A stretch of 64,000 nt of DNA from an uncultured Smithella sp. (GTDB taxonomy: Bacteria > Desulfobacterota > Syntrophia > Syntrophales > Smithellaceae): NCBI GenBank assembly GCA_964539765.1, contig CAZIJZ010000001.1:52248-116247 (forward strand), in the 5' to 3' direction. The first letter of the stretch is position 1, and the number at the start of each line of letters is the position of its first letter. The notes beneath the pieces were generated by a model that was not told where the DNA came from, made no database searches, and saw only the letters and a program-made list of their open reading frames with translations. Made by a program: the position numbers and the translations under genes. Of this stretch, positions 1-64,000 are shown one piece after another.

Positions 1-106
1 CAACCGGAAGTTGTCCGGAAATGAAAATCAGTTCATTGGCTTCCACGGCTGCGGAATACGGTCCGGACACCGGAAATTCACTTGAAGCAATGATTTTCTT
101 TTTCAT
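1..106 (-). CDS. RidA/YjgF family protein, 5' end only (gene runs off the left edge)
   Basis: Not in the ORF track. The reverse complement of 1-106 reads MKKKIIASSEFPVSGPYSAAVEANELIFISGQLPV, a typical RidA N-terminus. Confidence 0.6.
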   Translation of the reverse strand, partial: MKKKIIASSEFPVSGPYSAAVEANELIFISGQLPV

Positions 107-148
107 GGTTTTGTCCCAAAATTATTTTATGTTCAAAACCTAACAGAT

Positions 149-1054
149 CTATAATGTTTCCAGCATTCTTTCTATGGAGCGTCTTGCTTTGTCGGCAATA
201 TCAGGGGGGACGATAATTTCGTGCGAGAGATTTTCGAGCGACCGGAGAACTTTTTCCAGAGTAATTATTTTCATATCTGCACAGATCGCTTTCTCCGATG
301 CGGGATGAAAAATCTTATCCGGATTTTCTTTTTTGAGTCGGTGAATGATTCCAATTTCCGTGCCGATGATAAATTCTTTCTCATCGGAATTTTTGATATA
401 TCTGCTCATGCCTTCGGTGGAAGATACGATGTCTGACAGTTCGGTGACGACGGGTTTGCATTCGGGATGAACAATAACCTTGGCCCCCGGATGACGCCTT
501 TTTGCCAGAAGAATGTGTTCCGGTAAAATGTCCGCGTGAACGGGACAGTATCCTTCCCAGATAATAAAATTGCATTTTGCCATTGAGGATACATACTGTG
601 CCAGATTCTGATCGGGAACAAAAATAATTTCTCTGTTGGCGGGGGAAATCTTCTGTGCCATTTTCAAGGCGTTGGCCGAAGTGCAGCAGTAATCACAAAG
701 CGCCTTGACCCTGGCGGAAGAGTTCACGTAACACATCGTAACCGCATCAGGATATCTTGATTGCAGGGTTTTTAAACCTTCCGGTTCGATCATATCGGCC
801 ATCGGACAACCGGCGTCTTTATCGGGGAGCAATACGATTTTTTTCGGGGACAATATTTTTGCGGTTTCCGCCATAAAATGAACGCCGCAGAACACGATTA
901 TCTCGGCACTTGTTTTTGCGGCTTCAATACTGAGCCCGAGTGAGTCGCCGACGAAATCAGCGACGTCCTGAATTTCAGGAGGCTGGTAATTATGTGCCAG
1001 AATAACGGCATTTTTTTCTTTTTTGAGTGTTTTAATTTTCCCGGTAATTTCCAT
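149..1054 (-). CDS. nadA: Quinolinate synthase NadA
   Basis: 301 aa. AVILAHNYQ, CGVHFMAET, GCPMA and HPEC motifs are typical of NadA. Confidence 0.9.
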   Translation of the reverse strand: MEITGKIKTLKKEKNAVILAHNYQPPEIQDVADFVGDSLGLSIEAAKTSAEIIVFCGVHFMAETAKILSPKKIVLLPDKDAGCPMADMIEPEGLKTLQSRYPDAVTMCYVNSSARVKALCDYCCTSANALKMAQKISPANREIIFVPDQNLAQYVSSMAKCNFIIWEGYCPVHADILPEHILLAKRRHPGAKVIVHPECKPVVTELSDIVSSTEGMSRYIKNSDEKEFIIGTEIGIIHRLKKENPDKIFHPASEKAICADMKIITLEKVLRSLENLSHEIIVPPDIADKARRSIERMLETL

Positions 1055-1234
1055 TACCTTTCCCGCCGTCGATGATTCATCATGAAAAATATCATTTATT
1101 TTGAAGGCGATTAAATCAGAAAAAAATCATTTGTCAAGAATTAAGAAAATCCGTTTATGGACGCGTTTTAAATACGATTATTGAAAATATATCGTTAAAA
1201 TCATTCCGGCCGCATTGTTCTTGAACCGCTAGCC

Positions 1235-2347
1235 TTAATGATTTTGGTTAAAGATAAAGAGCTTTTCACCGGGCGACAATTTCTGATTCACGCTGGAGAT
1301 GTCGTTCCAGATCATTATCGCTTTAACCGATACATTTAATTTTTTAGCGAGAGTGTAGAGATTGTCTCCTCTTTGAATCGTATAGACCGAATTTTCTTTT
1401 TCATCCTGCCATTGCTTCAGCAAAGTCTCATATCTTTCAGAAAAACGATTAGCAGAGCCTTTGGGAATTAAAATAACGTGCCGGCCCGCAGGAAGCTGAT
1501 ATTTTTTTAAGTGAGGGTTCAGGTCCTTAATCATCTTGAAATAAGTATCGGCTGCCTGGGCGATGACGTGAATTGGCACGGGATGATCTGACGATATTTC
1601 CACCTGATCAAATTGTGGTTGATGGTAGAGATCTTCCCGGTTGAGGTAAAATCCATATTTTTGAGGATCGGATAAAATGATCTTGGCGGCAAGAATTCTA
1701 AAAATATATCTCTGGGTCTCCTGGTTGAGGTGCAGTTGATAATAGTTATTCACCTTCTGCATCAGAATTTCTGTTTTCAGGCCGTCCTCGCCCATGTTAT
1801 AGGCTGCTGCGGCAAGGGTCCATGAGTCAAAGATTGATCGAAGGTCTTTCAGATACGCAACGGCCGCATCTGTGGAAGCAAAGAAATTTCGACGTTCATC
1901 GATATCTCCGCTAATGGTCATGTTATATCTCTTTCCAGTGCTTTCGATAAACTGCCAGAAACCGACTGCTCCTTTATGAGATGCCGCAAGAGGTTTGAGA
2001 GCGCTTTCCGCTATGACGATGTATTTCAGATCATCCGGAAGGCGATTATCTCTCAGAATTTTTTCGATATAGGGAAAATAACGGTTAGAGCGTTTCAGCC
2101 ATAAAATGACGTCATCGCTGTTTTGGAGAGAAACAAGCAATTCTCTTTCCAGTCTTTCCTTGACATCCGATTCTTGTAAGGGCACTTTTTCGTTACAGAA
2201 GGTAAGGGGCTCTCGGATTTTTAGCGCATCCACGAGTGATTGTCCCACCGATTTCTGCCATCCGATCTGCGCTTCCGCTGAAATCGTGCCGGTCATAATG
2301 ACGATAACCGCTAAAATGACTCCCCATAATTTACAAAGATGATTCAT
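1235..2347 (-). CDS. Secreted lytic transglycosylase (SLT domain) with C-terminal LysM
   Basis: 370 aa with a signal peptide. SLT motifs are AESALKP, GAVGFWQF and AAAYNMG. The C-terminal LysM is YTIQRGDNLYTLAKKLNVSV. Confidence 0.8.
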   Translation of the reverse strand: MNHLCKLWGVILAVIVIMTGTISAEAQIGWQKSVGQSLVDALKIREPLTFCNEKVPLQESDVKERLERELLVSLQNSDDVILWLKRSNRYFPYIEKILRDNRLPDDLKYIVIAESALKPLAASHKGAVGFWQFIESTGKRYNMTISGDIDERRNFFASTDAAVAYLKDLRSIFDSWTLAAAAYNMGEDGLKTEILMQKVNNYYQLHLNQETQRYIFRILAAKIILSDPQKYGFYLNREDLYHQPQFDQVEISSDHPVPIHVIAQAADTYFKMIKDLNPHLKKYQLPAGRHVILIPKGSANRFSERYETLLKQWQDEKENSVYTIQRGDNLYTLAKKLNVSVKAIMIWNDISSVNQKLSPGEKLFIFNQNH

Positions 2348-2494
2348 GGCTGTTTCTCCCGATAGTTGACTTTTATGTACTAAGGCAAAAAGCGTTTGTC
2401 AAATGAATAAACGACTCAATCTCTCCCGTGTTGAAAATGGCAAAAATCATTGTTTGTACTTGTCAATGCCGGGTGATGGTGTTATGAAAAAAAC

Positions 2495-4036
2495 ATGAAT
2501 AAAATGCTGGACAAAGAGAATCGTTTGCGATTTTCCGCAAAAGATGTCCGACGAATAGAACGTTTCGGACTTGATTTGCCATCCGTTGAAAAACAATTGC
2601 TGATGCACCGGCGCGGTCCGGCATTCATAAAATTGAACAGGCCCTGCGCGGTTCGTGATGGAATATTTTCTTTTTCAGCCGCGCAACAAAGGCGCTTTAT
2701 TGCCCTGTTTGAGCAGAAATCCGGTCAATACACATTGCAGAAATTTGTTCCCGCATCGGGTGCCGCCAGCCGCATGTTCAGCGAATGGTATGCTGTCGGA
2801 AACAAAGGGAGTTTCGGATCCCGATCGATAGATGAATGTTTTATCCGTAATCTTAAGAAGCTTCCATTTTATGATCGGATTGCCGATAACAGGCAGGGCA
2901 GAAAATTGCTGCAAGAAAAAAATATCAGCGGTTTGTTAAAATATGTTTTATCTTCCGAGGGGCTTCATTTAGGAAAATATCCGAAAGCACTGGTCCCTTT
3001 TCATCGATATCATTCAAAAGACATCCGCACACCGATGGAAGAACACATTGGTGAAGCCGCTTTTTATACGGTAAACAAAGGTAATGAAAGTCCTATTCAT
3101 TTTACGCTTTCTCCCGGTTTTAAATCAACCGTAACAGGATTTCTGAAGAATGTCGTTCCGAGATACTCGGAAAAAAATAAGATAAGATATAAGATATCCT
3201 TGTCCGTCCAGGCATTATCAACCAACACCATGGCGCTCGATGAAAACAATTTGCCTTTCCGGGACGAGAGAGGAAAAATCGTTTTTCGTCCCGGAGGTCA
3301 CGGGGCCCTGCTCGGTAATTTGAACCGGTTGGATGCGGATTTCGTGTTTGTTCGCAATATCGATAATATTGCGCCGGAAACACATTGGGGAAAAATTATT
3401 CCCTACAGAAAAATGATCGGCGGGGTAGCTATCCGGATGCGGGAAGAGATTGTTTCGTACATCCGGCAACTGAAAGATAAAAACATAGATCGCTCTCAGT
3501 TGGATGAAATGATTTCTTTCTGTTCCGATCAATTGAACATAGTGTTTGCCAAAACGTTTTTAAGGCTATCAGGACAGGAAAAAATAAAGATCCTTTTTTC
3601 CGTGTTGAATCGCCCGTTACGTGTTTGCGGTGTGGTGAAAAATGAAAATCAACCTGGCGGAGGTCCTTTTTGGGTTGAAGAAAAGGACGGAACGCAAACC
3701 CTTCAGATTGTGGAGAACGCGCATGTGAATATGCAGAAAAAAGATCAGGCGGATATCTGGTCGGGAGCCGGATATTTTAATCCGGTAGATATGGTGTGCT
3801 GTATCAAGGATTATCGGGGGAGGGTATTCAACCTCCGGAATTTCATCGATCATGATACCTATCTCATTACTTCAAAAAACGAGAAGGGCCGTGAAATCAA
3901 AGCCTTGGAAGTCCCGGGTCTATGGAATGGGTCCATGGCTTACTGGAATACTGTCTTTGTCAGGTTGCCGGTCATTGTTTTTAATCCCGTCAAAAGCGTT
4001 TACGATCTTTTACGTCCCGGGCACCGGGTTGGATAA
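2495..4036 (+). CDS. DUF4301-like protein with UDP-sugar pyrophosphorylase-like motifs
   Basis: 513 aa. FVPASGAASRMF, RPGGHGALL and FVRNIDN resemble the UDPGP nucleotidyltransferase fold. The overall layout matches my memory of DUF4301. Confidence 0.55.
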   Translation: MNKMLDKENRLRFSAKDVRRIERFGLDLPSVEKQLLMHRRGPAFIKLNRPCAVRDGIFSFSAAQQRRFIALFEQKSGQYTLQKFVPASGAASRMFSEWYAVGNKGSFGSRSIDECFIRNLKKLPFYDRIADNRQGRKLLQEKNISGLLKYVLSSEGLHLGKYPKALVPFHRYHSKDIRTPMEEHIGEAAFYTVNKGNESPIHFTLSPGFKSTVTGFLKNVVPRYSEKNKIRYKISLSVQALSTNTMALDENNLPFRDERGKIVFRPGGHGALLGNLNRLDADFVFVRNIDNIAPETHWGKIIPYRKMIGGVAIRMREEIVSYIRQLKDKNIDRSQLDEMISFCSDQLNIVFAKTFLRLSGQEKIKILFSVLNRPLRVCGVVKNENQPGGGPFWVEEKDGTQTLQIVENAHVNMQKKDQADIWSGAGYFNPVDMVCCIKDYRGRVFNLRNFIDHDTYLITSKNEKGREIKALEVPGLWNGSMAYWNTVFVRLPVIVFNPVKSVYDLLRPGHRVG

Positions 4037-4052
4037 CGTGAATATTGGAGCG

Positions 4053-5024
4053 TTAAATAATCCATCGCTGACAGTCTTCTCTTGCCGCTGAGGTTGACGT
4101 TAACTTTTCTGAAATCGTGTTACGTATGCAAATAACGTCCGCTTGAATATCAGGAGGCGCATCGCTGTAACGGGCGCACAGGGCGGCGGCGATCTTTTTA
4201 TCAGAATCCCCGCCGTTGGGAACCAGCACTAGGGGGCCGGGGAAATTAGCCATGTTGAAAATCAAATCGCCGGGACCGATCAGTTTTCTCAACGCTTCAT
4301 TATCAGCCCGGTTTCTGCCGACGATAATCTTGCATTGATCGCTGATGCGAAAATGGCGTCCGTATTTAAGTAGTTCATAATCGCGTATATCCGGTGTGAC
4401 CTGATGAGCAAATAAATCGCGTAAACGCCGGGAGAAGATCGGGTCGGTCAGCAGGCATCCCCCCGCCGGAGGAGCGTAATTAACAATGCCGAAGTCGGCT
4501 GCAAGTGTCATTTGCTGTTTTCGTCCCCGTCCCTGAATGGCAAGCAGTTGCGATCGATCGATGAGTTTTTCTCTTTCCGCCTTTATGGGATCCAGAAGGT
4601 TCGCGCTGAGCGGACGTAAAATATAATCCTGATAGCCGGATTTTTTGGCGATGACGTACAGCGATTGTTTGTTTTGTGACATGGGACGCTGGCCTAAAAC
4701 TTCTCCGGTGAAGATGAAATCTCTCCCGGTTTCGCTCATTCTTTTTCCCGCAATATGAAGCATCAGAGTATGACAGTCGATGCATGGATTCATATTTTTC
4801 CCGTAACCGTACCGCGGAGATTTGAGCATATGCAGATGTTCCGTGGTGATGTCCTGAATTTCCAGAGGCAGATTGATTTGACGACTGGCCGCCAGGGCTT
4901 TTTGTGCGTCAAAAAAAGGTGTGGTAAAACTCAGACAGAGAACATTAATATTCTGTCTGCGGATTAACTCCGCCGCCAGGATGCTGTCCAATCCGCCTGA
5001 AAAAAGAGCGATAGCTTTGACCAT
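4053..5024 (-). CDS. PP-loop ATP pyrophosphatase family protein (ThiI/MnmA-like tRNA thiolase family)
   Basis: 323 aa. N-terminal SGGLDS PP-loop and an NPCIDCH motif. Confidence 0.6.
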   Translation of the reverse strand: MVKAIALFSGGLDSILAAELIRRQNINVLCLSFTTPFFDAQKALAASRQINLPLEIQDITTEHLHMLKSPRYGYGKNMNPCIDCHTLMLHIAGKRMSETGRDFIFTGEVLGQRPMSQNKQSLYVIAKKSGYQDYILRPLSANLLDPIKAEREKLIDRSQLLAIQGRGRKQQMTLAADFGIVNYAPPAGGCLLTDPIFSRRLRDLFAHQVTPDIRDYELLKYGRHFRISDQCKIIVGRNRADNEALRKLIGPGDLIFNMANFPGPLVLVPNGGDSDKKIAAALCARYSDAPPDIQADVICIRNTISEKLTSTSAAREDCQRWII

Positions 5025-5206
5025 AAATATTCCTTAGAAAATATCCTTATTGAAAGAAATTGTCTTCTGAGAAGAACGATTCAACAAAAAACAAGATTGA
5101 TCCATGGATATTTTTTATATCGATTAAAAAAGAGAAACAATCGAAGCTGCTTTCGGATAAACGTTTAATCGGTTTTTAGAAAATCTCCGGGATGTTATAA
5201 AATAAA

Positions 5207-6922
5207 TCAATATCGGGCTATCTGGGCTGACCACATTTCCTGCAGTAAACCGCGCAATCCGGCATCCATATCGAAATTAACAATGTATAAATTTTCATTA
5301 ATTTTAGTGCCGTTGAATTTTAAAGCGTAAGGAGCCTGGTTTTTTTCCGTTCCGGCAAAAGTGTAACTGCCGTAATTAAAAGGGATATCAAGGCCGCTTA
5401 AAATATTGGCCAGGATATTTTTAGGAGAATCGCTATCGCTGATAAAGATCGTTTCATGACCGGCTTGTTTTAAAGCATTGATAAATTGCTGAGAAAGCGA
5501 TTGAGAGTAGATGACATATTTTTTGTTTTCTTTGCTGACCAGAACATCTGCCTTCAGGGAAAGATTAAACCCGTCCTTTACGGAGTCGAATATTTGAATT
5601 TCGACATCTTTTTCGGCGTTCAGTCCAAGATGAGTAGCCAGTGCGTAGGAAAAATCCTTAGCTGTTGTTGTGGGGAAAACGGGAATCGGCGGTAGGGAGT
5701 ACAACTCTTCGGGTTTCCCCATCATGCCGGTTTCTTCTGAAAATTCGGTTATGATTAATCCGTTTTTCTGGGCATAGTTTTTAATTGAATTGGGCAGCAG
5801 CAGGTTATTTTCATAGATAAGGCGCAAACCCTGTATGATGGACTGCGATTGTTGCCCGGGTATGGGTTTTACAATTAACCAATCGACCATGACCTCGACC
5901 GGCGGCACAGCGCCGAATGTCAATGGCCGTTCACTTTTAATCATGTTGTATTTTTTTGTGGTGCTCATAATTTTTTTCAGGATGCTGACAGTATCGTCAT
6001 GGATGTCCGCTTTTACCAAATGATAGTTTTTCCAGTTGTTGGCAATGATCTTTTTTAAATTATTGTGAGCCCTGTTTTCCAGATCAAGAAAGACAGTCGT
6101 ATTGTCGTCAAATTCTATAAGCGGAATTTTAGAGCAATCAATGGTAATTTGTCCGGCCTGAGGCAGGGGAAGATAATAATTACCGGTTGCTGTGAACGTT
6201 CCGTTCATCTGAGTTATAATATGTTTCAGAAGGGCAAAACGAACTTCCGGCGGCATGCTTTTCTTGTCTTTAATTTCAATGATTTTTTCTACCTGAATCG
6301 ATTTCCCTGATGATTTTTCCATTGCATCTGCAAGGGGGATTGTTTCATCAGAAGATTTAACGAATACGGTTTTTCCGGGAAGCTTTATAACTGTTCCGGG
6401 GTAAATTCTATTGATGTTTTTAACGCTGGAATTGATGGATTTAATCGAACGAACCATCCGGGGGATGCTGGTTTCGGAGACCTTAAGCTCACGTCGAACA
6501 ATGTTGAATAAAGTATCTCCTTTTTTTATCGTGTAATATACGCTTTTCGACGAAGAATTTTTTTCTGCGTAAGTCGGAATGGTTTTATTTTTTTTGGGGT
6601 CTTCTGCCGTTGATGGTTTTCCGGGAAGAAAAACGGATTGGCCGACTTCCAGATTGTTAATGTCAGGGATGTGAGGATTAAGTTCTTTAATCAGCTGATA
6701 GTTGGTTAAGAGGTCTCTTTCCGTTGTTCCGGGGATTTTTCTGATTATATTTAATAGAATATCTCCCTCTTTTACTGTGTAAGTGTAGAGGTTTTTTCTG
6801 GCGATGGCGGTTTTCTTCAGCTGAATCTGCACCGTATCTTCATTAGCCGCGTCAGCATGATAAACCAAGGCTATGGAAGCAAACACAATGATCAAAACCA
6901 AAACGTACCGTTTAAACATCAA
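5207..6922 (-). CDS. Secreted protein with two LysM domains and an unassigned C-terminal domain
   Basis: 571 aa with a signal peptide. LysM repeats are YTVKEGDILLNIIRKI and YTIKKGDTLFNIVRREL. Confidence 0.6.
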   Translation of the reverse strand: MMFKRYVLVLIIVFASIALVYHADAANEDTVQIQLKKTAIARKNLYTYTVKEGDILLNIIRKIPGTTERDLLTNYQLIKELNPHIPDINNLEVGQSVFLPGKPSTAEDPKKNKTIPTYAEKNSSSKSVYYTIKKGDTLFNIVRRELKVSETSIPRMVRSIKSINSSVKNINRIYPGTVIKLPGKTVFVKSSDETIPLADAMEKSSGKSIQVEKIIEIKDKKSMPPEVRFALLKHIITQMNGTFTATGNYYLPLPQAGQITIDCSKIPLIEFDDNTTVFLDLENRAHNNLKKIIANNWKNYHLVKADIHDDTVSILKKIMSTTKKYNMIKSERPLTFGAVPPVEVMVDWLIVKPIPGQQSQSIIQGLRLIYENNLLLPNSIKNYAQKNGLIITEFSEETGMMGKPEELYSLPPIPVFPTTTAKDFSYALATHLGLNAEKDVEIQIFDSVKDGFNLSLKADVLVSKENKKYVIYSQSLSQQFINALKQAGHETIFISDSDSPKNILANILSGLDIPFNYGSYTFAGTEKNQAPYALKFNGTKINENLYIVNFDMDAGLRGLLQEMWSAQIARY

Positions 6923-7062
6923 AATCTTCCCCCTGTTTTAATTATTAAAATCATGTCTGTAGTTTGTTGTGAAATTACTTTAATTAGCAATAAAAGTCAA
7001 CCTCTTATATAGATTTGATAAGAAAAAAGAGAGATATTTTCTGCGGAAAATAAAATTTATTT

Positions 7063-7088
7063 TGACAAAAATATCGGGGAATGCCCCG
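7063..7088 (-). terminator. Putative intrinsic terminator after the DUF1385 gene
   Basis: On the minus strand, a CGGGG-CATT-CCCCG hairpin (7075-7088) is followed by ATATTTTTG. It lies 11 nt after the stop codon. Confidence 0.4.
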
Positions 7089-7098
7089 GGAATAAAAA

Positions 7099-7968
7099 TC
7101 AAACGACTTTTTTCATGGCGGCTATGGCCACTTCAATTTGATCGTCTGACGGTTCTCGGGTGGTAATCTTTTGCAGCATCAATCCCGGCCAGCTTAAAAT
7201 CTGGACCAGTTTGGAATGCTTGTATTTTCCGGTAAAACGAATTGCTTCGTACGAAATTCCTGAAACAACGGGAAGCAGCAGAATTTTATATAGAACTCTG
7301 TGCAGAAAATCAGGACGTCCGAGCAAAGAAAACACCAGGATGGACACAATCATCACGAAAAGAATGAAGCTCGTTCCGCAACGCGGATGACGGGTTGAAT
7401 AATTTTTGATGTTTTCAACGGTAAGCTCCTGACCGTTTTCCCAGGCGAAAACGGTTTTATGCTCGGCGCCATGATACATATAAACGCGTTTCATGTCCTG
7501 CATGAGCAGTGTCGCGGCCAGAAAGCAAAGGAACATTCCCAAACGAACACAACCTTCCAGAATATTTAAAAGAAAAAGATTATCTACATAGAATTTTATT
7601 TTGGTAAAGAAAAACGCCGGCACGACGACAAAGAAGAAAATAGCAATCGAGAAACTTATAAAAAGGGAGAGATACATTTCCCAGTCTTTTGGTTTTCTTT
7701 CCTCTTCGGACAACGCCACCTCGGCGGAAAACATGAGAGCTTTGAATCCGACAATCATCATTTCAAACAGCGTGATGGTTCCGCGGATGAACATCCATCC
7801 AAGGATTTTATGGCGCTTGGTCAAAGGAACATATTCCTGCTCCTGAAAAACGATTTCCTGATCCGGCCTCCGGACGGCTGCCGCTATTTTGTTGCCGTGA
7901 CGCATCATGACGCCTTCGATCAGTGCCTGTCCGCCGGCGATATCTTCTGGTTGTGGTTTTGATGGCAT
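7099..7968 (-). CDS. DUF1385 domain membrane protein
   Basis: 289 aa. YHGAEHK motif and several TM segments are typical of DUF1385. Confidence 0.7.
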   Translation of the reverse strand: MPSKPQPEDIAGGQALIEGVMMRHGNKIAAAVRRPDQEIVFQEQEYVPLTKRHKILGWMFIRGTITLFEMMIVGFKALMFSAEVALSEEERKPKDWEMYLSLFISFSIAIFFFVVVPAFFFTKIKFYVDNLFLLNILEGCVRLGMFLCFLAATLLMQDMKRVYMYHGAEHKTVFAWENGQELTVENIKNYSTRHPRCGTSFILFVMIVSILVFSLLGRPDFLHRVLYKILLLPVVSGISYEAIRFTGKYKHSKLVQILSWPGLMLQKITTREPSDDQIEVAIAAMKKVV

Positions 7969-8045
7969 ATTGTTTATTCTTCGCGTTTTTGGATGTCTTT
8001 ATAGCATTTGTTCTATGGTGTCAAATTATGATTTCAAATTCCCTG

Positions 8046-8072
8046 TTGCAAGATAAACAACCATGATATAAT
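8046..8072 (+). promoter_or_regulatory. Putative sigma-70 promoter (extended -10)
   Basis: TTGCAA (8046-8051), 15-nt spacer, TG-n-TATAAT (TG 8064-8065, TATAAT 8067-8072). It lies upstream of the 8103 operon. Confidence 0.45.
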
Positions 8073-8102
8073 ACTACATCCATGTAAGAAAAGGAGATTA
8101 AG

Positions 8103-8321
8103 ATGGCACAAATGAGTTCGTCCGATTTGTTTATCAAGGAATATCAGGATCGTTTTGAAAAGAAAGTCAGGGAAAATGAAATTGCCTCTTTGGAACACTG
8201 GAAAGCCCAACTGGACAAGGTTGTTGCCATGCGACCGGACGGCGTTGCGTCCATGCAATTGCAGATCACAAAAATATCGGAAATGATGGCGAATCGAATC
8301 AAAACATTAAAGAAGGAATAG
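8103..8321 (+). CDS. Small hypothetical protein (72 aa, helical)
   Basis: AGGAG RBS upstream. Its stop abuts the start of the next gene. No family recognised. Confidence 0.4.
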   Translation: MAQMSSSDLFIKEYQDRFEKKVRENEIASLEHWKAQLDKVVAMRPDGVASMQLQITKISEMMANRIKTLKKE

Positions 8322-8322
8322 G

Positions 8323-8898
8323 ATGGACAGCATCGCTGATTTTTTATTTGAAGTGGGAATGCTCAGCAGGACTCCGCGCAGTGGTTATCAGTTTCTGGGT
8401 AGCGGCAGGGAATCGGTTGCCGAGCACATTTTACGCACGGTGTTTGTAGGATACGCGCTGTGTAAAATGGATAAATCGCTTGACGAGCAGCGGGTATTGA
8501 AAATGTGCATCCTTCATGATTTGCCGGAAGCACGAACCGGAGATATGAATTATGTCAATAAAAAATACGTTCACGTGAATGAAGAAAAAGCGATTCTGGA
8601 ATTAACGGAAAATCTTTTTTTCGGTGCGGACATCAAGGGGGCTATCGACGAGTTTAATCGCAAGGAGACCAGGGAATCCTTAACGGCCAGAGATGCCGAT
8701 CAAATAGCTCTGATTTTGCAGTTGAAAGAATGCGGGGATCTGGGCAATAAATACTCTGAGGAGTGGATCAATTATGCCGTGCAGCGGTTAACCACTGAAA
8801 ACGGCAAAAAACTGACGGAGAAAATTATCAAAACGGATTCCTCCCTGTGGTGGTTTAAAGATAAAGGGGACTGGTGGATAAACGGGAATAGTGTCTGA
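8323..8898 (+). CDS. HD-domain phosphohydrolase (YfbR-like)
   Basis: 191 aa. AEHILR...ILHDLPEARTGD is an HD motif. Confidence 0.75.
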   Translation: MDSIADFLFEVGMLSRTPRSGYQFLGSGRESVAEHILRTVFVGYALCKMDKSLDEQRVLKMCILHDLPEARTGDMNYVNKKYVHVNEEKAILELTENLFFGADIKGAIDEFNRKETRESLTARDADQIALILQLKECGDLGNKYSEEWINYAVQRLTTENGKKLTEKIIKTDSSLWWFKDKGDWWINGNSV

Positions 8899-9370
8899 AA
8901 ATCGCGTCCCGACAATGATTAATTCTATGACCGGCAGAAATGGCTGTTTAATAATTTTCATGATGATGTTTTTCATCTTCAATCTCGTTTCCTGTTTGGG
9001 AGAGGTGGGACGTACCGTCATTCCGCAACCTGATCGCTTCAAACGGTCCTATGAAGCGAAAGAAAAGATTATTCTCCGGGCGGCAGCCCGCGTTTTCAGG
9101 GAAAAAAACATGGGGGCCAATGTGACGATCGATTACGATAATAAACGGATCGATTCTGATTATGTTGTTTCCGGAAACTGGCGCACCAAGGCCGTGGCCA
9201 GCACAAAAAAAATCAACTGGAAGGAATCCGAGCTGACCATTTCCGTTATAGCGGAAAAGCATACTCCCGGCGGTTGGGAGTTGCGAAGACTTTTACAAGA
9301 AGCGCAGTATGATAATTTATTCAGTGTCATTGATTTAAAAATTTACGAAGAAATGTCCAAGCTTGAATAA
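8891..9370 (+). CDS. Putative lipoprotein
   Basis: 159 aa. A hydrophobic leader ends in the lipobox LVSC. It overlaps the HD gene by 8 nt. The exact start is uncertain. Confidence 0.5.
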   Translation: MSENRVPTMINSMTGRNGCLIIFMMMFFIFNLVSCLGEVGRTVIPQPDRFKRSYEAKEKIILRAAARVFREKNMGANVTIDYDNKRIDSDYVVSGNWRTKAVASTKKINWKESELTISVIAEKHTPGGWELRRLLQEAQYDNLFSVIDLKIYEEMSKLE

Positions 9371-9394
9371 TTCAAAGTTTCGAAAGGAGGTAAC

Positions 9395-9799
9395 ATGACT
9401 GCCCCCAAAAAAGTGTCAACCATGATGGAGGAATTCAAGAATTTTGCATTAAAAGGTAATGTTATTGATCTTGCCATTGGTGTTATCATCGGCGCTGCCT
9501 TTGGTAAAATCATTGATTCGCTGGTGAAACACATTATTATGCCCCTGGTCAGTGTTGTTATTCCCGGGGAACAGGGATATCTGGCATGGAAGTGGATCAT
9601 CAACGGCAAGGAAGTTCCTTACGGGTTGTTTATCGGAGAGGTGGTAAACTTTTTCATTGTTGCGCTGGCTTTGTATATTTTCATTGTCAAATTTATAGGC
9701 ATGATCATGAAGAGTAAAGAGGAAGAAGCTGCGGCACCGGCGGTCCTGACGAAGGATCAGGAATTGCTCACCGAGATCAAGGAACTATTGAGAAAGTAA
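9395..9799 (+). CDS. mscL: Large-conductance mechanosensitive channel MscL
   Basis: 134 aa. FKNFALKGNVIDLAIGVIIGAAFGKII is canonical for MscL. Confidence 0.9.
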   Translation: MTAPKKVSTMMEEFKNFALKGNVIDLAIGVIIGAAFGKIIDSLVKHIIMPLVSVVIPGEQGYLAWKWIINGKEVPYGLFIGEVVNFFIVALALYIFIVKFIGMIMKSKEEEAAAPAVLTKDQELLTEIKELLRK

Positions 9800-9826
9800 G
9801 AAACAGGTTTCTTATTTATCATTCTT

Positions 9827-9864
9827 TAAGCTTGGGCAAAAACATTAATCTTTGCCCAAGCTTA
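9827..9864. terminator. Bidirectional hairpin between convergent genes
   Basis: A perfect 14-bp stem, TAAGCTTGGGCAAA (9827-9840) with TTTGCCCAAGCTTA (9851-9864), and a 10-nt loop. Confidence 0.55.
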
Positions 9865-9890
9865 AATATCCGGTTATTTTTCAAACAGGT

Positions 9891-10076
9891 CTATTTGCCT
9901 GCTCGGCTCTCGCGAAAGAAATTCGTTAAAAAATCGGTATCTTTGGGTGATAGATCGAATTTGAAAATAGCTTTTTCGATGAGTTTTTGTAAGGGCTCAT
10001 TTTCAGTTTCCAGATTCGTCGATATCCATTTGATTGCTTTTTGTACATTTTCCGCTTCCGGCATAATTGTAGCCAT
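9891..10076 (-). CDS. Small hypothetical protein (61 aa)
   Basis: ORF with a GGAGGA RBS upstream. No family recognised. Confidence 0.4.
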   Translation of the reverse strand: MATIMPEAENVQKAIKWISTNLETENEPLQKLIEKAIFKFDLSPKDTDFLTNFFRESRAGK

Positions 10077-10223
10077 GAGTAGATCCTCCTGATTTTATTT
10101 TAGAAGTTGCATTTTATAATGTTAAAATCTTATCATTAATACTCATATACTATAAATTAGCAAAGAAATTAATTTATTTTTTTAAATTCTTTAAAAGAAA
10201 AATTTTCTATGGAGAGGATGTTT

Positions 10224-10802
10224 ATGAAAAAGTCTTTTGGCGCTAAAACGTTAATTTATCCGACGCCGGTATGGCTGGTCGGAACCTACGATAAAAAGGG
10301 TAATCCTGATGCCGCTACTGTTGCCTGGGCCGGGATTTGCAGTTCGGATCCGCCCGCCGTGGCCATTTCGCTCAGAAAATCACGATATAGCTATGAAAAC
10401 ATTCTCTATAGAAAAGCTTTTACGATTAATGTTCCTTCCGCCGATCAGGTTGTTATTGCTGATTATTGCGGTCTGATTTCCGGCAAAATAATGGATAAAT
10501 TCGCGCCAGCGAAAATCACAGCCGTCCGCAGCGAAAAAGTTGATGCTCCTTATATTGATGAATTTCCCATGGTTGTCGAATGTAAATTAATCGAACAAGT
10601 CGAAGTTGGAATTCACGTTCATCTGATTGGCGAAATATGTGATGTGAAGGTTGAAGAATCGTTGATTGCAGAAGATCATTTACCGGATATCATGAAAATT
10701 CAGCCCCTTATTTATGCTCCGGAAAAAAGATCATATCACACCGTGGGACCCTGTCTGGCAGAAGCTTTTTCCTCAGGCAAAAAAATTTTAAATGACCATT
10801 GA
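10224..10802 (+). CDS. Flavin reductase-like / flavoredoxin (FMN-binding split barrel)
   Basis: PTPVWLVGTYDKKGNPDAATVAWAGICSSDPP is typical of this family. I prefer the start at 10224 (GGAGAGG RBS at 10211-10217) to the track start at 10209. Confidence 0.7.
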   Translation: MKKSFGAKTLIYPTPVWLVGTYDKKGNPDAATVAWAGICSSDPPAVAISLRKSRYSYENILYRKAFTINVPSADQVVIADYCGLISGKIMDKFAPAKITAVRSEKVDAPYIDEFPMVVECKLIEQVEVGIHVHLIGEICDVKVEESLIAEDHLPDIMKIQPLIYAPEKRSYHTVGPCLAEAFSSGKKILNDH

Positions 10803-10855
10803 TAAGTGCAGGGAGAATGTTTAATATATTCAAAAGCAAAGAAAGGAGATGAAAA

Positions 10856-11434
10856 ATGGCAAAATCGATTAAAGGAACCAAAACAGAGAAAAATCTGCTG
10901 GCATCTTTTGCCGGTGAAGCTCAGGCAAGAAATCGTTATACTTTTTTCGCCAGTGCCGCAAAAAAAGAAGGATATGAACAGATTTCACGGTTTTTTTTAG
11001 AGACAGCGGAGAATGAAAAGGAGCATGCCAAAGTATTTTTCAAATATTTGGAAGGAGGGGAAGTTGAGATTACAGCTTCCTATCCCGCGGGAGTCATTGG
11101 AGATACAAAAAGCAATTTGGAAGCAGCGGCTGCGGGTGAAAACATGGAATGGACCACCCTTTATTCCGACGCGGCAAAAGTAGCCAGGGAGGAAGGATTC
11201 CCTGAAATAGCCCGCTCTTTTGAACAGATAGCCAAGGTGGAGATGTTTCATGAGAATAGATATCGCAGACTGGCGGAAAATATAGCCAAGAAAGAAGTAT
11301 TTAAGAAGAATGCATCCATCAAGTGGCACTGCATAAATTGCGGTTACATATACGAAGGAGAAGAGGCACCGAAAGAGTGTCCCGCCTGCAACCATCCTCA
11401 GGCTTATTATGAAGTCTTAGCCGAAAATTACTAG
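10856..11434 (+). CDS. rbr: Rubrerythrin
   Basis: 192 aa. Diiron four-helix motifs (EAQARNRY, EKEHA, EMFHENRY) plus a C-terminal CxxC...CxxC rubredoxin-like domain. Confidence 0.9.
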   Translation: MAKSIKGTKTEKNLLASFAGEAQARNRYTFFASAAKKEGYEQISRFFLETAENEKEHAKVFFKYLEGGEVEITASYPAGVIGDTKSNLEAAAAGENMEWTTLYSDAAKVAREEGFPEIARSFEQIAKVEMFHENRYRRLAENIAKKEVFKKNASIKWHCINCGYIYEGEEAPKECPACNHPQAYYEVLAENY

Positions 11435-11585
11435 TGAGTCCCAAATTTCAAAAGCGTAGCGCATTGAAATTTGTAGGACGAACTATCCCCGAAGCGAATG
11501 GAAATAATGAGTTCATTAAGATTTTTTCCCGCAGCGGAACGGATGGGCTAGTGAGACATTAAAAATTTCAAACGATAGGATTACA
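11431..11585 (+). repeat. Hairpin-repeat cluster A (one full unit at 11434-11490 plus a truncated second unit from 11548)
   Basis: CTAGTGAG box, CAAATTTCA (11442-11450) / TGAAATTTG (11465-11473) stem, GGACGAACTATCCCC box. CTAGTGAG recurs at 11548. Confidence 0.8.
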
Positions 11586-11591
11586 AGAATA

Positions 11592-11640
11592 AAACAGCCT
11601 CCTGTGTTTCAGATGTCTGAATGCAGGGGCTGTTTTTTTA
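11592..11640 (+). terminator. Intrinsic terminator downstream of rbr and repeat A
   Basis: AACAGCCTCCTG ... CAGGGGCTGTT imperfect stem followed by TTTTTTT. Confidence 0.6.
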
Positions 11641-11656
11641 TCGAAGCTTGTTCTTC

Positions 11657-11685
11657 TTGACAGGTCATACAAAATGCCATAGATA
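11657..11685 (+). promoter_or_regulatory. Putative sigma-70 promoter
   Basis: TTGACA (11657-11662), 17 nt, TAGATA (11680-11685). It lies upstream of the GerMN gene. Confidence 0.45.
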
Positions 11686-11708
11686 GACACAGTTTTTTAA
11701 GGAGTGGA

Positions 11709-12326
11709 ATGTTTATGTCGACCAAGAAACAGTTGAGGTCTGAAAGCATAAAGGACAAGAAAGTTAAAAAATCGACGAAAATCTTTTATCTGGCACTCAT
11801 CGCCGGCGGCGGAATCGTTATTCTGATTATTTTCTTCACGACGATATTCAGCGCTTTGTTTCCCGCAGTGGATACGGAGGCGATGAAAAGAAAAGAGAAA
11901 CATGTTGTTAAAATTTATTTTTCCGATCAGCAGGAACGTTTTCTTAAATCCGAGAAACGTCATGTTGTGAAAGAAAAAGATGTTGCTTTGCATGCCAGGG
12001 AAATCGTCAAAGCTTTACTCGATGGTTCTAAAACGGGACTGGTCAACACATTTCCCAAGGGAGTGACCGTGCGGGATGTGCAAGTCAAAGATGACGGCAT
12101 TGCCGTTGTAAACTTCAGCAAGAATCTGAGCAAATCGTATGAAGGCAGCTCTACCGCTGAAATGTGCACCATATATTCTTTGACAAACTCACTCACTCAA
12201 AATATTCCGGAAATTAAAAAAGTAAAGATATTAATTGAAGACAAGAACGTATCGTCGATTCAAGGCCATATTTCCATCCGGCAAGCTTTTTCGCCGGACC
12301 TGGAATTAATTATTCCTGAACAATAA
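11709..12326 (+). CDS. GerMN-domain protein with N-terminal membrane anchor
   Basis: 205 aa. TM helix, then a GerMN-like region (ALLDG...TFPKGV...VNFS...TIYSLTNSLTQ). Confidence 0.65.
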   Translation: MFMSTKKQLRSESIKDKKVKKSTKIFYLALIAGGGIVILIIFFTTIFSALFPAVDTEAMKRKEKHVVKIYFSDQQERFLKSEKRHVVKEKDVALHAREIVKALLDGSKTGLVNTFPKGVTVRDVQVKDDGIAVVNFSKNLSKSYEGSSTAEMCTIYSLTNSLTQNIPEIKKVKILIEDKNVSSIQGHISIRQAFSPDLELIIPEQ

Positions 12327-12344
12327 GAGAACATAAAGTCTGCC

Positions 12345-14378
12345 ATGGCATCGAAATCAAAAATATCACGCACGCGCAATATTGGTATCGTCGCTCATAT
12401 TGATGCCGGGAAAACGACTGTGACGGAAAGAATTCTTTATTTCACGGGCAAATCCTACAAAATGGGGGAAGTTCATGACGGCGAAGCGGTTATGGACTGG
12501 ATGCCGCAGGAACAGGAACGGGGGATAACCATCACATCGGCCGTGACGACCTGCGCATGGCGAAATCATGACATTCATATTATTGACACTCCCGGTCATG
12601 TTGATTTTACGATTGAAGTGGAACGTTCGCTGCGGGTTCTCGATGGCGCGGTTGTTGTATTTTGTGCGGTAGGCGGTGTTGAACCGCAATCGGAAACCGT
12701 CTGGCGTCAGGCGGATAAATACGGTGTTCCCAAAATAGCTTTTATTAACAAGATGGACAGAGTCGGTGCGGATTATTTCAACGTCATGGGCATGATGAAA
12801 GAACGTTTTGCTTCCATCCCGGTCGCTATTCAAATGCCCGCCGGCAGTGAAGATAACTTCCGGGGCGCGATCGACCTGATCAATCAAAAGATGATTGTCT
12901 GGAATGACTCCACATCCGGCATGGAAATTTCCAGACAGGATATCCCGGATGATTTTGCAGTTCAGGCGCAATTAAATCGTGACAAAATGATCGAAACCCT
13001 TGCGGAAGTTGATGATAGTCTTGCGGACAAGTATTTAAGCGGTGAGGAAATTACCGTCACGGAAATAGAAGAAGCTTTGAGAAAAGCAACCATCTCATTA
13101 AAAATTGTCCCGGTACTATGCGGCGCGGCATTGCGCAACAAAGGTATTCAGCCGGTGTTGGATGCAATAATCAATTATCTGCCTTCCCCCGAAGATATTC
13201 CGCCGGTGAAAGGACTCAATCCTGTGACGAAAGAAGAAGAAGTCAGAAAAAGTTCAGATAAGGAACCTTTCTCTGCGCTGGCTTTTAAAATTATGATTGA
13301 TGAAGGAAGAAAACTTTCCTACCTGAGAATTTATTCCGGCAGGATTCAGGTAAATGACGAAATCTATAATGCAATCAAGAAACGAAAGGAAAAAATAGCA
13401 CGACTTTTGCGCATGCACGCCAACAAACGCGAGAGAATAGATTCCGCTTCAGCAGGCGACATCATTGCTGTACTCGGTCTGAAATCGACGACAACCGGCG
13501 ATACTCTCTGCACCGAAGAGAAACCGATTATTCTGGAATTGATCGAGTTCTACGAGCCGGTCATCAGTCAGGCCATTGAAGCCAAAACTCCCGCTGATCA
13601 GGAAAAACTGGCAATCGCGCTGGAAAAACTCGTGGAAGAAGATCCGACGCTCAAGGTGAAATACGAAGATGAAACGGCGCAAACGATCATTTCCGGCATG
13701 GGGGAATTGCATCTGGAAATTATTGTGGATCGTTTATTGAGAGAATTTAACTGTCACGTCAATGTCGGAAGACCGCGTGTCGTGTATCGCGAGACCATTC
13801 AGAAAAAAGTGGAAACCGAAGGAATATTTGAAAAAGAATTGGGCGAAAAGAAACACTTCGGTCATGTCCGCATTGCCCTGGCGCCGCGTAAGCGAGGTCT
13901 GGGAAATGAAATAATCAACAAGATGGATGAAAGCCTGATGCCTGCCGAATATTACGTTGCGATCGAAGAAGGCATCAGAGAAGCCATGATGAACGGCATT
14001 TTGAACGGTTATCCGGTGATGGATGTGGAGGTTAGTATTACCGGTGGTTCATTCCGGGACGGCGAATCGTCGGTCCAGGGCTACAAAATAGCCGCTTCAA
14101 CCGCTTTCCGGGACGGATGCAGTCTTGCGGACCCGATTATGCTGGAACCTTTCATGATGGTTGATATTATCACCCCCAGTGAGTTCATGGGTGATGTGAT
14201 CGGCGACATCAATGCCCGTAAGGGAGAAATTCAATCCGTAAATCCCAAAGACATGGTCAGCGAAATCAAGGCAAAAGTTCCTTTGAAGGCGATGTTCGGG
14301 TATTCAACAGATTTGAGATCCTCGACTCAGGGACGGGCGGTGTTCTCCATGATTTTTTCTGAATATAATAAGCTTTGA
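12345..14378 (+). CDS. fusA: Elongation factor G paralogue (not in a str operon)
   Basis: 677 aa. [17 protein letters not shown] and NKMD GTPase motifs, and full EF-G domain order. Confidence 0.85.
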
Positions 14379-14468
14379 AATTATTAATTTACTGCAGATA
14401 TCGCGCCTATCCATTTGAGTTTTCATCAGAATAATCCCCCCGAAAATATTTTATTATTTCCTTGAAAA

Positions 14469-14515
14469 TTACTATATATAGTGGTAGTATCTCATTCAAC
14501 CCCAATATATAGCGT
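14469..14515 (+). promoter_or_regulatory. Tandem NrdR boxes upstream of nrdD
   Basis: TTACTATATATAGTGG (14469-14484) and CCCCAATATATAGCGT (14500-14515). The palindrome centres are 31 bp apart. Confidence 0.7.
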
Positions 14516-14565
14516 TATGTGCTTTTATTTATTGATCATTTTATTCGCATTGATGGAGTGTTTTT

Positions 14566-16653
14566 ATGAATTTGAAAATCAAAAAAAGAGACGGACGGTT
14601 AGTTAAATTTAACGCCGAAAAAATTACCAATGCCATTGCCAAGGCAGGAAATGCCACCGATGAATTTGACATTCAAGAAGCGCGTAAATTGACGATCAAG
14701 GTTCTAAACCTTGCCGAAAAGCTTTTTGACAGCAAGATTTTAACCGTTGAAGAAATTCAGGATGTTGTCGAAGAAGTTTTGTTAAATTCTCCTTATCGTA
14801 AAACAGCCAAGTCCTACATCATTTATCGCGATCAGCATTCCCGCTTGAGAGATATCGCCAACAGGATGGAAGTCGATCTCGTCGATCAGTATCTGAAGAA
14901 GCTGGATTGGAAAATAAATGAAAACAGTAATATGGATTATTCATTGCAGGGACTGAATAATTATATTTCTTCTGAAGTGAGCAAGGTTTACTGGCTCAAT
15001 GAAATTTATACTCCGGAAATTCACAAAGCGCATACCGACGGAGATTTTCATATCCACGACCTCAGTTTGCTATCCGTTTATTGTGTCGGCTGGGATTTAT
15101 TTGATTTGCTCCTTCAGGGGTTTCAGGGAGTTTCCGGCAAGGTAGAGAGTAAACCGGCCAATCATCTGCGCAGTGCTTTGGGACAGGTGGTTAATTTCTT
15201 TTACACGCTGCAGGGGGAAGCCGCCGGTGCTCAGGCTTTTTCCAATTTTGATACCCTGCTTGCCCCGTTTATCCGTTATGATAAATTGACCATTAAAGAA
15301 ATCAAGCAGGCGCTTCAGGAGTTCATTTTTAACATTAATGTGCCGACAAGAGTCGGATTTCAGACTCCTTTCACCAATGTGACGCTGGATGTTACGGTTC
15401 CTAAATATTACGCGGATCAGAATGTCATTATTGGCGGCAAGCCGCAAAAAGAAACCTACAAAGAATTTCAGGAAGAAATGAATCTCTTCAATAAAGCTTT
15501 TCTGCAGGTTATGGCTGAGGGCGACGCCAAAGGCAGAGTTTTTACTTTCCCGATTCCCACGTACAATGTCACCAAGGATTTTAACTGGGATGATCCCAAT
15601 TTACAGGATTTATGGGAAATGACCGCTAAATACGGCGTTCCTTATTTTTCCAACTTTATTAATTCCGACATGAATCCGGAAGACGCGCGCAGCATGTGCT
15701 GCCGTTTGCGCATTGACAATCGTGAGTTGGAGATGAGAGGCGGAGGGCTGTTCGGTTCCAACCCGTTGACAGGCTCTATCGGTGTCATCACGATTAACAT
15801 GCCGCGAATCGCCTATCTGGCCAAGTCCAAAAAAGATTTTCTGCTGAGACTGGCACAACTGATGGAACTGGCCAAGGAAAGTCTGGAAACAAAGAGAAAA
15901 GTTCTGGAAAAATTCACCGATGGAAATCTTTATCCCTATACAAAATATTATCTGCGCGGTGTGAAGGAGCGATTCGATGAGTACTGGAAGAATCATTTTT
16001 CCACCATCGGTCTTGTCGGGATGAATGAGGCCTGTTTGAATTTGCTGGGCGTGAACATTGCCACGGAAAAAGGCCAGGAGTTCACCAAGCAGGTGCTGGA
16101 TTTTATGAGGAAGGAACTCATTAATTTCCAGAAGGAAACCGGTAATAATTATAATCTGGAATCGACGCCGGCGGAAGGAACATCCTATCGTCTCGCGAAA
16201 ATAGATAAAGAGAAGTTTCCTGATATTATTACCGCCAGTGAAGGCAAATCTAAAAAGGCGGAACCGTTTTATACCAACTCCACCCAGTTGCCGGTGAATT
16301 ATACCGATGACATTTTTGAGGCGCTTGATTTACAGGATGACATCCAGACAAAATATACCGGCGGTACGGTATTTCATACCTTTGCCGGTGAGCGGATTGA
16401 TGATCCTCAATCCGTTAAGAAACTTGTCCAGAAAATTTGTTACAATTATCATTTGCCTTATATAACATTTACGCCAACCTTTAGTGTCTGTCCGTCGCAT
16501 GGTTACATCAAAGGCGAACAGGAAATATGCCCGACTTGCGCTGATGATTGCGAAGTATATTCCCGGGTTGTCGGTTATTTAAGGCCGGTCAAGCAGTGGA
16601 ATAAAGGCAAGCAGGAAGAATTTGACTCTCGTCAGGTATTCAAATTCAAATAA
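14566..16653 (+). CDS. nrdD: Anaerobic ribonucleoside-triphosphate reductase (class III)
   Basis: 695 aa. N-terminal ATP-cone, C-terminal Cys cluster and glycyl-radical motif SRVVGYLRP. Confidence 0.9.
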   Translation: MNLKIKKRDGRLVKFNAEKITNAIAKAGNATDEFDIQEARKLTIKVLNLAEKLFDSKILTVEEIQDVVEEVLLNSPYRKTAKSYIIYRDQHSRLRDIANRMEVDLVDQYLKKLDWKINENSNMDYSLQGLNNYISSEVSKVYWLNEIYTPEIHKAHTDGDFHIHDLSLLSVYCVGWDLFDLLLQGFQGVSGKVESKPANHLRSALGQVVNFFYTLQGEAAGAQAFSNFDTLLAPFIRYDKLTIKEIKQALQEFIFNINVPTRVGFQTPFTNVTLDVTVPKYYADQNVIIGGKPQKETYKEFQEEMNLFNKAFLQVMAEGDAKGRVFTFPIPTYNVTKDFNWDDPNLQDLWEMTAKYGVPYFSNFINSDMNPEDARSMCCRLRIDNRELEMRGGGLFGSNPLTGSIGVITINMPRIAYLAKSKKDFLLRLAQLMELAKESLETKRKVLEKFTDGNLYPYTKYYLRGVKERFDEYWKNHFSTIGLVGMNEACLNLLGVNIATEKGQEFTKQVLDFMRKELINFQKETGNNYNLESTPAEGTSYRLAKIDKEKFPDIITASEGKSKKAEPFYTNSTQLPVNYTDDIFEALDLQDDIQTKYTGGTVFHTFAGERIDDPQSVKKLVQKICYNYHLPYITFTPTFSVCPSHGYIKGEQEICPTCADDCEVYSRVVGYLRPVKQWNKGKQEEFDSRQVFKFK

Positions 16654-16719
16654 ACGAATAATTTACGTTTAACCATATCGGACGCGACGCGTTCGTGTTT
16701 CAAAAATCAGAGGGCAGTA

Positions 16720-17409
16720 ATGAAAATCGGCGGTTTACAGAGAGTATCACTTATTGATTATCCGGGCTATATCTGCGCCATTATTTTTTCACAGGGATGC
16801 AATTTCAAATGTCCCTATTGTCACAATCCGGAACTGGTCGATCCGGATATGTTCCGCAAATCTATGAATGAAAATGATGTTATTGAATTTCTTGAATCAC
16901 GTAAAGGAAAGCTTGATGCGGTCACGATTTGCGGCGGAGAGCCGACTATCCAGGCGGATTTAGTTCCTTTCATCAGAAAGATCAAAAAGATGGGATTTGC
17001 CGTTAAGTTGGATACCAACGGATCTTTGCCGCAGGTTATCAAGGCGCTGCTTGACGAAAAGTTGATCGATTATATAGCCATGGATGTAAAAGCGCCTTTG
17101 GATAAATACAGGGAAGTCGTAAAAACCCCGGTTAATCAGGATGCAATCAAAGAGAGTATCAAAATTATTTTAAAAGCCAATATCCCCTATGAATTCCGGA
17201 CGACGCTTGTGCAGTCGCAGTTGGATGAGAATGATATTTTGCAGATTGGAAAAATGATCAACGGCGCAAGCCATTATGTTCTGCAAAATTTTATTCCGAC
17301 GAAGACACTGGATAAAAAATTCACCAAAGAAAAATCTTTTTCCGATGAAGACCTGCAGAAAATCAAATCTCATCTTGATCAGCAGATAACTTCTGTCACG
17401 ATAAGATAA
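16720..17409 (+). CDS. nrdG: Anaerobic RNR activating radical-SAM protein
   Basis: 229 aa. CNFKCPYCHN radical-SAM cluster motif, immediately downstream of nrdD. Confidence 0.85.
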   Translation: MKIGGLQRVSLIDYPGYICAIIFSQGCNFKCPYCHNPELVDPDMFRKSMNENDVIEFLESRKGKLDAVTICGGEPTIQADLVPFIRKIKKMGFAVKLDTNGSLPQVIKALLDEKLIDYIAMDVKAPLDKYREVVKTPVNQDAIKESIKIILKANIPYEFRTTLVQSQLDENDILQIGKMINGASHYVLQNFIPTKTLDKKFTKEKSFSDEDLQKIKSHLDQQITSVTIR

Positions 17410-17557
17410 AATTTGGACGGAAAATTTTAACTAGAGAAATGGAGGGGTGATTGTTCAAGCGCCTGCGGTGACTAAACAAGCGACTAGAGCTGATCCCCGA
17501 TACACGGGCCACTTCAAGCGCGGTTCAATTATACAATCCACGATGTCAGGAGATGAT

Positions 17558-17875
17558 ATGATAGTTAAAGCGAAGGAGGCACGGCGAAAAAGTTTCTTGG
17601 GCGTTGATTTTGTTGTACTCTCGCATGGTCCTGAATCAATGATTACTAAAATGCTGTATAAGAAAGAGGATAATCCTCCCTTGCACAAGCATCCGAATGA
17701 GCAAAGCGGCTATGTAATCTCGGGCAAATATAGAATCATTTTCGGGGACAATAACCAGGAGATAGGTCCGGGTGATTCATATTCTATTCCTCGTGATACT
17801 GAGCATCGCATTGAAATCATTGAGCCCGGTGAAGTGTTGGATTTCTTTAGTCCGCCAAGAAAGGACTATCTGTAA
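17558..17875 (+). CDS. Cupin-domain protein
   Basis: HKHPNEQSGYVISG...IPRDTEHRI cupin motifs. I chose the start at 17558 (AGGAG RBS). The track ORF extends to 17447. Confidence 0.65.
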   Translation: MIVKAKEARRKSFLGVDFVVLSHGPESMITKMLYKKEDNPPLHKHPNEQSGYVISGKYRIIFGDNNQEIGPGDSYSIPRDTEHRIEIIEPGEVLDFFSPPRKDYL

Positions 17876-17895
17876 AGTTATAAACTCTTGCGTCA

Positions 17896-19023
17896 TCAGA
17901 TTAAAGCCAAGCTGTCAGCAATAGCCATGCCGGCCAGGGTAGGGCGCAAGAATCCATTCTTTAATTCCACGAGTTTATTTTTGATTAATGCGTCAATGAT
18001 TGTTTTTTTCTCTGCCGGTAAATCCGTGCCGTGTTTTGTTTTATAGTGTTTCAAGTCTATTCCTTCTTGGGTGCGCAAGCCGAGAAATAAAGCTTCCAGT
18101 TGCAATTGCTCGGTTGAAAGAATTTCAGCGCCCTCCACAGGCATTTCCCCGGAAGCAATTTCTTTCAGGTAGATCTTCAACGAAGCTTTGTTCCACCAGC
18201 GTTTATTATCCAGAAACGAATTTGCGGCAGGTCCCAGGCCCAAGTAAGGCGTGTGCCGCCAGTATTTCTGATTATGACGGGATTTGAATTTATCAAGGCG
18301 TGCGAAGTTGGAAACTTCGTATTGAATATAACCGGTATTTGCAAGCTCTTCGGCGGTGGTTAAAAATAATTTCAATGCCGTTTTTTCGTCGGGAAGACGC
18401 CAGCCTTCCGCATCGTATTTTTTATAAAGAAGTGTTTTGTCTTCCAGCGAAAGCTGATAGCAGGAAATATGTTCCGGCGCGAAAGCAACGGCTTCCCGCA
18501 ATGCATTTTTCCATGATTTGATGCCGAGACCATGAACTCCGTAAATCAAATCGATACCGAGATTATTGAACCCGGCTTGTCTTGAAGCGTCGATTGAGGA
18601 AACAGCTTCTTGAACAGAATGTCTGCGTCCGAGTAATCTTAAAATTTTATCGTCGAAAGACTGAATGCCGATATTCAGACGATTAATGCCAATGATGCGC
18701 AGTGCTTTCAAGTATTCTCGGGAAACGTCTCCCGGATTGATCTCCATCGTGATTTCAGCCTTCTCGTCAATCTCATAGTGTTTATGGATCGTCGAGAAGA
18801 TATCGGCAAGTTGTTGCGGAGTCAGAAGGGAAGGGGTGCCGCCGCCGATATAGATTGTGTCAAAGGATGAAAAAATATTCCGGTAATGCTTTATTTCTTT
18901 TTTTAACGCGTTAATATATTCGGGAATAAGATTGACGGATGCGATGGAGTAAAAACTGCAGTAGCCGCATTTCCTGAGGCAAAAAGGTATGTGAACATAA
19001 AGCCCGGCTTGTTCGCTTCTCAT
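17896..19023 (-). CDS. hemW: Radical-SAM heme chaperone HemW (HemN-like, oxygen-independent coproporphyrinogen oxidase family)
   Basis: 375 aa. YVHIPFCLRKCGYCSF motif, and the classical position downstream of lepA. Confidence 0.75.
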   Translation of the reverse strand: MRSEQAGLYVHIPFCLRKCGYCSFYSIASVNLIPEYINALKKEIKHYRNIFSSFDTIYIGGGTPSLLTPQQLADIFSTIHKHYEIDEKAEITMEINPGDVSREYLKALRIIGINRLNIGIQSFDDKILRLLGRRHSVQEAVSSIDASRQAGFNNLGIDLIYGVHGLGIKSWKNALREAVAFAPEHISCYQLSLEDKTLLYKKYDAEGWRLPDEKTALKLFLTTAEELANTGYIQYEVSNFARLDKFKSRHNQKYWRHTPYLGLGPAANSFLDNKRWWNKASLKIYLKEIASGEMPVEGAEILSTEQLQLEALFLGLRTQEGIDLKHYKTKHGTDLPAEKKTIIDALIKNKLVELKNGFLRPTLAGMAIADSLALI

Positions 19024-19080
19024 AGGAATTTATATATGATCTTTTCTCTGGATTCCCGCCTTCGCGGACATAGCAAATTT

Positions 19081-20877
19081 CTAATCCGTGTCGGATTTCA
19101 ATACCGCCAGAAAGGCGCTCTGCGGAATACTTACCGATCCGATCATCTTCATGCGCTTCTTGCCGGCTTTTTGCTTTTCAAGAAGTTTTCTCTTGCGCGT
19201 AATATCACCGCCGTAGCATTTGGATGTCACGTCCTTGCGAAAGGCGCTGATGGTCGTGCGCGCGATAATTTCTCCGCCGATAGCGCCCTGAATGGCTATT
19301 TTAAACATCTGACGCGGTATTTCATCTTTAAGCCGGTCACAGGCCAAGAGTGCCCGGGCCCGGGCACGATCGCGATGAACGATCTGCGAAAGCGCGTCCA
19401 CCTTTTCGCTGTTAACCAGAATGTCCATCAGAACCAGGCTGCTTTCGCGATAATCGATTACATCATAGTCAAATGATCCATAACCCTGAGTTACCGACTT
19501 AAAACGGTCGTAAAAATCAAAGATGACTTCGGCCAATGGCATTTCGTAGGATAGCTCCACACGTCCGGGACCGGTATAATTCATGACGGAATTCACGCCG
19601 CGTTTTTCCATGCAGAGTTTCATGACCGCTCCCAGGTAGCGTTCAGGCAGCATCATTGATGCGCGGATGAAAGGTTCTTCCCCTTTGTCGATTTCAGTCG
19701 GATCGGGATAATGCGCGGGATTATCAACGTAGATGACATTTTTATCCTTGAGCGTAAATCGGTAACGCACACTGGGCACGGAAAGAATAATGGAAAGGTC
19801 AAATTCTCTTTCAAGTCTTTCCTGCACGATATCGAGGTGCAGCAGCCCCAGAAAACCGCATCGGAAACCCTGTCCTAAGGCAGCGGAGGAATCTTTCTCG
19901 TAAATAAAAGAGGCATCGTTGAGTTTGTATTTTTCCAGCGAATCGGCCAGATCCTGATAATCATCGGAAGCAATGGGATAAATGGAAGCAAAGACCACCG
20001 GCTTGACTTCCTTGAAGCCGGGAAGAGGCTGAGCGCAAGGTCTGTCCTGAAGCGTGATCGTATCGCCTGTGCGCACATCCGCAACGGTTTTCACGCCGGC
20101 AATGATATAACCGACATCGCCGGCGGAAAGTTTTTCACGTTTGGTGCGGGTGAGTAGAAAGTGGCCGACTTCTTCCACTTTGTAAGTTGTGCCGTTGTAC
20201 ATGAATTTTATGATGTCGCCACTTTTAACGGTTCCTTCAAAAACACGGCAGTGAATAATCGTCCCGCGAAAGGAATCGTACTTCGCGTCGAAAATCAATG
20301 CGGCCAGAGGATTTTCGGCATTGCCTTTGGGTGGCGGTATGCGTTGAACAACGGCTTCCAGAATTTCTTCGATGCCGGTGCCTTCCTTGGCCGAACATTT
20401 AATATGCGTAAAAGGATCAAGCCCCAGTTCGGAATCGATTTCCTCCAGAACACGGTCAACATCGGCGGACGGAAGATCGATTTTATTGATGACCGGAATA
20501 ATTTCCAGATTGTGCTCAAGCGCCAGATAAAGATTAGCCAGTGTTTGTGCCTGTACGCCCTGTGCCGCATCGATCAGGAGCAGGACGCCTTCACAGGAGG
20601 CCAAAGAACGGGAAACTTCATAGGAAAAATCGACATGCCCGGGAGTGTCAATGAGGTTCAGGATATAATCTTTGCCGTCTTTGGCACGGTAGGGCAGGGA
20701 TATGGCATTGCTCTTGATGGTAATGCCGCGTTCCCGCTCGATATCCATGTTGTCGAGAATCTGATCCTGAAAATTTCTGTCGTTGCAGACTCCGGTAAAT
20801 TGAATCAGGCGGTCGGCCAGTGTTGACTTTCCGTGATCGATATGAGCGATGATGCTGAAGTTTCTGATGTTTTCCAT
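19081..20877 (-). CDS. lepA: Translation elongation factor 4 (LepA)
   Basis: 598 aa. [20 protein letters not shown] and the LepA-specific C-terminus. Confidence 0.95.
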
Positions 20878-20888
20878 AATTATTTGTT

Positions 20889-20925
20889 AAAAAAGCCCTC
20901 CATAGTGCTTCGGGGGGCTTTTTTA
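20889..20925. terminator. Hairpin with flanking A/T runs between adk and lepA
   Basis: AAAAAGCCCTCC-N10-GGGGGGCTTTTTT. Confidence 0.55.
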
Positions 20926-20944
20926 TTCAATCTTTCCTAACCGG

Positions 20945-21619
20945 TTACGCCAGTTTCTTCATAAGTTCTTCAGATACTTCTTTAACACCTACACTGCCGT
21001 CGACAGCGATAACTTTTGTTCTCTCTTTGAAATAGTTAACTGCCGCCAGCGTACCGGTTTTTGTGTCATAGTAAATGCCATGACGCTTATCAATAGCCGC
21101 TGTATCCTGATCGTCAGCGCGCGCGGACAACTCTTCGCAACCGCAGACACGGCAAACGACTTTGCCGTCATGTTCGTGCGGTTTTATCGCATCGATGAAA
21201 ATGTTGTTGGGATGGTTGTTGTCGATTTTGCAAAGTCTGCGTCCCATGATACGGTTTTTGGCTATTTCGCGATCCAGATTGATTTCGATGACGTAATCCA
21301 AATTAATTTTTTCTTTCTGCAGAGCCGCCCAGAGGGCTTCCGCCTGAGCCAGATTGCGGGGGAATCCATCTAAGAGCCAGCCTTTTTTACAATCATCTTC
21401 TTTGAGGCGGTCCAGAATCATGGGGATAGTGATATCGTCGGGGACGAGTTCGCCGCGGTCGATAAATGCTTTCGCTTTTTCGCCCAGCGGGGTCTTTTTG
21501 GAAATATTCTGGCGGAAAATAACGCCGGTTTCAATATGGGGCACGCCGTATTTCTTTTGCACGATTGCGCCTTGAGTTCCTTTGCCGCTGCCGTTGGGGC
21601 CAAAAATTAAAATATTCAC
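20945..21619 (-). CDS. adk: Adenylate kinase with extended Cys/His lid
   Basis: 224 aa. GPNGSGKGTQ P-loop. The lid contains C-x5-H-x19-C-x2-C-x-C. Confidence 0.9.
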   Translation of the reverse strand: MNILIFGPNGSGKGTQGAIVQKKYGVPHIETGVIFRQNISKKTPLGEKAKAFIDRGELVPDDITIPMILDRLKEDDCKKGWLLDGFPRNLAQAEALWAALQKEKINLDYVIEINLDREIAKNRIMGRRLCKIDNNHPNNIFIDAIKPHEHDGKVVCRVCGCEELSARADDQDTAAIDKRHGIYYDTKTGTLAAVNYFKERTKVIAVDGSVGVKEVSEELMKKLA

Positions 21620-21807
21620 TTTGTGAGACTCCTTTCAAGATAATATAAAGTTGTCGTCTTATAATGTATTAAGTATTTTTTCGCAATATAAAAGAATAGG
21701 AGGGCATGAAACTGTTGAACGAAAGAGCATTCCCGCAGGGAGGTGCAATAAAGGCCTTCTTCACTCTTCCCTGAATTACTTCACTTTTTTTATAATTTGA
21801 GTTCTCA

Positions 21808-22029
21808 TTAATGACAGGAACATCCCGGCGGGCAGGAGGTCGCTGAGCACGATGAACCGGTTGAACCCGATGACCCCTTAGACTTTCTTCTGGCAGATAC
21901 GGACATGACTTTCTCCGTTTTTTTTGATCCGCATTTCGGACAGGAAAGCCCTTTTTCCTCCGCGGAGGAAAAAATCAAACTTTCAAAAACATGCTTGCAT
22001 TTTTTACATTGAAATTCGTAAATCGGCAT
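21808..22029 (-). CDS. FmdB-family zinc-ribbon protein
   Basis: 73 aa. MPIYEFQCKKCKHVFE...CPKCGS, with a Cys/Ser-rich tail. Confidence 0.7.
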   Translation of the reverse strand: MPIYEFQCKKCKHVFESLIFSSAEEKGLSCPKCGSKKTEKVMSVSARRKSKGSSGSTGSSCSATSCPPGCSCH

Positions 22030-22064
22030 TTGTTCTCAAACCTTTTTTCATCAATGGTTTTAAT

Positions 22065-22300
22065 CCCACAGCACATTGTGGGGTATTGTCCCCTCCGCTG
22101 AGCGGAATTGTTCGACTAACCATACAGCTCCACGAAGCTTCGTATGTGGGATGATTTCCCATCCCGATTAATCGGAATGGGATAGTTCGACTTGTTCTTC
22201 AAATTTCGCTACACTCGTTTTCAGAGACTCTCACGACCACTTACGCTTCGATCTTCATTTCATTCACTCTCAGCGAGTGTCGTTAAAATTTGTGTCTCAT
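22065..22300 (-). repeat. Hairpin-repeat cluster B (mosaic of at least two degenerate units plus GC hairpins)
   Basis: The plus strand reads GGGTATTGTCCCCTCCGCTGAGCGGAATTGTTCGAC, then a CCCATCCCGAT/TCGGAATGGG hairpin, then ATAGTTCGAC ... GAGACTCTCAC ... TGTGTCTCAT. These are homologous to clusters A and C-E. Confidence 0.75.
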
Positions 22301-22353
22301 AATAAAATATACAAGAACTCGATAATGTCAAGGCTGAACCGTGAAAGATTTAT

Positions 22354-23916
22354 TTAACGGTTTATATTTCCTGCGGGAGCACGTTTCTTCTCGGCATTTT
22401 CTACTTCTTTAATGGCCTTATTAATCTCTGTGTGTCTTGCCGATCCCGGTGGGAAATATTGAAGGGCTTTGTCGAAATGAAAGAGGGCGCTGTCTTTTTT
22501 ATTTTCCTGCTGGAAGTGTAATCCGAAGTAATAATGAGAGTCTCCTTTATTGCTGAGTTTTCCATAAGCCATGGCAATAAAGTAATTAATATCCTGATGA
22601 TCAGATATTCTATCCTTAATCTTCAGGTAACAATCAAGCGCGTCTTGATATTTGCCGGAAGCAAAATATACGCGACCCAGGGCCAGCGTTGCTTCATCAT
22701 CCTGATGGTCAACGGAGGATACCTTTGAAAGGTATTCTTGCGCTAAGTTGATTTTACCCATCTTCAGGTAAAGCAACCCTGTGTTTTTTAGAATATCTTT
22801 ATCGTTGGGTGAAAGCTGCAGTGCTTTCTGATAATGCTGAAGAGCGGATTCTGTCTTTCCCATCCGATCTTCCGTTAAAGCCAGATCGTAGAGCAAATCG
22901 ATGTCATCGGGATTATCTTTTAAAGACAGTTCCAGTCTTTTGATCTTTTTGCCGGTTTCCGATGTGTCCAGAGGAATGATGGCCTGAATTCTCTTGAAAT
23001 TACCTATGATATTATATGCTCCTTTTCGATTGTACTGAGTCAGGATCAAGCTATCCATGTAGATAATACGGTCTTCGGTTCCGGGATGTGTTTTCAGGTA
23101 GGAAGGCATCGTTTTGGAGAGGAATTCATTCTGCTTCATGATTTTGAGAAAATCAATCATGGCCGTCGGAGCGTAACCCGCACGGACAAGGTATTCAATG
23201 CCCATCCGGTCCGCTTCTTCTTCATGTTCACGCATGTATCTCAAGGTCATACTGCTTGAACCCGCCAGCGAAAATGCAGCAATGGCGGCTGAGGTTTCTC
23301 CGCCTCCGCCAAGAAAAACACCGGCCAGCATGGCTGCCAGAGCCGCCATGTTTAATTTCGTCGATTTTGAAATAATACTGGCAACGTGACGCGCATTGGC
23401 GTGGCCGATTTCGTGGGCGATGACACCGGCCAGTTGGGCTTCATTTTCGGCGGCCATCATCAATCCCTTGTTGATGTAAATGTAACCGCCGGGAGTCGCG
23501 AAGGCATTGATTGCTGAGCTGTCGACGACGAAAAAATTGAACTGGAAAGGAGCTTGGGTGGTCTGCGCAAGTACCAGATTGCCGACTTTGTTGATATAAT
23601 TTCTGGTTGTGTTGTCATCAAGAATCAGGCGATGTTCAACCATTTTATCGTAAAATTCCTTGCCGAGTTTTTTCTCATCGTCAATGGTGAACTCGGCAAA
23701 ACAAATATTGGTGTTGAAAAGAAATATCAGAACAATAACAAGGAAACCAAGGGTATGAACCCCAAGGCAAGCCCCGGACCTAAATTCTTCCCCAAGGGGC
23801 GGGGTATTATACCCTCCGCTTATGGCGGGATTGTTCGACTTGCAAATTTCAGTACACTCCGTTTTTGAAATTTGAGTCTCACAATAAATATATTGATTTT
23901 GACTCGATTTACGCAT
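22354..23916 (-). CDS. M48-family Zn-metalloprotease with C-terminal TPR repeats (BepA-like)
   Basis: HEIGHANARH motif and TPR repeats. The start is set at ATG 23916; the track extends to TTG 23988. Residues 12-41 are encoded by repeat C. Confidence 0.75.
   Translation of the reverse strand: MRKSSQNQYIYCETQISKTECTEICKSNNPAISGGYNTPPLGEEFRSGACLGVHTLGFLVIVLIFLFNTNICFAEFTIDDEKKLGKEFYDKMVEHRLILDDNTTRNYINKVGNLVLAQTTQAPFQFNFFVVDSSAINAFATPGGYIYINKGLMMAAENEAQLAGVIAHEIGHANARHVASIISKSTKLNMAALAAMLAGVFLGGGGETSAAIAAFSLAGSSSMTLRYMREHEEEADRMGIEYLVRAGYAPTAMIDFLKIMKQNEFLSKTMPSYLKTHPGTEDRIIYMDSLILTQYNRKGAYNIIGNFKRIQAIIPLDTSETGKKIKRLELSLKDNPDDIDLLYDLALTEDRMGKTESALQHYQKALQLSPNDKDILKNTGLLYLKMGKINLAQEYLSKVSSVDHQDDEATLALGRVYFASGKYQDALDCYLKIKDRISDHQDINYFIAMAYGKLSNKGDSHYYFGLHFQQENKKDSALFHFDKALQYFPPGSARHTEINKAIKEVENAEKKRAPAGNINR
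23796..23883 (-). repeat. Hairpin-repeat cluster C (single well-preserved unit)
   Basis: The minus strand 23882-23827 reads GTGAGACTCAAATTTCAAAAACGGAGTGTACTGAAATTTGCAAGTCGAACAATCCC. Stem arms are at 23843-23851 and 23866-23874. Confidence 0.8.
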
Positions 23917-24011
23917 AGAAAGTTCCAAAATAATATAATTAAATATAATAGTACCTTCTTTATTTTTTAAAGACAAGTTTTCATTCAATGACAGAAAAAG
24001 GATTGTTGGTT

Positions 24012-24680
24012 ATGGATAAGAAGCCTGTGATAACAATTGATGGACCTGCCGGCGCCGGTAAAAGCACAATAAGCAAAATCCTGGCTCAGCGGCTCGGATA
24101 TCTTTATCTTGATACCGGCGCTCTTTACAGAGGCCTGGCTTATAAAGCCGTAAAACGTAAAATGCCTGTCGATAAAATTCCATCTCTGTCCGATTTATGT
24201 TCGGCAACAAAAGTAGAATTGAGAAATATGGACGGTCGGATGAAAGTATTTGTTGATGATGAGGATGTGGAAGATAAAATCCGCACGGAAGAAGTCGGAC
24301 TGGCCGCCTCAACCATATCCGCGTTTGCGGTGGTGCGCGCAAAGTTGCTTGATCTCCAGCGAGAGGCCGGTTCCCGAGGCGGGATTATCGCTGAAGGAAG
24401 GGATATGGGATCGGTCGTTTTTCCGGATGCCGATTACAAATTTTATCTGGATGCAACATTTGATGAACGGACCAAACGGAGGCATAAGGAACTGTTGCTT
24501 AAGGATAATCTGACCGATTATCAATCAATTCAAAGGGATATGAGGATCAGAGACAATCAGGACAGCCAAAGAGAAATGGCACCTTTGAAAGCGCCTGCCG
24601 GAGCAGTCATCATCCATTCTGATAACTTATCCGTTGAAGAGGTTGTTGAAAAAATTATGTCAAATATTTCGTCAATATAG
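24012..24680 (+). CDS. cmk: Cytidylate kinase
   Basis: ITIDGPAGAGKST P-loop. The alternative upstream start at 23988 is less likely. Confidence 0.9.
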   Translation: MDKKPVITIDGPAGAGKSTISKILAQRLGYLYLDTGALYRGLAYKAVKRKMPVDKIPSLSDLCSATKVELRNMDGRMKVFVDDEDVEDKIRTEEVGLAASTISAFAVVRAKLLDLQREAGSRGGIIAEGRDMGSVVFPDADYKFYLDATFDERTKRRHKELLLKDNLTDYQSIQRDMRIRDNQDSQREMAPLKAPAGAVIIHSDNLSVEEVVEKIMSNISSI

Positions 24681-24788
24681 CCAAAATATACTGAATTATA
24701 TTTAAATGATTTATGTTGATATTTAAAATCTGGTATGTTAAACCTTAAAAATTACAGGGTTTCATAAAAAACAGGGGGTATTGGTTTA

Positions 24789-26552
24789 ATGGTTAACAAT
24801 AACAACACAAACTTAACTAAACAAGGTGAGGTTGACGAGAAATCTTTGCCGAAGAATAATTCAACTTCAACAAAAGAAGAAGAAATGGATTTTAAAGAGC
24901 TTTACGAAAAAAGCCTTAATCAATTTCAATATGGTGATATAGCGACCGGCAAGGTTGTGCAGATAAAAGACGACAGAATCATGGTTGATGTCGGCTGGAA
25001 GACAGAAGGCTTTATTCCGATAGACGAAATAAAAGACGCCAAAGGAAACATTAATATTTCCGTCGGCGATGAAATAGATGTGTTTATTGATAGAAGGGAT
25101 TCCGAGGGAAATCTGGTTTTATCCAGAGACAAGGCTTCCAAAGTTAAAATATGGGATGAGATTAAAAATACCTGCGAAAACGACACGCTGGTGGAAGGCG
25201 TTGTCGTTGAAAAGGTCAAGGGAGGACTTTCTGTCGATATCGGTATTATCGCTTTTCTTCCCGGATCACAGGTCGATGTTCGTCCGGTTAAAGATCTGGA
25301 CAAATTTGTCGGTCAGACACTTGATTTCAAGGTGCTGAAATACGACAGGAAACGTAACAATGTTGTTTTATCACGACGGGCAATTGTGGCTTCGGAAAGA
25401 GAAGCAGAAAAACAGGATATCCTGAAAAATATAAAAGAAGGTAACGTCGTAGAAGGTATCATTAAAAATATAACCGATTATGGCGTTTTTATAGATCTGG
25501 GCGGCATTGACGGACTCCTTCATGTTACCGATATTTCCTGGGGGAGAATTGTCAAACCGTCTGAGATGTTTCAGAAGGGTGACAAAATTACCACGAAAGT
25601 TCTTTCTTTTGATTCAGAGAAGGAAAGAGTTTCTCTTGGCCTCAAGCAATTAACGGAAAATCCCTGGGAAAAAATAATGGAAACGTATCCCGTGGGATCT
25701 GTTGTCAAGGGGAAAGTGGTGAATTTAACCGATTACGGTGTTTTTGTAGAATTGAAATCAGGCGTTGAAGGACTGGTTCATATATCGGAAATGTACTGGA
25801 CCAGAGAAATAAAGCACCCGTCCAAAGTTCTCAGTATCGGTGAAGAAATTGATGTGATGGTGCTGGAGGTTAATCCTCAGAACAAGAGAATTTCTTTAAG
25901 CCTGAAGCAGACAACTCCCAATCCGTGGGAAAAACTCAAGGAAAAATATCCGGTTGGAACGGTGGTGAAAGGTACTGTCAGAAACATTACCAACTTTGGA
26001 GTTTTCGTGGGCGTTGAAGAAAAAATTGACGGTTTGATTCACGTGTCGGATATTTCCTGGAAGCACCGGGTAAATCATCCCTCTGAATATTTTAAAAAAG
26101 GTCAGGAAGTTGAAGCGGTCGTGTTGAACATTGATGTGGAAAATGAAAAGTTCTCCCTGGGCATCAAACAGATAGAAAAAAATCCGTGGGATGAGTTGTC
26201 GGAGAAATATGCTCCGGGCAGTGTCGTCACGGGCAAAATAACAAACTTTACCGATTTCGGCATTTTTATGGAAATTGAAGAAGGGATAGAAGGTCTTGTT
26301 CATATTTCCGAGATAAGCCAGAAGCGTGTAAAAACATCTTCGGAGCTTTATTCGGTTGGCGATACGGTTTCCGCCGTCGTGAAAAGTATTGATCCCAAAT
26401 CCAAAAAAATACGATTAAGCATTAAAGAATTGGAAGCTCCGGCTCCGACGCCCGCATCCAATCAGTACATTAACAATACGGAAAATATCGGTTCCAATCT
26501 CAGTCATGCCCTTGCTGACGTGAAAATAAACACTAAACAAAAGGACGAATAA
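24789..26552 (+). CDS. rpsA: 30S ribosomal protein S1
   Basis: 587 aa with six S1 repeats (GxV..I..fGaFV.l....GLvH.S). Confidence 0.95.
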   Translation: MVNNNNTNLTKQGEVDEKSLPKNNSTSTKEEEMDFKELYEKSLNQFQYGDIATGKVVQIKDDRIMVDVGWKTEGFIPIDEIKDAKGNINISVGDEIDVFIDRRDSEGNLVLSRDKASKVKIWDEIKNTCENDTLVEGVVVEKVKGGLSVDIGIIAFLPGSQVDVRPVKDLDKFVGQTLDFKVLKYDRKRNNVVLSRRAIVASEREAEKQDILKNIKEGNVVEGIIKNITDYGVFIDLGGIDGLLHVTDISWGRIVKPSEMFQKGDKITTKVLSFDSEKERVSLGLKQLTENPWEKIMETYPVGSVVKGKVVNLTDYGVFVELKSGVEGLVHISEMYWTREIKHPSKVLSIGEEIDVMVLEVNPQNKRISLSLKQTTPNPWEKLKEKYPVGTVVKGTVRNITNFGVFVGVEEKIDGLIHVSDISWKHRVNHPSEYFKKGQEVEAVVLNIDVENEKFSLGIKQIEKNPWDELSEKYAPGSVVTGKITNFTDFGIFMEIEEGIEGLVHISEISQKRVKTSSELYSVGDTVSAVVKSIDPKSKKIRLSIKELEAPAPTPASNQYINNTENIGSNLSHALADVKINTKQKDE

Positions 26553-26555
26553 GAC

Positions 26556-27452
26556 ATGAGAAAACATCCCGTGCTCTTTGGAATGTTAATCCTTTTTGCG
26601 TTTGGCGTGATCTTATATTTATCCTTTTACCGGGCCGGTTTTAATTCGGGAAGAGCTACCGGTTTTTCATTAAAAGATAAAATCGGCGTTGTGCCCGTTG
26701 AAGGAATGATTGCCGATTCGCTGGAAATTGCCGAACAGCTGAATGAATTTGGCAAAGATGATTCAATCATCGCAGTGGTTCTCCGGGTAGATTCGCCGGG
26801 CGGCGGTGTTGCCGCTTCTCAGGAAATATACGATGCCGTCCTTGAGCTCAAGAAAACAAAGAAAGTTGTTGTTTCCATGGGGTCGATCGCCGCTTCCGGC
26901 GGTTTGCTTGTCGCCTGCGCCGCCGATAAAATTGTCGCCAATCCCGGGACCATAACCGGCAGTATTTCAGCCATTATGCAGTTCGCTAATTTCGAAGAGC
27001 TGCTCAAAAAAGTAGGTGTAAAATCCGCCGTGGTGAAAAGCGGCGAATACAAGGACATCGGCTCTCCGTTAAGAGACATGACCCCCGAAGAAAAAGTCAT
27101 CGTTCAGGATCTGGTGGATGATATTTACAATCAGTTCGTGGATGTGATTGTAAAAGAAAGAAAACTTTCCCGGGAAAAAGTTATCGAAATCGCCGATGGA
27201 CGGGTATTTTCCGGCCGCAAGGCAAAAGAACTGGGACTGGTTGATTATCTCGGCGATATGTCTTCAGCCGCAAAACTCGCGGATAAATTAGCGGGGGGCA
27301 ACGGCAAGTTCGATTTGGTTTATCCTTCAAAGAAAAGAGCATCTGTTTTCGATTATTTTCTGGAGGGCGCGGCAAGTAAAATAAGCGCTTCACTCAAGGA
27401 AAAAATGGAGATGAAAAGCGGTTTAAGTTACTTATATTATCCCGGAAGATAA
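26556..27452 (+). CDS. sppA: Signal peptide peptidase SppA (36K type, S49)
   Basis: 298 aa. N-terminal TM helix and the SPGGGV...GSIAASGG motif. Confidence 0.85.
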   Translation: MRKHPVLFGMLILFAFGVILYLSFYRAGFNSGRATGFSLKDKIGVVPVEGMIADSLEIAEQLNEFGKDDSIIAVVLRVDSPGGGVAASQEIYDAVLELKKTKKVVVSMGSIAASGGLLVACAADKIVANPGTITGSISAIMQFANFEELLKKVGVKSAVVKSGEYKDIGSPLRDMTPEEKVIVQDLVDDIYNQFVDVIVKERKLSREKVIEIADGRVFSGRKAKELGLVDYLGDMSSAAKLADKLAGGNGKFDLVYPSKKRASVFDYFLEGAASKISASLKEKMEMKSGLSYLYYPGR

Positions 27453-27465
27453 AGGAAAGTTTATT

Positions 27466-27750
27466 ATGACAAAAAACGATTTGATAAAGAAATTACAGGA
27501 AGAACTCAAAACCTATTCTCTCAAGGATGTAACTTATGTCGTCAATATAATATTTGATTCGATGATTGACGCGATAAAGCGCGGCGAGCGCATTGAGTTA
27601 AGGGGATTCGGTAGTTTCGAGGTCCGGGAAAGAAAACCGCGCATGGGTCGTAATCCCAAGTCAGGTGCGCAGGTGAAATTAAAGGAGAGAAAAGTTCCCT
27701 TTTTTAAAACAGGAAAAGAACTTCGCCTCATGGTAGATAATAAAAAATGA
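27466..27750 (+). CDS. ihfB: Integration host factor beta subunit / HU-family DNA-binding protein
   Basis: 94 aa. RGFGSFEVRERKPRMGRNPKSG arm motif, and the cmk-rpsA-ihfB context. Confidence 0.75.
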   Translation: MTKNDLIKKLQEELKTYSLKDVTYVVNIIFDSMIDAIKRGERIELRGFGSFEVRERKPRMGRNPKSGAQVKLKERKVPFFKTGKELRLMVDNKK

Positions 27751-28514
27751 CATACCATACGTTAATTGTTGAAAAGAAAAAAAAGGTCGCCGTCATTAAA
27801 TTGAATCGCCCTCATGAAATGAATGCGATTAGCAAGGAAATGCATCAAGATTTGTATGATGTATTTACCAATTTGGAAACCGATTCCGATGTGCGGGCGG
27901 TCGTTCTGACCGGCGGAGAATATGTCTTCTCGGCAGGCATGGATATCAAAGAACTGAACAGCCTGCCCGATAAAGAAAGCGATGAATTCCTCAAGTCCAT
28001 GATGAAGTATTTAAAAAAGATCTATACGTTTAAGAAACCGGTGATTGCTGCGGTGGGCGGAATCGCTCTGGGCGGCGGTTTTAATCTGGTTACTGTTTGC
28101 GATCTTGTCGTCGCATCGGAAAGCGCCATCTTCTGTCATCCTGAATTGAAATTCGGATTTAATCCATTCTTTTATCCTCTGAGTCAGATTGTCGGCATTA
28201 CAAAGGCCAAGGAAATCGTCATGCTGGGAGAACCAATCGGAGCCAATGAAGCGTTGAAACTGGGTCTGGTCAGTAAAGTTGAACCGCCGGAAAGATTCAT
28301 GGAAGTGGCGGAAAGCATCGCGGATACTCTCTCTCAGCGTTCTCCGAGAGCTTTTGAAGAATTGAAAAATCTGTGCTCCATTGTACCCCGCATGGATAAA
28401 ATGGCCGCCATGGATATTGAATCATCAATCTGCGCTTTGCTCTTTACGCGCGATGAACGAAAAGAGCAAATGAAAGAAGTTTTGTCTAAAGATAAGTCAA
28501 AAAAGAAGGCTTAA
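27747..28514 (+). CDS. Enoyl-CoA hydratase/isomerase family protein
   Basis: 255 aa. Crotonase motifs (VVLTG...FSAGMDI, AAVGGIALGGG). ATGA overlap with ihfB. Confidence 0.8.
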   Translation: MTYHTLIVEKKKKVAVIKLNRPHEMNAISKEMHQDLYDVFTNLETDSDVRAVVLTGGEYVFSAGMDIKELNSLPDKESDEFLKSMMKYLKKIYTFKKPVIAAVGGIALGGGFNLVTVCDLVVASESAIFCHPELKFGFNPFFYPLSQIVGITKAKEIVMLGEPIGANEALKLGLVSKVEPPERFMEVAESIADTLSQRSPRAFEELKNLCSIVPRMDKMAAMDIESSICALLFTRDERKEQMKEVLSKDKSKKKA

Positions 28515-28525
28515 TTAAGTAAATC

Positions 28526-28810
28526 TTACAGGCTATCCCAGTCATTGCCCGGCGCGGCAAAATCTTTGAGTTGATCCCGTCTCTTTTTATGCTGGAGTTT
28601 CTTCAGTGCTTTGGCTTCAATCTGGCGAATACGTTCGCGGGTAACTCCCATCATATCACCGACTTCTTCGAGAGTAAACGGACCGTAATTGCAGGCGACC
28701 CAGGTGCAGTTCAGAAACGATTCGTTTTTCAAGCGCCATTCACAGGTTGTATCGGTACAGATTTCACTGATCAGGGTATTCTTTTTCTTGCATTTATACA
28801 TATTAATCAT
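28526..28810 (-). CDS. Free-standing sigma-70 region 4 (HTH) protein with Cys-rich N-terminus
   Basis: 94 aa. [26 protein letters not shown] closely resembles RpoD region 4.2. There are five Cys in the first 40 residues. Confidence 0.65.
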
Positions 28811-28891
28811 GGAGAAAACTCCTTGTTGTTAAGTTTTGCTTGAATATAATGATTTATTTAAGGAAATCAAGTAAAAATATGAAAATATTTT

Positions 28892-29092
28892 AATGAGACC
28901 CAAATTTCAGAAACGAATAACCTAAATAACCTAAAGGTCACTGTAGGGTCACTATAAGCGCACTGAAATTTGTAGGACGTAATGAAACACAAAATTCAGG
29001 AATAAAATGAACTGAATTTTGTAAGTCGAATTATCAAATCCCTATGTATCGGGATTTGAAACTATACCCACCGCGAAGCGTTAGGGGATAAG
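28892..29092 (+). repeat. Hairpin-repeat cluster D (two units, the first with a 41-nt insertion in its loop)
   Basis: ATGAGACC box. Stem 1 is 28901-28910 with 28963-28972. Stem 2 is 28990-28999 with 29012-29021. This is followed by AAGTCGAATTATC and an AAATCCC/GGGATTT hairpin. Confidence 0.8.
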
Positions 29093-29125
29093 GTAAAAAA
29101 TCAAAAAGCGAAAAATAATAGTATC

Positions 29126-29458
29126 TTAGAATCCTATTTTTTCCTTGGGTCTTCTTTCCGGAACGTATTGTTGTTCGATTTTTCCTTCGTTCCATTCGGC
29201 GGAAACGTATAAATTACAGAAACAACTGCCGTATTCTTTGATATCTTCCGGCCGGTACTGACAGGGGCAGATAATATCGGTGTCCTTTTCTCGGCTACCA
29301 GCCGCCAGGCGGCAAGGGCAGCACATATAACCGTAGCGTTCTTTATTGACTAAAAGGTCGGCCAGAATGCTCAAGACCCAGTCTTTGTCTTTGTTGAAAA
29401 AATACCCCTTAGGCTCCTGAGCCTTCTTCATCATGTCGTAGAGTTCAGCGGGAGTCAT
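29126..29458 (-). CDS. Ferredoxin:thioredoxin reductase catalytic-subunit-like protein
   Basis: 110 aa. CPC-x14-CPC-x12-CFC cysteine pattern of the FTR beta family. Confidence 0.7.
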   Translation of the reverse strand: MTPAELYDMMKKAQEPKGYFFNKDKDWVLSILADLLVNKERYGYMCCPCRLAAGSREKDTDIICPCQYRPEDIKEYGSCFCNLYVSAEWNEGKIEQQYVPERRPKEKIGF

Positions 29459-29709
29459 TAGATGCCCAAAGCCTCCTTAATGGCGTTTTCCTTGAAACCG
29501 ATGATAACCTTATCGCCGATTAAAATGGTCGGGAAAGAACGGTCGGGATTGTACTGCGTCACTTCTTCCAGAATCTTCTGCCGGTCTTCGCCCTGCAGCA
29601 GATCGACATCAACACAATCAAAAGGAATGCTGTTCTCGTTTAAAAATTTCTTTGTCGCCTTGCAGTGACTGCACGTGCTCAACGTGTAAATTTTAATTTT
29701 AGCGGCCAT
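29458..29709 (-). CDS. Glutaredoxin-like protein (YruB/NrdH-like)
   Basis: 83 aa. The CSHC active site lies in a thioredoxin fold. The stop/start junction is shared with the FTR-like gene. Confidence 0.8.
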   Translation of the reverse strand: MAAKIKIYTLSTCSHCKATKKFLNENSIPFDCVDVDLLQGEDRQKILEEVTQYNPDRSFPTILIGDKVIIGFKENAIKEALGI

Positions 29710-29869
29710 CTTCTTCTCCTTGATATTGATGTGCTTATTTAACCAAGTTTTGAAAAAATGACAATCGTTTATTTTTTGATGATACGGGCATTAATGTGTA
29801 GCTTGAGGGGCGCGGAGACAGTAAGAGATGCTTGCTGGTGTAGCGTCCCTCTCAAAGCGTTTGTTAGCG

Positions 29870-30322
29870 TTATTTACCGAAGACTTCATCCATAACCCGA
29901 AAAAACGTCAGTTCTCTGGGTTTGTTGATGTTGTCGAACATTGCCTGAATATCAATTTTCCCAGGAGGATACTCAGTAATCTTGATTCGTTTCTTTGTTG
30001 CGGCTTCTTCAAACACCGGTTCTCCGCCTTCTACTTTCCAGCCAGGGTCAATTGACTCAATTTGTTGGATGAGGAGAGGCGTTACATCTTCTCCATCTGG
30101 GGTGAAATGCTCAGGCCCCAGCTTTATGGTTTGGTGTTTTTGGTTGAAATTCAGATAAAGGCTCCAGGGCTCGACTGGCCGTCCGCCATCTGCAAAGTAC
30201 CCCATCACATAACCAATCATTCGCATGACAGAGTGTTCATGCATGGCGTAGGCCAGTTGATTTCCGTTCTGGACAATGTACAGGCTCCAGCGGAAACCGA
30301 GCAAATTATTGAGAAAACCCAT
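29870..30322 (-). CDS. Hypothetical protein (150 aa), downstream partner of the HEPN-like gene
   Basis: GGAGG RBS at 30329-30333. No recognisable motif. Confidence 0.5.
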   Translation of the reverse strand: MGFLNNLLGFRWSLYIVQNGNQLAYAMHEHSVMRMIGYVMGYFADGGRPVEPWSLYLNFNQKHQTIKLGPEHFTPDGEDVTPLLIQQIESIDPGWKVEGGEPVFEEAATKKRIKITEYPPGKIDIQAMFDNINKPRELTFFRVMDEVFGK

Positions 30323-30391
30323 ATACTACCTCCGTAACGCTAACGTTATGTGCAGATCACGATAGATTTCTGCATTAATTTTTCCATATGG

Positions 30392-31045
30392 CTACCACTC
30401 ATCTTCCCATTTTGGCCGACCTTTATAATTGCATTTCCAGCCGCTGCAGATTCTAAAGCCATCATGAAGATGCATTCCCATTTTTGTTACCACTGCGGGA
30501 AATAGGTTTTCAATGATTGTTGAAGCTACACCCAAAGCCAAGTGAGCTTTTTCGTCAGATGCTATTTCGGCCCTGTGCAGTACTAAGTTTCTTTGCTTTT
30601 GTACCTCTTTTATTTCTTGCCAAACAGGTTTGCTAGAGCCCAATCTTAGGTAAGTATCCAGATTAACCCCACCATGCTGTTGAAGTATTTGCAAAAGCAA
30701 CTCTCTATATTTGTCCATACTCGAATATGATATTGCCAAGTCGGTTATTAAAGTTGCAACAGGTGTAGCATGAACCAGACCGAAAACAATCGGTTTTAGA
30801 AGCGTTTCCTTTAGTCCAACTTCCATAGCGATAGCAGCATAAATAAGGCCCGCAGTAGCATTTATTCCTATTAATTTTCGTGCTTCGATGAGGGCGTTGA
30901 AAGCTGGTTCTGCGAGAAGACGATTCTCATTGTAATAGGACTTTAGTCGCTCGTCAGTAAATTCTTCTATTGCCTCCTGTTTATGTTCTTCATAAAGTTG
31001 CGCCATATACTCTTCATATGCAGCGTCTTCTGGCGTCATCGACAT
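30392..31045 (-). CDS. Hypothetical helical protein with HEPN-like R-N-x3-H motif (candidate RNase/toxin)
   Basis: 217 aa. QKQRNLVLHRAE (R152..H157, codons 30592-30575), GGAG RBS, Cys/Trp/Lys-rich tail. Confidence 0.45.
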   Translation of the reverse strand: MSMTPEDAAYEEYMAQLYEEHKQEAIEEFTDERLKSYYNENRLLAEPAFNALIEARKLIGINATAGLIYAAIAMEVGLKETLLKPIVFGLVHATPVATLITDLAISYSSMDKYRELLLQILQQHGGVNLDTYLRLGSSKPVWQEIKEVQKQRNLVLHRAEIASDEKAHLALGVASTIIENLFPAVVTKMGMHLHDGFRICSGWKCNYKGRPKWEDEW

Positions 31046-31060
31046 GCAATAATCTCCTGC

Positions 31061-31104
31061 TTTTCACATAACATTGTTTATATGGATCGGTGGTGATGTG
31101 AAAA
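31061..31104 (-). promoter_or_regulatory. 9-bp inverted repeat in the leader of the HEPN-like gene
   Basis: TTTTCACAT (31061-31069) and ATGTGAAAA (31096-31104), 26-nt spacer. It lies immediately upstream of the RBS on the minus strand. Confidence 0.4.
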
Positions 31105-31129
31105 CTTTTAATTTATTTTTAATACGATG

Positions 31130-31463
31130 TCAACAATTCCACTTCGCTTCGTTTTTGTAATTATAGTGTCACTATCCCGCTATGCTACGCTTCGTGGACA
31201 ATTCCATTTGCGCTTCAAATGTCGTTTCATTCATTTTACCACGGCGCTACGCGCCTGGTATAGTTTGCATAACTTCAAACTTCCCTAGCTCAGCCAAGTC
31301 TTTTTGACTTGGCTGTTAATATATAGATATGCTGAGTATATATACGGTCGAGTCAAAAAGACTCGACCAATCTTGCTGGGTTCACTATCCCACTCCGCTT
31401 CGCTTCGGGGACAATTCGACTATCCAATTTCAATGCACTTCGTTTTTGAAATTGGAGTCTGAT
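31130..31463 (-). repeat. Hairpin-repeat cluster E (partial unit 31131-31175, other modules, full unit about 31378-31463)
   Basis: The full unit has stem CCAATTTCA (31424-31432) / TGAAATTGG (31447-31455), GGGGACAATTCGAC and GAGTCTGAT boxes. It overlaps the 3' end of the nitroreductase ORF. Confidence 0.8.
31292..31368. repeat. Inverted doublet of two 23-nt hairpins (REPIN-like)
   Basis: AGCCAAGTC-TTTTT-GACTTGGCT (31292-31314) and GGTCGAGTC-AAAAA-GACTCGACC (31346-31368), flanking an AT-rich 31-nt spacer. Confidence 0.7.
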
Positions 31464-32092
31464 TGAAACTCAATTATTATCTCCTCATAACTATTTCTCC
31501 ATTTTGGCGGGAGAAGAGTTTTGGTTTTGTCAAAATGACCGATGGCCAGTAAACAAGGAATCCAGTATTGGTCGGGAATGTTAAAAGCTCTTCGGACGCC
31601 GTCGATATCAAATCCGTCCATTGGATGTGAATCAAGTCCGGCGTCTTTGGCAGCCAGCATCAGCGACATGGCGAAAAATCCGGCATTCTTGCAGGCAAAC
31701 GCCACTTGGCGTTCTGGCGATATTCCGTAGAGTGAATTTGTCGAGTTGGCAAATCCATCATACTGCTCCTGCTTCGTAGTACCCGCCTTAACCGATTCGG
31801 CAAAGACTTTTTCGAAACCGGAATTACCTTTCTTAAATCCTTCACGATCACCAAGAACAATAAGAACAACAGGTGCATCGGTAATCTTGGGCTGATTCAT
31901 GGCCACTTTTCTCAGCGTTTCTTTTTTCTCCTTATCTCTTAGAACAATGACTTTCCACGGTTGAAGATTAGAGCTTGAAGGTGCCAAAGCTGCGGTCTCA
32001 ATAATTTGTTTAAGCTGCGCGTATGTTACATCTTTGGTGGTGTCAAAGAAATTTACGGCTCGTCTTTGTTGAATAACATCTTTGAACTCCAT
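31430..32092 (-). CDS. Nitroreductase-family protein
   Basis: 220 aa. RRAVNFF...APSSSNLQPW motifs. The last roughly 10 codons and the stop lie inside repeat E. Confidence 0.8.
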   Translation of the reverse strand: MEFKDVIQQRRAVNFFDTTKDVTYAQLKQIIETAALAPSSSNLQPWKVIVLRDKEKKETLRKVAMNQPKITDAPVVLIVLGDREGFKKGNSGFEKVFAESVKAGTTKQEQYDGFANSTNSLYGISPERQVAFACKNAGFFAMSLMLAAKDAGLDSHPMDGFDIDGVRRAFNIPDQYWIPCLLAIGHFDKTKTLLPPKWRNSYEEIIIEFQSDSNFKNEVH

Positions 32093-32272
32093 AATGCACC
32101 TCCATATGCCAAGCCGGATTCATCGGCTAACTTTGTTGTCTGCGTCGTCGGTTTCCTCGACGTATTTTTATATACGCCTGCGGAGCCTCCTCCTTGACGC
32201 CGCGTTATCCTTCGAATGCGACTTGGCATTCATTTTAATTATGTTAAAGTTTATCAAACTCAAAATTATTTT

Positions 32273-33268
32273 TTACTGTTCATGTCCTCTTGTTAAATAG
32301 AACGTGGCTAAGTCGAAAAAGACAGTCATCCGACGCTGAAGCTCGAAGGTCATCAGCAGCTCCAAATTCTTCTGCAGGGCATCCTGCGCCAGCGCGAAGG
32401 TCCAGATGTGCTTGCGGATGAGGCTGAGCGCGCTCAGCGCATCGCTGATTTTGAAGCCGGATTTCTTTCGTTCTTTGCCCAGTTTGGTATAGAAATTCCT
32501 GATTTTGTCAACATCGTGCAAACCTCCGAGCCAGAGGGTCAACTGAGAGAGAATTTTGTCGCAGATGTTATAGAGGACCGCTCGTTCCACATTATGATAT
32601 TCGGCAGTGGAGGGGTTGACTACGACATCTTCCAGCCATTGCTCGATGATTTTCTCTTTATTTTTGATGATAACATTGACCAGACGTCGTGTCAGAGAAT
32701 TTTTTGCGATCGCGGGCGGAAGCGTTTTTTTATCTGTGTGTTCAATTAAATCAAATATCGCCCAGTAATCTTTTCTGCTTTTGATGTAGGCGTCCAATGC
32801 GCGTTTATTGGAGCGGAAGGCGAGGGGCGGAAGTTTGTTTACCGGCCAGAACCTAGCCTGCGAACAATCATCGCCGGCACAAAGTTTACCGCCGGTTTGC
32901 TCCACAATAAAAGTCAGAAAAAGCAGATCGCCGTAAAAGCGGCTTTTATAGGAATCAACATCCAGCAGCTTGACGATTTTCCCCTTGATGCCGGTTTCTT
33001 CCAATAACTCGCGCAGTGCCGCTTCTTCGATGCTTTCACCGGCTTCGGCGAACCCGGTCGGCAGGCACCATAATCCTTTCGATGGCGCCCGGTCGCGTTT
33101 GACCAGCAGGATCTGACGTGATGATTCCAGAATGGAGGAAACCACCGGTAGCGGGTTTTCATAGAAAAAAGAGTTACAATCAGGACAAAAGTCGCGTTGA
33201 ACATTATCCTCATATTTTTTGATGACGATTTCGCCGCAGTATGGACAATGTCTCCTTTGTTTTTTCAT
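32273..33268 (-). CDS. NUDIX hydrolase with N-terminal zinc ribbon and about 170-aa helical C-terminal domain
   Basis: CPYCG...CPDC ribbon and Nudix box GFAEAGESIEEAALRELLEETG. The start is at ATG 33268 (ATGA overlap with the upstream gene). The track ORF extends to 33325. Confidence 0.75.
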   Translation of the reverse strand: MKKQRRHCPYCGEIVIKKYEDNVQRDFCPDCNSFFYENPLPVVSSILESSRQILLVKRDRAPSKGLWCLPTGFAEAGESIEEAALRELLEETGIKGKIVKLLDVDSYKSRFYGDLLFLTFIVEQTGGKLCAGDDCSQARFWPVNKLPPLAFRSNKRALDAYIKSRKDYWAIFDLIEHTDKKTLPPAIAKNSLTRRLVNVIIKNKEKIIEQWLEDVVVNPSTAEYHNVERAVLYNICDKILSQLTLWLGGLHDVDKIRNFYTKLGKERKKSGFKISDALSALSLIRKHIWTFALAQDALQKNLELLMTFELQRRMTVFFDLATFYLTRGHEQ

Positions 33269-34125
33269 TTCCAATCCTCTGATTTTACGGGAAGGGAACA
33301 GATGAAAATTCTGTCGTCCTTGCACATGGTGACAAAGCTCTTCCTGATGGCCAGGTCTTTTAATTCTTCATAAAGCTGATGAATGATTGTTTTATCGCTC
33401 GCATTGCCTCCGGTCAGAAAAAACGACTTTTTAAACTGGAAATAATTCATGAAGTGTTCAATTTCCTGAGGTTGAAAGACAAGCGTGTTTTTAAAATCAA
33501 CCGCTTCTATCCGGTTGAAAAATGGTTTGAGAAGATTATCGCCGTTTTCCGCGGAGAACTGGTCGAATATAATTTCTATCGGCAGGGATTGACTGTTTTC
33601 AAGGGAATTGTTTTGCCTGAGGATTCTTTTCACCAGTGCAACCATTTCCCGCATGTCCCGGTTGGAGTGGGTGATGGTGATAAACAAACCGTCTTGCCTC
33701 AGCACGCGTGCGATCTCCGGGACGATCTCGGGGAAAAAATATAAAGCGTAGCTGCAGATGATCAGGTCCAGAGAGCCGGAGTGATATTTTTTAATTTTCT
33801 CAATCCCTGACGACGAAAATGATCCCTCATAACCGGAACGGCGACTGGCTTCCAGAAAAAACGGTTTGTATTCGGGAATAATATCAACGCCGGTTATTTT
33901 TGCATTCGGGTGTAATTTGTTCTGCAGGGCCTCGGTAAAAGCACCGAACGCGCAGCCCAGTTCCAAAACGCTTCGGCACTGGGACAGGTCTATCCTGTTC
34001 AGGGCGGCTTTTCGGATATCTTCTTTGTTGGTGGAAAAACGCCTGATTAATTGCGCGATGGCCAGATGTTTCTGGACGTCACGGAAAACTTTGCGAATCT
34101 TTTTTTTATCGAGGACTTCCGCCAT
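33265..34125 (-). CDS. Class I SAM-dependent methyltransferase
   Basis: 286 aa. VLELGCAFGAF motif I and a DLIICSYALYF region. Confidence 0.7.
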   Translation of the reverse strand: MAEVLDKKKIRKVFRDVQKHLAIAQLIRRFSTNKEDIRKAALNRIDLSQCRSVLELGCAFGAFTEALQNKLHPNAKITGVDIIPEYKPFFLEASRRSGYEGSFSSSGIEKIKKYHSGSLDLIICSYALYFFPEIVPEIARVLRQDGLFITITHSNRDMREMVALVKRILRQNNSLENSQSLPIEIIFDQFSAENGDNLLKPFFNRIEAVDFKNTLVFQPQEIEHFMNYFQFKKSFFLTGGNASDKTIIHQLYEELKDLAIRKSFVTMCKDDRIFICSLPVKSEDWK

Positions 34126-34152
34126 ACGAATTCCTGTATTAAAATAAAGACC

Positions 34153-34596
34153 TTAGCTATTTTCCGCATTCATGATTTTTGCCACTCTTCTTGAATGCCT
34201 GTCTCCCGCGAATTTTGTTTCCATGAATTTTTCAATGATTTTTGTGACCGGTACAGCGTATTGCACTCGTCCGCCCAAGGCGATGAAATTGGCATCATTG
34301 TGCGCTTTGGCCATTTCGGCAGTAAAGAGGTCATGAATCAGGGCGCACCGGATACCTTTAATCTTATTGGCGGTGATGGATACGCCGATGCCGGTGCCGC
34401 AGAGCAAAATGCCGAAATCATATCCGCCTTTTTTAAATTCATTGCAGGCGAGCACGGCAATATCGGGATAATCTACAGGGGCTTCACTGGCCACTCCCAT
34501 GTCCTTTATGTCGCAGTTTTTTGTTTTCAAGAACGAAATGATTTCAGCCTTTAAATTTACCGCGCCATGATCGGAAGCAATAATGATTCTTTGCAT
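34153..34596 (-). CDS. rpiB: Ribose-5-phosphate isomerase B
   Basis: 147 aa. IASDHGA, LCGTGIG and RHSRR motifs. Confidence 0.9.
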   Translation of the reverse strand: MQRIIIASDHGAVNLKAEIISFLKTKNCDIKDMGVASEAPVDYPDIAVLACNEFKKGGYDFGILLCGTGIGVSITANKIKGIRCALIHDLFTAEMAKAHNDANFIALGGRVQYAVPVTKIIEKFMETKFAGDRHSRRVAKIMNAENS

Positions 34597-34709
34597 TGAA
34601 AGTCCTTGTTGCGAAATTATTATGGGTACTGTTTCTTATTTTTACGATATTATGAAATAAGTCAATAAAAAATCTTTGCGTCAGAGACATATTTAAGTTA
34701 AAAAGTCTC

Positions 34710-35600
34710 ATGCAGAGATTACTGGTAAAATATTTTGATTATCTTCTGATCGAACGCGGGATGGCTCAAAATACGCTGGAATCTTACGGACGGGATTTAC
34801 GCCGGTATATTTTCTTCATCGAGGAAGACAAAAAAATAAATGATATAAATAAAATCACGCCGGAAGTGATTGTCGAATATCTGAGCAGAATCCGGGATGA
34901 AGGTCTGGCGGCAAATTCGATGAACAGGTCGCTGGCCGCTTTAAGAGGGTTTTATAAATATCTTCTGCGGGAAAAAATATTAACGGAGAATCCGTTGGCT
35001 AACATTGAGCTGGCCAAAGTATGGATGAAACTGCCGGAAACGATCAGCAAGGAGGAAATGAAGATCATCCTGGCCCAGCCCGGAAATCAGAGTAATGCCG
35101 ATATCCGCAACGCCGCCATGCTGGAACTTTTGTATGCGACGGGAATTCGTGTGTCGGAATTAATCAACCTGACCATGAACAGCATGAACTGGCAGGTGGG
35201 ATTTTTGATTGTCATGGGGAAGGGCAGCAAAGAAAGAATTGTTCCGATCGGCAAAATAGCTTACGATTGCACGCGACGTTATGTTGATGAGATCAGACCC
35301 CGGTTAATGCAGAAAAAGAGGACGGACGTTTTGTTTTTGAACCGCTTTGGGAAAAAGTTTACCCGACAGGGTTTCTGGAAGATCGTTGCCGGTTATGCCA
35401 AAAAAGCCGGATTGCAAAAGAAAGTTTATCCGCATACATTCCGGCATTCCTTTGCTTCGCATCTGCTGGAGGGCGGCGCGGATTTACGCACCGTGCAGGT
35501 CATGCTGGGCCATTCGGATATTTCGACAACGCAAATCTATACTCACATTACGAGGGAAAGATTAAAGGAAGTTCACCGCAAATATCATCCGCGCAGTTGA
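34710..35600 (+). CDS. xerD: Tyrosine recombinase XerD/XerC (chromosome dimer resolution)
   Basis: 296 aa. LSxNTLESYGRDL N-terminus, and HTFRHSFASHLL...LGHSDISTTQIYTH catalytic region. Confidence 0.8.
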   Translation: MQRLLVKYFDYLLIERGMAQNTLESYGRDLRRYIFFIEEDKKINDINKITPEVIVEYLSRIRDEGLAANSMNRSLAALRGFYKYLLREKILTENPLANIELAKVWMKLPETISKEEMKIILAQPGNQSNADIRNAAMLELLYATGIRVSELINLTMNSMNWQVGFLIVMGKGSKERIVPIGKIAYDCTRRYVDEIRPRLMQKKRTDVLFLNRFGKKFTRQGFWKIVAGYAKKAGLQKKVYPHTFRHSFASHLLEGGADLRTVQVMLGHSDISTTQIYTHITRERLKEVHRKYHPRS

Positions 35601-35646
35601 GTTGAAAATATCAAACGCGATTTTGAAAAAGAAGATTATTCAATAA

Positions 35647-37680
35647 ATGAGGAAATCAATAATGGAAAGGCATAGCGATCATAGAACACCGAAACGGCGA
35701 ATGTCGTTTCCGGTTAAAAATATAGCAATCGTACTGGCTGTCATCAGTGTTGTATTCTTGATTACTTTTCTTCTTTACCAGAATGCTTTTTCTTCTCTTG
35801 CGCTTCAGGCATCCAGAATTAAAAACACCTTTGCTCATTACGCGCTCAAGGAAAAGCCGCAATTTTATTATCTGGAGCTGGAAAAAAACGGCAAGGATAT
35901 ACGTGTCGCAAGAAACGAAGTGCTGGAAGTTATGTATCGCGATGAATTCGTGGTCAAATCCGTGGTCAGCGACGATTTATCGGGCCGATACACCTATGTT
36001 AAATTTGACGGATTCAGCGGGCGGGATAATGATCTGGGCGTTTTGCTGAAGGGCATCGATTTTGTGAATCAGATTATCATGAAAGGAACGGGCAAAGAAA
36101 ATTCCGGCACGGTTGCCGATTATCATATTCTCGTAAATTATCGGGATGAGACGATAGCGACGGTGCCGATTAAAATTGTCATTACACCTCAGGACTGGTT
36201 TCGGTTCGCGAAAGATTCTTCCAACATTAATCAACAGATCGAGTATTTGAAGAAAGCAATCGCGCTTAACACTAACGATGTCAGCGTGCGTAAAATTCTG
36301 GCGGGAGTTTATGCCCGTCACGGCCAGCCGGACGAAGCGGGCAAACTGTATAGGGAAGTTCTGAGCATCAAACCCGATGATACGGTAGCCATGCTGGAAC
36401 TGGTAAAAATCAATGTCAAGCAAAAGCGATTCGATGATACCATCAAAATGGCCCGCGAAATCGTCAGAATAAATCCGAAGGAAACAGAGGCTTATCTGGC
36501 GCTGGGTCTTTCTCTGGAGGAAAAGAAATTATGGCCGCAGGCGGTTCAAAGCTATCGGGAGGCTGTCAAGTTGGAACCCAATAATTATTCAGCTAGGTTC
36601 CGGCTGGCTGAAGCCTACAAAAACAGCCGGATGCTGAAAGAGGCCGTCGAAGAATATAAATATATAGCCGGTCGCTCCCGGGAACCGGAACAGGCCTTAT
36701 TCGCCCTGGGCGATATTCATATGAAGCTTAAAAAAAATGATGAAGCCGCCGGATTTTACAAGGAAATTCTGAAGAGACAACCGAAAAATCCGGTTGCGCA
36801 TGCGAACCTGGCCGCTGCCTACGCCGGAAGCGGCAAAGGTCAGGAAGAACTCAACAGTCTTAAAAAAGCCGCTGCCCTGAATCCTAACGACCCGACCATC
36901 CGTTATAATCTCGGCGCCGTTTATGAAAGAAAAAAAATGTATGCCGACGCGGTCAAAGAATATGAAAAAGTGCTAAAAAGAAATCCGAACGACAACGACG
37001 CGCTGGAGCGTCTTGCCGACCTGGCGCTTAAAAACAGACAATATCGTCAGGCTGTAAAATATTACGAAAAGATAAAAACAAAATCGCCGCAGAGAGCGTC
37101 CGTTTATGCCGGGCTTGGTTATGCCTACGGTGAATTGAAGAAGTATAAGGAATCGATTGCCCATTATGAGAAAGCTATTCAGTGGGGTGCAAAAGATCCG
37201 ATTATACGCTACAACCTGGCGAGCACCTATGAAAAAACAGGCATGAGAAAGAAGGCTATTGCAACTTATGAAAAAATACCTTCTCCGACAAAGGAAATTT
37301 TGAGCGGTCTGGCCGATCTCCATTTGAAAGAAAAGAATTATCAGAAAGCCATTGGTATTTATCAAAGACTGGCCAAACTGGAGCCGAAGAAAGCCGGTGC
37401 TTACGCTAATCTGGGTTACGCTTATGCCGCTTCCGGCAATTGTGATCTGGCTATTAAAAATTATCAGATGGCGCTGAAATTCGATAGCGATGACGCTGAT
37501 ATTTATGATAACCTGGGCGAAGCTTACGAGAAAAAAGGACTCTATCCGAAAGCGCTGGAAACCTACAAAAAGGCGTATGCTTTGAATCCGGACTCGGCCA
37601 AAGCCGCTCAAAGAATACCCAGGTTGAATATAAAATTATTACAGGAAAAAACGCAGCAAAAGGCGGGGAGAGAAGAATAA
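35647..37680 (+). CDS. Membrane-anchored TPR-repeat protein
   Basis: 677 aa. One TM helix, then more than 12 TPR repeats (A..Y..AL.l.P....A...LG). Confidence 0.75.
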   Translation: MRKSIMERHSDHRTPKRRMSFPVKNIAIVLAVISVVFLITFLLYQNAFSSLALQASRIKNTFAHYALKEKPQFYYLELEKNGKDIRVARNEVLEVMYRDEFVVKSVVSDDLSGRYTYVKFDGFSGRDNDLGVLLKGIDFVNQIIMKGTGKENSGTVADYHILVNYRDETIATVPIKIVITPQDWFRFAKDSSNINQQIEYLKKAIALNTNDVSVRKILAGVYARHGQPDEAGKLYREVLSIKPDDTVAMLELVKINVKQKRFDDTIKMAREIVRINPKETEAYLALGLSLEEKKLWPQAVQSYREAVKLEPNNYSARFRLAEAYKNSRMLKEAVEEYKYIAGRSREPEQALFALGDIHMKLKKNDEAAGFYKEILKRQPKNPVAHANLAAAYAGSGKGQEELNSLKKAAALNPNDPTIRYNLGAVYERKKMYADAVKEYEKVLKRNPNDNDALERLADLALKNRQYRQAVKYYEKIKTKSPQRASVYAGLGYAYGELKKYKESIAHYEKAIQWGAKDPIIRYNLASTYEKTGMRKKAIATYEKIPSPTKEILSGLADLHLKEKNYQKAIGIYQRLAKLEPKKAGAYANLGYAYAASGNCDLAIKNYQMALKFDSDDADIYDNLGEAYEKKGLYPKALETYKKAYALNPDSAKAAQRIPRLNIKLLQEKTQQKAGREE

Positions 37681-38519
37681 TGAAAAAAATAAAAATAGGC
37701 GATTTTGTTGTGGGCGATAACAGGAAATTTATATTAATCGCCGGACCATGCGTTCTGGAAAATGAGAAGGCGGCGACGGATGTCGCACGGTATTTAAAAA
37801 AACTTACCGCAAAACTGAAAATACCGTTCATCTTTAAGGCTTCTTATGACAAGGCCAATCGCACTTCAATAAATTCTTACCGCGGTCCCGGATATGAAAA
37901 AGGTTTGGACATTTTACAGAACATCAGGGAAAAGCTGAACATCCCGGTGCTTTCGGATGTTCATCGCTTTGAAGAAATTGATAAAGCGGCCAGAGTTCTG
38001 GATGTCGTGCAGATACCCGCGTTTCTTTGCCGTCAGACTGATTTCATCACCGAAATAGCGAAAAAAGCGCGCGTCATCAACGTCAAAAAAGGACAGTTTC
38101 TGGCTCCCTGGGATGTGGCCAATATCATAGAGAAGGTGAAAAAAACAGGGAATGAGAATATCATGATGACGGAACGGGGAGCGACTTTCGGTTACAATAA
38201 CCTTGTTTTTGATGTTCGCTCGCTGCCGATCATGAGGGAAATGGGATATCCTGTAATTTTCGATGCTACCCATTCGGTACAATTACCGGGAGGGCAGGGA
38301 ACGTGTTCGGGCGGACAGCGCGATATGGTAAAATATCTGGCGCGGGCGGCCGTGGCCGCCGGTGTGGATGGCGTCTTTTTCGAGGTGCATCGTAATCCTG
38401 AAAATGCGCTTTGTGACGGCGCGAATTCATTATATCTGAGTTCTCTGGAAGACCTTCTCAAAACGCTGATTAAAATTGACGCTCTGGTAAAAGCGGGTTC
38501 GAATAAAAGAACAACGTAG
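37680..38519 (+). CDS. kdsA: 3-deoxy-8-phosphooctulonate synthase
   Basis: 279 aa. AGPCVLE, FKASYDKANR and DATHSVQLPGG motifs. Confidence 0.9.
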   Translation: MKKIKIGDFVVGDNRKFILIAGPCVLENEKAATDVARYLKKLTAKLKIPFIFKASYDKANRTSINSYRGPGYEKGLDILQNIREKLNIPVLSDVHRFEEIDKAARVLDVVQIPAFLCRQTDFITEIAKKARVINVKKGQFLAPWDVANIIEKVKKTGNENIMMTERGATFGYNNLVFDVRSLPIMREMGYPVIFDATHSVQLPGGQGTCSGGQRDMVKYLARAAVAAGVDGVFFEVHRNPENALCDGANSLYLSSLEDLLKTLIKIDALVKAGSNKRTT

Positions 38520-38549
38520 TGTAAATAAATTGTGAAGGATGAGTTTATC

Positions 38550-39086
38550 ATGAAAAAAAGTGTCCAAGAAAAACTTAAGAAGATAAAGATGCTGATGCTG
38601 GATATCGACGGCGTGATGACAGACGGTCGAATCATCATGGACGATGAGGGGAGAGAACTGAAAAATTTTAATGTGCGCGACGGACACGGATTAAAGGTTA
38701 TGCAGCGCTATGGCATTAAGGTTGCGATCATTACCGGTAGACAATCCAATCTCGTTAAACACCGGGCGAAGGATCTGGACATCAAGGACGTGTATCAGAA
38801 GGTTTTCAATAAAAAGGAAGTATTTGAGAAAATCCTGAAAAAACATAAATTATCTCCTGAAGAGACTGCTTTTATCGGCGATGATATCGTGGACATTCCC
38901 GTTTTGAAAAGAGTCGGGTTCTCCGTGGCGGTCGCCGATGCAGTTGATGTGGTGAAAAAGCAGGTTGATTATATAACCAGTCATGAGGGTGGAAAAGGTG
39001 CGGTAAGAGAGGTATGCGAAATGATCCTGAAAGCGCAGGAAAAATGGCCGGAGATTGCCGCCCGATACGAATTTCTCATTGACTGA
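38550..39086 (+). CDS. kdsC: KDO-8-phosphate phosphatase (HAD)
   Basis: LDIDGVMTDG and GDDIVDIP HAD motifs. The track start is GTG 38532; I prefer ATG 38550. Confidence 0.85.
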   Translation: MKKSVQEKLKKIKMLMLDIDGVMTDGRIIMDDEGRELKNFNVRDGHGLKVMQRYGIKVAIITGRQSNLVKHRAKDLDIKDVYQKVFNKKEVFEKILKKHKLSPEETAFIGDDIVDIPVLKRVGFSVAVADAVDVVKKQVDYITSHEGGKGAVREVCEMILKAQEKWPEIAARYEFLID

Positions 39087-39198
39087 ATAATATTAGTCAT
39101 CGTTTTTCCCTCAATAAATGTCTTCCTTTAGTCCTTAATACCTTTACACCCGGCATTCTGAGTGATATAATAAAATCAGATAAAATTATTGACGCAGG

Positions 39199-39768
39199 AT
39201 GCTCCGGATTGTGATGAAAATAAAAAGAAAAACGATCGTTATACTCTTAATAACAATAGTTTTTCTGGCAGTTCTCATTGCCGTGCTTTTCATAGCCAGA
39301 GGCAACGTACATAAACAAAAAAATATCGTAAATGCTTTGCAGGACAGCGTTGATCTGCAAATTAAAGGTTTCGTTTACACGGAAGTCGGTAAAGGCATCG
39401 ATAAAATGGAGGTTAAAGCGGAATCCGCAACATATGACAAGAAACAAAATCGGGCTGTTTTGAAACAGGTTCGGATGAAGTTGATAACGTCCGATGGTAA
39501 GGTGTTTGAAATGAAAGCCGATAGCGGTCGTCTTCTAACGGATACCAGGAATATCGAGATCAACGGCAATGTTGTTTTAAACACGGACGCAGGGGACCGG
39601 TTTTTTACCGATTATATAAAATACAGCGATGCTGAAAAAAAATTTCACACGGATGCTCCGGTGATTATGGAAAGCAAGCGCATCAGAATAACCGGTCGGG
39701 GGTTGATAATCTATCTGAACAGGGGGGAATTGAAAATTCCCGCGATGGTCAGGGCAAAAATCAACTGA
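39199..39768 (+). CDS. lptC: LPS export protein LptC
   Basis: 189 aa. TM anchor, OstA-like beta-jellyroll sequence, and the kdsC-lptC-lptA-lptB context. The start could be 39214. Confidence 0.65.
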   Translation: MLRIVMKIKRKTIVILLITIVFLAVLIAVLFIARGNVHKQKNIVNALQDSVDLQIKGFVYTEVGKGIDKMEVKAESATYDKKQNRAVLKQVRMKLITSDGKVFEMKADSGRLLTDTRNIEINGNVVLNTDAGDRFFTDYIKYSDAEKKFHTDAPVIMESKRIRITGRGLIIYLNRGELKIPAMVRAKIN

Positions 39769-39775
39769 GAAGATA

Positions 39776-40330
39776 ATGATCAATCAAAAGATTTATATAT
39801 TGTTTTTGCTTGTGCTGTTCATCGTATATTCCGAAGCTCATGCTGGGCAGAATATACTTAGCAAAAAGCAGGACAAACCGATGGAAATCACCTCCAGCAG
39901 GATGGAAGCCTTTCGAGGCAGCAAGCTGATGGTGTTTTCCGGCGATGCGGCTGTGAGGCAGGGTAACAGCGTTCTGAAAGCAGACAGGCTGCTTCTCTAT
40001 TATAAAAAAGGTCCTGACAAAAAAATAAACGGGAAGGCAGATGCAGGCGAAACCGGAAATCTGGAAAAAATCGAAGCAAAGGGCCATGTTTCTATTGTTC
40101 AGGAAAACAGAAAGGCAACCGGCAATGAGGCTGTATATTTTCAGGACAGCAACAAGGTGATCTTGACCGGCAATGCCGTGTTGAACGAAGGAAAAAGCTC
40201 GATCAGGGGAGAGAGAGTCATCATCCTGCTCGATGAAAACAGAGGCATTGTGGAGAGCGGTGAACAAAAAAAGGTGAAAGCGGTCATTTATCCGCAGGAT
40301 CATAAAAAAATGGAATCAAATAAAAAATGA
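39776..40330 (+). CDS. lptA: LPS transport periplasmic protein LptA (OstA-like)
   Basis: 184 aa. Signal peptide, ITS..me......vF.G.V........l.AD motif pattern, and context. Confidence 0.7.
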   Translation: MINQKIYILFLLVLFIVYSEAHAGQNILSKKQDKPMEITSSRMEAFRGSKLMVFSGDAAVRQGNSVLKADRLLLYYKKGPDKKINGKADAGETGNLEKIEAKGHVSIVQENRKATGNEAVYFQDSNKVILTGNAVLNEGKSSIRGERVIILLDENRGIVESGEQKKVKAVIYPQDHKKMESNKK

Positions 40331-40349
40331 AATTTGATAATTGGAGAAA

Positions 40350-41072
40350 ATGAGCGACTTAACGGCTAAAGGTTTAACGAAAATTTACAACAAGCGCAAG
40401 GTTGTCAACCGGATTGATTTATCCATTTCACCGGGCGAGGTTGTCGGTCTCCTCGGCCCCAACGGAGCGGGAAAAACAACAACCTTTTACATGATCGTCG
40501 GTCTGGTCAAACCGGATGGAGGAGAGATTTTTCTGGACGGAGAAAATATCACCGGGTTACCCATGTATTTAAGAGCGCGCAAAGGTTTGAATTATCTGCC
40601 GCAAGAGCCTTCCATATTCAGAAAACTGACTGTCGAAGAAAATATTCTGGCCATTCTGGAAACGCTGGATTTGAATGAGGAGGGACGGATAGAACGTCTC
40701 CGTGAACTGCTCAATGAACTTGATCTGACTGCTCTGGCCAAGAACCACGCTTATTCCCTGTCCGGAGGAGAAAGAAGACGGGTGGAAATTACACGCGCGC
40801 TGGTTACGTCGCCCAAGTATATTCTTCTGGATGAACCGTTTGCCGGGATCGATCCCCTGGCCGTTGCCGATATCCAGAAAATCATAGAAAAACTGAAAGC
40901 CAAGGGCATCGGGATAATTATTTCTGATCATAATGTGCGGGAAACCCTCTCCTGCTGCGACCGGGCTTATATCGTCAATGAAGGGGCCATTCTGGTGGAA
41001 GGGGCGCCGGACGAAATCGCCCAAAGTGAACTGGCCCGAAAATTTTATTTCGGAGAATCTTTTAATTTATAA
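40350..41072 (+). CDS. lptB: LPS export ABC transporter ATPase LptB
   Basis: GPNGAGKTT Walker A, LSGGERRR signature, LLDEPFAG Walker B. Confidence 0.9.
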   Translation: MSDLTAKGLTKIYNKRKVVNRIDLSISPGEVVGLLGPNGAGKTTTFYMIVGLVKPDGGEIFLDGENITGLPMYLRARKGLNYLPQEPSIFRKLTVEENILAILETLDLNEEGRIERLRELLNELDLTALAKNHAYSLSGGERRRVEITRALVTSPKYILLDEPFAGIDPLAVADIQKIIEKLKAKGIGIIISDHNVRETLSCCDRAYIVNEGAILVEGAPDEIAQSELARKFYFGESFNL

Positions 41073-41098
41073 AACATTTCGGCAGATGATTTCTGATT

Positions 41099-42574
41099 AT
41101 GGCATTTGAGTTAAAACAAAATCTGAAACTTTCCCAGCAGTTGATTATGACTCCTCAACTGCAGCAGGCAATAAAATTGTTGCAGTTGTCCCGTCAGGAA
41201 CTCGTTGAAGCAATCAATCAGGAAATGGAAGAAAATCCATTGCTGGAAGAAATTTCTCCCGACGAGGGCATGGATGAAGAGGCCGGCGGTGATGATGAGC
41301 GGGATGTGCTTTCTGCGGAACGCGACAATATCAAAGTCGTTGAGCACACGGAAGAGATCAATGTTGAAAAAGGAGCCGGAACAGAAGAATTTGACTGGGC
41401 TAATTATCTGGAGGACTATGGGCCGGTTGGCGTCACTTACGGCGGCAAGGACGGCGAGGAAACATCCTGGGATAATGTTCTGACGGAGGGACAGTCGCTG
41501 ACGAAGCATCTGATCTGGCAGATGACCCTGTCATCCTTGCCGGAAGAGGAGAGAAATGTCTGTAATCAGATTATCGGTAATCTGGATCAAAACGGTTATC
41601 TTCGCGCGACAGTTCCGGAAATTGCGCAACTGGAAAATGTCAGTGAAGAATTTGTGGAAAGTGTGCTGAAAAAAGTTCAGGAATTCGATCCTCCGGGGAT
41701 TGCGGCCCGTAATCTCCAGGAATGTCTGTTGATTCAGGCCCGAATGCTGGGTGTAAAAAACAAGATTATTGAAGTGATCATCAGGGAATACCTGAAAGAA
41801 CTGGAATTGAAAAACTATGTACACATCGCGCATAAGTTGAAAGTCCCCCTGCGGGAAGTGGAAGTCGCGGTGTTGTTGATCAGTGGGATGAATCCCAAAC
41901 CGGGAAGCCTGTATTCCGAAGAAAAGATTCAGCCGATCATTCCGGATGTCTATGTCGTAAAATCAGGCGATGAATATAAAATAATTCTCAATGATGATGG
42001 TTTGCCGCGATTGCGCATCAGTAATTTTTACCGTGAAATTATGGCCGGGACTTCCAATCACAGTCATGACGATGCGGAAAACGGCAAAAAATACATCAAG
42101 GATAAAGTTCAATCGGCGACCTGGTTGATCAAAAGTATTCAACAGCGGCAGAACACTATTTATAAAGTGGCCGAAAGCATCGTTAAATTTCAAAAAGATT
42201 TTTTTGACGGAGGAATTGATTTTCTTAAACCGCTTGTTTTGCGCGATGTTGCCAGTGACATCGAAATGCATGAATCAACCATCAGTCGCGTGGTCAATAA
42301 TAAATACATGCATTCGCCGCAGGGAATTTTTGAAATGAAATACTTCTTCGGCAGTTCGATCAGGACGACCTCCGCAGGCACGATAGCTTCCAAAAGCGTC
42401 AAGGAGGAAATTAAGCAGATCATCAGTTCGGAAAAACCTCGAAAACCCTACAGCGATTGCGAAATTGTCGATTTGCTGAAAGGCAAGGGTGTGAATATCG
42501 CCAGACGCACCGTCGCCAAATACAGAGAAATGATGGGAATTCTTCCCTCTTCGAAAAGAAAGAAATATTTTTAG
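41099..42574 (+). CDS. rpoN: RNA polymerase sigma-54 factor
   Basis: 491 aa. N-terminal LKQ.L.L.QQL..TPQLQQAIKLLQL, and the C-terminal RpoN box ARRTVAKYR. Confidence 0.95.
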   Translation: MAFELKQNLKLSQQLIMTPQLQQAIKLLQLSRQELVEAINQEMEENPLLEEISPDEGMDEEAGGDDERDVLSAERDNIKVVEHTEEINVEKGAGTEEFDWANYLEDYGPVGVTYGGKDGEETSWDNVLTEGQSLTKHLIWQMTLSSLPEEERNVCNQIIGNLDQNGYLRATVPEIAQLENVSEEFVESVLKKVQEFDPPGIAARNLQECLLIQARMLGVKNKIIEVIIREYLKELELKNYVHIAHKLKVPLREVEVAVLLISGMNPKPGSLYSEEKIQPIIPDVYVVKSGDEYKIILNDDGLPRLRISNFYREIMAGTSNHSHDDAENGKKYIKDKVQSATWLIKSIQQRQNTIYKVAESIVKFQKDFFDGGIDFLKPLVLRDVASDIEMHESTISRVVNNKYMHSPQGIFEMKYFFGSSIRTTSAGTIASKSVKEEIKQIISSEKPRKPYSDCEIVDLLKGKGVNIARRTVAKYREMMGILPSSKRKKYF

Positions 42575-42614
42575 CGTTTTGGCGGGATTCGGCAGGGAGG
42601 AGGTAAAATTTTGA

Positions 42615-42643
42615 TTGACTTTTGGTTTTTACCTCACTATATG
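42615..42643 (+). promoter_or_regulatory. Putative sigma-70 promoter upstream of hpf
   Basis: TTGACT (42615-42620), 17 nt, TATATG (42638-42643). Confidence 0.4.
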
Positions 42644-42732
42644 ACGAACCTCTTTATTGCCGGCTCGAAGAACGTTTCACATTCAACGGAGATTGTCAGG
42701 AGAACAATTAAATTAATCAAGGAGGAACAATT

Positions 42733-43263
42733 ATGAAAATTTCGGTAACTTTCCGAAACGGTGAAGGAGAGAACTGGCAAAAAGTTTACGCTGAAGAAAA
42801 AATGCAGAAACTTAAAAAATATCTGGATGCACCCGCCGAAGCTCATATTGTTGTTTCCATAGAAAAATTCAGAAATGTTACAGAAATTAATTTAAACTCG
42901 AACGGATGGAATATAAACGCTAAAGAAGAAGCCAAAGACATGCGCGTCGCATTCGACCGATGCGTGGAAAAAATTGAAAAACAGCTCAAGAAACAACGGG
43001 AAAAGATAAGAGAACATAAACCCAAAAGCATCAGACGATCTCAGGAAAAACAGGTTTCCGCGGATGAGACGGATGAGACAACGGCAAACAAATTGATGGA
43101 GACCCGGAAAATTATTTTAAAACCGATGTCCTTTGATGAAGCCATTATGGAACTGGAAGAAGGCAATGACCGGTTTATCCTGTACAGGGATTCTTCATCG
43201 GAAAACGTCAGCATGATTTACCGCCGTGATGACGGTAATTACACCCTGATCGAAACGAATTAA
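42733..43263 (+). CDS. hpf: Ribosome hibernation promoting factor (long HPF)
   Basis: 176 aa. The N-terminal YfiA/HPF domain starts MKISVTFRNGE. There is a C-terminal dimerisation domain, and the gene sits downstream of rpoN. Confidence 0.9.
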   Translation: MKISVTFRNGEGENWQKVYAEEKMQKLKKYLDAPAEAHIVVSIEKFRNVTEINLNSNGWNINAKEEAKDMRVAFDRCVEKIEKQLKKQREKIREHKPKSIRRSQEKQVSADETDETTANKLMETRKIILKPMSFDEAIMELEEGNDRFILYRDSSSENVSMIYRRDDGNYTLIETN

Positions 43264-43323
43264 AAAAGAAGACGTTTGGTTTTTGATCGGGGAGACGATC
43301 GGGATTTTTCTTTGGTTTGGATA

Positions 43324-43791
43324 ATGCAGTTAAATCAGATTTTTAAAATGGAATATATTAACGCCAGTTTGTCGGCCCAGGGCAAGGACGAAGCCCTGGC
43401 GGAACTGGTTAATGTTGTCATGGGCGGCGGACTGCAATTGAACCGATCTGCGATCATCGATATTTTAAAGCAGCGGGAAAGTCTTGGCTCTACGGGAATA
43501 GGAGAGGGCGTGGCCATTCCCCATGGTAAAATATCCTCTCTTAATGAAATTGTTGTGGCCTTCGGACGCAGCGGACGTGGCATCGCCTATGATTCACTGG
43601 ACGGAAAGCCCGTTCATCTTTTTTTTATGCTGCTCGCGCCTGAGAATTCCGCCGGTCAGCATTTGAAGATTCTGGCGAAAATATCCAAAATGCTTAAAGA
43701 CGTTAACTTCCGCAATAAACTTTTAGAAGCAAAATCCCGGGACGAATTGTATAAGATCATCATCGAACAGGAAAGCAATTGCATTGTTTGA
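43324..43791 (+). CDS. ptsN: PTS IIA-like nitrogen regulatory protein PtsN
   Basis: GIGEGVAIPHGK phospho-His motif. The start is at ATG 43324; the track start is TTG 43276. Confidence 0.85.
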   Translation: MQLNQIFKMEYINASLSAQGKDEALAELVNVVMGGGLQLNRSAIIDILKQRESLGSTGIGEGVAIPHGKISSLNEIVVAFGRSGRGIAYDSLDGKPVHLFFMLLAPENSAGQHLKILAKISKMLKDVNFRNKLLEAKSRDELYKIIIEQESNCIV

Positions 43792-43836
43792 AAGCTAAAA
43801 AAGCGTCGAAAGTATATTCCTAACGACCCCCAAACC

Positions 43837-43872
43837 AAGCCGCAGAACTTAATCAATTTTGCGGCTTTTTTA
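43837..43872 (+). terminator. Intrinsic terminator after ptsN
   Basis: AAGCCGCA (43837-43844) / TGCGGCTT (43860-43867) stem followed by a T-run. Confidence 0.6.
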
Positions 43873-43932
43873 TTTGTTGTAAAATCGATGAAAACTATGT
43901 TAAAAAAACTGCAAACTTAAGGAAAATTAAAA

Positions 43933-44799
43933 ATGAAGAATTTGAGGGTGGTTATCATAACAGGCCTCTCCGGTTCCGGTAAAAGTACGGCGCTGCGGGC
44001 TCTGGAAGATGTCGGATTCTTTTGTGTCGATAATCTGCCGGTCATTCTTCTGCCGAAATTCCTTTCCATTACGATTGCTTCTTCGCCGGAGATCAAGCAA
44101 GTGGCTCTGGTTATGGATTTACGCCAAAGGAGCTTTCTGGATAAGTACAGTCGGATTTTTGCGAACTTGAAAAAGAAGGGATACAAGATAGAAATCATTT
44201 TTCTCGAGTCCAGCGACGAGTCCCTTGTCCATCGTTTCAGCGAAACCAGACGCGTTCATCCGCTTCTGGAAAGAGGAGTCATCATGGAAGGAATTTTACT
44301 GGAACGGGAAAAGTTATCTTCCTTGAAGAAAATGGCGGATAAGGTAATCGATACAACTTCTTTTAACGTACATCAATTGAAGGAAGTTGTTCAACGGTAT
44401 TTCTCGGTTTTTTCAAAAAACAAAAGAATGGTCATCAATGTAAAATCTTTTGGCTATCGTTACGGATTGCCGGTGGATGCCGACCTTGTTTTCGATGTCA
44501 GATTTCTCCCCAATCCTTATTTTATCGAAAATCTGAAGAATTTCGACGGTAATAATAAAGAGGTGCAGAATTACGTTTTACGCAACAAGGAAAGCAAACA
44601 ATTTTTTGAAAAGATCAAAGAATTGATGAATTTGTTAATTCCTCTTTATGAAAAAGAGGGCAAGGTTCTTCTCAATATTGCCTTGGGTTGCACGGGAGGG
44701 AAACACCGTTCCGTCGTCATGGCCAATAAATTAAGCTCTTTTTGTTCCTCGATGAAGTACTTGGTTAACGTGAATCATCGGGACGTGAACAAAAACTGA
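43933..44799 (+). CDS. rapZ: RNase adapter protein RapZ
   Basis: 288 aa. [29 protein letters not shown]-terminus and [10 protein letters not shown] motif. Confidence 0.9.
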
Positions 44800-44829
44800 G
44801 AACGGCAATCCTATCTTTAAAAAATCAGA

Positions 44830-46143
44830 CTATCGGTTTATATTGTCTTTAATCCAGTGATCATCCCACCATTCCTTCGGATCGACAAATTTTCCGCCGA
44901 CAATAATGCTGAAATGGAGATGATCGCCACCGGCCAGTCCGGACATCCCGGAAAGGCCGATTTTTTCGCCTTTTGCCACGGTTTTGCCGACGGTCGTATC
45001 GATGGAAGACAAATGAGCGTAGAGGGTGAACAGGCCCAAACCATGGTCGATAATAACCGTATTGCCGTAAATTCCCAAAGCTCCGGTAAAGACCACAATG
45101 CCCTTATTAGAAGCTTCGATCGGACTGCGGGCGTTGGATGCCAGATCCACGCCTTCATGCGTGGATTCTGCGACAACTTTTCCATTATAAACATAACTAC
45201 GTTTGTCACCGAAAAGGGCCATCGGAGCCGCATCTTTCATCCTGAGGAAGCTGCCTTCCCAAAGTTCTTTGGATGTTGATTTCTGACAAATCTTTTGTAT
45301 GGCCAAAAAATTTTCATTACGCATTTGAGAATTTACGTAAACAAACACTTCCAGAGGCGTTTTGCCCTGCAGCGAGGGAACCATGGCCTGGAACTCCGGC
45401 ATTTTCTGCCGGAGAAAATTTTCACTGAGATTCATTTTATCAGCGCGGAATTTCTTTTCCTTAATCACGCAGGGCACGCCCACATTTGTTTCATTGCCGG
45501 CTTCATCGCGGGCAAAAATCATAATGCTTGTTGATGTCTTGTCCGCATTCATCGGCAATGCAAAATAAGTGATATATGCGGGTTTGTTGTCGATGACGAT
45601 AGCATGGGCGGGGGACAGGTAATTGTTAATATATACTCCCGTGGAGGTAAGGGCTTTGGACGGCTGATAGGCGACAAAACCCGTTCCGCCCTGATTGATG
45701 TAATTTATATTTTTGACAAGATTGATCAACGGTGGCACCGTATCGATTTTCGTTGCCAGTGAAACCACCGCTTTATTTTTGAAAAGAGAATGATCGGTCG
45801 CCGTTATTTTAAGTTCGGCCGGCCCGTCATGAAGTCCAAGTTCTCCGGCGCTGATGTTCAACGCCAATCTTTCCTGAGCGTTACCCTTTTGGGGGATACG
45901 CTTATCGGCAAGAATCTTTCCCTTGTTGTCCTGAACGATTTCGGCGGTTATTCGGGAGAGGCCGCTGCTGGAATCGGAAAAATTAATCGTGACGGTTTTT
46001 TGCCGGCCGATCGCTTTAACATCCTGATCAAGCTTGATGGAAGGCTTTCCCAGTTCAATATGATTGCCGAAAATAAACCAGCCGACAGCGGCGACAATTA
46101 AAACCGCGATGATGATTTTATAATCAAAACGAAACCATTTCAT
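44830..46143 (-). CDS. M23-family peptidoglycan endopeptidase
   Basis: 437 aa. TM anchor and C-terminal HEGVDLA...GDHLHFS M23 motifs. Confidence 0.8.
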   Translation of the reverse strand: MKWFRFDYKIIIAVLIVAAVGWFIFGNHIELGKPSIKLDQDVKAIGRQKTVTINFSDSSSGLSRITAEIVQDNKGKILADKRIPQKGNAQERLALNISAGELGLHDGPAELKITATDHSLFKNKAVVSLATKIDTVPPLINLVKNINYINQGGTGFVAYQPSKALTSTGVYINNYLSPAHAIVIDNKPAYITYFALPMNADKTSTSIMIFARDEAGNETNVGVPCVIKEKKFRADKMNLSENFLRQKMPEFQAMVPSLQGKTPLEVFVYVNSQMRNENFLAIQKICQKSTSKELWEGSFLRMKDAAPMALFGDKRSYVYNGKVVAESTHEGVDLASNARSPIEASNKGIVVFTGALGIYGNTVIIDHGLGLFTLYAHLSSIDTTVGKTVAKGEKIGLSGMSGLAGGDHLHFSIIVGGKFVDPKEWWDDHWIKDNINR

Positions 46144-46268
46144 GATAATCTCCTAACGTTGTGATATACAGGTGATGGCGCGGCTTATAATAACTTTTTC
46201 ATGGTTTTGCAAGGTAAATTCCTCGGAACCATTGAGAAAAGTTTTCCCGCGGCAAAGTTAATTATGCC

Positions 46269-46297
46269 TTGATATTGTAAAAAAGCATTGTTATATT
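46269..46297 (+). promoter_or_regulatory. Putative sigma-70 promoter upstream of coaBC
   Basis: TTGATA (46269-46274), 17 nt, TATATT (46292-46297). Confidence 0.45.
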
Positions 46298-46370
46298 CTT
46301 TATTAAGAGTCGTATTCATTCGGCTGTATTCATCAAAATCAGACATAAATTATTGGAAAGTTGGATCGAT

Positions 46371-47582
46371 ATGCTTGCAAACAAAAAAATTGTTCTGGGG
46401 ATCACCGGGGGCATAGCCGCTTATAAGGCGGCAGAGTTGACACGCGCTCTGGTTAAGGAAGGCGCTAAGGTCAAGGTCATTATGACCAAGAGCGCGATGG
46501 AATTTATCACGCCGTTGACCATGCAGACGCTTTCACAAAACCGGGTCTATACCGACATGTTTGTTCCGACGGAAGAGTACGACATGGCTCACATTGCTCT
46601 GGCTGAGTTTGCTGATGCTTTTGTCATTGCACCCGCTACCGCAAATATCATCGGGAAAATAGCTTCCGGAATCGCGGATGATTTGCTTTCCACCACGATT
46701 ATGGCCCAAAGCAAGCCCACACTCATTTGTCCGGCCATGAACGATAAAATGCTGCAGAATCCTCTTGTGCAGGAGAATATCGGCAAACTGAAGAAAAACG
46801 GTTATATTGTCATGGAAAGCGGGGAAGGCGAACTGGCCTGCAAAACGACGGGGAAAGGTCGTTTACCGGAGGTACCGGAGATTCTAGAAGAAATAACACG
46901 GCTTCTCGTTCCCAAAGATTTTGAAGGCGTGAAAATTCTCATTACTGCCGGTCCCACCGAGGAACCGCTTGATCCGGTGCGTTTTATCACAAACTTGTCA
47001 TCCGGTAAAATGGGGTATTCGCTGGCTTCCGCAGCGCATCGGCGCGGAGCAAAAGTTACTTTAATCAGCGGACCGACGTCGATACCGGTCCCGCCGGTGG
47101 AAAAAATTATTTCAGTGCGCACGGCCCGGGAAATGCACAAAGCCGTGTTGCAAAATTTTAAAAATGCCAAAATCATTATTAAGGCTGCGGCTGTTGCTGA
47201 TTATCGTCCGAAAACAACAGCGGAGGAAAAAATAAAAAAGAGCGGAAAAAACATTTCTCTGGAACTGGAAAGAAATCCGGACATCATCGCGGAAATAGGG
47301 AAGAACAAGGGAAATCGAATCCTCGTCGGTTTTGCCATGGAAACGCAAAACCTGTTCATCAACGCCCGTGAAAAACTGATCAACAAAAATATGGACCTGA
47401 TCGTTGCCAATAATCTGCGGCAGGAGGGAGCCGGCTTTCGCACGGAGACCAACATAATAACCATAATCGACCGCTCAGGTAAAAGTGAATCATTGGGCAA
47501 AATGACCAAGATTGATGCGGCCGGTGCAATTCTGGACAATGTGAAAAAAATAATGTCCGGAAAGGGACGCGTCAAAAAATAA
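46371..47582 (+). CDS. coaBC: Bifunctional phosphopantothenoylcysteine decarboxylase / synthetase
   Basis: ITGGIAAYKA flavoprotein N-terminus and the CoaB domain (ITAGPTEEPLDPVRFITNLSSGKMG). The track start is TTG 46353. Confidence 0.9.
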   Translation: MLANKKIVLGITGGIAAYKAAELTRALVKEGAKVKVIMTKSAMEFITPLTMQTLSQNRVYTDMFVPTEEYDMAHIALAEFADAFVIAPATANIIGKIASGIADDLLSTTIMAQSKPTLICPAMNDKMLQNPLVQENIGKLKKNGYIVMESGEGELACKTTGKGRLPEVPEILEEITRLLVPKDFEGVKILITAGPTEEPLDPVRFITNLSSGKMGYSLASAAHRRGAKVTLISGPTSIPVPPVEKIISVRTAREMHKAVLQNFKNAKIIIKAAAVADYRPKTTAEEKIKKSGKNISLELERNPDIIAEIGKNKGNRILVGFAMETQNLFINAREKLINKNMDLIVANNLRQEGAGFRTETNIITIIDRSGKSESLGKMTKIDAAGAILDNVKKIMSGKGRVKK

Positions 47583-47601
47583 AAGGTGTTAATTTTCAGC
47601 A

Positions 47602-48303
47602 ATGACAAAAAATGAATTGCAAACCGAATTACTCCATGCAGTCAGGGCGTTGAAGGGGCAGGTGGTCCACAAAGACAGTCTGGCTGTCGGAATCAACTGG
47701 AACAGATCGCAAAAGACGGTTGTCTGCGGGATTCAAACCGTTCAGACGAAAGAGGAACTATTGGAGGCCGTTCGATGCGGGATGGGTGATTGTCAGCTTT
47801 GTTCTCTCGGGAAAACAAAAAAAAATCTTGTCTTCGGCGTCGGCAATCCGGAGGCGCGGATCGTCTTTGTCGGAGAAGCACCGGGCGCCGATGAAGATGC
47901 GCAGGGACTTCCGTTTGTCGGCCGCGCCGGTCAGCTTTTGACCGACATCATCGTCAAAGGGATGAAAATTCAGAGAAAAGATGTCTATATTTGCAACATT
48001 TTGAAATGTCGTCCGCCGGGAAACCGGAATCCCCAACCGGATGAAATTGAAAAATGCGAACCGTTCCTGAAAAAGCAGCTGGGGATTATATCTCCGGAGA
48101 TTATCTGTGCTTTGGGAACTTTTGCCGCAAAAACTCTCTTAAAAACAGACATTCCCATTTCAGCGTTGCGGGGACGTTTTCATTTGTACGAAGGCATAAA
48201 ATTAATGCCCACATATCATCCGGCGTATCTTCTGCGCAATCCTTCGGCTAAAAAACAGGTCTGGGACGATGTGCAGATGATCATGAAAGAAGTCGGAATA
48301 TAA
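47602..48303 (+). CDS. Uracil-DNA glycosylase, family 4
   Basis: 233 aa. [20 protein letters not shown] and YHPAYLLR motifs, with a Cys cluster. Confidence 0.85.
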
Positions 48304-48335
48304 TTCTTATCACAAAGCAAAGCAGAGGTGAACCA

Positions 48336-49640
48336 ATGTTTAAGAAAATTAAATACGCTTTGATTGCCGTTTTTGTATTGGCCGGTGTGTTTGCCGGAGC
48401 CCAGGAGAAAAATCCTGTTTTTAATGTCATAACAGTCGATGGCGTTATCACATCGCCGACTGCGAAATATATTGCCGCAGGCATTGAGGAAGCGAAAAAA
48501 GAAAACGCCCAGGGTTTGATCATATTGCTTGATACTCCGGGAGGAATGGATACCGCGATGCGCGATATTGCCAAAAGTATTCTCAATGCCCCGCTGCCGG
48601 TAATCGTTTATGTATCGCCATCGGGAGCCCGAGCCGCTTCTGCAGGAGTCATTATTACTGAAGCCGCTCATATAGCAGCCATGGCTCCGGGCACGAATAT
48701 CGGCGCGGCTCATCCTGTCGCAATCGGTCTTGGTAGTTCCGCGGGAGATAAAGATAAAACCATGACGGAAAAAATTGAAAATGACGCCGCTGCCTATGCC
48801 CGCAGCATTGCTAAAACCCGGGGGCGTTCGGAAGAGTGGGTGGAAAAAGCAGTGCGCAAGAGCGAATCCATCACGGCCGAAGAAGCTTTAAAATTGAGGG
48901 TTATTGATTATGTCGCGACAGATGTTGAGAAGCTGTTGGCAGCCATCGATCAGAAAGAAGTAACGCTGATTAGCGGCAAAAAGATTCTATCGACTAAAAA
49001 CGCCGTCATTCAAGATAAAAAGATGGGAACCCGTCAGGGCATTCTTTCCGCCATTTCCGATCCGAATATTTCCTATATTCTGTTGCTGGTCGGACTGGCA
49101 GGGCTTTATTTCGAGCTTTCCACTCCGGGAGCCATTTTGCCGGGCGTGATCGGCGGCATATCCCTTTTGTTAGCGTTTTTCGGTCTATCCACGTTGCCGG
49201 TAAATTATGCGGGGATTTTATTGATCATTTTCGGAGTTATATTATTTATTGCGGAGATTAAAGTCATGAGCCATGGTATGCTGACGGTCGGAGGAATCAT
49301 TTCATTAATTATGGGATCGTTGTTATTATTTGATACGACGGAACCAGCTTTGCGTCTTTCCTTTCAAGTTTTGATACCGGCCGTTGCGGTTGCCTCCGGT
49401 TTCTTTATTGTGATTATCATTTTGGCGGTAAAGGCACAGCTGAGAAAGAACTTTACCGGATCGGAGGCGATGGTTGACACGGAAGCGGAAGTCGTAAAGG
49501 ACATTGATATGGAGGGTGAAGTGTTTATCATGGGCGAATACTGGAAAGCAAAAAGTGATAAACCCGTTCAAAAAGGTTCCAAAGTAAAAGTTATCAGGGT
49601 AGAAGGGCTTAAATTAATCGTCGAAGAAATAAAAAAATAA
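48336..49640 (+). CDS. NfeD-family membrane-bound serine protease (ClpP-class)
   Basis: 434 aa. Signal peptide, ClpP-like domain, four to five TM helices, and a C-terminal NfeD OB domain. Confidence 0.8.
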   Translation: MFKKIKYALIAVFVLAGVFAGAQEKNPVFNVITVDGVITSPTAKYIAAGIEEAKKENAQGLIILLDTPGGMDTAMRDIAKSILNAPLPVIVYVSPSGARAASAGVIITEAAHIAAMAPGTNIGAAHPVAIGLGSSAGDKDKTMTEKIENDAAAYARSIAKTRGRSEEWVEKAVRKSESITAEEALKLRVIDYVATDVEKLLAAIDQKEVTLISGKKILSTKNAVIQDKKMGTRQGILSAISDPNISYILLLVGLAGLYFELSTPGAILPGVIGGISLLLAFFGLSTLPVNYAGILLIIFGVILFIAEIKVMSHGMLTVGGIISLIMGSLLLFDTTEPALRLSFQVLIPAVAVASGFFIVIIILAVKAQLRKNFTGSEAMVDTEAEVVKDIDMEGEVFIMGEYWKAKSDKPVQKGSKVKVIRVEGLKLIVEEIKK

Positions 49641-49673
49641 AAATAATATTTAATCTAAAAGGAGGAAATTACC

Positions 49674-50435
49674 ATGGTGGGAACTTTATCAATGCCGGTG
49701 TTGGTTATTGTTGTGCTGGTGGTCATGTTTCTGGCATCAGCAATCAAAATATTAAGTGAATACGAGAGGGCGGTTATCTTTCGTTTAGGACGTATCAGAG
49801 AAGCCAAGGGACCGGGACTGATTATCATCATTCCCGGAATCGATCGGATGGTTCGGGTTGACATGAGGACGATCACCATGGATGTTCCGCCTCAGGATGT
49901 AATCACCAAAGACAATGTGTCCATCAAGGTCAGCGCGGTTGTTTATTTCCGCGTCATGGATGCCAATTCCGCCGTAACCAACGTGGAAAACTATCTGTAT
50001 GCCACATCACAGCTTGCGCAGACCACGCTAAGAAGTGTTTGCGGTCAGATGGAACTGGATGAAATTCTTTCCGAACGCGAAAAAATTAATATGCATCTTC
50101 AGGAAATTCTTGATCGCAGCACTGAACCCTGGGGCATTAAAATATCACTGGTAGAAGTTAAGCACATTGACCTGCCCGAAGAAATGAAGCGCTCCATGGC
50201 CAAGCAGGCCGAAGCGGAAAGAGAAAGAAGGGCCAAAGTCATCAATGCCGAGGGTGAATTCCAGGCGGCGCAGAAATTGATTGAAGCGGCCGCGTTGATG
50301 GAAACCCAGCCAATGTCCTTACAGCTTCGCTATTTGCAGACATTGAATCAGATAGCTTCGGAAAATAATTCCACGACGGTATTCCCGATTCCGATTGATT
50401 TGTTTAAACCATTTTTAAAGTTAAGTGAAAAATAA
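49674..50435 (+). CDS. SPFH/stomatin-family protein
   Basis: 253 aa. [12 protein letters not shown]...TKDNV...V.FRV is typical. It forms the usual NfeD-SPFH pair. Confidence 0.85.
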
Positions 50436-50480
50436 ATAATATAATCATAAGAAGAAATAAAAAGAAGAGGAGAATAGTTC

Positions 50481-50789
50481 ATGATCGATAAGAAGCAGAA
50501 TGTGTTAACCGGTGGCGTTGTTTTAATTACTCTCGGGGTTTTGATCTTTCTGAGCAAATCGGGCAGCTATCCTTTCGGTCAGACATGGCCTGTATTGCTG
50601 ATTGCTATCGGCGTATGCACTTTGATTCAGAAATTCAGAGATTTCGGCGGATGGTTCATCACGCTGGCTGGCGTGGGATTTCTCTTTTATGAAATGTACG
50701 GATTCGATGTTTCCCGGTATTCTCAATATATACTGCCTGCTGTGCTGATTTTACTGGGTGCATTTGTCTTATTAAGAAAAAAGAAGTAA
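50481..50789 (+). CDS. Small integral membrane protein (4 TM; LiaF-N/DUF5668-like)
   Basis: 102 aa, almost entirely hydrophobic helices, with a basic C-terminus. Confidence 0.5.
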   Translation: MIDKKQNVLTGGVVLITLGVLIFLSKSGSYPFGQTWPVLLIAIGVCTLIQKFRDFGGWFITLAGVGFLFYEMYGFDVSRYSQYILPAVLILLGAFVLLRKKK

Positions 50790-50817
50790 TAATCAATAAA
50801 AAACGGATCATACTCAA

Positions 50818-52005
50818 ATGGCCATTGCTAAAAAAATTAAATCATCGATTTCGAATTCTTCGATGATTAGAAAGATGTTTGAAGAAGGCGCCGTGATGAA
50901 AAAAAAATACGGCGCCGATAAAGTCTTTGATTTCAGTCTGGGCAATCCCAATGTGGAACCGCCGAAGGCCTTCAAGAGGGAATTGATTCATTTTGCCTCG
51001 ACGCAAATTCCTTTAAAGCACGGCTACGCGCCGAATGCCGGTTTTGCCGAGACAAGGCAGGCTATCGCCAAGCAGGTCAGTAAAACCTGCGATCTGAATT
51101 TAAGCGCCGACCATATCATCATGTCCTGCGGAGCGGCCGGTGCGTTGAATGTCATTTTCAAATCATTACTTGATCCTGACGATGAAGTCATCGTTCCCAT
51201 GCCTTACTTTGTCGAATATCCCTTTTACATCGACAACTACGGGGGCGTAACAAAATTCGTCAGAACCAGAAAAGATTTCTCGCTGGATATCGAAGCGATC
51301 TCAATGACCATCAACAAAAAGACAAAAGCGGTGTTAATCAATTCACCGAATAACCCGACCGGAAAGGTTTACAGTTCGAAAAACATTCAGGCGCTTGCCG
51401 CCCTTTTAAAGAAAAAGGGCAAAACGTTTCATAAAACCATTTACCTGGTTTCCGACGAACCCTACAATGAAATCGTTTACGACCGGGTAATAGTCCCCAG
51501 CGTGCTGAAATCCTACACGAACAGTATCGTTGCCTGTTCCTATTCCAAGACGCTTTCTCTGCCGGGGGAAAGAATCGGCTACATTGCCGTCAATCCGGAA
51601 ATTGACGATTGCCGGGATTTAATCAGTGCGCTGATTTTGTGCACCCGGATTCTGGGATTTGTTCATGCGCCGGCATTGATGCAGAGAATTATCATGAAAC
51701 TGCAAAATGCAGCAGTGGATGTGAAAGTGTATCAGAAAAAGCGCGATCTGCTGTGCAAAGGGTTGTCCAAAGCCGGTTATAAATTTGCCAAACCGCAAGG
51801 GGCCTTTTATCTTTTTGTCAAAAGCCCGCTACCGGATGATGTTGCATTCACTAAAATTCTTTTGCAGAAAAATATCCTGGTTGTTCCGGGAAGCGGTTTT
51901 GGCGCTGCCGGATATTTCAGGATCGCCTATTGCGTTGATGACAAAACAATCGTTAATTCCATGAGGGGATTTGCAGAAGCGATCAGGGAATGCCGGTATT
52001 TGTGA
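50818..52005 (+). CDS. Class I/II pyridoxal-phosphate aminotransferase (aspartate aminotransferase-like)
   Basis: 395 aa. NSPNNPTG and SYSKTLSLPGERIGY (PLP lysine) motifs. Confidence 0.85.
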   Translation: MAIAKKIKSSISNSSMIRKMFEEGAVMKKKYGADKVFDFSLGNPNVEPPKAFKRELIHFASTQIPLKHGYAPNAGFAETRQAIAKQVSKTCDLNLSADHIIMSCGAAGALNVIFKSLLDPDDEVIVPMPYFVEYPFYIDNYGGVTKFVRTRKDFSLDIEAISMTINKKTKAVLINSPNNPTGKVYSSKNIQALAALLKKKGKTFHKTIYLVSDEPYNEIVYDRVIVPSVLKSYTNSIVACSYSKTLSLPGERIGYIAVNPEIDDCRDLISALILCTRILGFVHAPALMQRIIMKLQNAAVDVKVYQKKRDLLCKGLSKAGYKFAKPQGAFYLFVKSPLPDDVAFTKILLQKNILVVPGSGFGAAGYFRIAYCVDDKTIVNSMRGFAEAIRECRYL

Positions 52006-52144
52006 ATTTGTGCATTCTGTAGTGGACTGAAGTTTCCTTGCCACGTGCAATGATATTTAACGCTTGCTCGAAAGATAAAAAAGTATTATAAATTAAATAA
52101 TTATTTCTTAAATTTAAACCCTTTTATAAATTCGTCTGAAATTT

Positions 52145-55100
52145 ATGGAGAAATTTGCCAATTATATCCTGAATGAAAAGATACACGAAACCAGAAATTC
52201 TGTCATTTTCCGCGGAAATAAAGAGACAGAAGATCTGCCATTGATTATTAAACTTCTCAAAACTACTAATCCGACGTCTTCAGAAGTTGCACGTTTCAAA
52301 CAGGAATATAATCTTGTCCGAAATCTCAATATAGATAACATCATTAAAATATTCGATCTGGTGGAATATGATAGCCAATACGCCATTATCGAAGAAGATT
52401 TCGGCGGCGTTTCGCTGAAGGATTTGTTGACGAGAAAAGAACTCGACTTAAAATCATTATTGAGGGTTTCATCAAAAGTATCCGAGACCCTGGGATTAAT
52501 TCACAAGAACAATATTGTTCATCTGGATATCAAACCTGATAATATTTTAATTAATCCGGAAAAGGGTGAAGTCAAGATCGCGGACTTCGGCATTTCCGCC
52601 GTATTGACTCACGCCAATGACGAACTGTACAACCCGGATGTTATCGAGGGAACGCTGTCCTACATGTCGCCGGAACAAACAGGCAGGATGAACAGGGGTG
52701 TGGATTATCGAACGGACATCTATTCACTGGGCGCGACGCTTTATGAAATGCTGACCGGCGAGGTTCCTTTCAAATCAAAAGATCCCATGGAACTCATCCA
52801 TTCCCATATCGCGAGACAGCCTTTATCACCGGATACTCTGAATCCTTCTATTCCGCCGGTGTTGTCCGCTATCATTTTAAAGATGTTATCTAAAAATCCT
52901 GAGGAAAGATATCAGAACTGTCTGGGACTTATGGCAGATATTGATGAGTGTCTGAATCAGCTGGATCAAAAGGGAAGAGTCGACGACTTTCCAATTGCCA
53001 AAAAGGATATTTCCATCCGCTTTAATATTCCACGTACCCTGGTGGATCGTGATAATGAACGGATTGAATTGATGAGATGCTTTGAGAGGACCTGCAAAGG
53101 CTTGAGCGAGATGATGCTGGTAACCGGCCAACCGGGAATAGGCAAATCAGCGCTGGTCAATGAAATTTACAAGCCGATCATTGCCAAGAAGGGATATTTT
53201 ATTTTTGGCAAATATGACCAGTTCCGCAAGGATGTTCCTTACAGCGCGATCATTCAGTCTTTTCAGGGACTCATCCGGCAGATCATCTCTGAAAGCGAGG
53301 AAAAAATTCAGGTCTGGAGGGAAAAACTTATTTCCGCTCTGGGTTACAACGGCAAGGTCATCACGGATGTCATTCCGGAACTGGAGATGATTATTCAGAA
53401 GCAGCCCGAATTGCCCGCGCTGGGTCCGGAAGAATCGATGAACCGGTTCAATCTGGTCTTTCAGAAATTTATCAATGTTTTCACAACGGAAGAACACCCC
53501 CTGGCTCTTTTTCTGGACGATCTCCAGTGGGCGGATCAGGCCAGTTTAAAACTACTGGAAAACCTGATGACCACATATGAAACAAGCTACCTGTTTTTAA
53601 TCGGAGCTTACCGCGATAATGAAACGAACGATGCCCATCCGCTGACGCTCTCGCTGGATAAAATCCGCAACAAAGGCAGAAAAATAAACAGCATTACCCT
53701 GGGGCCTCTGAACGTGAACAGCATCAGCATGATCATTATGAATGTGCTGTTGTGCGACTCTGAAAAATCAATGCCGCTGGCCGAACTCATCAACAAGAAA
53801 ACAGCCGGTAATCCCTTCTTTGTCATCCAGTTTTTGAAAAACGTTTACGATAATCACCTGCTTAAACTAAATCCTGCAACGGGCTGGGAATGGGACATCG
53901 ACAAAATACGCCAGATGGAGGTGACCGAAAACGTTATTGAGTTCATGGCGGAAAAAATATCGCATTTCCCGAAGAATACCCGGGAAATATTAAAAATCTG
54001 CGCCTGCATCGGCAATAGATTTGATCTGGAGCTATTGTCGGTTGTTTCCGGAAAATCCATAGAAGAAACACTGTCTGATCTGACTTCAGCAATCCAGGAA
54101 GATATGATCAGTCTTCACGGGAATATGTATAAATTCATGCATGACCGAATTCAGGAAGCGGCCTATTCCATGATTCCCGAGGCGGAAAAAGAAGCCATGC
54201 ATTATCGCATCGGCAGTAATGTTCTTAAAAAAACCGGAGAAAAAAATCTTCATGACAAAATATTTTATATTGTCGACCAGCTCAACAGAGGAATTAAACT
54301 GGTCAGTGGAACAGATGAAGAAATTATGCTGGCCAGGCTTAATCTGCGGGCTGCGCAGAAATCGAAAAAATCCACGGCATACGCCTCCGCTGCATTTTAT
54401 TTAAGAACGGCGATAATGCTCCTGCCCGAATATTCCTGGAAAAGTCATTACGATCTTACCTATGCCATACACAGAGAAGCCATTGAGTGCGAATATCTTA
54501 ACCTCAACTTCAGCGAGGCCGAAAAAATATTTGGTGTTGTGGTTAAAAATGTCAAATCGAATATTGACAAAGCCAACGTTCATACATTGATGGTCATTTT
54601 ATATACCACCCAGGGAAACTATGACGCAGCGTTGCGAGTCGGCATCGAAGGAATGAAAATGCTCGGCATTGATCTGCCGGAAAAAGTCAGCGATGCCAGA
54701 GTGGGCTTGGAACTGCTGAAACTCAGATTAACGTTCGGCCGTCGGAAAATAGAAGATTTGATTGATTTGCAATACCTCTCCATGCCCAATACTTTGGATG
54801 AAGCAAAGCAGATGGCTGCCGAATATCTGAAAATGCATCCCGGGAAATCATTAGAGTCTCCGGAAATCCTCTTGTGGGAGATGCTTTCTTACGCGTATCT
54901 GGCCATTCATACTGGGACCGTGGCCTTTTACTCCAATCCTAACCTGTTTGCTTTTATCGCCATTAACGGTGTGTGCCGGCTACTGGACTATGAGATTAAT
55001 TTCGAATATTCGCCGTTTGCCTATATCGCCCTGGGGTCTATTGTGGGATCATCGCTGGGCTTTTATCAGCACGGCTACAGACTTGGGTTAGCGGCTCTAA

Positions 55101-57193
55101 AAACCAACGAAAAGATTGCCGATACGAAGAACCGCTGCCGGATAGAATTTGCCTTCCCGATGTTTATCCAGCACTGGAAGAAGCACGCCCGCAAAGACCT
55201 TGATTATTTCAGAAAAGCTTATAAAAACGGCATTGAAAACGGCGATCTCATTTTCAGCGGTCACAACATTAATCTGATCGGCATGACCCGTATCATGCTG
55301 GGTGATAATCTTGACGATATTCTGGAAGAATACGGCAAGTACAAGGACTTTCAGCTTGGCGGCAAGGATCCTTTTATCGCGCGCAACTACATGGAAAATA
55401 CGCGCATGTGCCTGTGTCTGAAAGGCCTGACCGAAAGCAGAGCCAGTTTAAACGGCGACGGTTTTGATACGGAGGAACAGGTCAATTATTATCAGGCTGA
55501 GAATAACATGCTGGGCACTTTCTACTTCTCTCTGATCCGGCTGAGAATACATTATCTCTTCGGTGAATATGCGAAGTGCAGGGATCTTGTTCCCGACATG
55601 CAAAGAATTGTTCAAAAGAAAACTGCCCTGGGTAATCTCCACATACCCGAATTCTATTTGTATTATTCATTGACCATGACGGCGTTATATCCCGAGGCCG
55701 ATCCGATGGAAAAGGCAAGATATTTAATAGCCCTCCGCGCCAATCAGGTGAAGATGCTTCTGTGGGCAAAAGCCTGTCCCGAAAATTTCCAGCATAAATA
55801 TGATCTGGTGGCGGCGGAAATGATGAGAAACAAAGGACGCTTCCGTGAAGCGCAGCAGCTCTATCATCAGGCGATCGCAGGCGCCAGGGAAAATGCATAC
55901 AAGCAGGTAGAAGCGATTGCCTGCGAACGTCTCGCACTGTTGTATCTCGATTATTCCTGCCGGGATGAAGCAGAATTTTTTATACAGAAAGCGCATCAAT
56001 GCTATTTATCCTGGGGAGCTTCGGAGAAAGCCAGAGAACTGGAGGAAAAATACCCGTCGCTCGTGCCCATGGAACAAAAGCAACTGGGCACAGGGACCAT
56101 CACGGTGAGCGGTCCTTCCGGCTCGATGACTATCAGCGGCGCAACGGAAACCACCAGCAGCACAAAAATGCTTGATCTGTCCACAGCGATGAGAGTTTCC
56201 CAGATCATCGCCAGTGAAATCATGCTGGACCGTCTTTTGCAGAAAATCATGCATGAATCCATAACCAATGCCGGAGCGCAGCGCGGTTACTTGATTCTGG
56301 AATCCGACGGCGAACTTATCATTGAAGCCAGTGAAGATACGGACAAAGGAGAGATCCTGGTGATGCAATCTCTGCCTCTGAAAGATTGCCCGGATATCTG
56401 CCGTTCCATCGTCAATTACGTTTATCACAGCGGAGAAGATATTGTTCTGGGAAATGCCGTGAAAGAAGGTCTTTTCACCAGCGATCCTTACATTATGCGG
56501 GTTCGCTGCAAATCCATCCTGTGCACACCGATCATGAGCAAGGGAAAAATATCCGGCATTCTTTACATGGAGAACAATCTCAGTGAAAATGCTTTTACGC
56601 CGGAGCGTCTGGAAATTCTCCGAAGTTTTTCCGTACAGGCGGCCATATCGATTGAAAACGCCAGACTCTTTGAACTGGCCACAACCGACGGAATGACCAA
56701 GTTGTATGTCCATCGTTATTTCCAGCTTCTGCTCGATCAAGAAATAAAACGCTCGCGCCGTCAAAACAGAAAGTTTTCACTCGTGATGATGGATATTGAT
56801 AATTTCAAGTCTTTTAATGATAATTACGGACATCAACTGGGTGACCGAGTGTTGAAAGACGTTGCCGCGGCGGCGAGGAAAACATCGCGTTCGGAGGATA
56901 TCGCTGCCCGTTACGGCGGCGAAGAGTTTGTCATCATTCTGCCGGAAACCGATTCAAAACAGGCCATGATTTTAGCCGAGAGAATACGAGTCAGCGTTGC
57001 AGAAATAGAAATACCTTATGAAAATCAAAAACTGCACGTCACAATCAGCCTGGGTGTTTCCACGTATCCCGATCATTCCGAACTTAAGGAAGAGCTGATT
57101 CGCGCCGCGGATTCCGCGCTCTATGCTTCAAAACACAGGGGCAAAAACTGTGTCAGTTTGTTCGAGAAGAAAAACGCGATTAATCTTCAATAA
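52145..57193 (+). CDS. Multidomain signalling protein: Ser/Thr kinase / AAA_16 (STAND-type) P-loop / helical-repeat region / GAF / GGDEF diguanylate cyclase
   Basis: 1682 aa. Kinase motifs are HLDIKPDN, DFG and SPEQ. Walker A GQPGIGKS is at 53126-53149 and Walker B LFLDD at about 53507-53521. The GAF region is about 56220-56670. GGEEF is at 56915-56929, with I-site RSED at 56888-56899. Confidence 0.85.
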   Translation: MEKFANYILNEKIHETRNSVIFRGNKETEDLPLIIKLLKTTNPTSSEVARFKQEYNLVRNLNIDNIIKIFDLVEYDSQYAIIEEDFGGVSLKDLLTRKELDLKSLLRVSSKVSETLGLIHKNNIVHLDIKPDNILINPEKGEVKIADFGISAVLTHANDELYNPDVIEGTLSYMSPEQTGRMNRGVDYRTDIYSLGATLYEMLTGEVPFKSKDPMELIHSHIARQPLSPDTLNPSIPPVLSAIILKMLSKNPEERYQNCLGLMADIDECLNQLDQKGRVDDFPIAKKDISIRFNIPRTLVDRDNERIELMRCFERTCKGLSEMMLVTGQPGIGKSALVNEIYKPIIAKKGYFIFGKYDQFRKDVPYSAIIQSFQGLIRQIISESEEKIQVWREKLISALGYNGKVITDVIPELEMIIQKQPELPALGPEESMNRFNLVFQKFINVFTTEEHPLALFLDDLQWADQASLKLLENLMTTYETSYLFLIGAYRDNETNDAHPLTLSLDKIRNKGRKINSITLGPLNVNSISMIIMNVLLCDSEKSMPLAELINKKTAGNPFFVIQFLKNVYDNHLLKLNPATGWEWDIDKIRQMEVTENVIEFMAEKISHFPKNTREILKICACIGNRFDLELLSVVSGKSIEETLSDLTSAIQEDMISLHGNMYKFMHDRIQEAAYSMIPEAEKEAMHYRIGSNVLKKTGEKNLHDKIFYIVDQLNRGIKLVSGTDEEIMLARLNLRAAQKSKKSTAYASAAFYLRTAIMLLPEYSWKSHYDLTYAIHREAIECEYLNLNFSEAEKIFGVVVKNVKSNIDKANVHTLMVILYTTQGNYDAALRVGIEGMKMLGIDLPEKVSDARVGLELLKLRLTFGRRKIEDLIDLQYLSMPNTLDEAKQMAAEYLKMHPGKSLESPEILLWEMLSYAYLAIHTGTVAFYSNPNLFAFIAINGVCRLLDYEINFEYSPFAYIALGSIVGSSLGFYQHGYRLGLAALKTNEKIADTKNRCRIEFAFPMFIQHWKKHARKDLDYFRKAYKNGIENGDLIFSGHNINLIGMTRIMLGDNLDDILEEYGKYKDFQLGGKDPFIARNYMENTRMCLCLKGLTESRASLNGDGFDTEEQVNYYQAENNMLGTFYFSLIRLRIHYLFGEYAKCRDLVPDMQRIVQKKTALGNLHIPEFYLYYSLTMTALYPEADPMEKARYLIALRANQVKMLLWAKACPENFQHKYDLVAAEMMRNKGRFREAQQLYHQAIAGARENAYKQVEAIACERLALLYLDYSCRDEAEFFIQKAHQCYLSWGASEKARELEEKYPSLVPMEQKQLGTGTITVSGPSGSMTISGATETTSSTKMLDLSTAMRVSQIIASEIMLDRLLQKIMHESITNAGAQRGYLILESDGELIIEASEDTDKGEILVMQSLPLKDCPDICRSIVNYVYHSGEDIVLGNAVKEGLFTSDPYIMRVRCKSILCTPIMSKGKISGILYMENNLSENAFTPERLEILRSFSVQAAISIENARLFELATTDGMTKLYVHRYFQLLLDQEIKRSRRQNRKFSLVMMDIDNFKSFNDNYGHQLGDRVLKDVAAAARKTSRSEDIAARYGGEEFVIILPETDSKQAMILAERIRVSVAEIEIPYENQKLHVTISLGVSTYPDHSELKEELIRAADSALYASKHRGKNCVSLFEKKNAINLQ

Positions 57194-57297
57194 TCAAACG
57201 CGGATTTCAGGTAATACGGTGTCATCCATCCGTGCGTCAGGATTGCTTTAATCGATTTTGAGCAATGCGCCAAGAAAAGCCTCTTTGAAAATATTTT

Positions 57298-59899
<2,602 letters not shown>

Positions 59900-59953
59900 T
59901 TTAAAGCTTGTATTTTTTGACTCTTACAGCTAATAAGTCAATAAATCATTTGT

Positions 59954-60451
59954 ATGATTATGGAAATGAAAAAAGTAAAAATAGGCGTGATTTCCGACAC
60001 TCATCTGGAACATTATGATGAAAAGATGAAAGAAAGCCTGGAAAACTATTTCAGCGAAACGGATTTCATTCTGCACGCCGGTGATATTGTTGATTTAAAA
60101 GTTCTGGACATGTTCGGGAACAAGGAAGTAAAAGCGGTATGCGGCAATATGGATAATTATGCCGTCAGAAAGAAATTGCCGGAGTATTTGCTTTTTGAGA
60201 TAAACGGATTTAAATTATTACTGATTCATGGATGGGGATCTCCCTGGGGACTGGAAGAAAAGATATCGGCACGGTTCCCGGATGCAGAGTGTGTGGTTTA
60301 CGGACACACGCATAAACCGGCGAATCATATGAAAAACAAGGTGTTCTTTTTCAATCCAGGTTCGGCGGCGGATAGATTTTTCAACTCTTCCAAAACCATT
60401 GGCATATTGGAAATTGACACAGAAATAAAAGGTAAAATAATTAAAATCTGA
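59954..60451 (+). CDS. YfcE/MJ0936-family metallophosphoesterase
   Basis: 165 aa. ISDTH, HAGD and GHTH motifs. Confidence 0.8.
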   Translation: MIMEMKKVKIGVISDTHLEHYDEKMKESLENYFSETDFILHAGDIVDLKVLDMFGNKEVKAVCGNMDNYAVRKKLPEYLLFEINGFKLLLIHGWGSPWGLEEKISARFPDAECVVYGHTHKPANHMKNKVFFFNPGSAADRFFNSSKTIGILEIDTEIKGKIIKI

Positions 60452-60524
60452 TGAGCGGCAATGACCTGTGGTCGATTGCACGGAAATTGCCGAACTTTTT
60501 AAGGTTAGGCGGACTGGATTGAAT

Positions 60525-61010
60525 ATGGAAACGATTTTTGCTCCCGGGCGCATGGAGTATATTAAGGGGGATAAACCGGACGGTTGTGTCTTCTGTAAAT
60601 GTTCTATCAGATGTGACGAATATATTTTATTCGAAGGTAAAACAGCCTATGTCATGATGAACAAATATCCGTATGTTAACGGACATCTGATGATCATTCC
60701 TCAGAGACATATCGGGAAAATCGAAGATCTGACCGAGGAAGAACGCAAGGAAATCTTCGATCTGCTGGAAGCGTCGATCAAGGCGCTTAAAGACGCCATG
60801 AATCCCGGCGGATTCAACATAGGCGCCAATATCGGCAAGGCGGCGGGGGCCGGTGTTGAAGAACATTTTCATGTGCATGTCATTCCGCGCTGGGAGGGCG
60901 ATACAAATTTTATGAGCGTCGTGACAAATGTCCGGGTCATTCCGGAGACCGTGGAGACCACCGCGGCCAATCTGATGCCTCTTTTTAAAAAATATTGCCG
61001 GAAGGAGTAA
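60525..61010 (+). CDS. HIT-family nucleotide hydrolase/phosphorylase
   Basis: HFHVHVIPR histidine triad. The start is at ATG 60525; the track ORF runs from 60468. Confidence 0.8.
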   Translation: METIFAPGRMEYIKGDKPDGCVFCKCSIRCDEYILFEGKTAYVMMNKYPYVNGHLMIIPQRHIGKIEDLTEEERKEIFDLLEASIKALKDAMNPGGFNIGANIGKAAGAGVEEHFHVHVIPRWEGDTNFMSVVTNVRVIPETVETTAANLMPLFKKYCRKE

Positions 61011-61013
61011 GGA

Positions 61014-61319
61014 ATGAGAATAGTTTATTTGATTCTTGTTATTCTTTTTTCTTTTTTTATTGTGACTTTTTCTCTGGAAAATCAGACGAAAATCCACTTG
61101 CAGTACTATCAATATCTGAACATCAATGTCCCTACGTATATGCTTATTTTTGCCTCTCTCCTCTTCGGCGTGATTATTACGGCTTTCTGGGGGATTGTGG
61201 AACGCTTTCGTTTAAATCGCACAATCAGACGCCTGAATAAACTTGTTCGCGAAATGCGTAAGGAAAATTACGCGAATGAAAAAACGCCGATGATTGATGA
61301 CTTTAAAAAACCGCAATAA
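61014..61319 (+). CDS. lapA: LapA-domain (DUF1049) inner-membrane protein
   Basis: 101 aa. Two TM helices followed by a basic coiled segment, as in LapA. Confidence 0.55.
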   Translation: MRIVYLILVILFSFFIVTFSLENQTKIHLQYYQYLNINVPTYMLIFASLLFGVIITAFWGIVERFRLNRTIRRLNKLVREMRKENYANEKTPMIDDFKKPQ

Positions 61320-61812
61320 TATCGAATCTTCTTTGCCGGAAGAATTGAAATTTCTTGCCGACGCTTCGCTTGCCGGGCTGGCCAGATGGCTGCGTATTAC
61401 GGGGTATGACACGACTGTTTTTGATCAGGAGGCCGGACGGAACATGCTGCGCATGGCGGAGAAAGAAGGCCGGATCGTGCTGACCAGAAGACGGGATATG
61501 ATGGATCGTCAGTTTTCCGGCTCCCTTTTTTTAATAACGGAAATCGAAGTCGGCAGACAGCTCAAAAGTGTTATCAAAAAATTTTCTCTCCGTATAGAAA
61601 AGCAGAAAATGTTCGGAATTTGTCTGGTGTGCAATACGAAGCTTCATCCCGTGGACAGGGAAGAAATTCGCGATGGGGTGCCTTCTTATGTTTTTGAAAA
61701 TTGCTTCAAGTACACACAGTGCCCCCATTGCGGGAAGATTTACTGGATGGGAACGCATCCGCGGAACGCTCTGCGGTTCATGGAGAGGCACATTCCGAAT
61801 CATCTCCCTTAA
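61294..61812 (+). CDS. Mut7-C (DUF82) PIN-like RNase domain protein with zinc ribbon
   Basis: 172 aa. D.sL..LarWLR..GyD, then C..C...CP.CG.iYW motif. Confidence 0.7.
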   Translation: MMTLKNRNNIESSLPEELKFLADASLAGLARWLRITGYDTTVFDQEAGRNMLRMAEKEGRIVLTRRRDMMDRQFSGSLFLITEIEVGRQLKSVIKKFSLRIEKQKMFGICLVCNTKLHPVDREEIRDGVPSYVFENCFKYTQCPHCGKIYWMGTHPRNALRFMERHIPNHLP

Positions 61813-62269
61813 TTTTTTCAATGGCGTGTTTCAGCGCCGGCAGGACTACCGCAAGATTTTCTCTGACGCTTTTGGGGCTTCCGGGAAGATTCAATATCAT
61901 GCTTTTTCCGCGAATTCCCGCCACAGCGCGGGAAATCATGGCATGGGGCGTAATCAGCATGCTCTGATGGCGCATGGCTTCCGCCATGCCGGGGATTTGC
62001 TTGTCGATGACTTCCAGCGTGGCATCGGGAGTCAAATCACGCGGGCTGACACCGGTGCCTCCGGTGGTTAGAATTAAATCCAGTTTTTTGACGTCGGAAA
62101 AATCAACGATGGCGTTCTTGATCTCATCTTTTTCATCCGGAATGATGATAGTGCTTTTAATTTCAATGGCGGCGCCCACAAGCATTTCTGCGATTGCGGG
62201 GCCGCTTAAATCTTCGCGTTTGCCTTGAGAGCCTTTGTCACTGACCGTGATAATTCCGGCGCTGATCAT
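61778..62269 (-). CDS. mogA: Molybdopterin adenylyltransferase MogA/MoaB family
   Basis: ITVSDKG...LILTTGGTGVSPRDLTPDAT motif. The start is at ATG 62269; the track ORF extends to 62320. Confidence 0.75.
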   Translation of the reverse strand: MISAGIITVSDKGSQGKREDLSGPAIAEMLVGAAIEIKSTIIIPDEKDEIKNAIVDFSDVKKLDLILTTGGTGVSPRDLTPDATLEVIDKQIPGMAEAMRHQSMLITPHAMISRAVAGIRGKSMILNLPGSPKSVRENLAVVLPALKHAIEKIKGDDSECASP

Positions 62270-62285
62270 GAGCTTATTCCCGTGA

Positions 62286-64000
62286 TTATTCTTCTTCTTT
62301 ATCTTTCTTATACGCGGCAATGATTTTTTCAGCGATAAAAGCCGGAACTTCTTCGTAGTGAGAATGCGTATAAGTAAAATTACCCCTGCCGCTGGTCATG
62401 GAACGAAGATCGGGTGCATATTTCAGGATTTCCGCTAGCGGAACCTGCCCTTTGATGATCTGATTGGAACCGTTGGAATCCATTCCCTGGACGCGGCCGC
62501 GCCTGCTGTTTAAATCTCCAATCACGTCGCCCATGTATTCATCCGGTATTTCTATTTCGATATTCACTATTGGTTCCAGAAGAATCGGCTGACAGTCCAT
62601 AACGCCCTTTTGAAAGGCCATGGAACCGGCAATTTTAAAAGCCATTTCCGAGGAGTCAACTGCGTGATACGATCCGAATGTCAGCGCTATTTTAAAATCT
62701 ACCACAGGATAGCCGGCGAGTACGCCTTTTACCGCCGCTTCCACAATGCCTTTTTCGACGGCCGGACGATATTGTCCCGGAATAACACCACCGACTATTT
62801 TGTCATGAAACTCAAAACCGCCGCCGCGGGGGAGGGGCTCGATATCAATCCAGCAATCGCCGAACTGACCGCGTCCACCGGATTGTTTTTTGTATTTGCC
62901 CTGAACGTTGGTTTTTCCCTTGATGGTTTCTTTATAGGGAATCTTGGGCGTGTTTAAGTTTACTTCGACGCCGAATTTTCTTTTCATCTTCTCAATATTG
63001 ACTTCGATATGCACCTGACCCATTCCGGAAAGAATCATTTCCTTGGTCTCAACATTGCGGGTATATACGATGGTCGGGTCTTCTTCCGTCAGGCGGTGAA
63101 TCGATGATGCAATTTTGTCTTCATCACCTCTTGTTTTCGGTTCCATCGCGTAAGACATGATGGGTGGCGGAACGGCTACTTTTTCAAAAATGATCGGAGA
63201 TTTATCATTGCACAGAGTATCTCCGGTCACTGTTTCTTTTAATTTGGCCACGCCGGCAATGTCGCCCGGGATCAGAACGTCCGCCTGCTTTTGATTTTTA
63301 CCTTCAAGGTAGAAGACATGACCGAATTTTTCCGTAATTTTTCTTGATGAGTTGTAAACTGGCGTATCTGAATTCAGCGTGCCGGAATAAACGCGGAACA
63401 AGGTTAATCTTCCTGCGTAAGGGTCGGCGATCGTTTTGAACACTATTGCCGAGAAAGGAGCGTCTTCCGACGGTTGCCTTTCTTCGATGTCGTCCGTTTT
63501 GGGTTTCTTGCCTTTTACGGGACCGCGATCAACGGGGGAAGCGAAAGCGTCAACGGCCAGATCAAGCAGTAAAGAAACACCGATTCCTTTCATGGCAGAG
63601 CCGCAAAGAACCGGAATGAGACTGCCGGAAGAAACGCCTTTTTTCAACCCGGCTTTTAATTCTTCATCGGAAAGTTCGCCGGCTTCCAGATACTTATTCA
63701 TCAGATCATCATCCGCTTCGGCAATGTCTTCCACCATCGAGTCGCGCATCATTTTTACATCGTCTTTCATTTCCGCGGGGATATCGACAGCTTTTCCGGC
63801 GCCTTTATTGTCGCTGAACATGTAAGCTTTCATATTTATCAAATCAACAATGCCGTTTAATTTGTCTTCAGAACCTATCGGCAGGCAGACAGGCGTAGAT
63901 TTCTTTTTGAATTTGGTCTTAATACTGTCCAGCGCCGTATTGAAGTTGGCGCGTTCACGATCCAGTCTGTTGATGAAAATAATGCGGGGCAGTTTGAACT
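62286..64000 (-). CDS. fusA: Second elongation factor G paralogue, 3' portion (gene runs off the right edge)
   Basis: The frame is open to 64000 (..FKLPRIIFINRLDRERANF.. = NKxD region). Domains II-V are present. The track M at 63842 is an internal TTG. Confidence 0.8.
   Translation of the reverse strand, partial: FKLPRIIFINRLDRERANFNTALDSIKTKFKKKSTPVCLPIGSEDKLNGIVDLINMKAYMFSDNKGAGKAVDIPAEMKDDVKMMRDSMVEDIAEADDDLMNKYLEAGELSDEELKAGLKKGVSSGSLIPVLCGSAMKGIGVSLLLDLAVDAFASPVDRGPVKGKKPKTDDIEERQPSEDAPFSAIVFKTIADPYAGRLTLFRVYSGTLNSDTPVYNSSRKITEKFGHVFYLEGKNQKQADVLIPGDIAGVAKLKETVTGDTLCNDKSPIIFEKVAVPPPIMSYAMEPKTRGDEDKIASSIHRLTEEDPTIVYTRNVETKEMILSGMGQVHIEVNIEKMKRKFGVEVNLNTPKIPYKETIKGKTNVQGKYKKQSGGRGQFGDCWIDIEPLPRGGGFEFHDKIVGGVIPGQYRPAVEKGIVEAAVKGVLAGYPVVDFKIALTFGSYHAVDSSEMAFKIAGSMAFQKGVMDCQPILLEPIVNIEIEIPDEYMGDVIGDLNSRRGRVQGMDSNGSNQIIKGQVPLAEILKYAPDLRSMTSGRGNFTYTHSHYEEVPAFIAEKIIAAYKKDKEEE

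Follow-up and report, generated by a model that had tools for sequence, protein, structure and literature searches.

Small, insertion-prone hairpin repeats in the DNA of Smithella, a family not described before and likened to REP/BIME and MITE elements

Judging from sequence comparison, five repeat clusters in a 64,000-nucleotide stretch of DNA from an uncultured Smithella sp. (the window) belong to a family of small DNA repeats, not described before, that form hairpins and are prone to insertion. The family, which is abundant in Smithella-type bacteria and extends to some Bacteroidales, can be likened to REP/BIME and MITE elements, yet it fits neither definition. The clusters are probably mosaics of small non-autonomous mobile DNA modules, the hairpins of which act at the DNA level, and the mobilising enzyme would be supplied in trans.

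The family and its 56-nt unit

A genome scan gave at least 119 stretches with copies of the family among the matches listed, and the covariance model has 159 matches in total, 149 of which lie outside ORFs. At least 83 loci are found in MAGs of Smithella, Smithellaceae or "Syntrophaceae", 20 loci in MAGs of Bacteroidota (some of them Bacteroidales), and a few copies on IMG/VR contigs. There are 56-mers that are identical across at least five species-level genomes, and the complete composite architecture is seen in a Bacteroidales chromosome of 5.6 Mb as well as in contigs of Mb scale from Prolixibacteraceae; its presence in two phyla argues for horizontal spread. No family match was obtained in Rfam, GenBank phages or PLSDB plasmids. 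The earlier note on this DNA had described an unannotated modular mosaic hairpin family that it could not assign to any known one, and this is supported by the further copies, by strong covariation and by the Rfam result; all five clusters lie where it had placed them and carry the sequences that it quoted.

The M1 unit is a 56-nt interrupted palindrome, 5'-TAR TGAGAC YC AAR TTTCA R AA RCGNAGY GNA Y TGAAA YTT G NN RGTC GAAY TA-3', and its hairpin has 20 base pairs, interrupted by a tandem G·A/A·G mismatch that is conserved and by a bulge of 2 nt, with a GCGNAGC/ACGNAGT mini-hairpin at the apex. The 9-bp stem noticed earlier is only the centre of this ~20-bp hairpin that spans 56 nt, and the (A/T)(A/T)GTTCGAC box is the unit's own 3' arm (GTCGAAY) read in reverse complement. 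Among 145 distinct copies, which come from about 100 loci, double (compensatory) changes are seen in 19 of the 20 pairs, 95.1% of the cells are paired and 442 cells are compensatory, and the covariation score of 0.441, versus at most 0.092 with the partners slid, was reached by none of 500 shuffles. The covariation supports the claim that the hairpin is under selection, for which two paired stem changes had been quoted that are both correct, at 31424-31455 (CCAA/TTGG) and at 28990-29021 (CAAAATTCAG/CTGAATTTTG). The inner stem covaries also in copies that were not chosen by the search pattern, e.g. TTCCG/CGGAA and TATTAC/GTAATA. The apex is a GNA closed by C-G and R-Y, i.e. the GCGNAGC DNA mini-hairpin, and R and Y covary (A-T 61, G-C 33, G-T 7, A-C 2). 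Mini-hairpins of this type are markedly more stable in DNA than in RNA and are known from priming and initiation signals (PMC13037366).

Every companion module is itself a hairpin. M2 is a hairpin of the type ATCCC...GGGAT, frequently with GCGNAGCG as cap, and M3 a long GGGTAT...ATACCC hairpin that ends in ...ACCCGTGAT. Composites with a left and a right end, 100-190 nt long, recur about 35 times in other loci, and their left and right hairpins are dissimilar in sequence. The third module of the earlier note has been confirmed; like other modules, it is present in further loci (5-25), and the mosaic make-up of the clusters is borne out. Elements stack head-to-tail or nest in apical loops of earlier copies; neighbouring units have the same orientation in 22 of 23 cases and do not form inverted pairs as in REP/BIME/REPIN systems, which is why the analogy with BIMEs fails on orientation.

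The clusters in the window

Units in the window were located with a covariance model built from 97 copies, which detected none outside 11.4-31.5 kb. Cluster 1 begins with an M1 unit on the plus strand (11432..11487, 80.3 bits), whose first three bases, TAG, are the stop codon of a rubrerythrin gene and whose DNA fold (-13.9 kcal/mol, z = -7.2) matches the covariation structure. The remainder (11483..11586, plus strand), read directly with the modules identified by comparison with other loci, holds an M2-type hairpin (ACTATCCCC-GAAGCG...GGGCTAGT) with an internal insertion and a truncated second unit that begins with TAGTGAGAC at 11549, and an intrinsic-terminator-like hairpin with a T-run follows the cluster at ~11594-11639. 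A relative (L040), the rubrerythrin of which is 87.5% identical, has a unit at the same site that is ~77% identical, versus 47% in the neutral comparison, with two compensated pairs.

The sequence of cluster 2 (22056..22302, minus strand) is a mosaic of an M1 5' half, M4 (ACACTCGCTGAGAG...GAATGAAATGAAG...GAAGCG), a variant M1 and two M2 hairpins, then GTCGAAC, CCGC-TCA-GCGG and a GGGG..CCCC hairpin. In the 5'UTR of a Zn-ribbon gene (ATG at 22029), the insertion comes immediately behind the promoter-like site TTGACA-16-TATTTT at 22331-22304, which with 10/12 is the joint top promoter-like match, tied with three others. L123 and L124 have no element at the insertion site, and in the sister species L121 it is occupied by different modules.

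Cluster 3 is a composite element of 138 nt on the minus strand (23747..23884, from sequence and translation), consisting of an M1 at the left end (23829-23884, 73 bits), CCCGCC-ATAA-GCGG, a long GGGTAT...ATACCC hairpin and the right end GGGGTTCATACCCTTGG. The five clusters had been called intergenic, but this one, which reaches to 23747, adds 46 codons in frame to an M48 protease gene (22354-23916, minus strand), within the region for the signal peptide. More than 100 M48 orthologues are without the insert and read MRKFxQNQYIY directly followed by F..., whereas the sister protein P0002 (86% identical) retains the 46-codon insert, which is thus kept open in two species. In the M48 ORF of L126 there is a decayed copy.

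Cluster 4, antisense to the genes on both sides, starts with an M1 that carries a 41-nt module (AACCTAAAGGTCAC...) in its apical GNA triloop (28891..28979, plus strand; local covariance-model matches at 28897-28979), and 25 sources together contain this apex-insert module 30 times. The remainder (28980..29091, plus strand) comprises an M1 with a decayed apex (28980-29035, 48 bits) and two M2 hairpins, CAAATCCC-N8-GGGATTTG and TACCCACC-GCGAAGCG-TTAGGGGATA. The left part of cluster 5 (31381..31465, minus strand) is an M1 (31410-31465, 75 bits) with an M2 hairpin capped by GCGAAGCG; a nitroreductase ORF (31430-32092) runs 12 codons into the unit and ends at the unit's internal TGA, whereas the nitroreductases of L125 and L127 end without the element in ...INF and the stop. 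Its right part (31118..31290, minus strand), read from sequence and the direct repeat D12, is built of an M2 hairpin (TACCAGGC-GCGTAGCG-CCGTGGTA), M4, another M2 and a degenerate M1 (31118-31174, minus strand, 22.8 bits). An additional mosaic, beyond the clusters of the earlier note, is seen in the sequence at 32120..32245 (minus strand), where an M4-like piece is joined to M5 (GGAGGAGGCTCCGCAGGCG...CGAGGAAACCGACGACGCAG); M5 recurs in 5 sources, and in L106 an M1 unit is nested within an M5-type module.

Gain, loss and target sites

The elements have evidently been gained and lost between related genomes, as the syntenic relatives compared show insertion polymorphism at several sites. A sigma70_r4 stop site that carries an element in L125 and L127 has none in the window, and sister genomes differ in module content. 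The landing sites are A/T-rich and end in T-runs or TA(A/G), examples being terminator tails, stop codons, a -10/+1 region and the codon stretch TATTTAT^TTT, and the insertion polarity is fixed relative to this motif. A T-run (at least 4) is present within 10 nt upstream in 39 of 117 units, an A-run in only 4, and 22 of the 117 directly follow a terminator-like hairpin with T-run. In 8 of 116 cases, an ORF with 100 codons or more has the first triplet of the unit as its stop codon, versus at most 3 at nearby offsets, except for 4 at +28, which is the unit's internal TGA. Owing to T/A microhomology, the exact ends of an insertion can be placed only to within 1-3 nt.

Level of action and mobilisation

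The best reading is that the hairpin acts at the DNA rather than the RNA level. It is unlikely that the units are primarily RNA elements, i.e. UTR hairpins (stabilisers, RNase barriers, attenuators or protein-binding sites) that are selected in transcripts, were multiplied by duplication and work in the same way as REP or BOX RNA hairpins. In the window, four of the five clusters are co-oriented with the local gene, as had been noted, cluster 1 lies between stop codon and terminator and cluster 2 in a 5'UTR, and such a role would agree with the strong covariation, the conservation of some orthologous copies above neutral rates and the stable predicted RNA fold of the composite (-47.9 kcal/mol). 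The co-orientation does not extend to the family, however, since 40 units between tandem genes are co-oriented and 29 anti-oriented, 45 versus 38 relative to the majority strand of the locus, and divergent and convergent intergenic regions hold 23 and 15 units. Loop sequence, G·A/A·G mismatch and bulge are kept whichever the orientation, and among non-Watson-Crick cells the G·U-type is not in excess over the A·C-type (G·T 40 versus A·C 30; 58 versus 60 in the pattern-independent copy set). As the orientation is near random and the wobble pairs show no asymmetry, the transcription-linked RNA role implied earlier is not supported. The GNA triloop cap is a DNA-stable, not an RNA-stable motif, Rfam families gave no match, and many units are situated just downstream of an intrinsic terminator and would thus rarely be transcribed.

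Also improbable is a role as host-maintained architectural or binding sites in DNA (for nucleoid proteins, gyrase or replication/priming factors) with ancient or incidental mobility, in which the hairpin or cruciform is kept by selection for a chromosomal function, as proposed for REP/BIME. Such a role would fit the orientation-independent units, symmetric between the DNA strands, the GCGNAGC mini-hairpins of priming and initiation signals, one terminator-adjacent site that is occupied in five species (L007, L021, L038, L075, L078), and cluster 4, which is wholly orthologous in L125 and has been kept since that split (82.5% identity versus 43% at four-fold degenerate sites of six flanking genes). 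But close relatives differ in presence and absence even at disruptive sites (in-frame insert, stop codon, 5'UTR), modules turn over between sister genomes, the hairpin of the decayed L126 copy was not maintained, and the horizontal spread between phyla speaks against it as well; with five clusters within 20 kb and none in the other 44 kb, a regular chromosomal spacing is not suggested. Some old orthologous copies are nevertheless conserved far above neutral, as would not be expected of a purely selfish element. Such conservation requires host-level selection or gene conversion and leaves room for host-level roles.

That the similarity is due to chance, assembly or binning is next to impossible and effectively refuted: all sources are MAGs or metagenome contigs, often broken at repeats (L001 ends just after cluster 1), but the pattern CAAATTTCA-N14-TGAAATTTG with up to 3 mismatches has 4 matches in the window versus 0.26 expected (0 of 100 shuffles reach 4), 103 of 117 pattern matches have common flanking features that the pattern left unspecified, and copies lie within Mb-scale long-read contigs and a complete chromosome, with orthologous copies in independently assembled genomes.

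The family can be compared with several known systems. REP/BIME/REPIN elements of Enterobacteria, Pseudomonas and others, which are associated with RAYT (Y1), are mainly intergenic, high-copy imperfect palindromes that are thought to be recognised as single-stranded DNA hairpins (PMC3733652, PMC3333891). Like these, the family forms mosaics with linker modules, has neither TIRs nor TSDs and occurs occasionally inside genes, but it has no unpaired GTAG or CGTC tag and no preference for gene 3' ends, its unit has 56 nt with ~20 bp instead of 20-40 bp, and the apex is the GCGNAGC mini-hairpin. Non-autonomous elements derived from IS200/IS605 (palindrome-associated transposable elements) share the absence of TIRs and of a clear TSD, a hairpin at or near each composite end, and a polar insertion immediately 3' of a short T-rich motif, here TTTA(W)/TAR. 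The targets of IS605, IS606 and IS608, TTTAA, TTTAT and TTAC, are similar to this motif. The two end hairpins of the family are unrelated in sequence, however, and the left one begins 0-3 nt from the junction. For IS200/IS605-type elements, a clear replication-strand bias is expected, and the weak bias of the units to the G-rich strand (43:30) counts against such a mobilisation. Classical MITEs (Correia/CREE of Neisseria, RUP of pneumococcus, ERIC/IRU) are likewise non-coding, 50-200 nt in size, with long hairpins, and insert near genes, changing UTRs, promoters and C-termini, but here the hairpin arms are internal and not the element termini. Rickettsia palindromic elements are inserted in frame and retained as peptide segments like the M48 insert, which is the one intragenic case seen here, and sequence and host range are unrelated. 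BOX of pneumococcus and NIMEs of Neisseria are also modular mosaics of few recombining sub-modules; their module sequences differ, and here all modules are hairpins that nest in the apical loops of others.

The earlier observation of no transposase, TIR or clear target duplication has been borne out. TGAGAC... and ...ACCCGTGAT, the two ends of the composite, do not form an inverted repeat, duplications of TA or of other targets are not consistently present (identical flanking triplets in just 5 of 40 units), and no neighbour gene recurs across 120 loci. The window ORFs tested include no transposase, tblastn gave no Y1 transposase in ~0.9 Mb, the search of 120 loci and ~0.9 Mb yielded neither RAYT nor TnpA or TnpB, and none of the composites compared was an autonomous copy with matching ends. 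A hairpin that is nucleated at the DNA-stable GCGNAGC mini-hairpin may be recognised in single-stranded or extruded DNA by an enzyme that would act in trans from a gene not nearby, most plausibly an HUH/Y1-type transposase of the IS200/IS605-RAYT kind. In that case, the covariation would be the outcome of selection for the ability to be mobilised, along with conversion from arm to arm and from copy to copy. Effects on host RNA and proteins, i.e. UTR hairpins, altered C-termini and the 46-residue signal-peptide insertion, would be by-products, some of which may later have come under host selection.

The hairpin unit and its covariation

The five repeat clusters that had been noted in the window are all present as quoted and are linked to each other by self-comparison of the window, in which the pattern CAAATTTCA-N14-TGAAATTTG with up to three mismatches matches four times against 0.26 matches expected by chance. 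A covariance model of the unit, termed M1, finds good copies at 11432-11487 (+), 23829-23884 (-), 28980-29035 (+) and 31410-31465 (-), a degenerate copy at 31118-31174 (-), a copy split by a 41-nt insertion in its apex at 28897-28979 (+), and no units elsewhere in the 64-kb window. The 9-bp stem by which the earlier note had described the repeat is real, but in an alignment of 97 distinct units it is only the middle of an interrupted hairpin of 56 nt with 20 Watson-Crick pairs and the consensus 5'-T A R T [G A] G A C Y C A A R T T T C A R - AA - R C [G N A] G Y - G N A - Y T G A A A Y T T G - NN - R G T C [G A] A Y T A-3'. The hairpin contains a conserved tandem G·A/A·G mismatch (G·A in 77 and A·G in 88 of the 97 units), a 2-nt bulge on the 3' strand, an asymmetric internal loop and, as its apex, the mini-hairpin RCGNAGY. 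The window copies adopt the same structure in DNA folds with ViennaRNA, at -9 to -14 kcal/mol and with z values of -2.8 to -7.2. Also the statement that the repeat belongs to no known family has stood up in Rfam, where the window has no match at the gathering score and the stretch 11000-32500 gives only sub-threshold noise at a permissive threshold (E >= 0.039). The direct repeats with a spacing of 258-261 nt at 25467-26321 are ordinary and reflect the S1-domain repeats within the gene for ribosomal protein S1.

Copies beyond the window and compensatory changes in the stem have been found, and the finding of the earlier note is genuine and its interpretation largely right. In the alignment of pattern-selected units, 94.6% of the cells pair and 12 of the 20 pairs have changes on both sides; in 145 distinct hits of the model, 95.1% of the cells pair, double changes occur at 19 of the 20 pairs, and 442 cells are compensatory. 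The covariation score of these 145 hits is 0.441, as compared to at most 0.092 when the partners are slid by 1-3 columns, and the value was reached by none of 500 shuffles. The inner stem covaries also in the 57 units that do not match the search pattern, with variants such as TTCCG/CGGAA, TTTTA/TAAAA, TATTAC/GTAATA and GCTTCAG/CTGAAGC. At the apex, the R and Y positions covary as well (A-T 61, G-C 33, G-T 7, A-C 2), and the 5' TAR pairs and covaries with the internal YTA (TAA/TTA, TAG/CTA, TTG/CAA, TCG/CGA). The sequence GCGNAGC is known as the "mini-hairpin DNA" motif, in which a GNA loop with a sheared G·A pair is closed by two pairs, which has an exceptional stability as DNA and a clearly lower one as RNA, and which occurs in single-strand initiation signals and in the N4 hairpin promoter (PMC13037366). 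In the window, 6 of the 23 occurrences of GCGNAGC lie inside the clusters, which occupy 2% of the sequence.

In several loci (L021, L030, L040 and L071), one or the other arm has been converted so that it complements its partner perfectly, which suggests an intramolecular, hairpin-templated correction of DNA. The G·A/A·G mismatch is restored to Watson-Crick pairing by a 5' arm GTTCGAC in L021, L038 and L078 and by a 3' arm GTCTCAC or GTCAC in L071 and L040, and the unit of L030 is a perfect palindrome. Further observations concern the orientation of the units, which is close to random: of the units in intergenic regions between tandem genes, 40 have the orientation of the genes and 29 the opposite one, 23 units lie in divergent and 15 in convergent regions, the ratio is 45:38 relative to the majority strand of the locus and 43:30 relative to the local GC skew, and in the window both orientations occur inside 20 kb of uniformly positive skew. 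Among the non-Watson-Crick cells, G·T and A·C are almost evenly represented (40 versus 30, and 58 versus 60 in the pattern-independent units), so there is no RNA-type tolerance of wobble pairs on a "sense" strand. The near-random orientation, the even split of G·T and A·C and the arm conversions together argue that the hairpin is selected in DNA and not in transcripts of fixed polarity; units that are transcribed will nonetheless fold into hairpins as RNA. An operator or regulon site with a specific sequence is rejected because the stem sequence varies with the pairing kept, and a K-turn because the bulge lies 4 bp from the G·A pairs.

Modular elements and their insertion sites

M1 units are followed downstream by further hairpin modules. 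M2 has the form (A)TTATCCC...GGGATAA(T), is often capped by GCGNAGCG, and has the variants CCAATCCC-N-GGGATTGG and CCAATAGCC-N-GGCTATTGG; M2b is CCCGC-N3-5-GCGG, and M3 is a GGGTAT...ATACCC palindrome, the centre of which may carry small hairpins and the terminus of which is ...GGTTCATACCCGTGAT. M1, M2b and M3 form a discrete composite element of 100-190 nt: about 35 right ends, the termini of M3, have been found, and practically all have a co-oriented M1 100-260 nt upstream. Three more modules each recur in 5-25 other loci, namely M4 (ACACTCGCTGAGAG...GAATGAAATGAAG...GAAGCG), the apex insert (AACCTAAAGGTCAC) and M5 (GGAGGAGGCTCCGCAGGCG...). The apex insert interrupts M1 precisely at its GNA triloop, both in the window copy at 28897-28979 and in the syntenic relative L125 and other loci, and in L106 an M1 is nested in M5, a module that has a copy without M1 in the window at about 32120-32215. 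Neighbouring units within clusters are co-oriented in 22 of 23 cases. Where two M1 units stand in tandem, the upstream one is truncated precisely behind ...RGTCG and continues with TA(A/G)TGAGAC, not GAAYTA (L012 3675-3773, L054 5973-6071, L034, L019, L026, L053, L105 and L111); the cut falls at the G of the A·G mismatch (model position 51), and this recurrent truncation point may be a site of cleavage or recombination.

Three syntenic relatives, fetched through the M48 protease encoded in the window (amino acid identity 69% for L125/L124, 86% for the sister species L126/L121, and 71% for L127/L123), allow occupied and empty sites to be compared. Cluster 3 is a 138-nt composite that is inserted in frame as 46 codons (CETQISK...GVHTLG) into the signal peptide of the protease, between MRKSSQNQYIY and the hydrophobic core, and more than 100 orthologues without the insert read MRKFxQNQYIY|F...; the empty site is TATTTAT^TTT. 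In the sister species the insert has been kept open and at equal length with a decayed hairpin. No alternative canonical start codon is found downstream of the insert in the window gene, and we thus infer translation through the element. The gene calls for this protease (22354-23916; P0001, P0002, P0122) disagree, in that the element is included in calls of 520 and 531 aa and one NCBI record of the sister species has 457 aa, an annotation inconsistency that is caused by the repeat.

Cluster 2 lies between the ribosome binding site of a Zn-ribbon gene and a TTGACA-16-TATTTT promoter-like site, which ties for the top promoter-like score in the region (10/12); its site is empty in L123 and L124 (TATTTTATT|AAA...) and is occupied in the sister species with fewer modules. 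The stop codon of a sigma70_r4 gene is occupied in L125 and L127 (...TGTAA|TGAGCC...GGGATAA|A...) and empty in the window (...TGTAA|GATTT), the region from the Zn-ribbon stop to adk has elements in L124/L125 and L121 and none in L123, and cluster 4, which the window shares with L125, is for the most part missing from L127. There is no clear target duplication at the compared sites beyond an ambiguity of 1-3 nt T/A. A duplication of TA or TAA suits the sigma70_r4 site and fails family-wide, as identical flanking triplets are found in only 5 of 40 M1+M2 elements.

Some differences between the relatives concern segments beside the repeats. Between the halves of cluster 5, a non-repeat segment at 31290-31372 (-) with the hairpins GGTCGAGTC-TTTTT-GACTCGACC and GCCAAGTC-AAAAA-GACTTGGC is kept almost base for base in L127, where no repeat units stand; this segment, which follows the nitroreductase gene, may represent a small RNA or a regulatory site. 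Adjoining cluster 5, about 1.2 kb at 29870-31045 (-) with ORFs of 150 and 217 aa, for which Pfam, NCBIfam and PADLOC give no convincing match, is missing from the syntenic L125 and L127. A 142-aa cupin-domain ORF at 17447-17875 (+) looks like a lineage-specific gene insertion in the gap between NrdG and HemN, which is 487 nt long in the window versus 119-172 nt in the three relatives.

As to the target, a motif of T-runs followed by TA(R) is enriched upstream of the units but loose, and its TAR may stem either from the target or from the element. Of the 117 full units listed, 39 have a T-run of at least 4 within 10 nt upstream and 4 have an A-run, 67% have a T at position -3, and 22 stand directly after a terminator-like hairpin with a T-run, the sequence of which is unique to each locus. 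In 8 of the 116 units listed, an ORF of at least 100 codons ends at the first triplet of the unit (TAA or TAG), as compared to at most 3 at nearby offsets with the exception of 4 at +28, the internal TGA of the unit, and more units at stop codons are found in L124, L125, L127 and L131. In the last of these, which is among the IMG/VR contigs L128-L132, the start of the unit coincides with the stop codon of a 309-aa ORF. In five species (L007, L021, L038, L075 and L078), units of differing subtypes stand right after the same orthologous terminator (..GCACC..GGTGC-T8), which fits either a hot spot of repeated insertion or a replacement of old copies.

Hosts, known families and the proposed mode of mobilisation

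One genome per species was scanned with the loop-anchored pattern TTTCARAARCGNAGYGN{2,5}TGAAA, the outer stem being left free, and at least 119 stretches matched. Of the 117 matches listed, 103 carry (R)TGAGAC upstream and RGTCGAAY downstream, neither of which is demanded by the pattern, and the remaining 14 look like chance hits. By record title, at least 83 family loci belong to Smithella, Smithellaceae, "Syntrophaceae" or unclassified deltaproteobacterial MAGs, and at least 20 to Bacteroidota MAGs, which include a 5.64-Mb Bacteroidales chromosome, a 3.1-Mb Prolixibacteraceae contig and a 340-kb Bacteroidales contig. With contigs of such length, binning error is unlikely to explain the Bacteroidota loci; two further loci on short contigs are probably misbinned. 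The window, too, belongs to a Smithella-type MAG, and Smithella names attach to the cluster of its M48 protease and to that of the sister species. The Bacteroidales chromosome locus (L050) holds the same M1/M2b/M3 composite, and 56-mers are identical across at least 5 species-level genomes. When the copy by which a locus was chosen is left aside, the locus sequence contains about 50 additional copies per Mb, which extrapolates to approximately one to a few hundred copies in each genome, and 149 of 159 units found with the covariance model lie outside ORFs. Among IMG/VR contigs, five of seven matches are family members, PHROGs annotation of L131 gave no hits, and BLAST with a 142-nt composite found no match in PLSDB plasmids or GenBank phages; a phage vector for the spread across phyla is only a lead. 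No repeats are described for Smithella or Syntrophus in the literature searched, and Smithella, Syntrophus and Syntrophia are unmentioned in the REP surveys consulted.

The elements are polymorphic in their insertion, lie with an apparently fixed polarity at A/T-rich sites linked to T-runs or TAR, have neither terminal inverted repeats nor a consistent target duplication, grow head-to-tail and by nesting in loops, covary symmetrically as DNA, and have their whole architecture in common between two phyla. Transposases of the IS200/IS605-RAYT class need no terminal inverted repeats, make no target duplication, recognise hairpins and insert with polarity 3' of short T-rich targets. The elements would be moved in trans by a hairpin-recognising DNA enzyme, for which a HUH/Y1 transposase of this type is the best available analogy. 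Like IS200/IS605-derived elements, the composite has subterminal hairpins at both ends, but its two end hairpins are dissimilar to each other, and the orientation bias relative to replication (lagging-strand template) that is expected of such elements is only weak (43:30 relative to GC skew), both of which count against a strict membership in that class.

REP elements are palindromes of 20-40 bp with an unpaired GTAG/CGTC end tag, high copy number and a mainly extragenic position (PMC3733652). The copy number and the extragenic position are matched by the family, whereas the size of M1 with its 56 nt and 20 pairs is not, and in place of the end tag the consensus ends with TAR-TGAGAC and GTCGAAY-TA; GTAG arises in M1 only when the apex N is T, and CGTC only in a GTCC subtype on the opposite strand. 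REP, BIME and REPIN units are often paired in opposite orientation (PMC3733652, PMC3333891), unlike the neighbouring units here, of which 22 of 23 pairs are co-oriented, and a RAYT gene flanked by repeats, as in REP/RAYT systems, was not found in 120 loci and the window. Classical MITEs have terminal inverted repeats, which are ruled out by inspection of the composite ends, as (T)TGTGAGAC... and ...GGTTCATACCCGTGAT are not complementary, and a target duplication of fixed length, which the family lacks in three comparisons of empty and occupied sites and in the flanking triplets (5 of 40 identical). The in-frame intragenic insertion is shared with Rickettsia RPEs, and the modularity with BOX elements and NIMEs. 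An origin from group II introns or attC sites, considered from insertion sites and ends, is rejected because the defining domains or core sites are absent. The family thus works like REP/BIME/REPIN elements and hairpin MITEs but departs from them in their defining features; there is good support for a repeat family that had not been described before and whose structural signal is unusually clear, and on present evidence it does not amount to a system of a categorically new kind.

The search for an enzyme covered several levels. Clustering of 757 ORFs from 120 loci gave only housekeeping families and no recurrent neighbour gene or transposase, and the ORFs between inverted unit pairs are all housekeeping as well (LeuB/LeuD, ABC transporter, oxoacid:ferredoxin oxidoreductase). 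A tblastn search of about 0.9 Mb with an IS200 TnpA query returned nothing below E = 0.37, and the same 0.9 Mb contain no autonomous IS with composite ends and no ORF between paired left and right ends. The unexplained ORFs of the window include no transposase according to Pfam, NCBIfam and PADLOC, but a cupin, a XerD-like integrase that is conserved in synteny, and two ORFs without match. A comprehensive reading, which we consider rather doubtful as a whole, would be that GCGNAGC-capped modules shared across Desulfobacterota and Bacteroidota are moved by an undescribed mechanism that involves neither inverted repeats and target duplication nor a typical RAYT or IS200 enzyme and that reads T-tract/TA(R) sites such as terminator tails and stop codons, possibly via the foot pairing of TAR with the internal YTA, whereby directional head-to-tail and loop-nested mosaics would be built, copies of which would later have been domesticated under host-level purifying selection as terminator-proximal or UTR elements.

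Conservation of old copies and significance

Old copies are better conserved than their neutral surroundings. Cluster 4 of the window and of L125 is 82.5% identical over 211 aligned columns, as compared to 43% (173/402) at four-fold sites of the six flanking genes; the cluster 1 unit is about 77% identical to its counterpart in L040, with two fully compensated pair differences, versus 47% at four-fold sites; and the modules of cluster 2 that are shared with the sister species are about 94% identical, versus 65% at neutral sites. The orthologous M2 of cluster 4 has been swapped between the family variants CAAATCCC/GGGATTTG and CCAATAGC/GCGATTGG. The copies are either under host-level purifying selection or homogenised by gene conversion or re-insertion at hot spots, and a conservation above neutral makes it less simple to regard the elements as purely selfish.

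Smithella and its relatives are key syntrophic degraders of alkanes and propionate and are known almost only from MAGs. The repeats have practical effects, as they break assemblies and cause annotation errors such as at the M48 start. The Logan contig L001 (SRR8925774, 6196 bp), which is identical to the window, ends about 460 bp past the rubrerythrin stop codon and just beyond cluster 1, which is consistent with an assembly break at the repeat. UTRs and stop codons are remodelled by the repeats as well, and so is a signal peptide. The covariation is unusually clean for a DNA-level hairpin (19 of 20 pairs), the GCGNAGC mini-hairpin finds a natural use as a cap, modular growth proceeds by nesting in loops, and one architecture occurs in two phyla that share anaerobic habitats. 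The identification of the mobilising enzyme and of the reason why old copies are better conserved than synonymous sites would extend the REP/RAYT-IS200 paradigm, and the enzyme could yield a new hairpin-guided DNA insertion activity.
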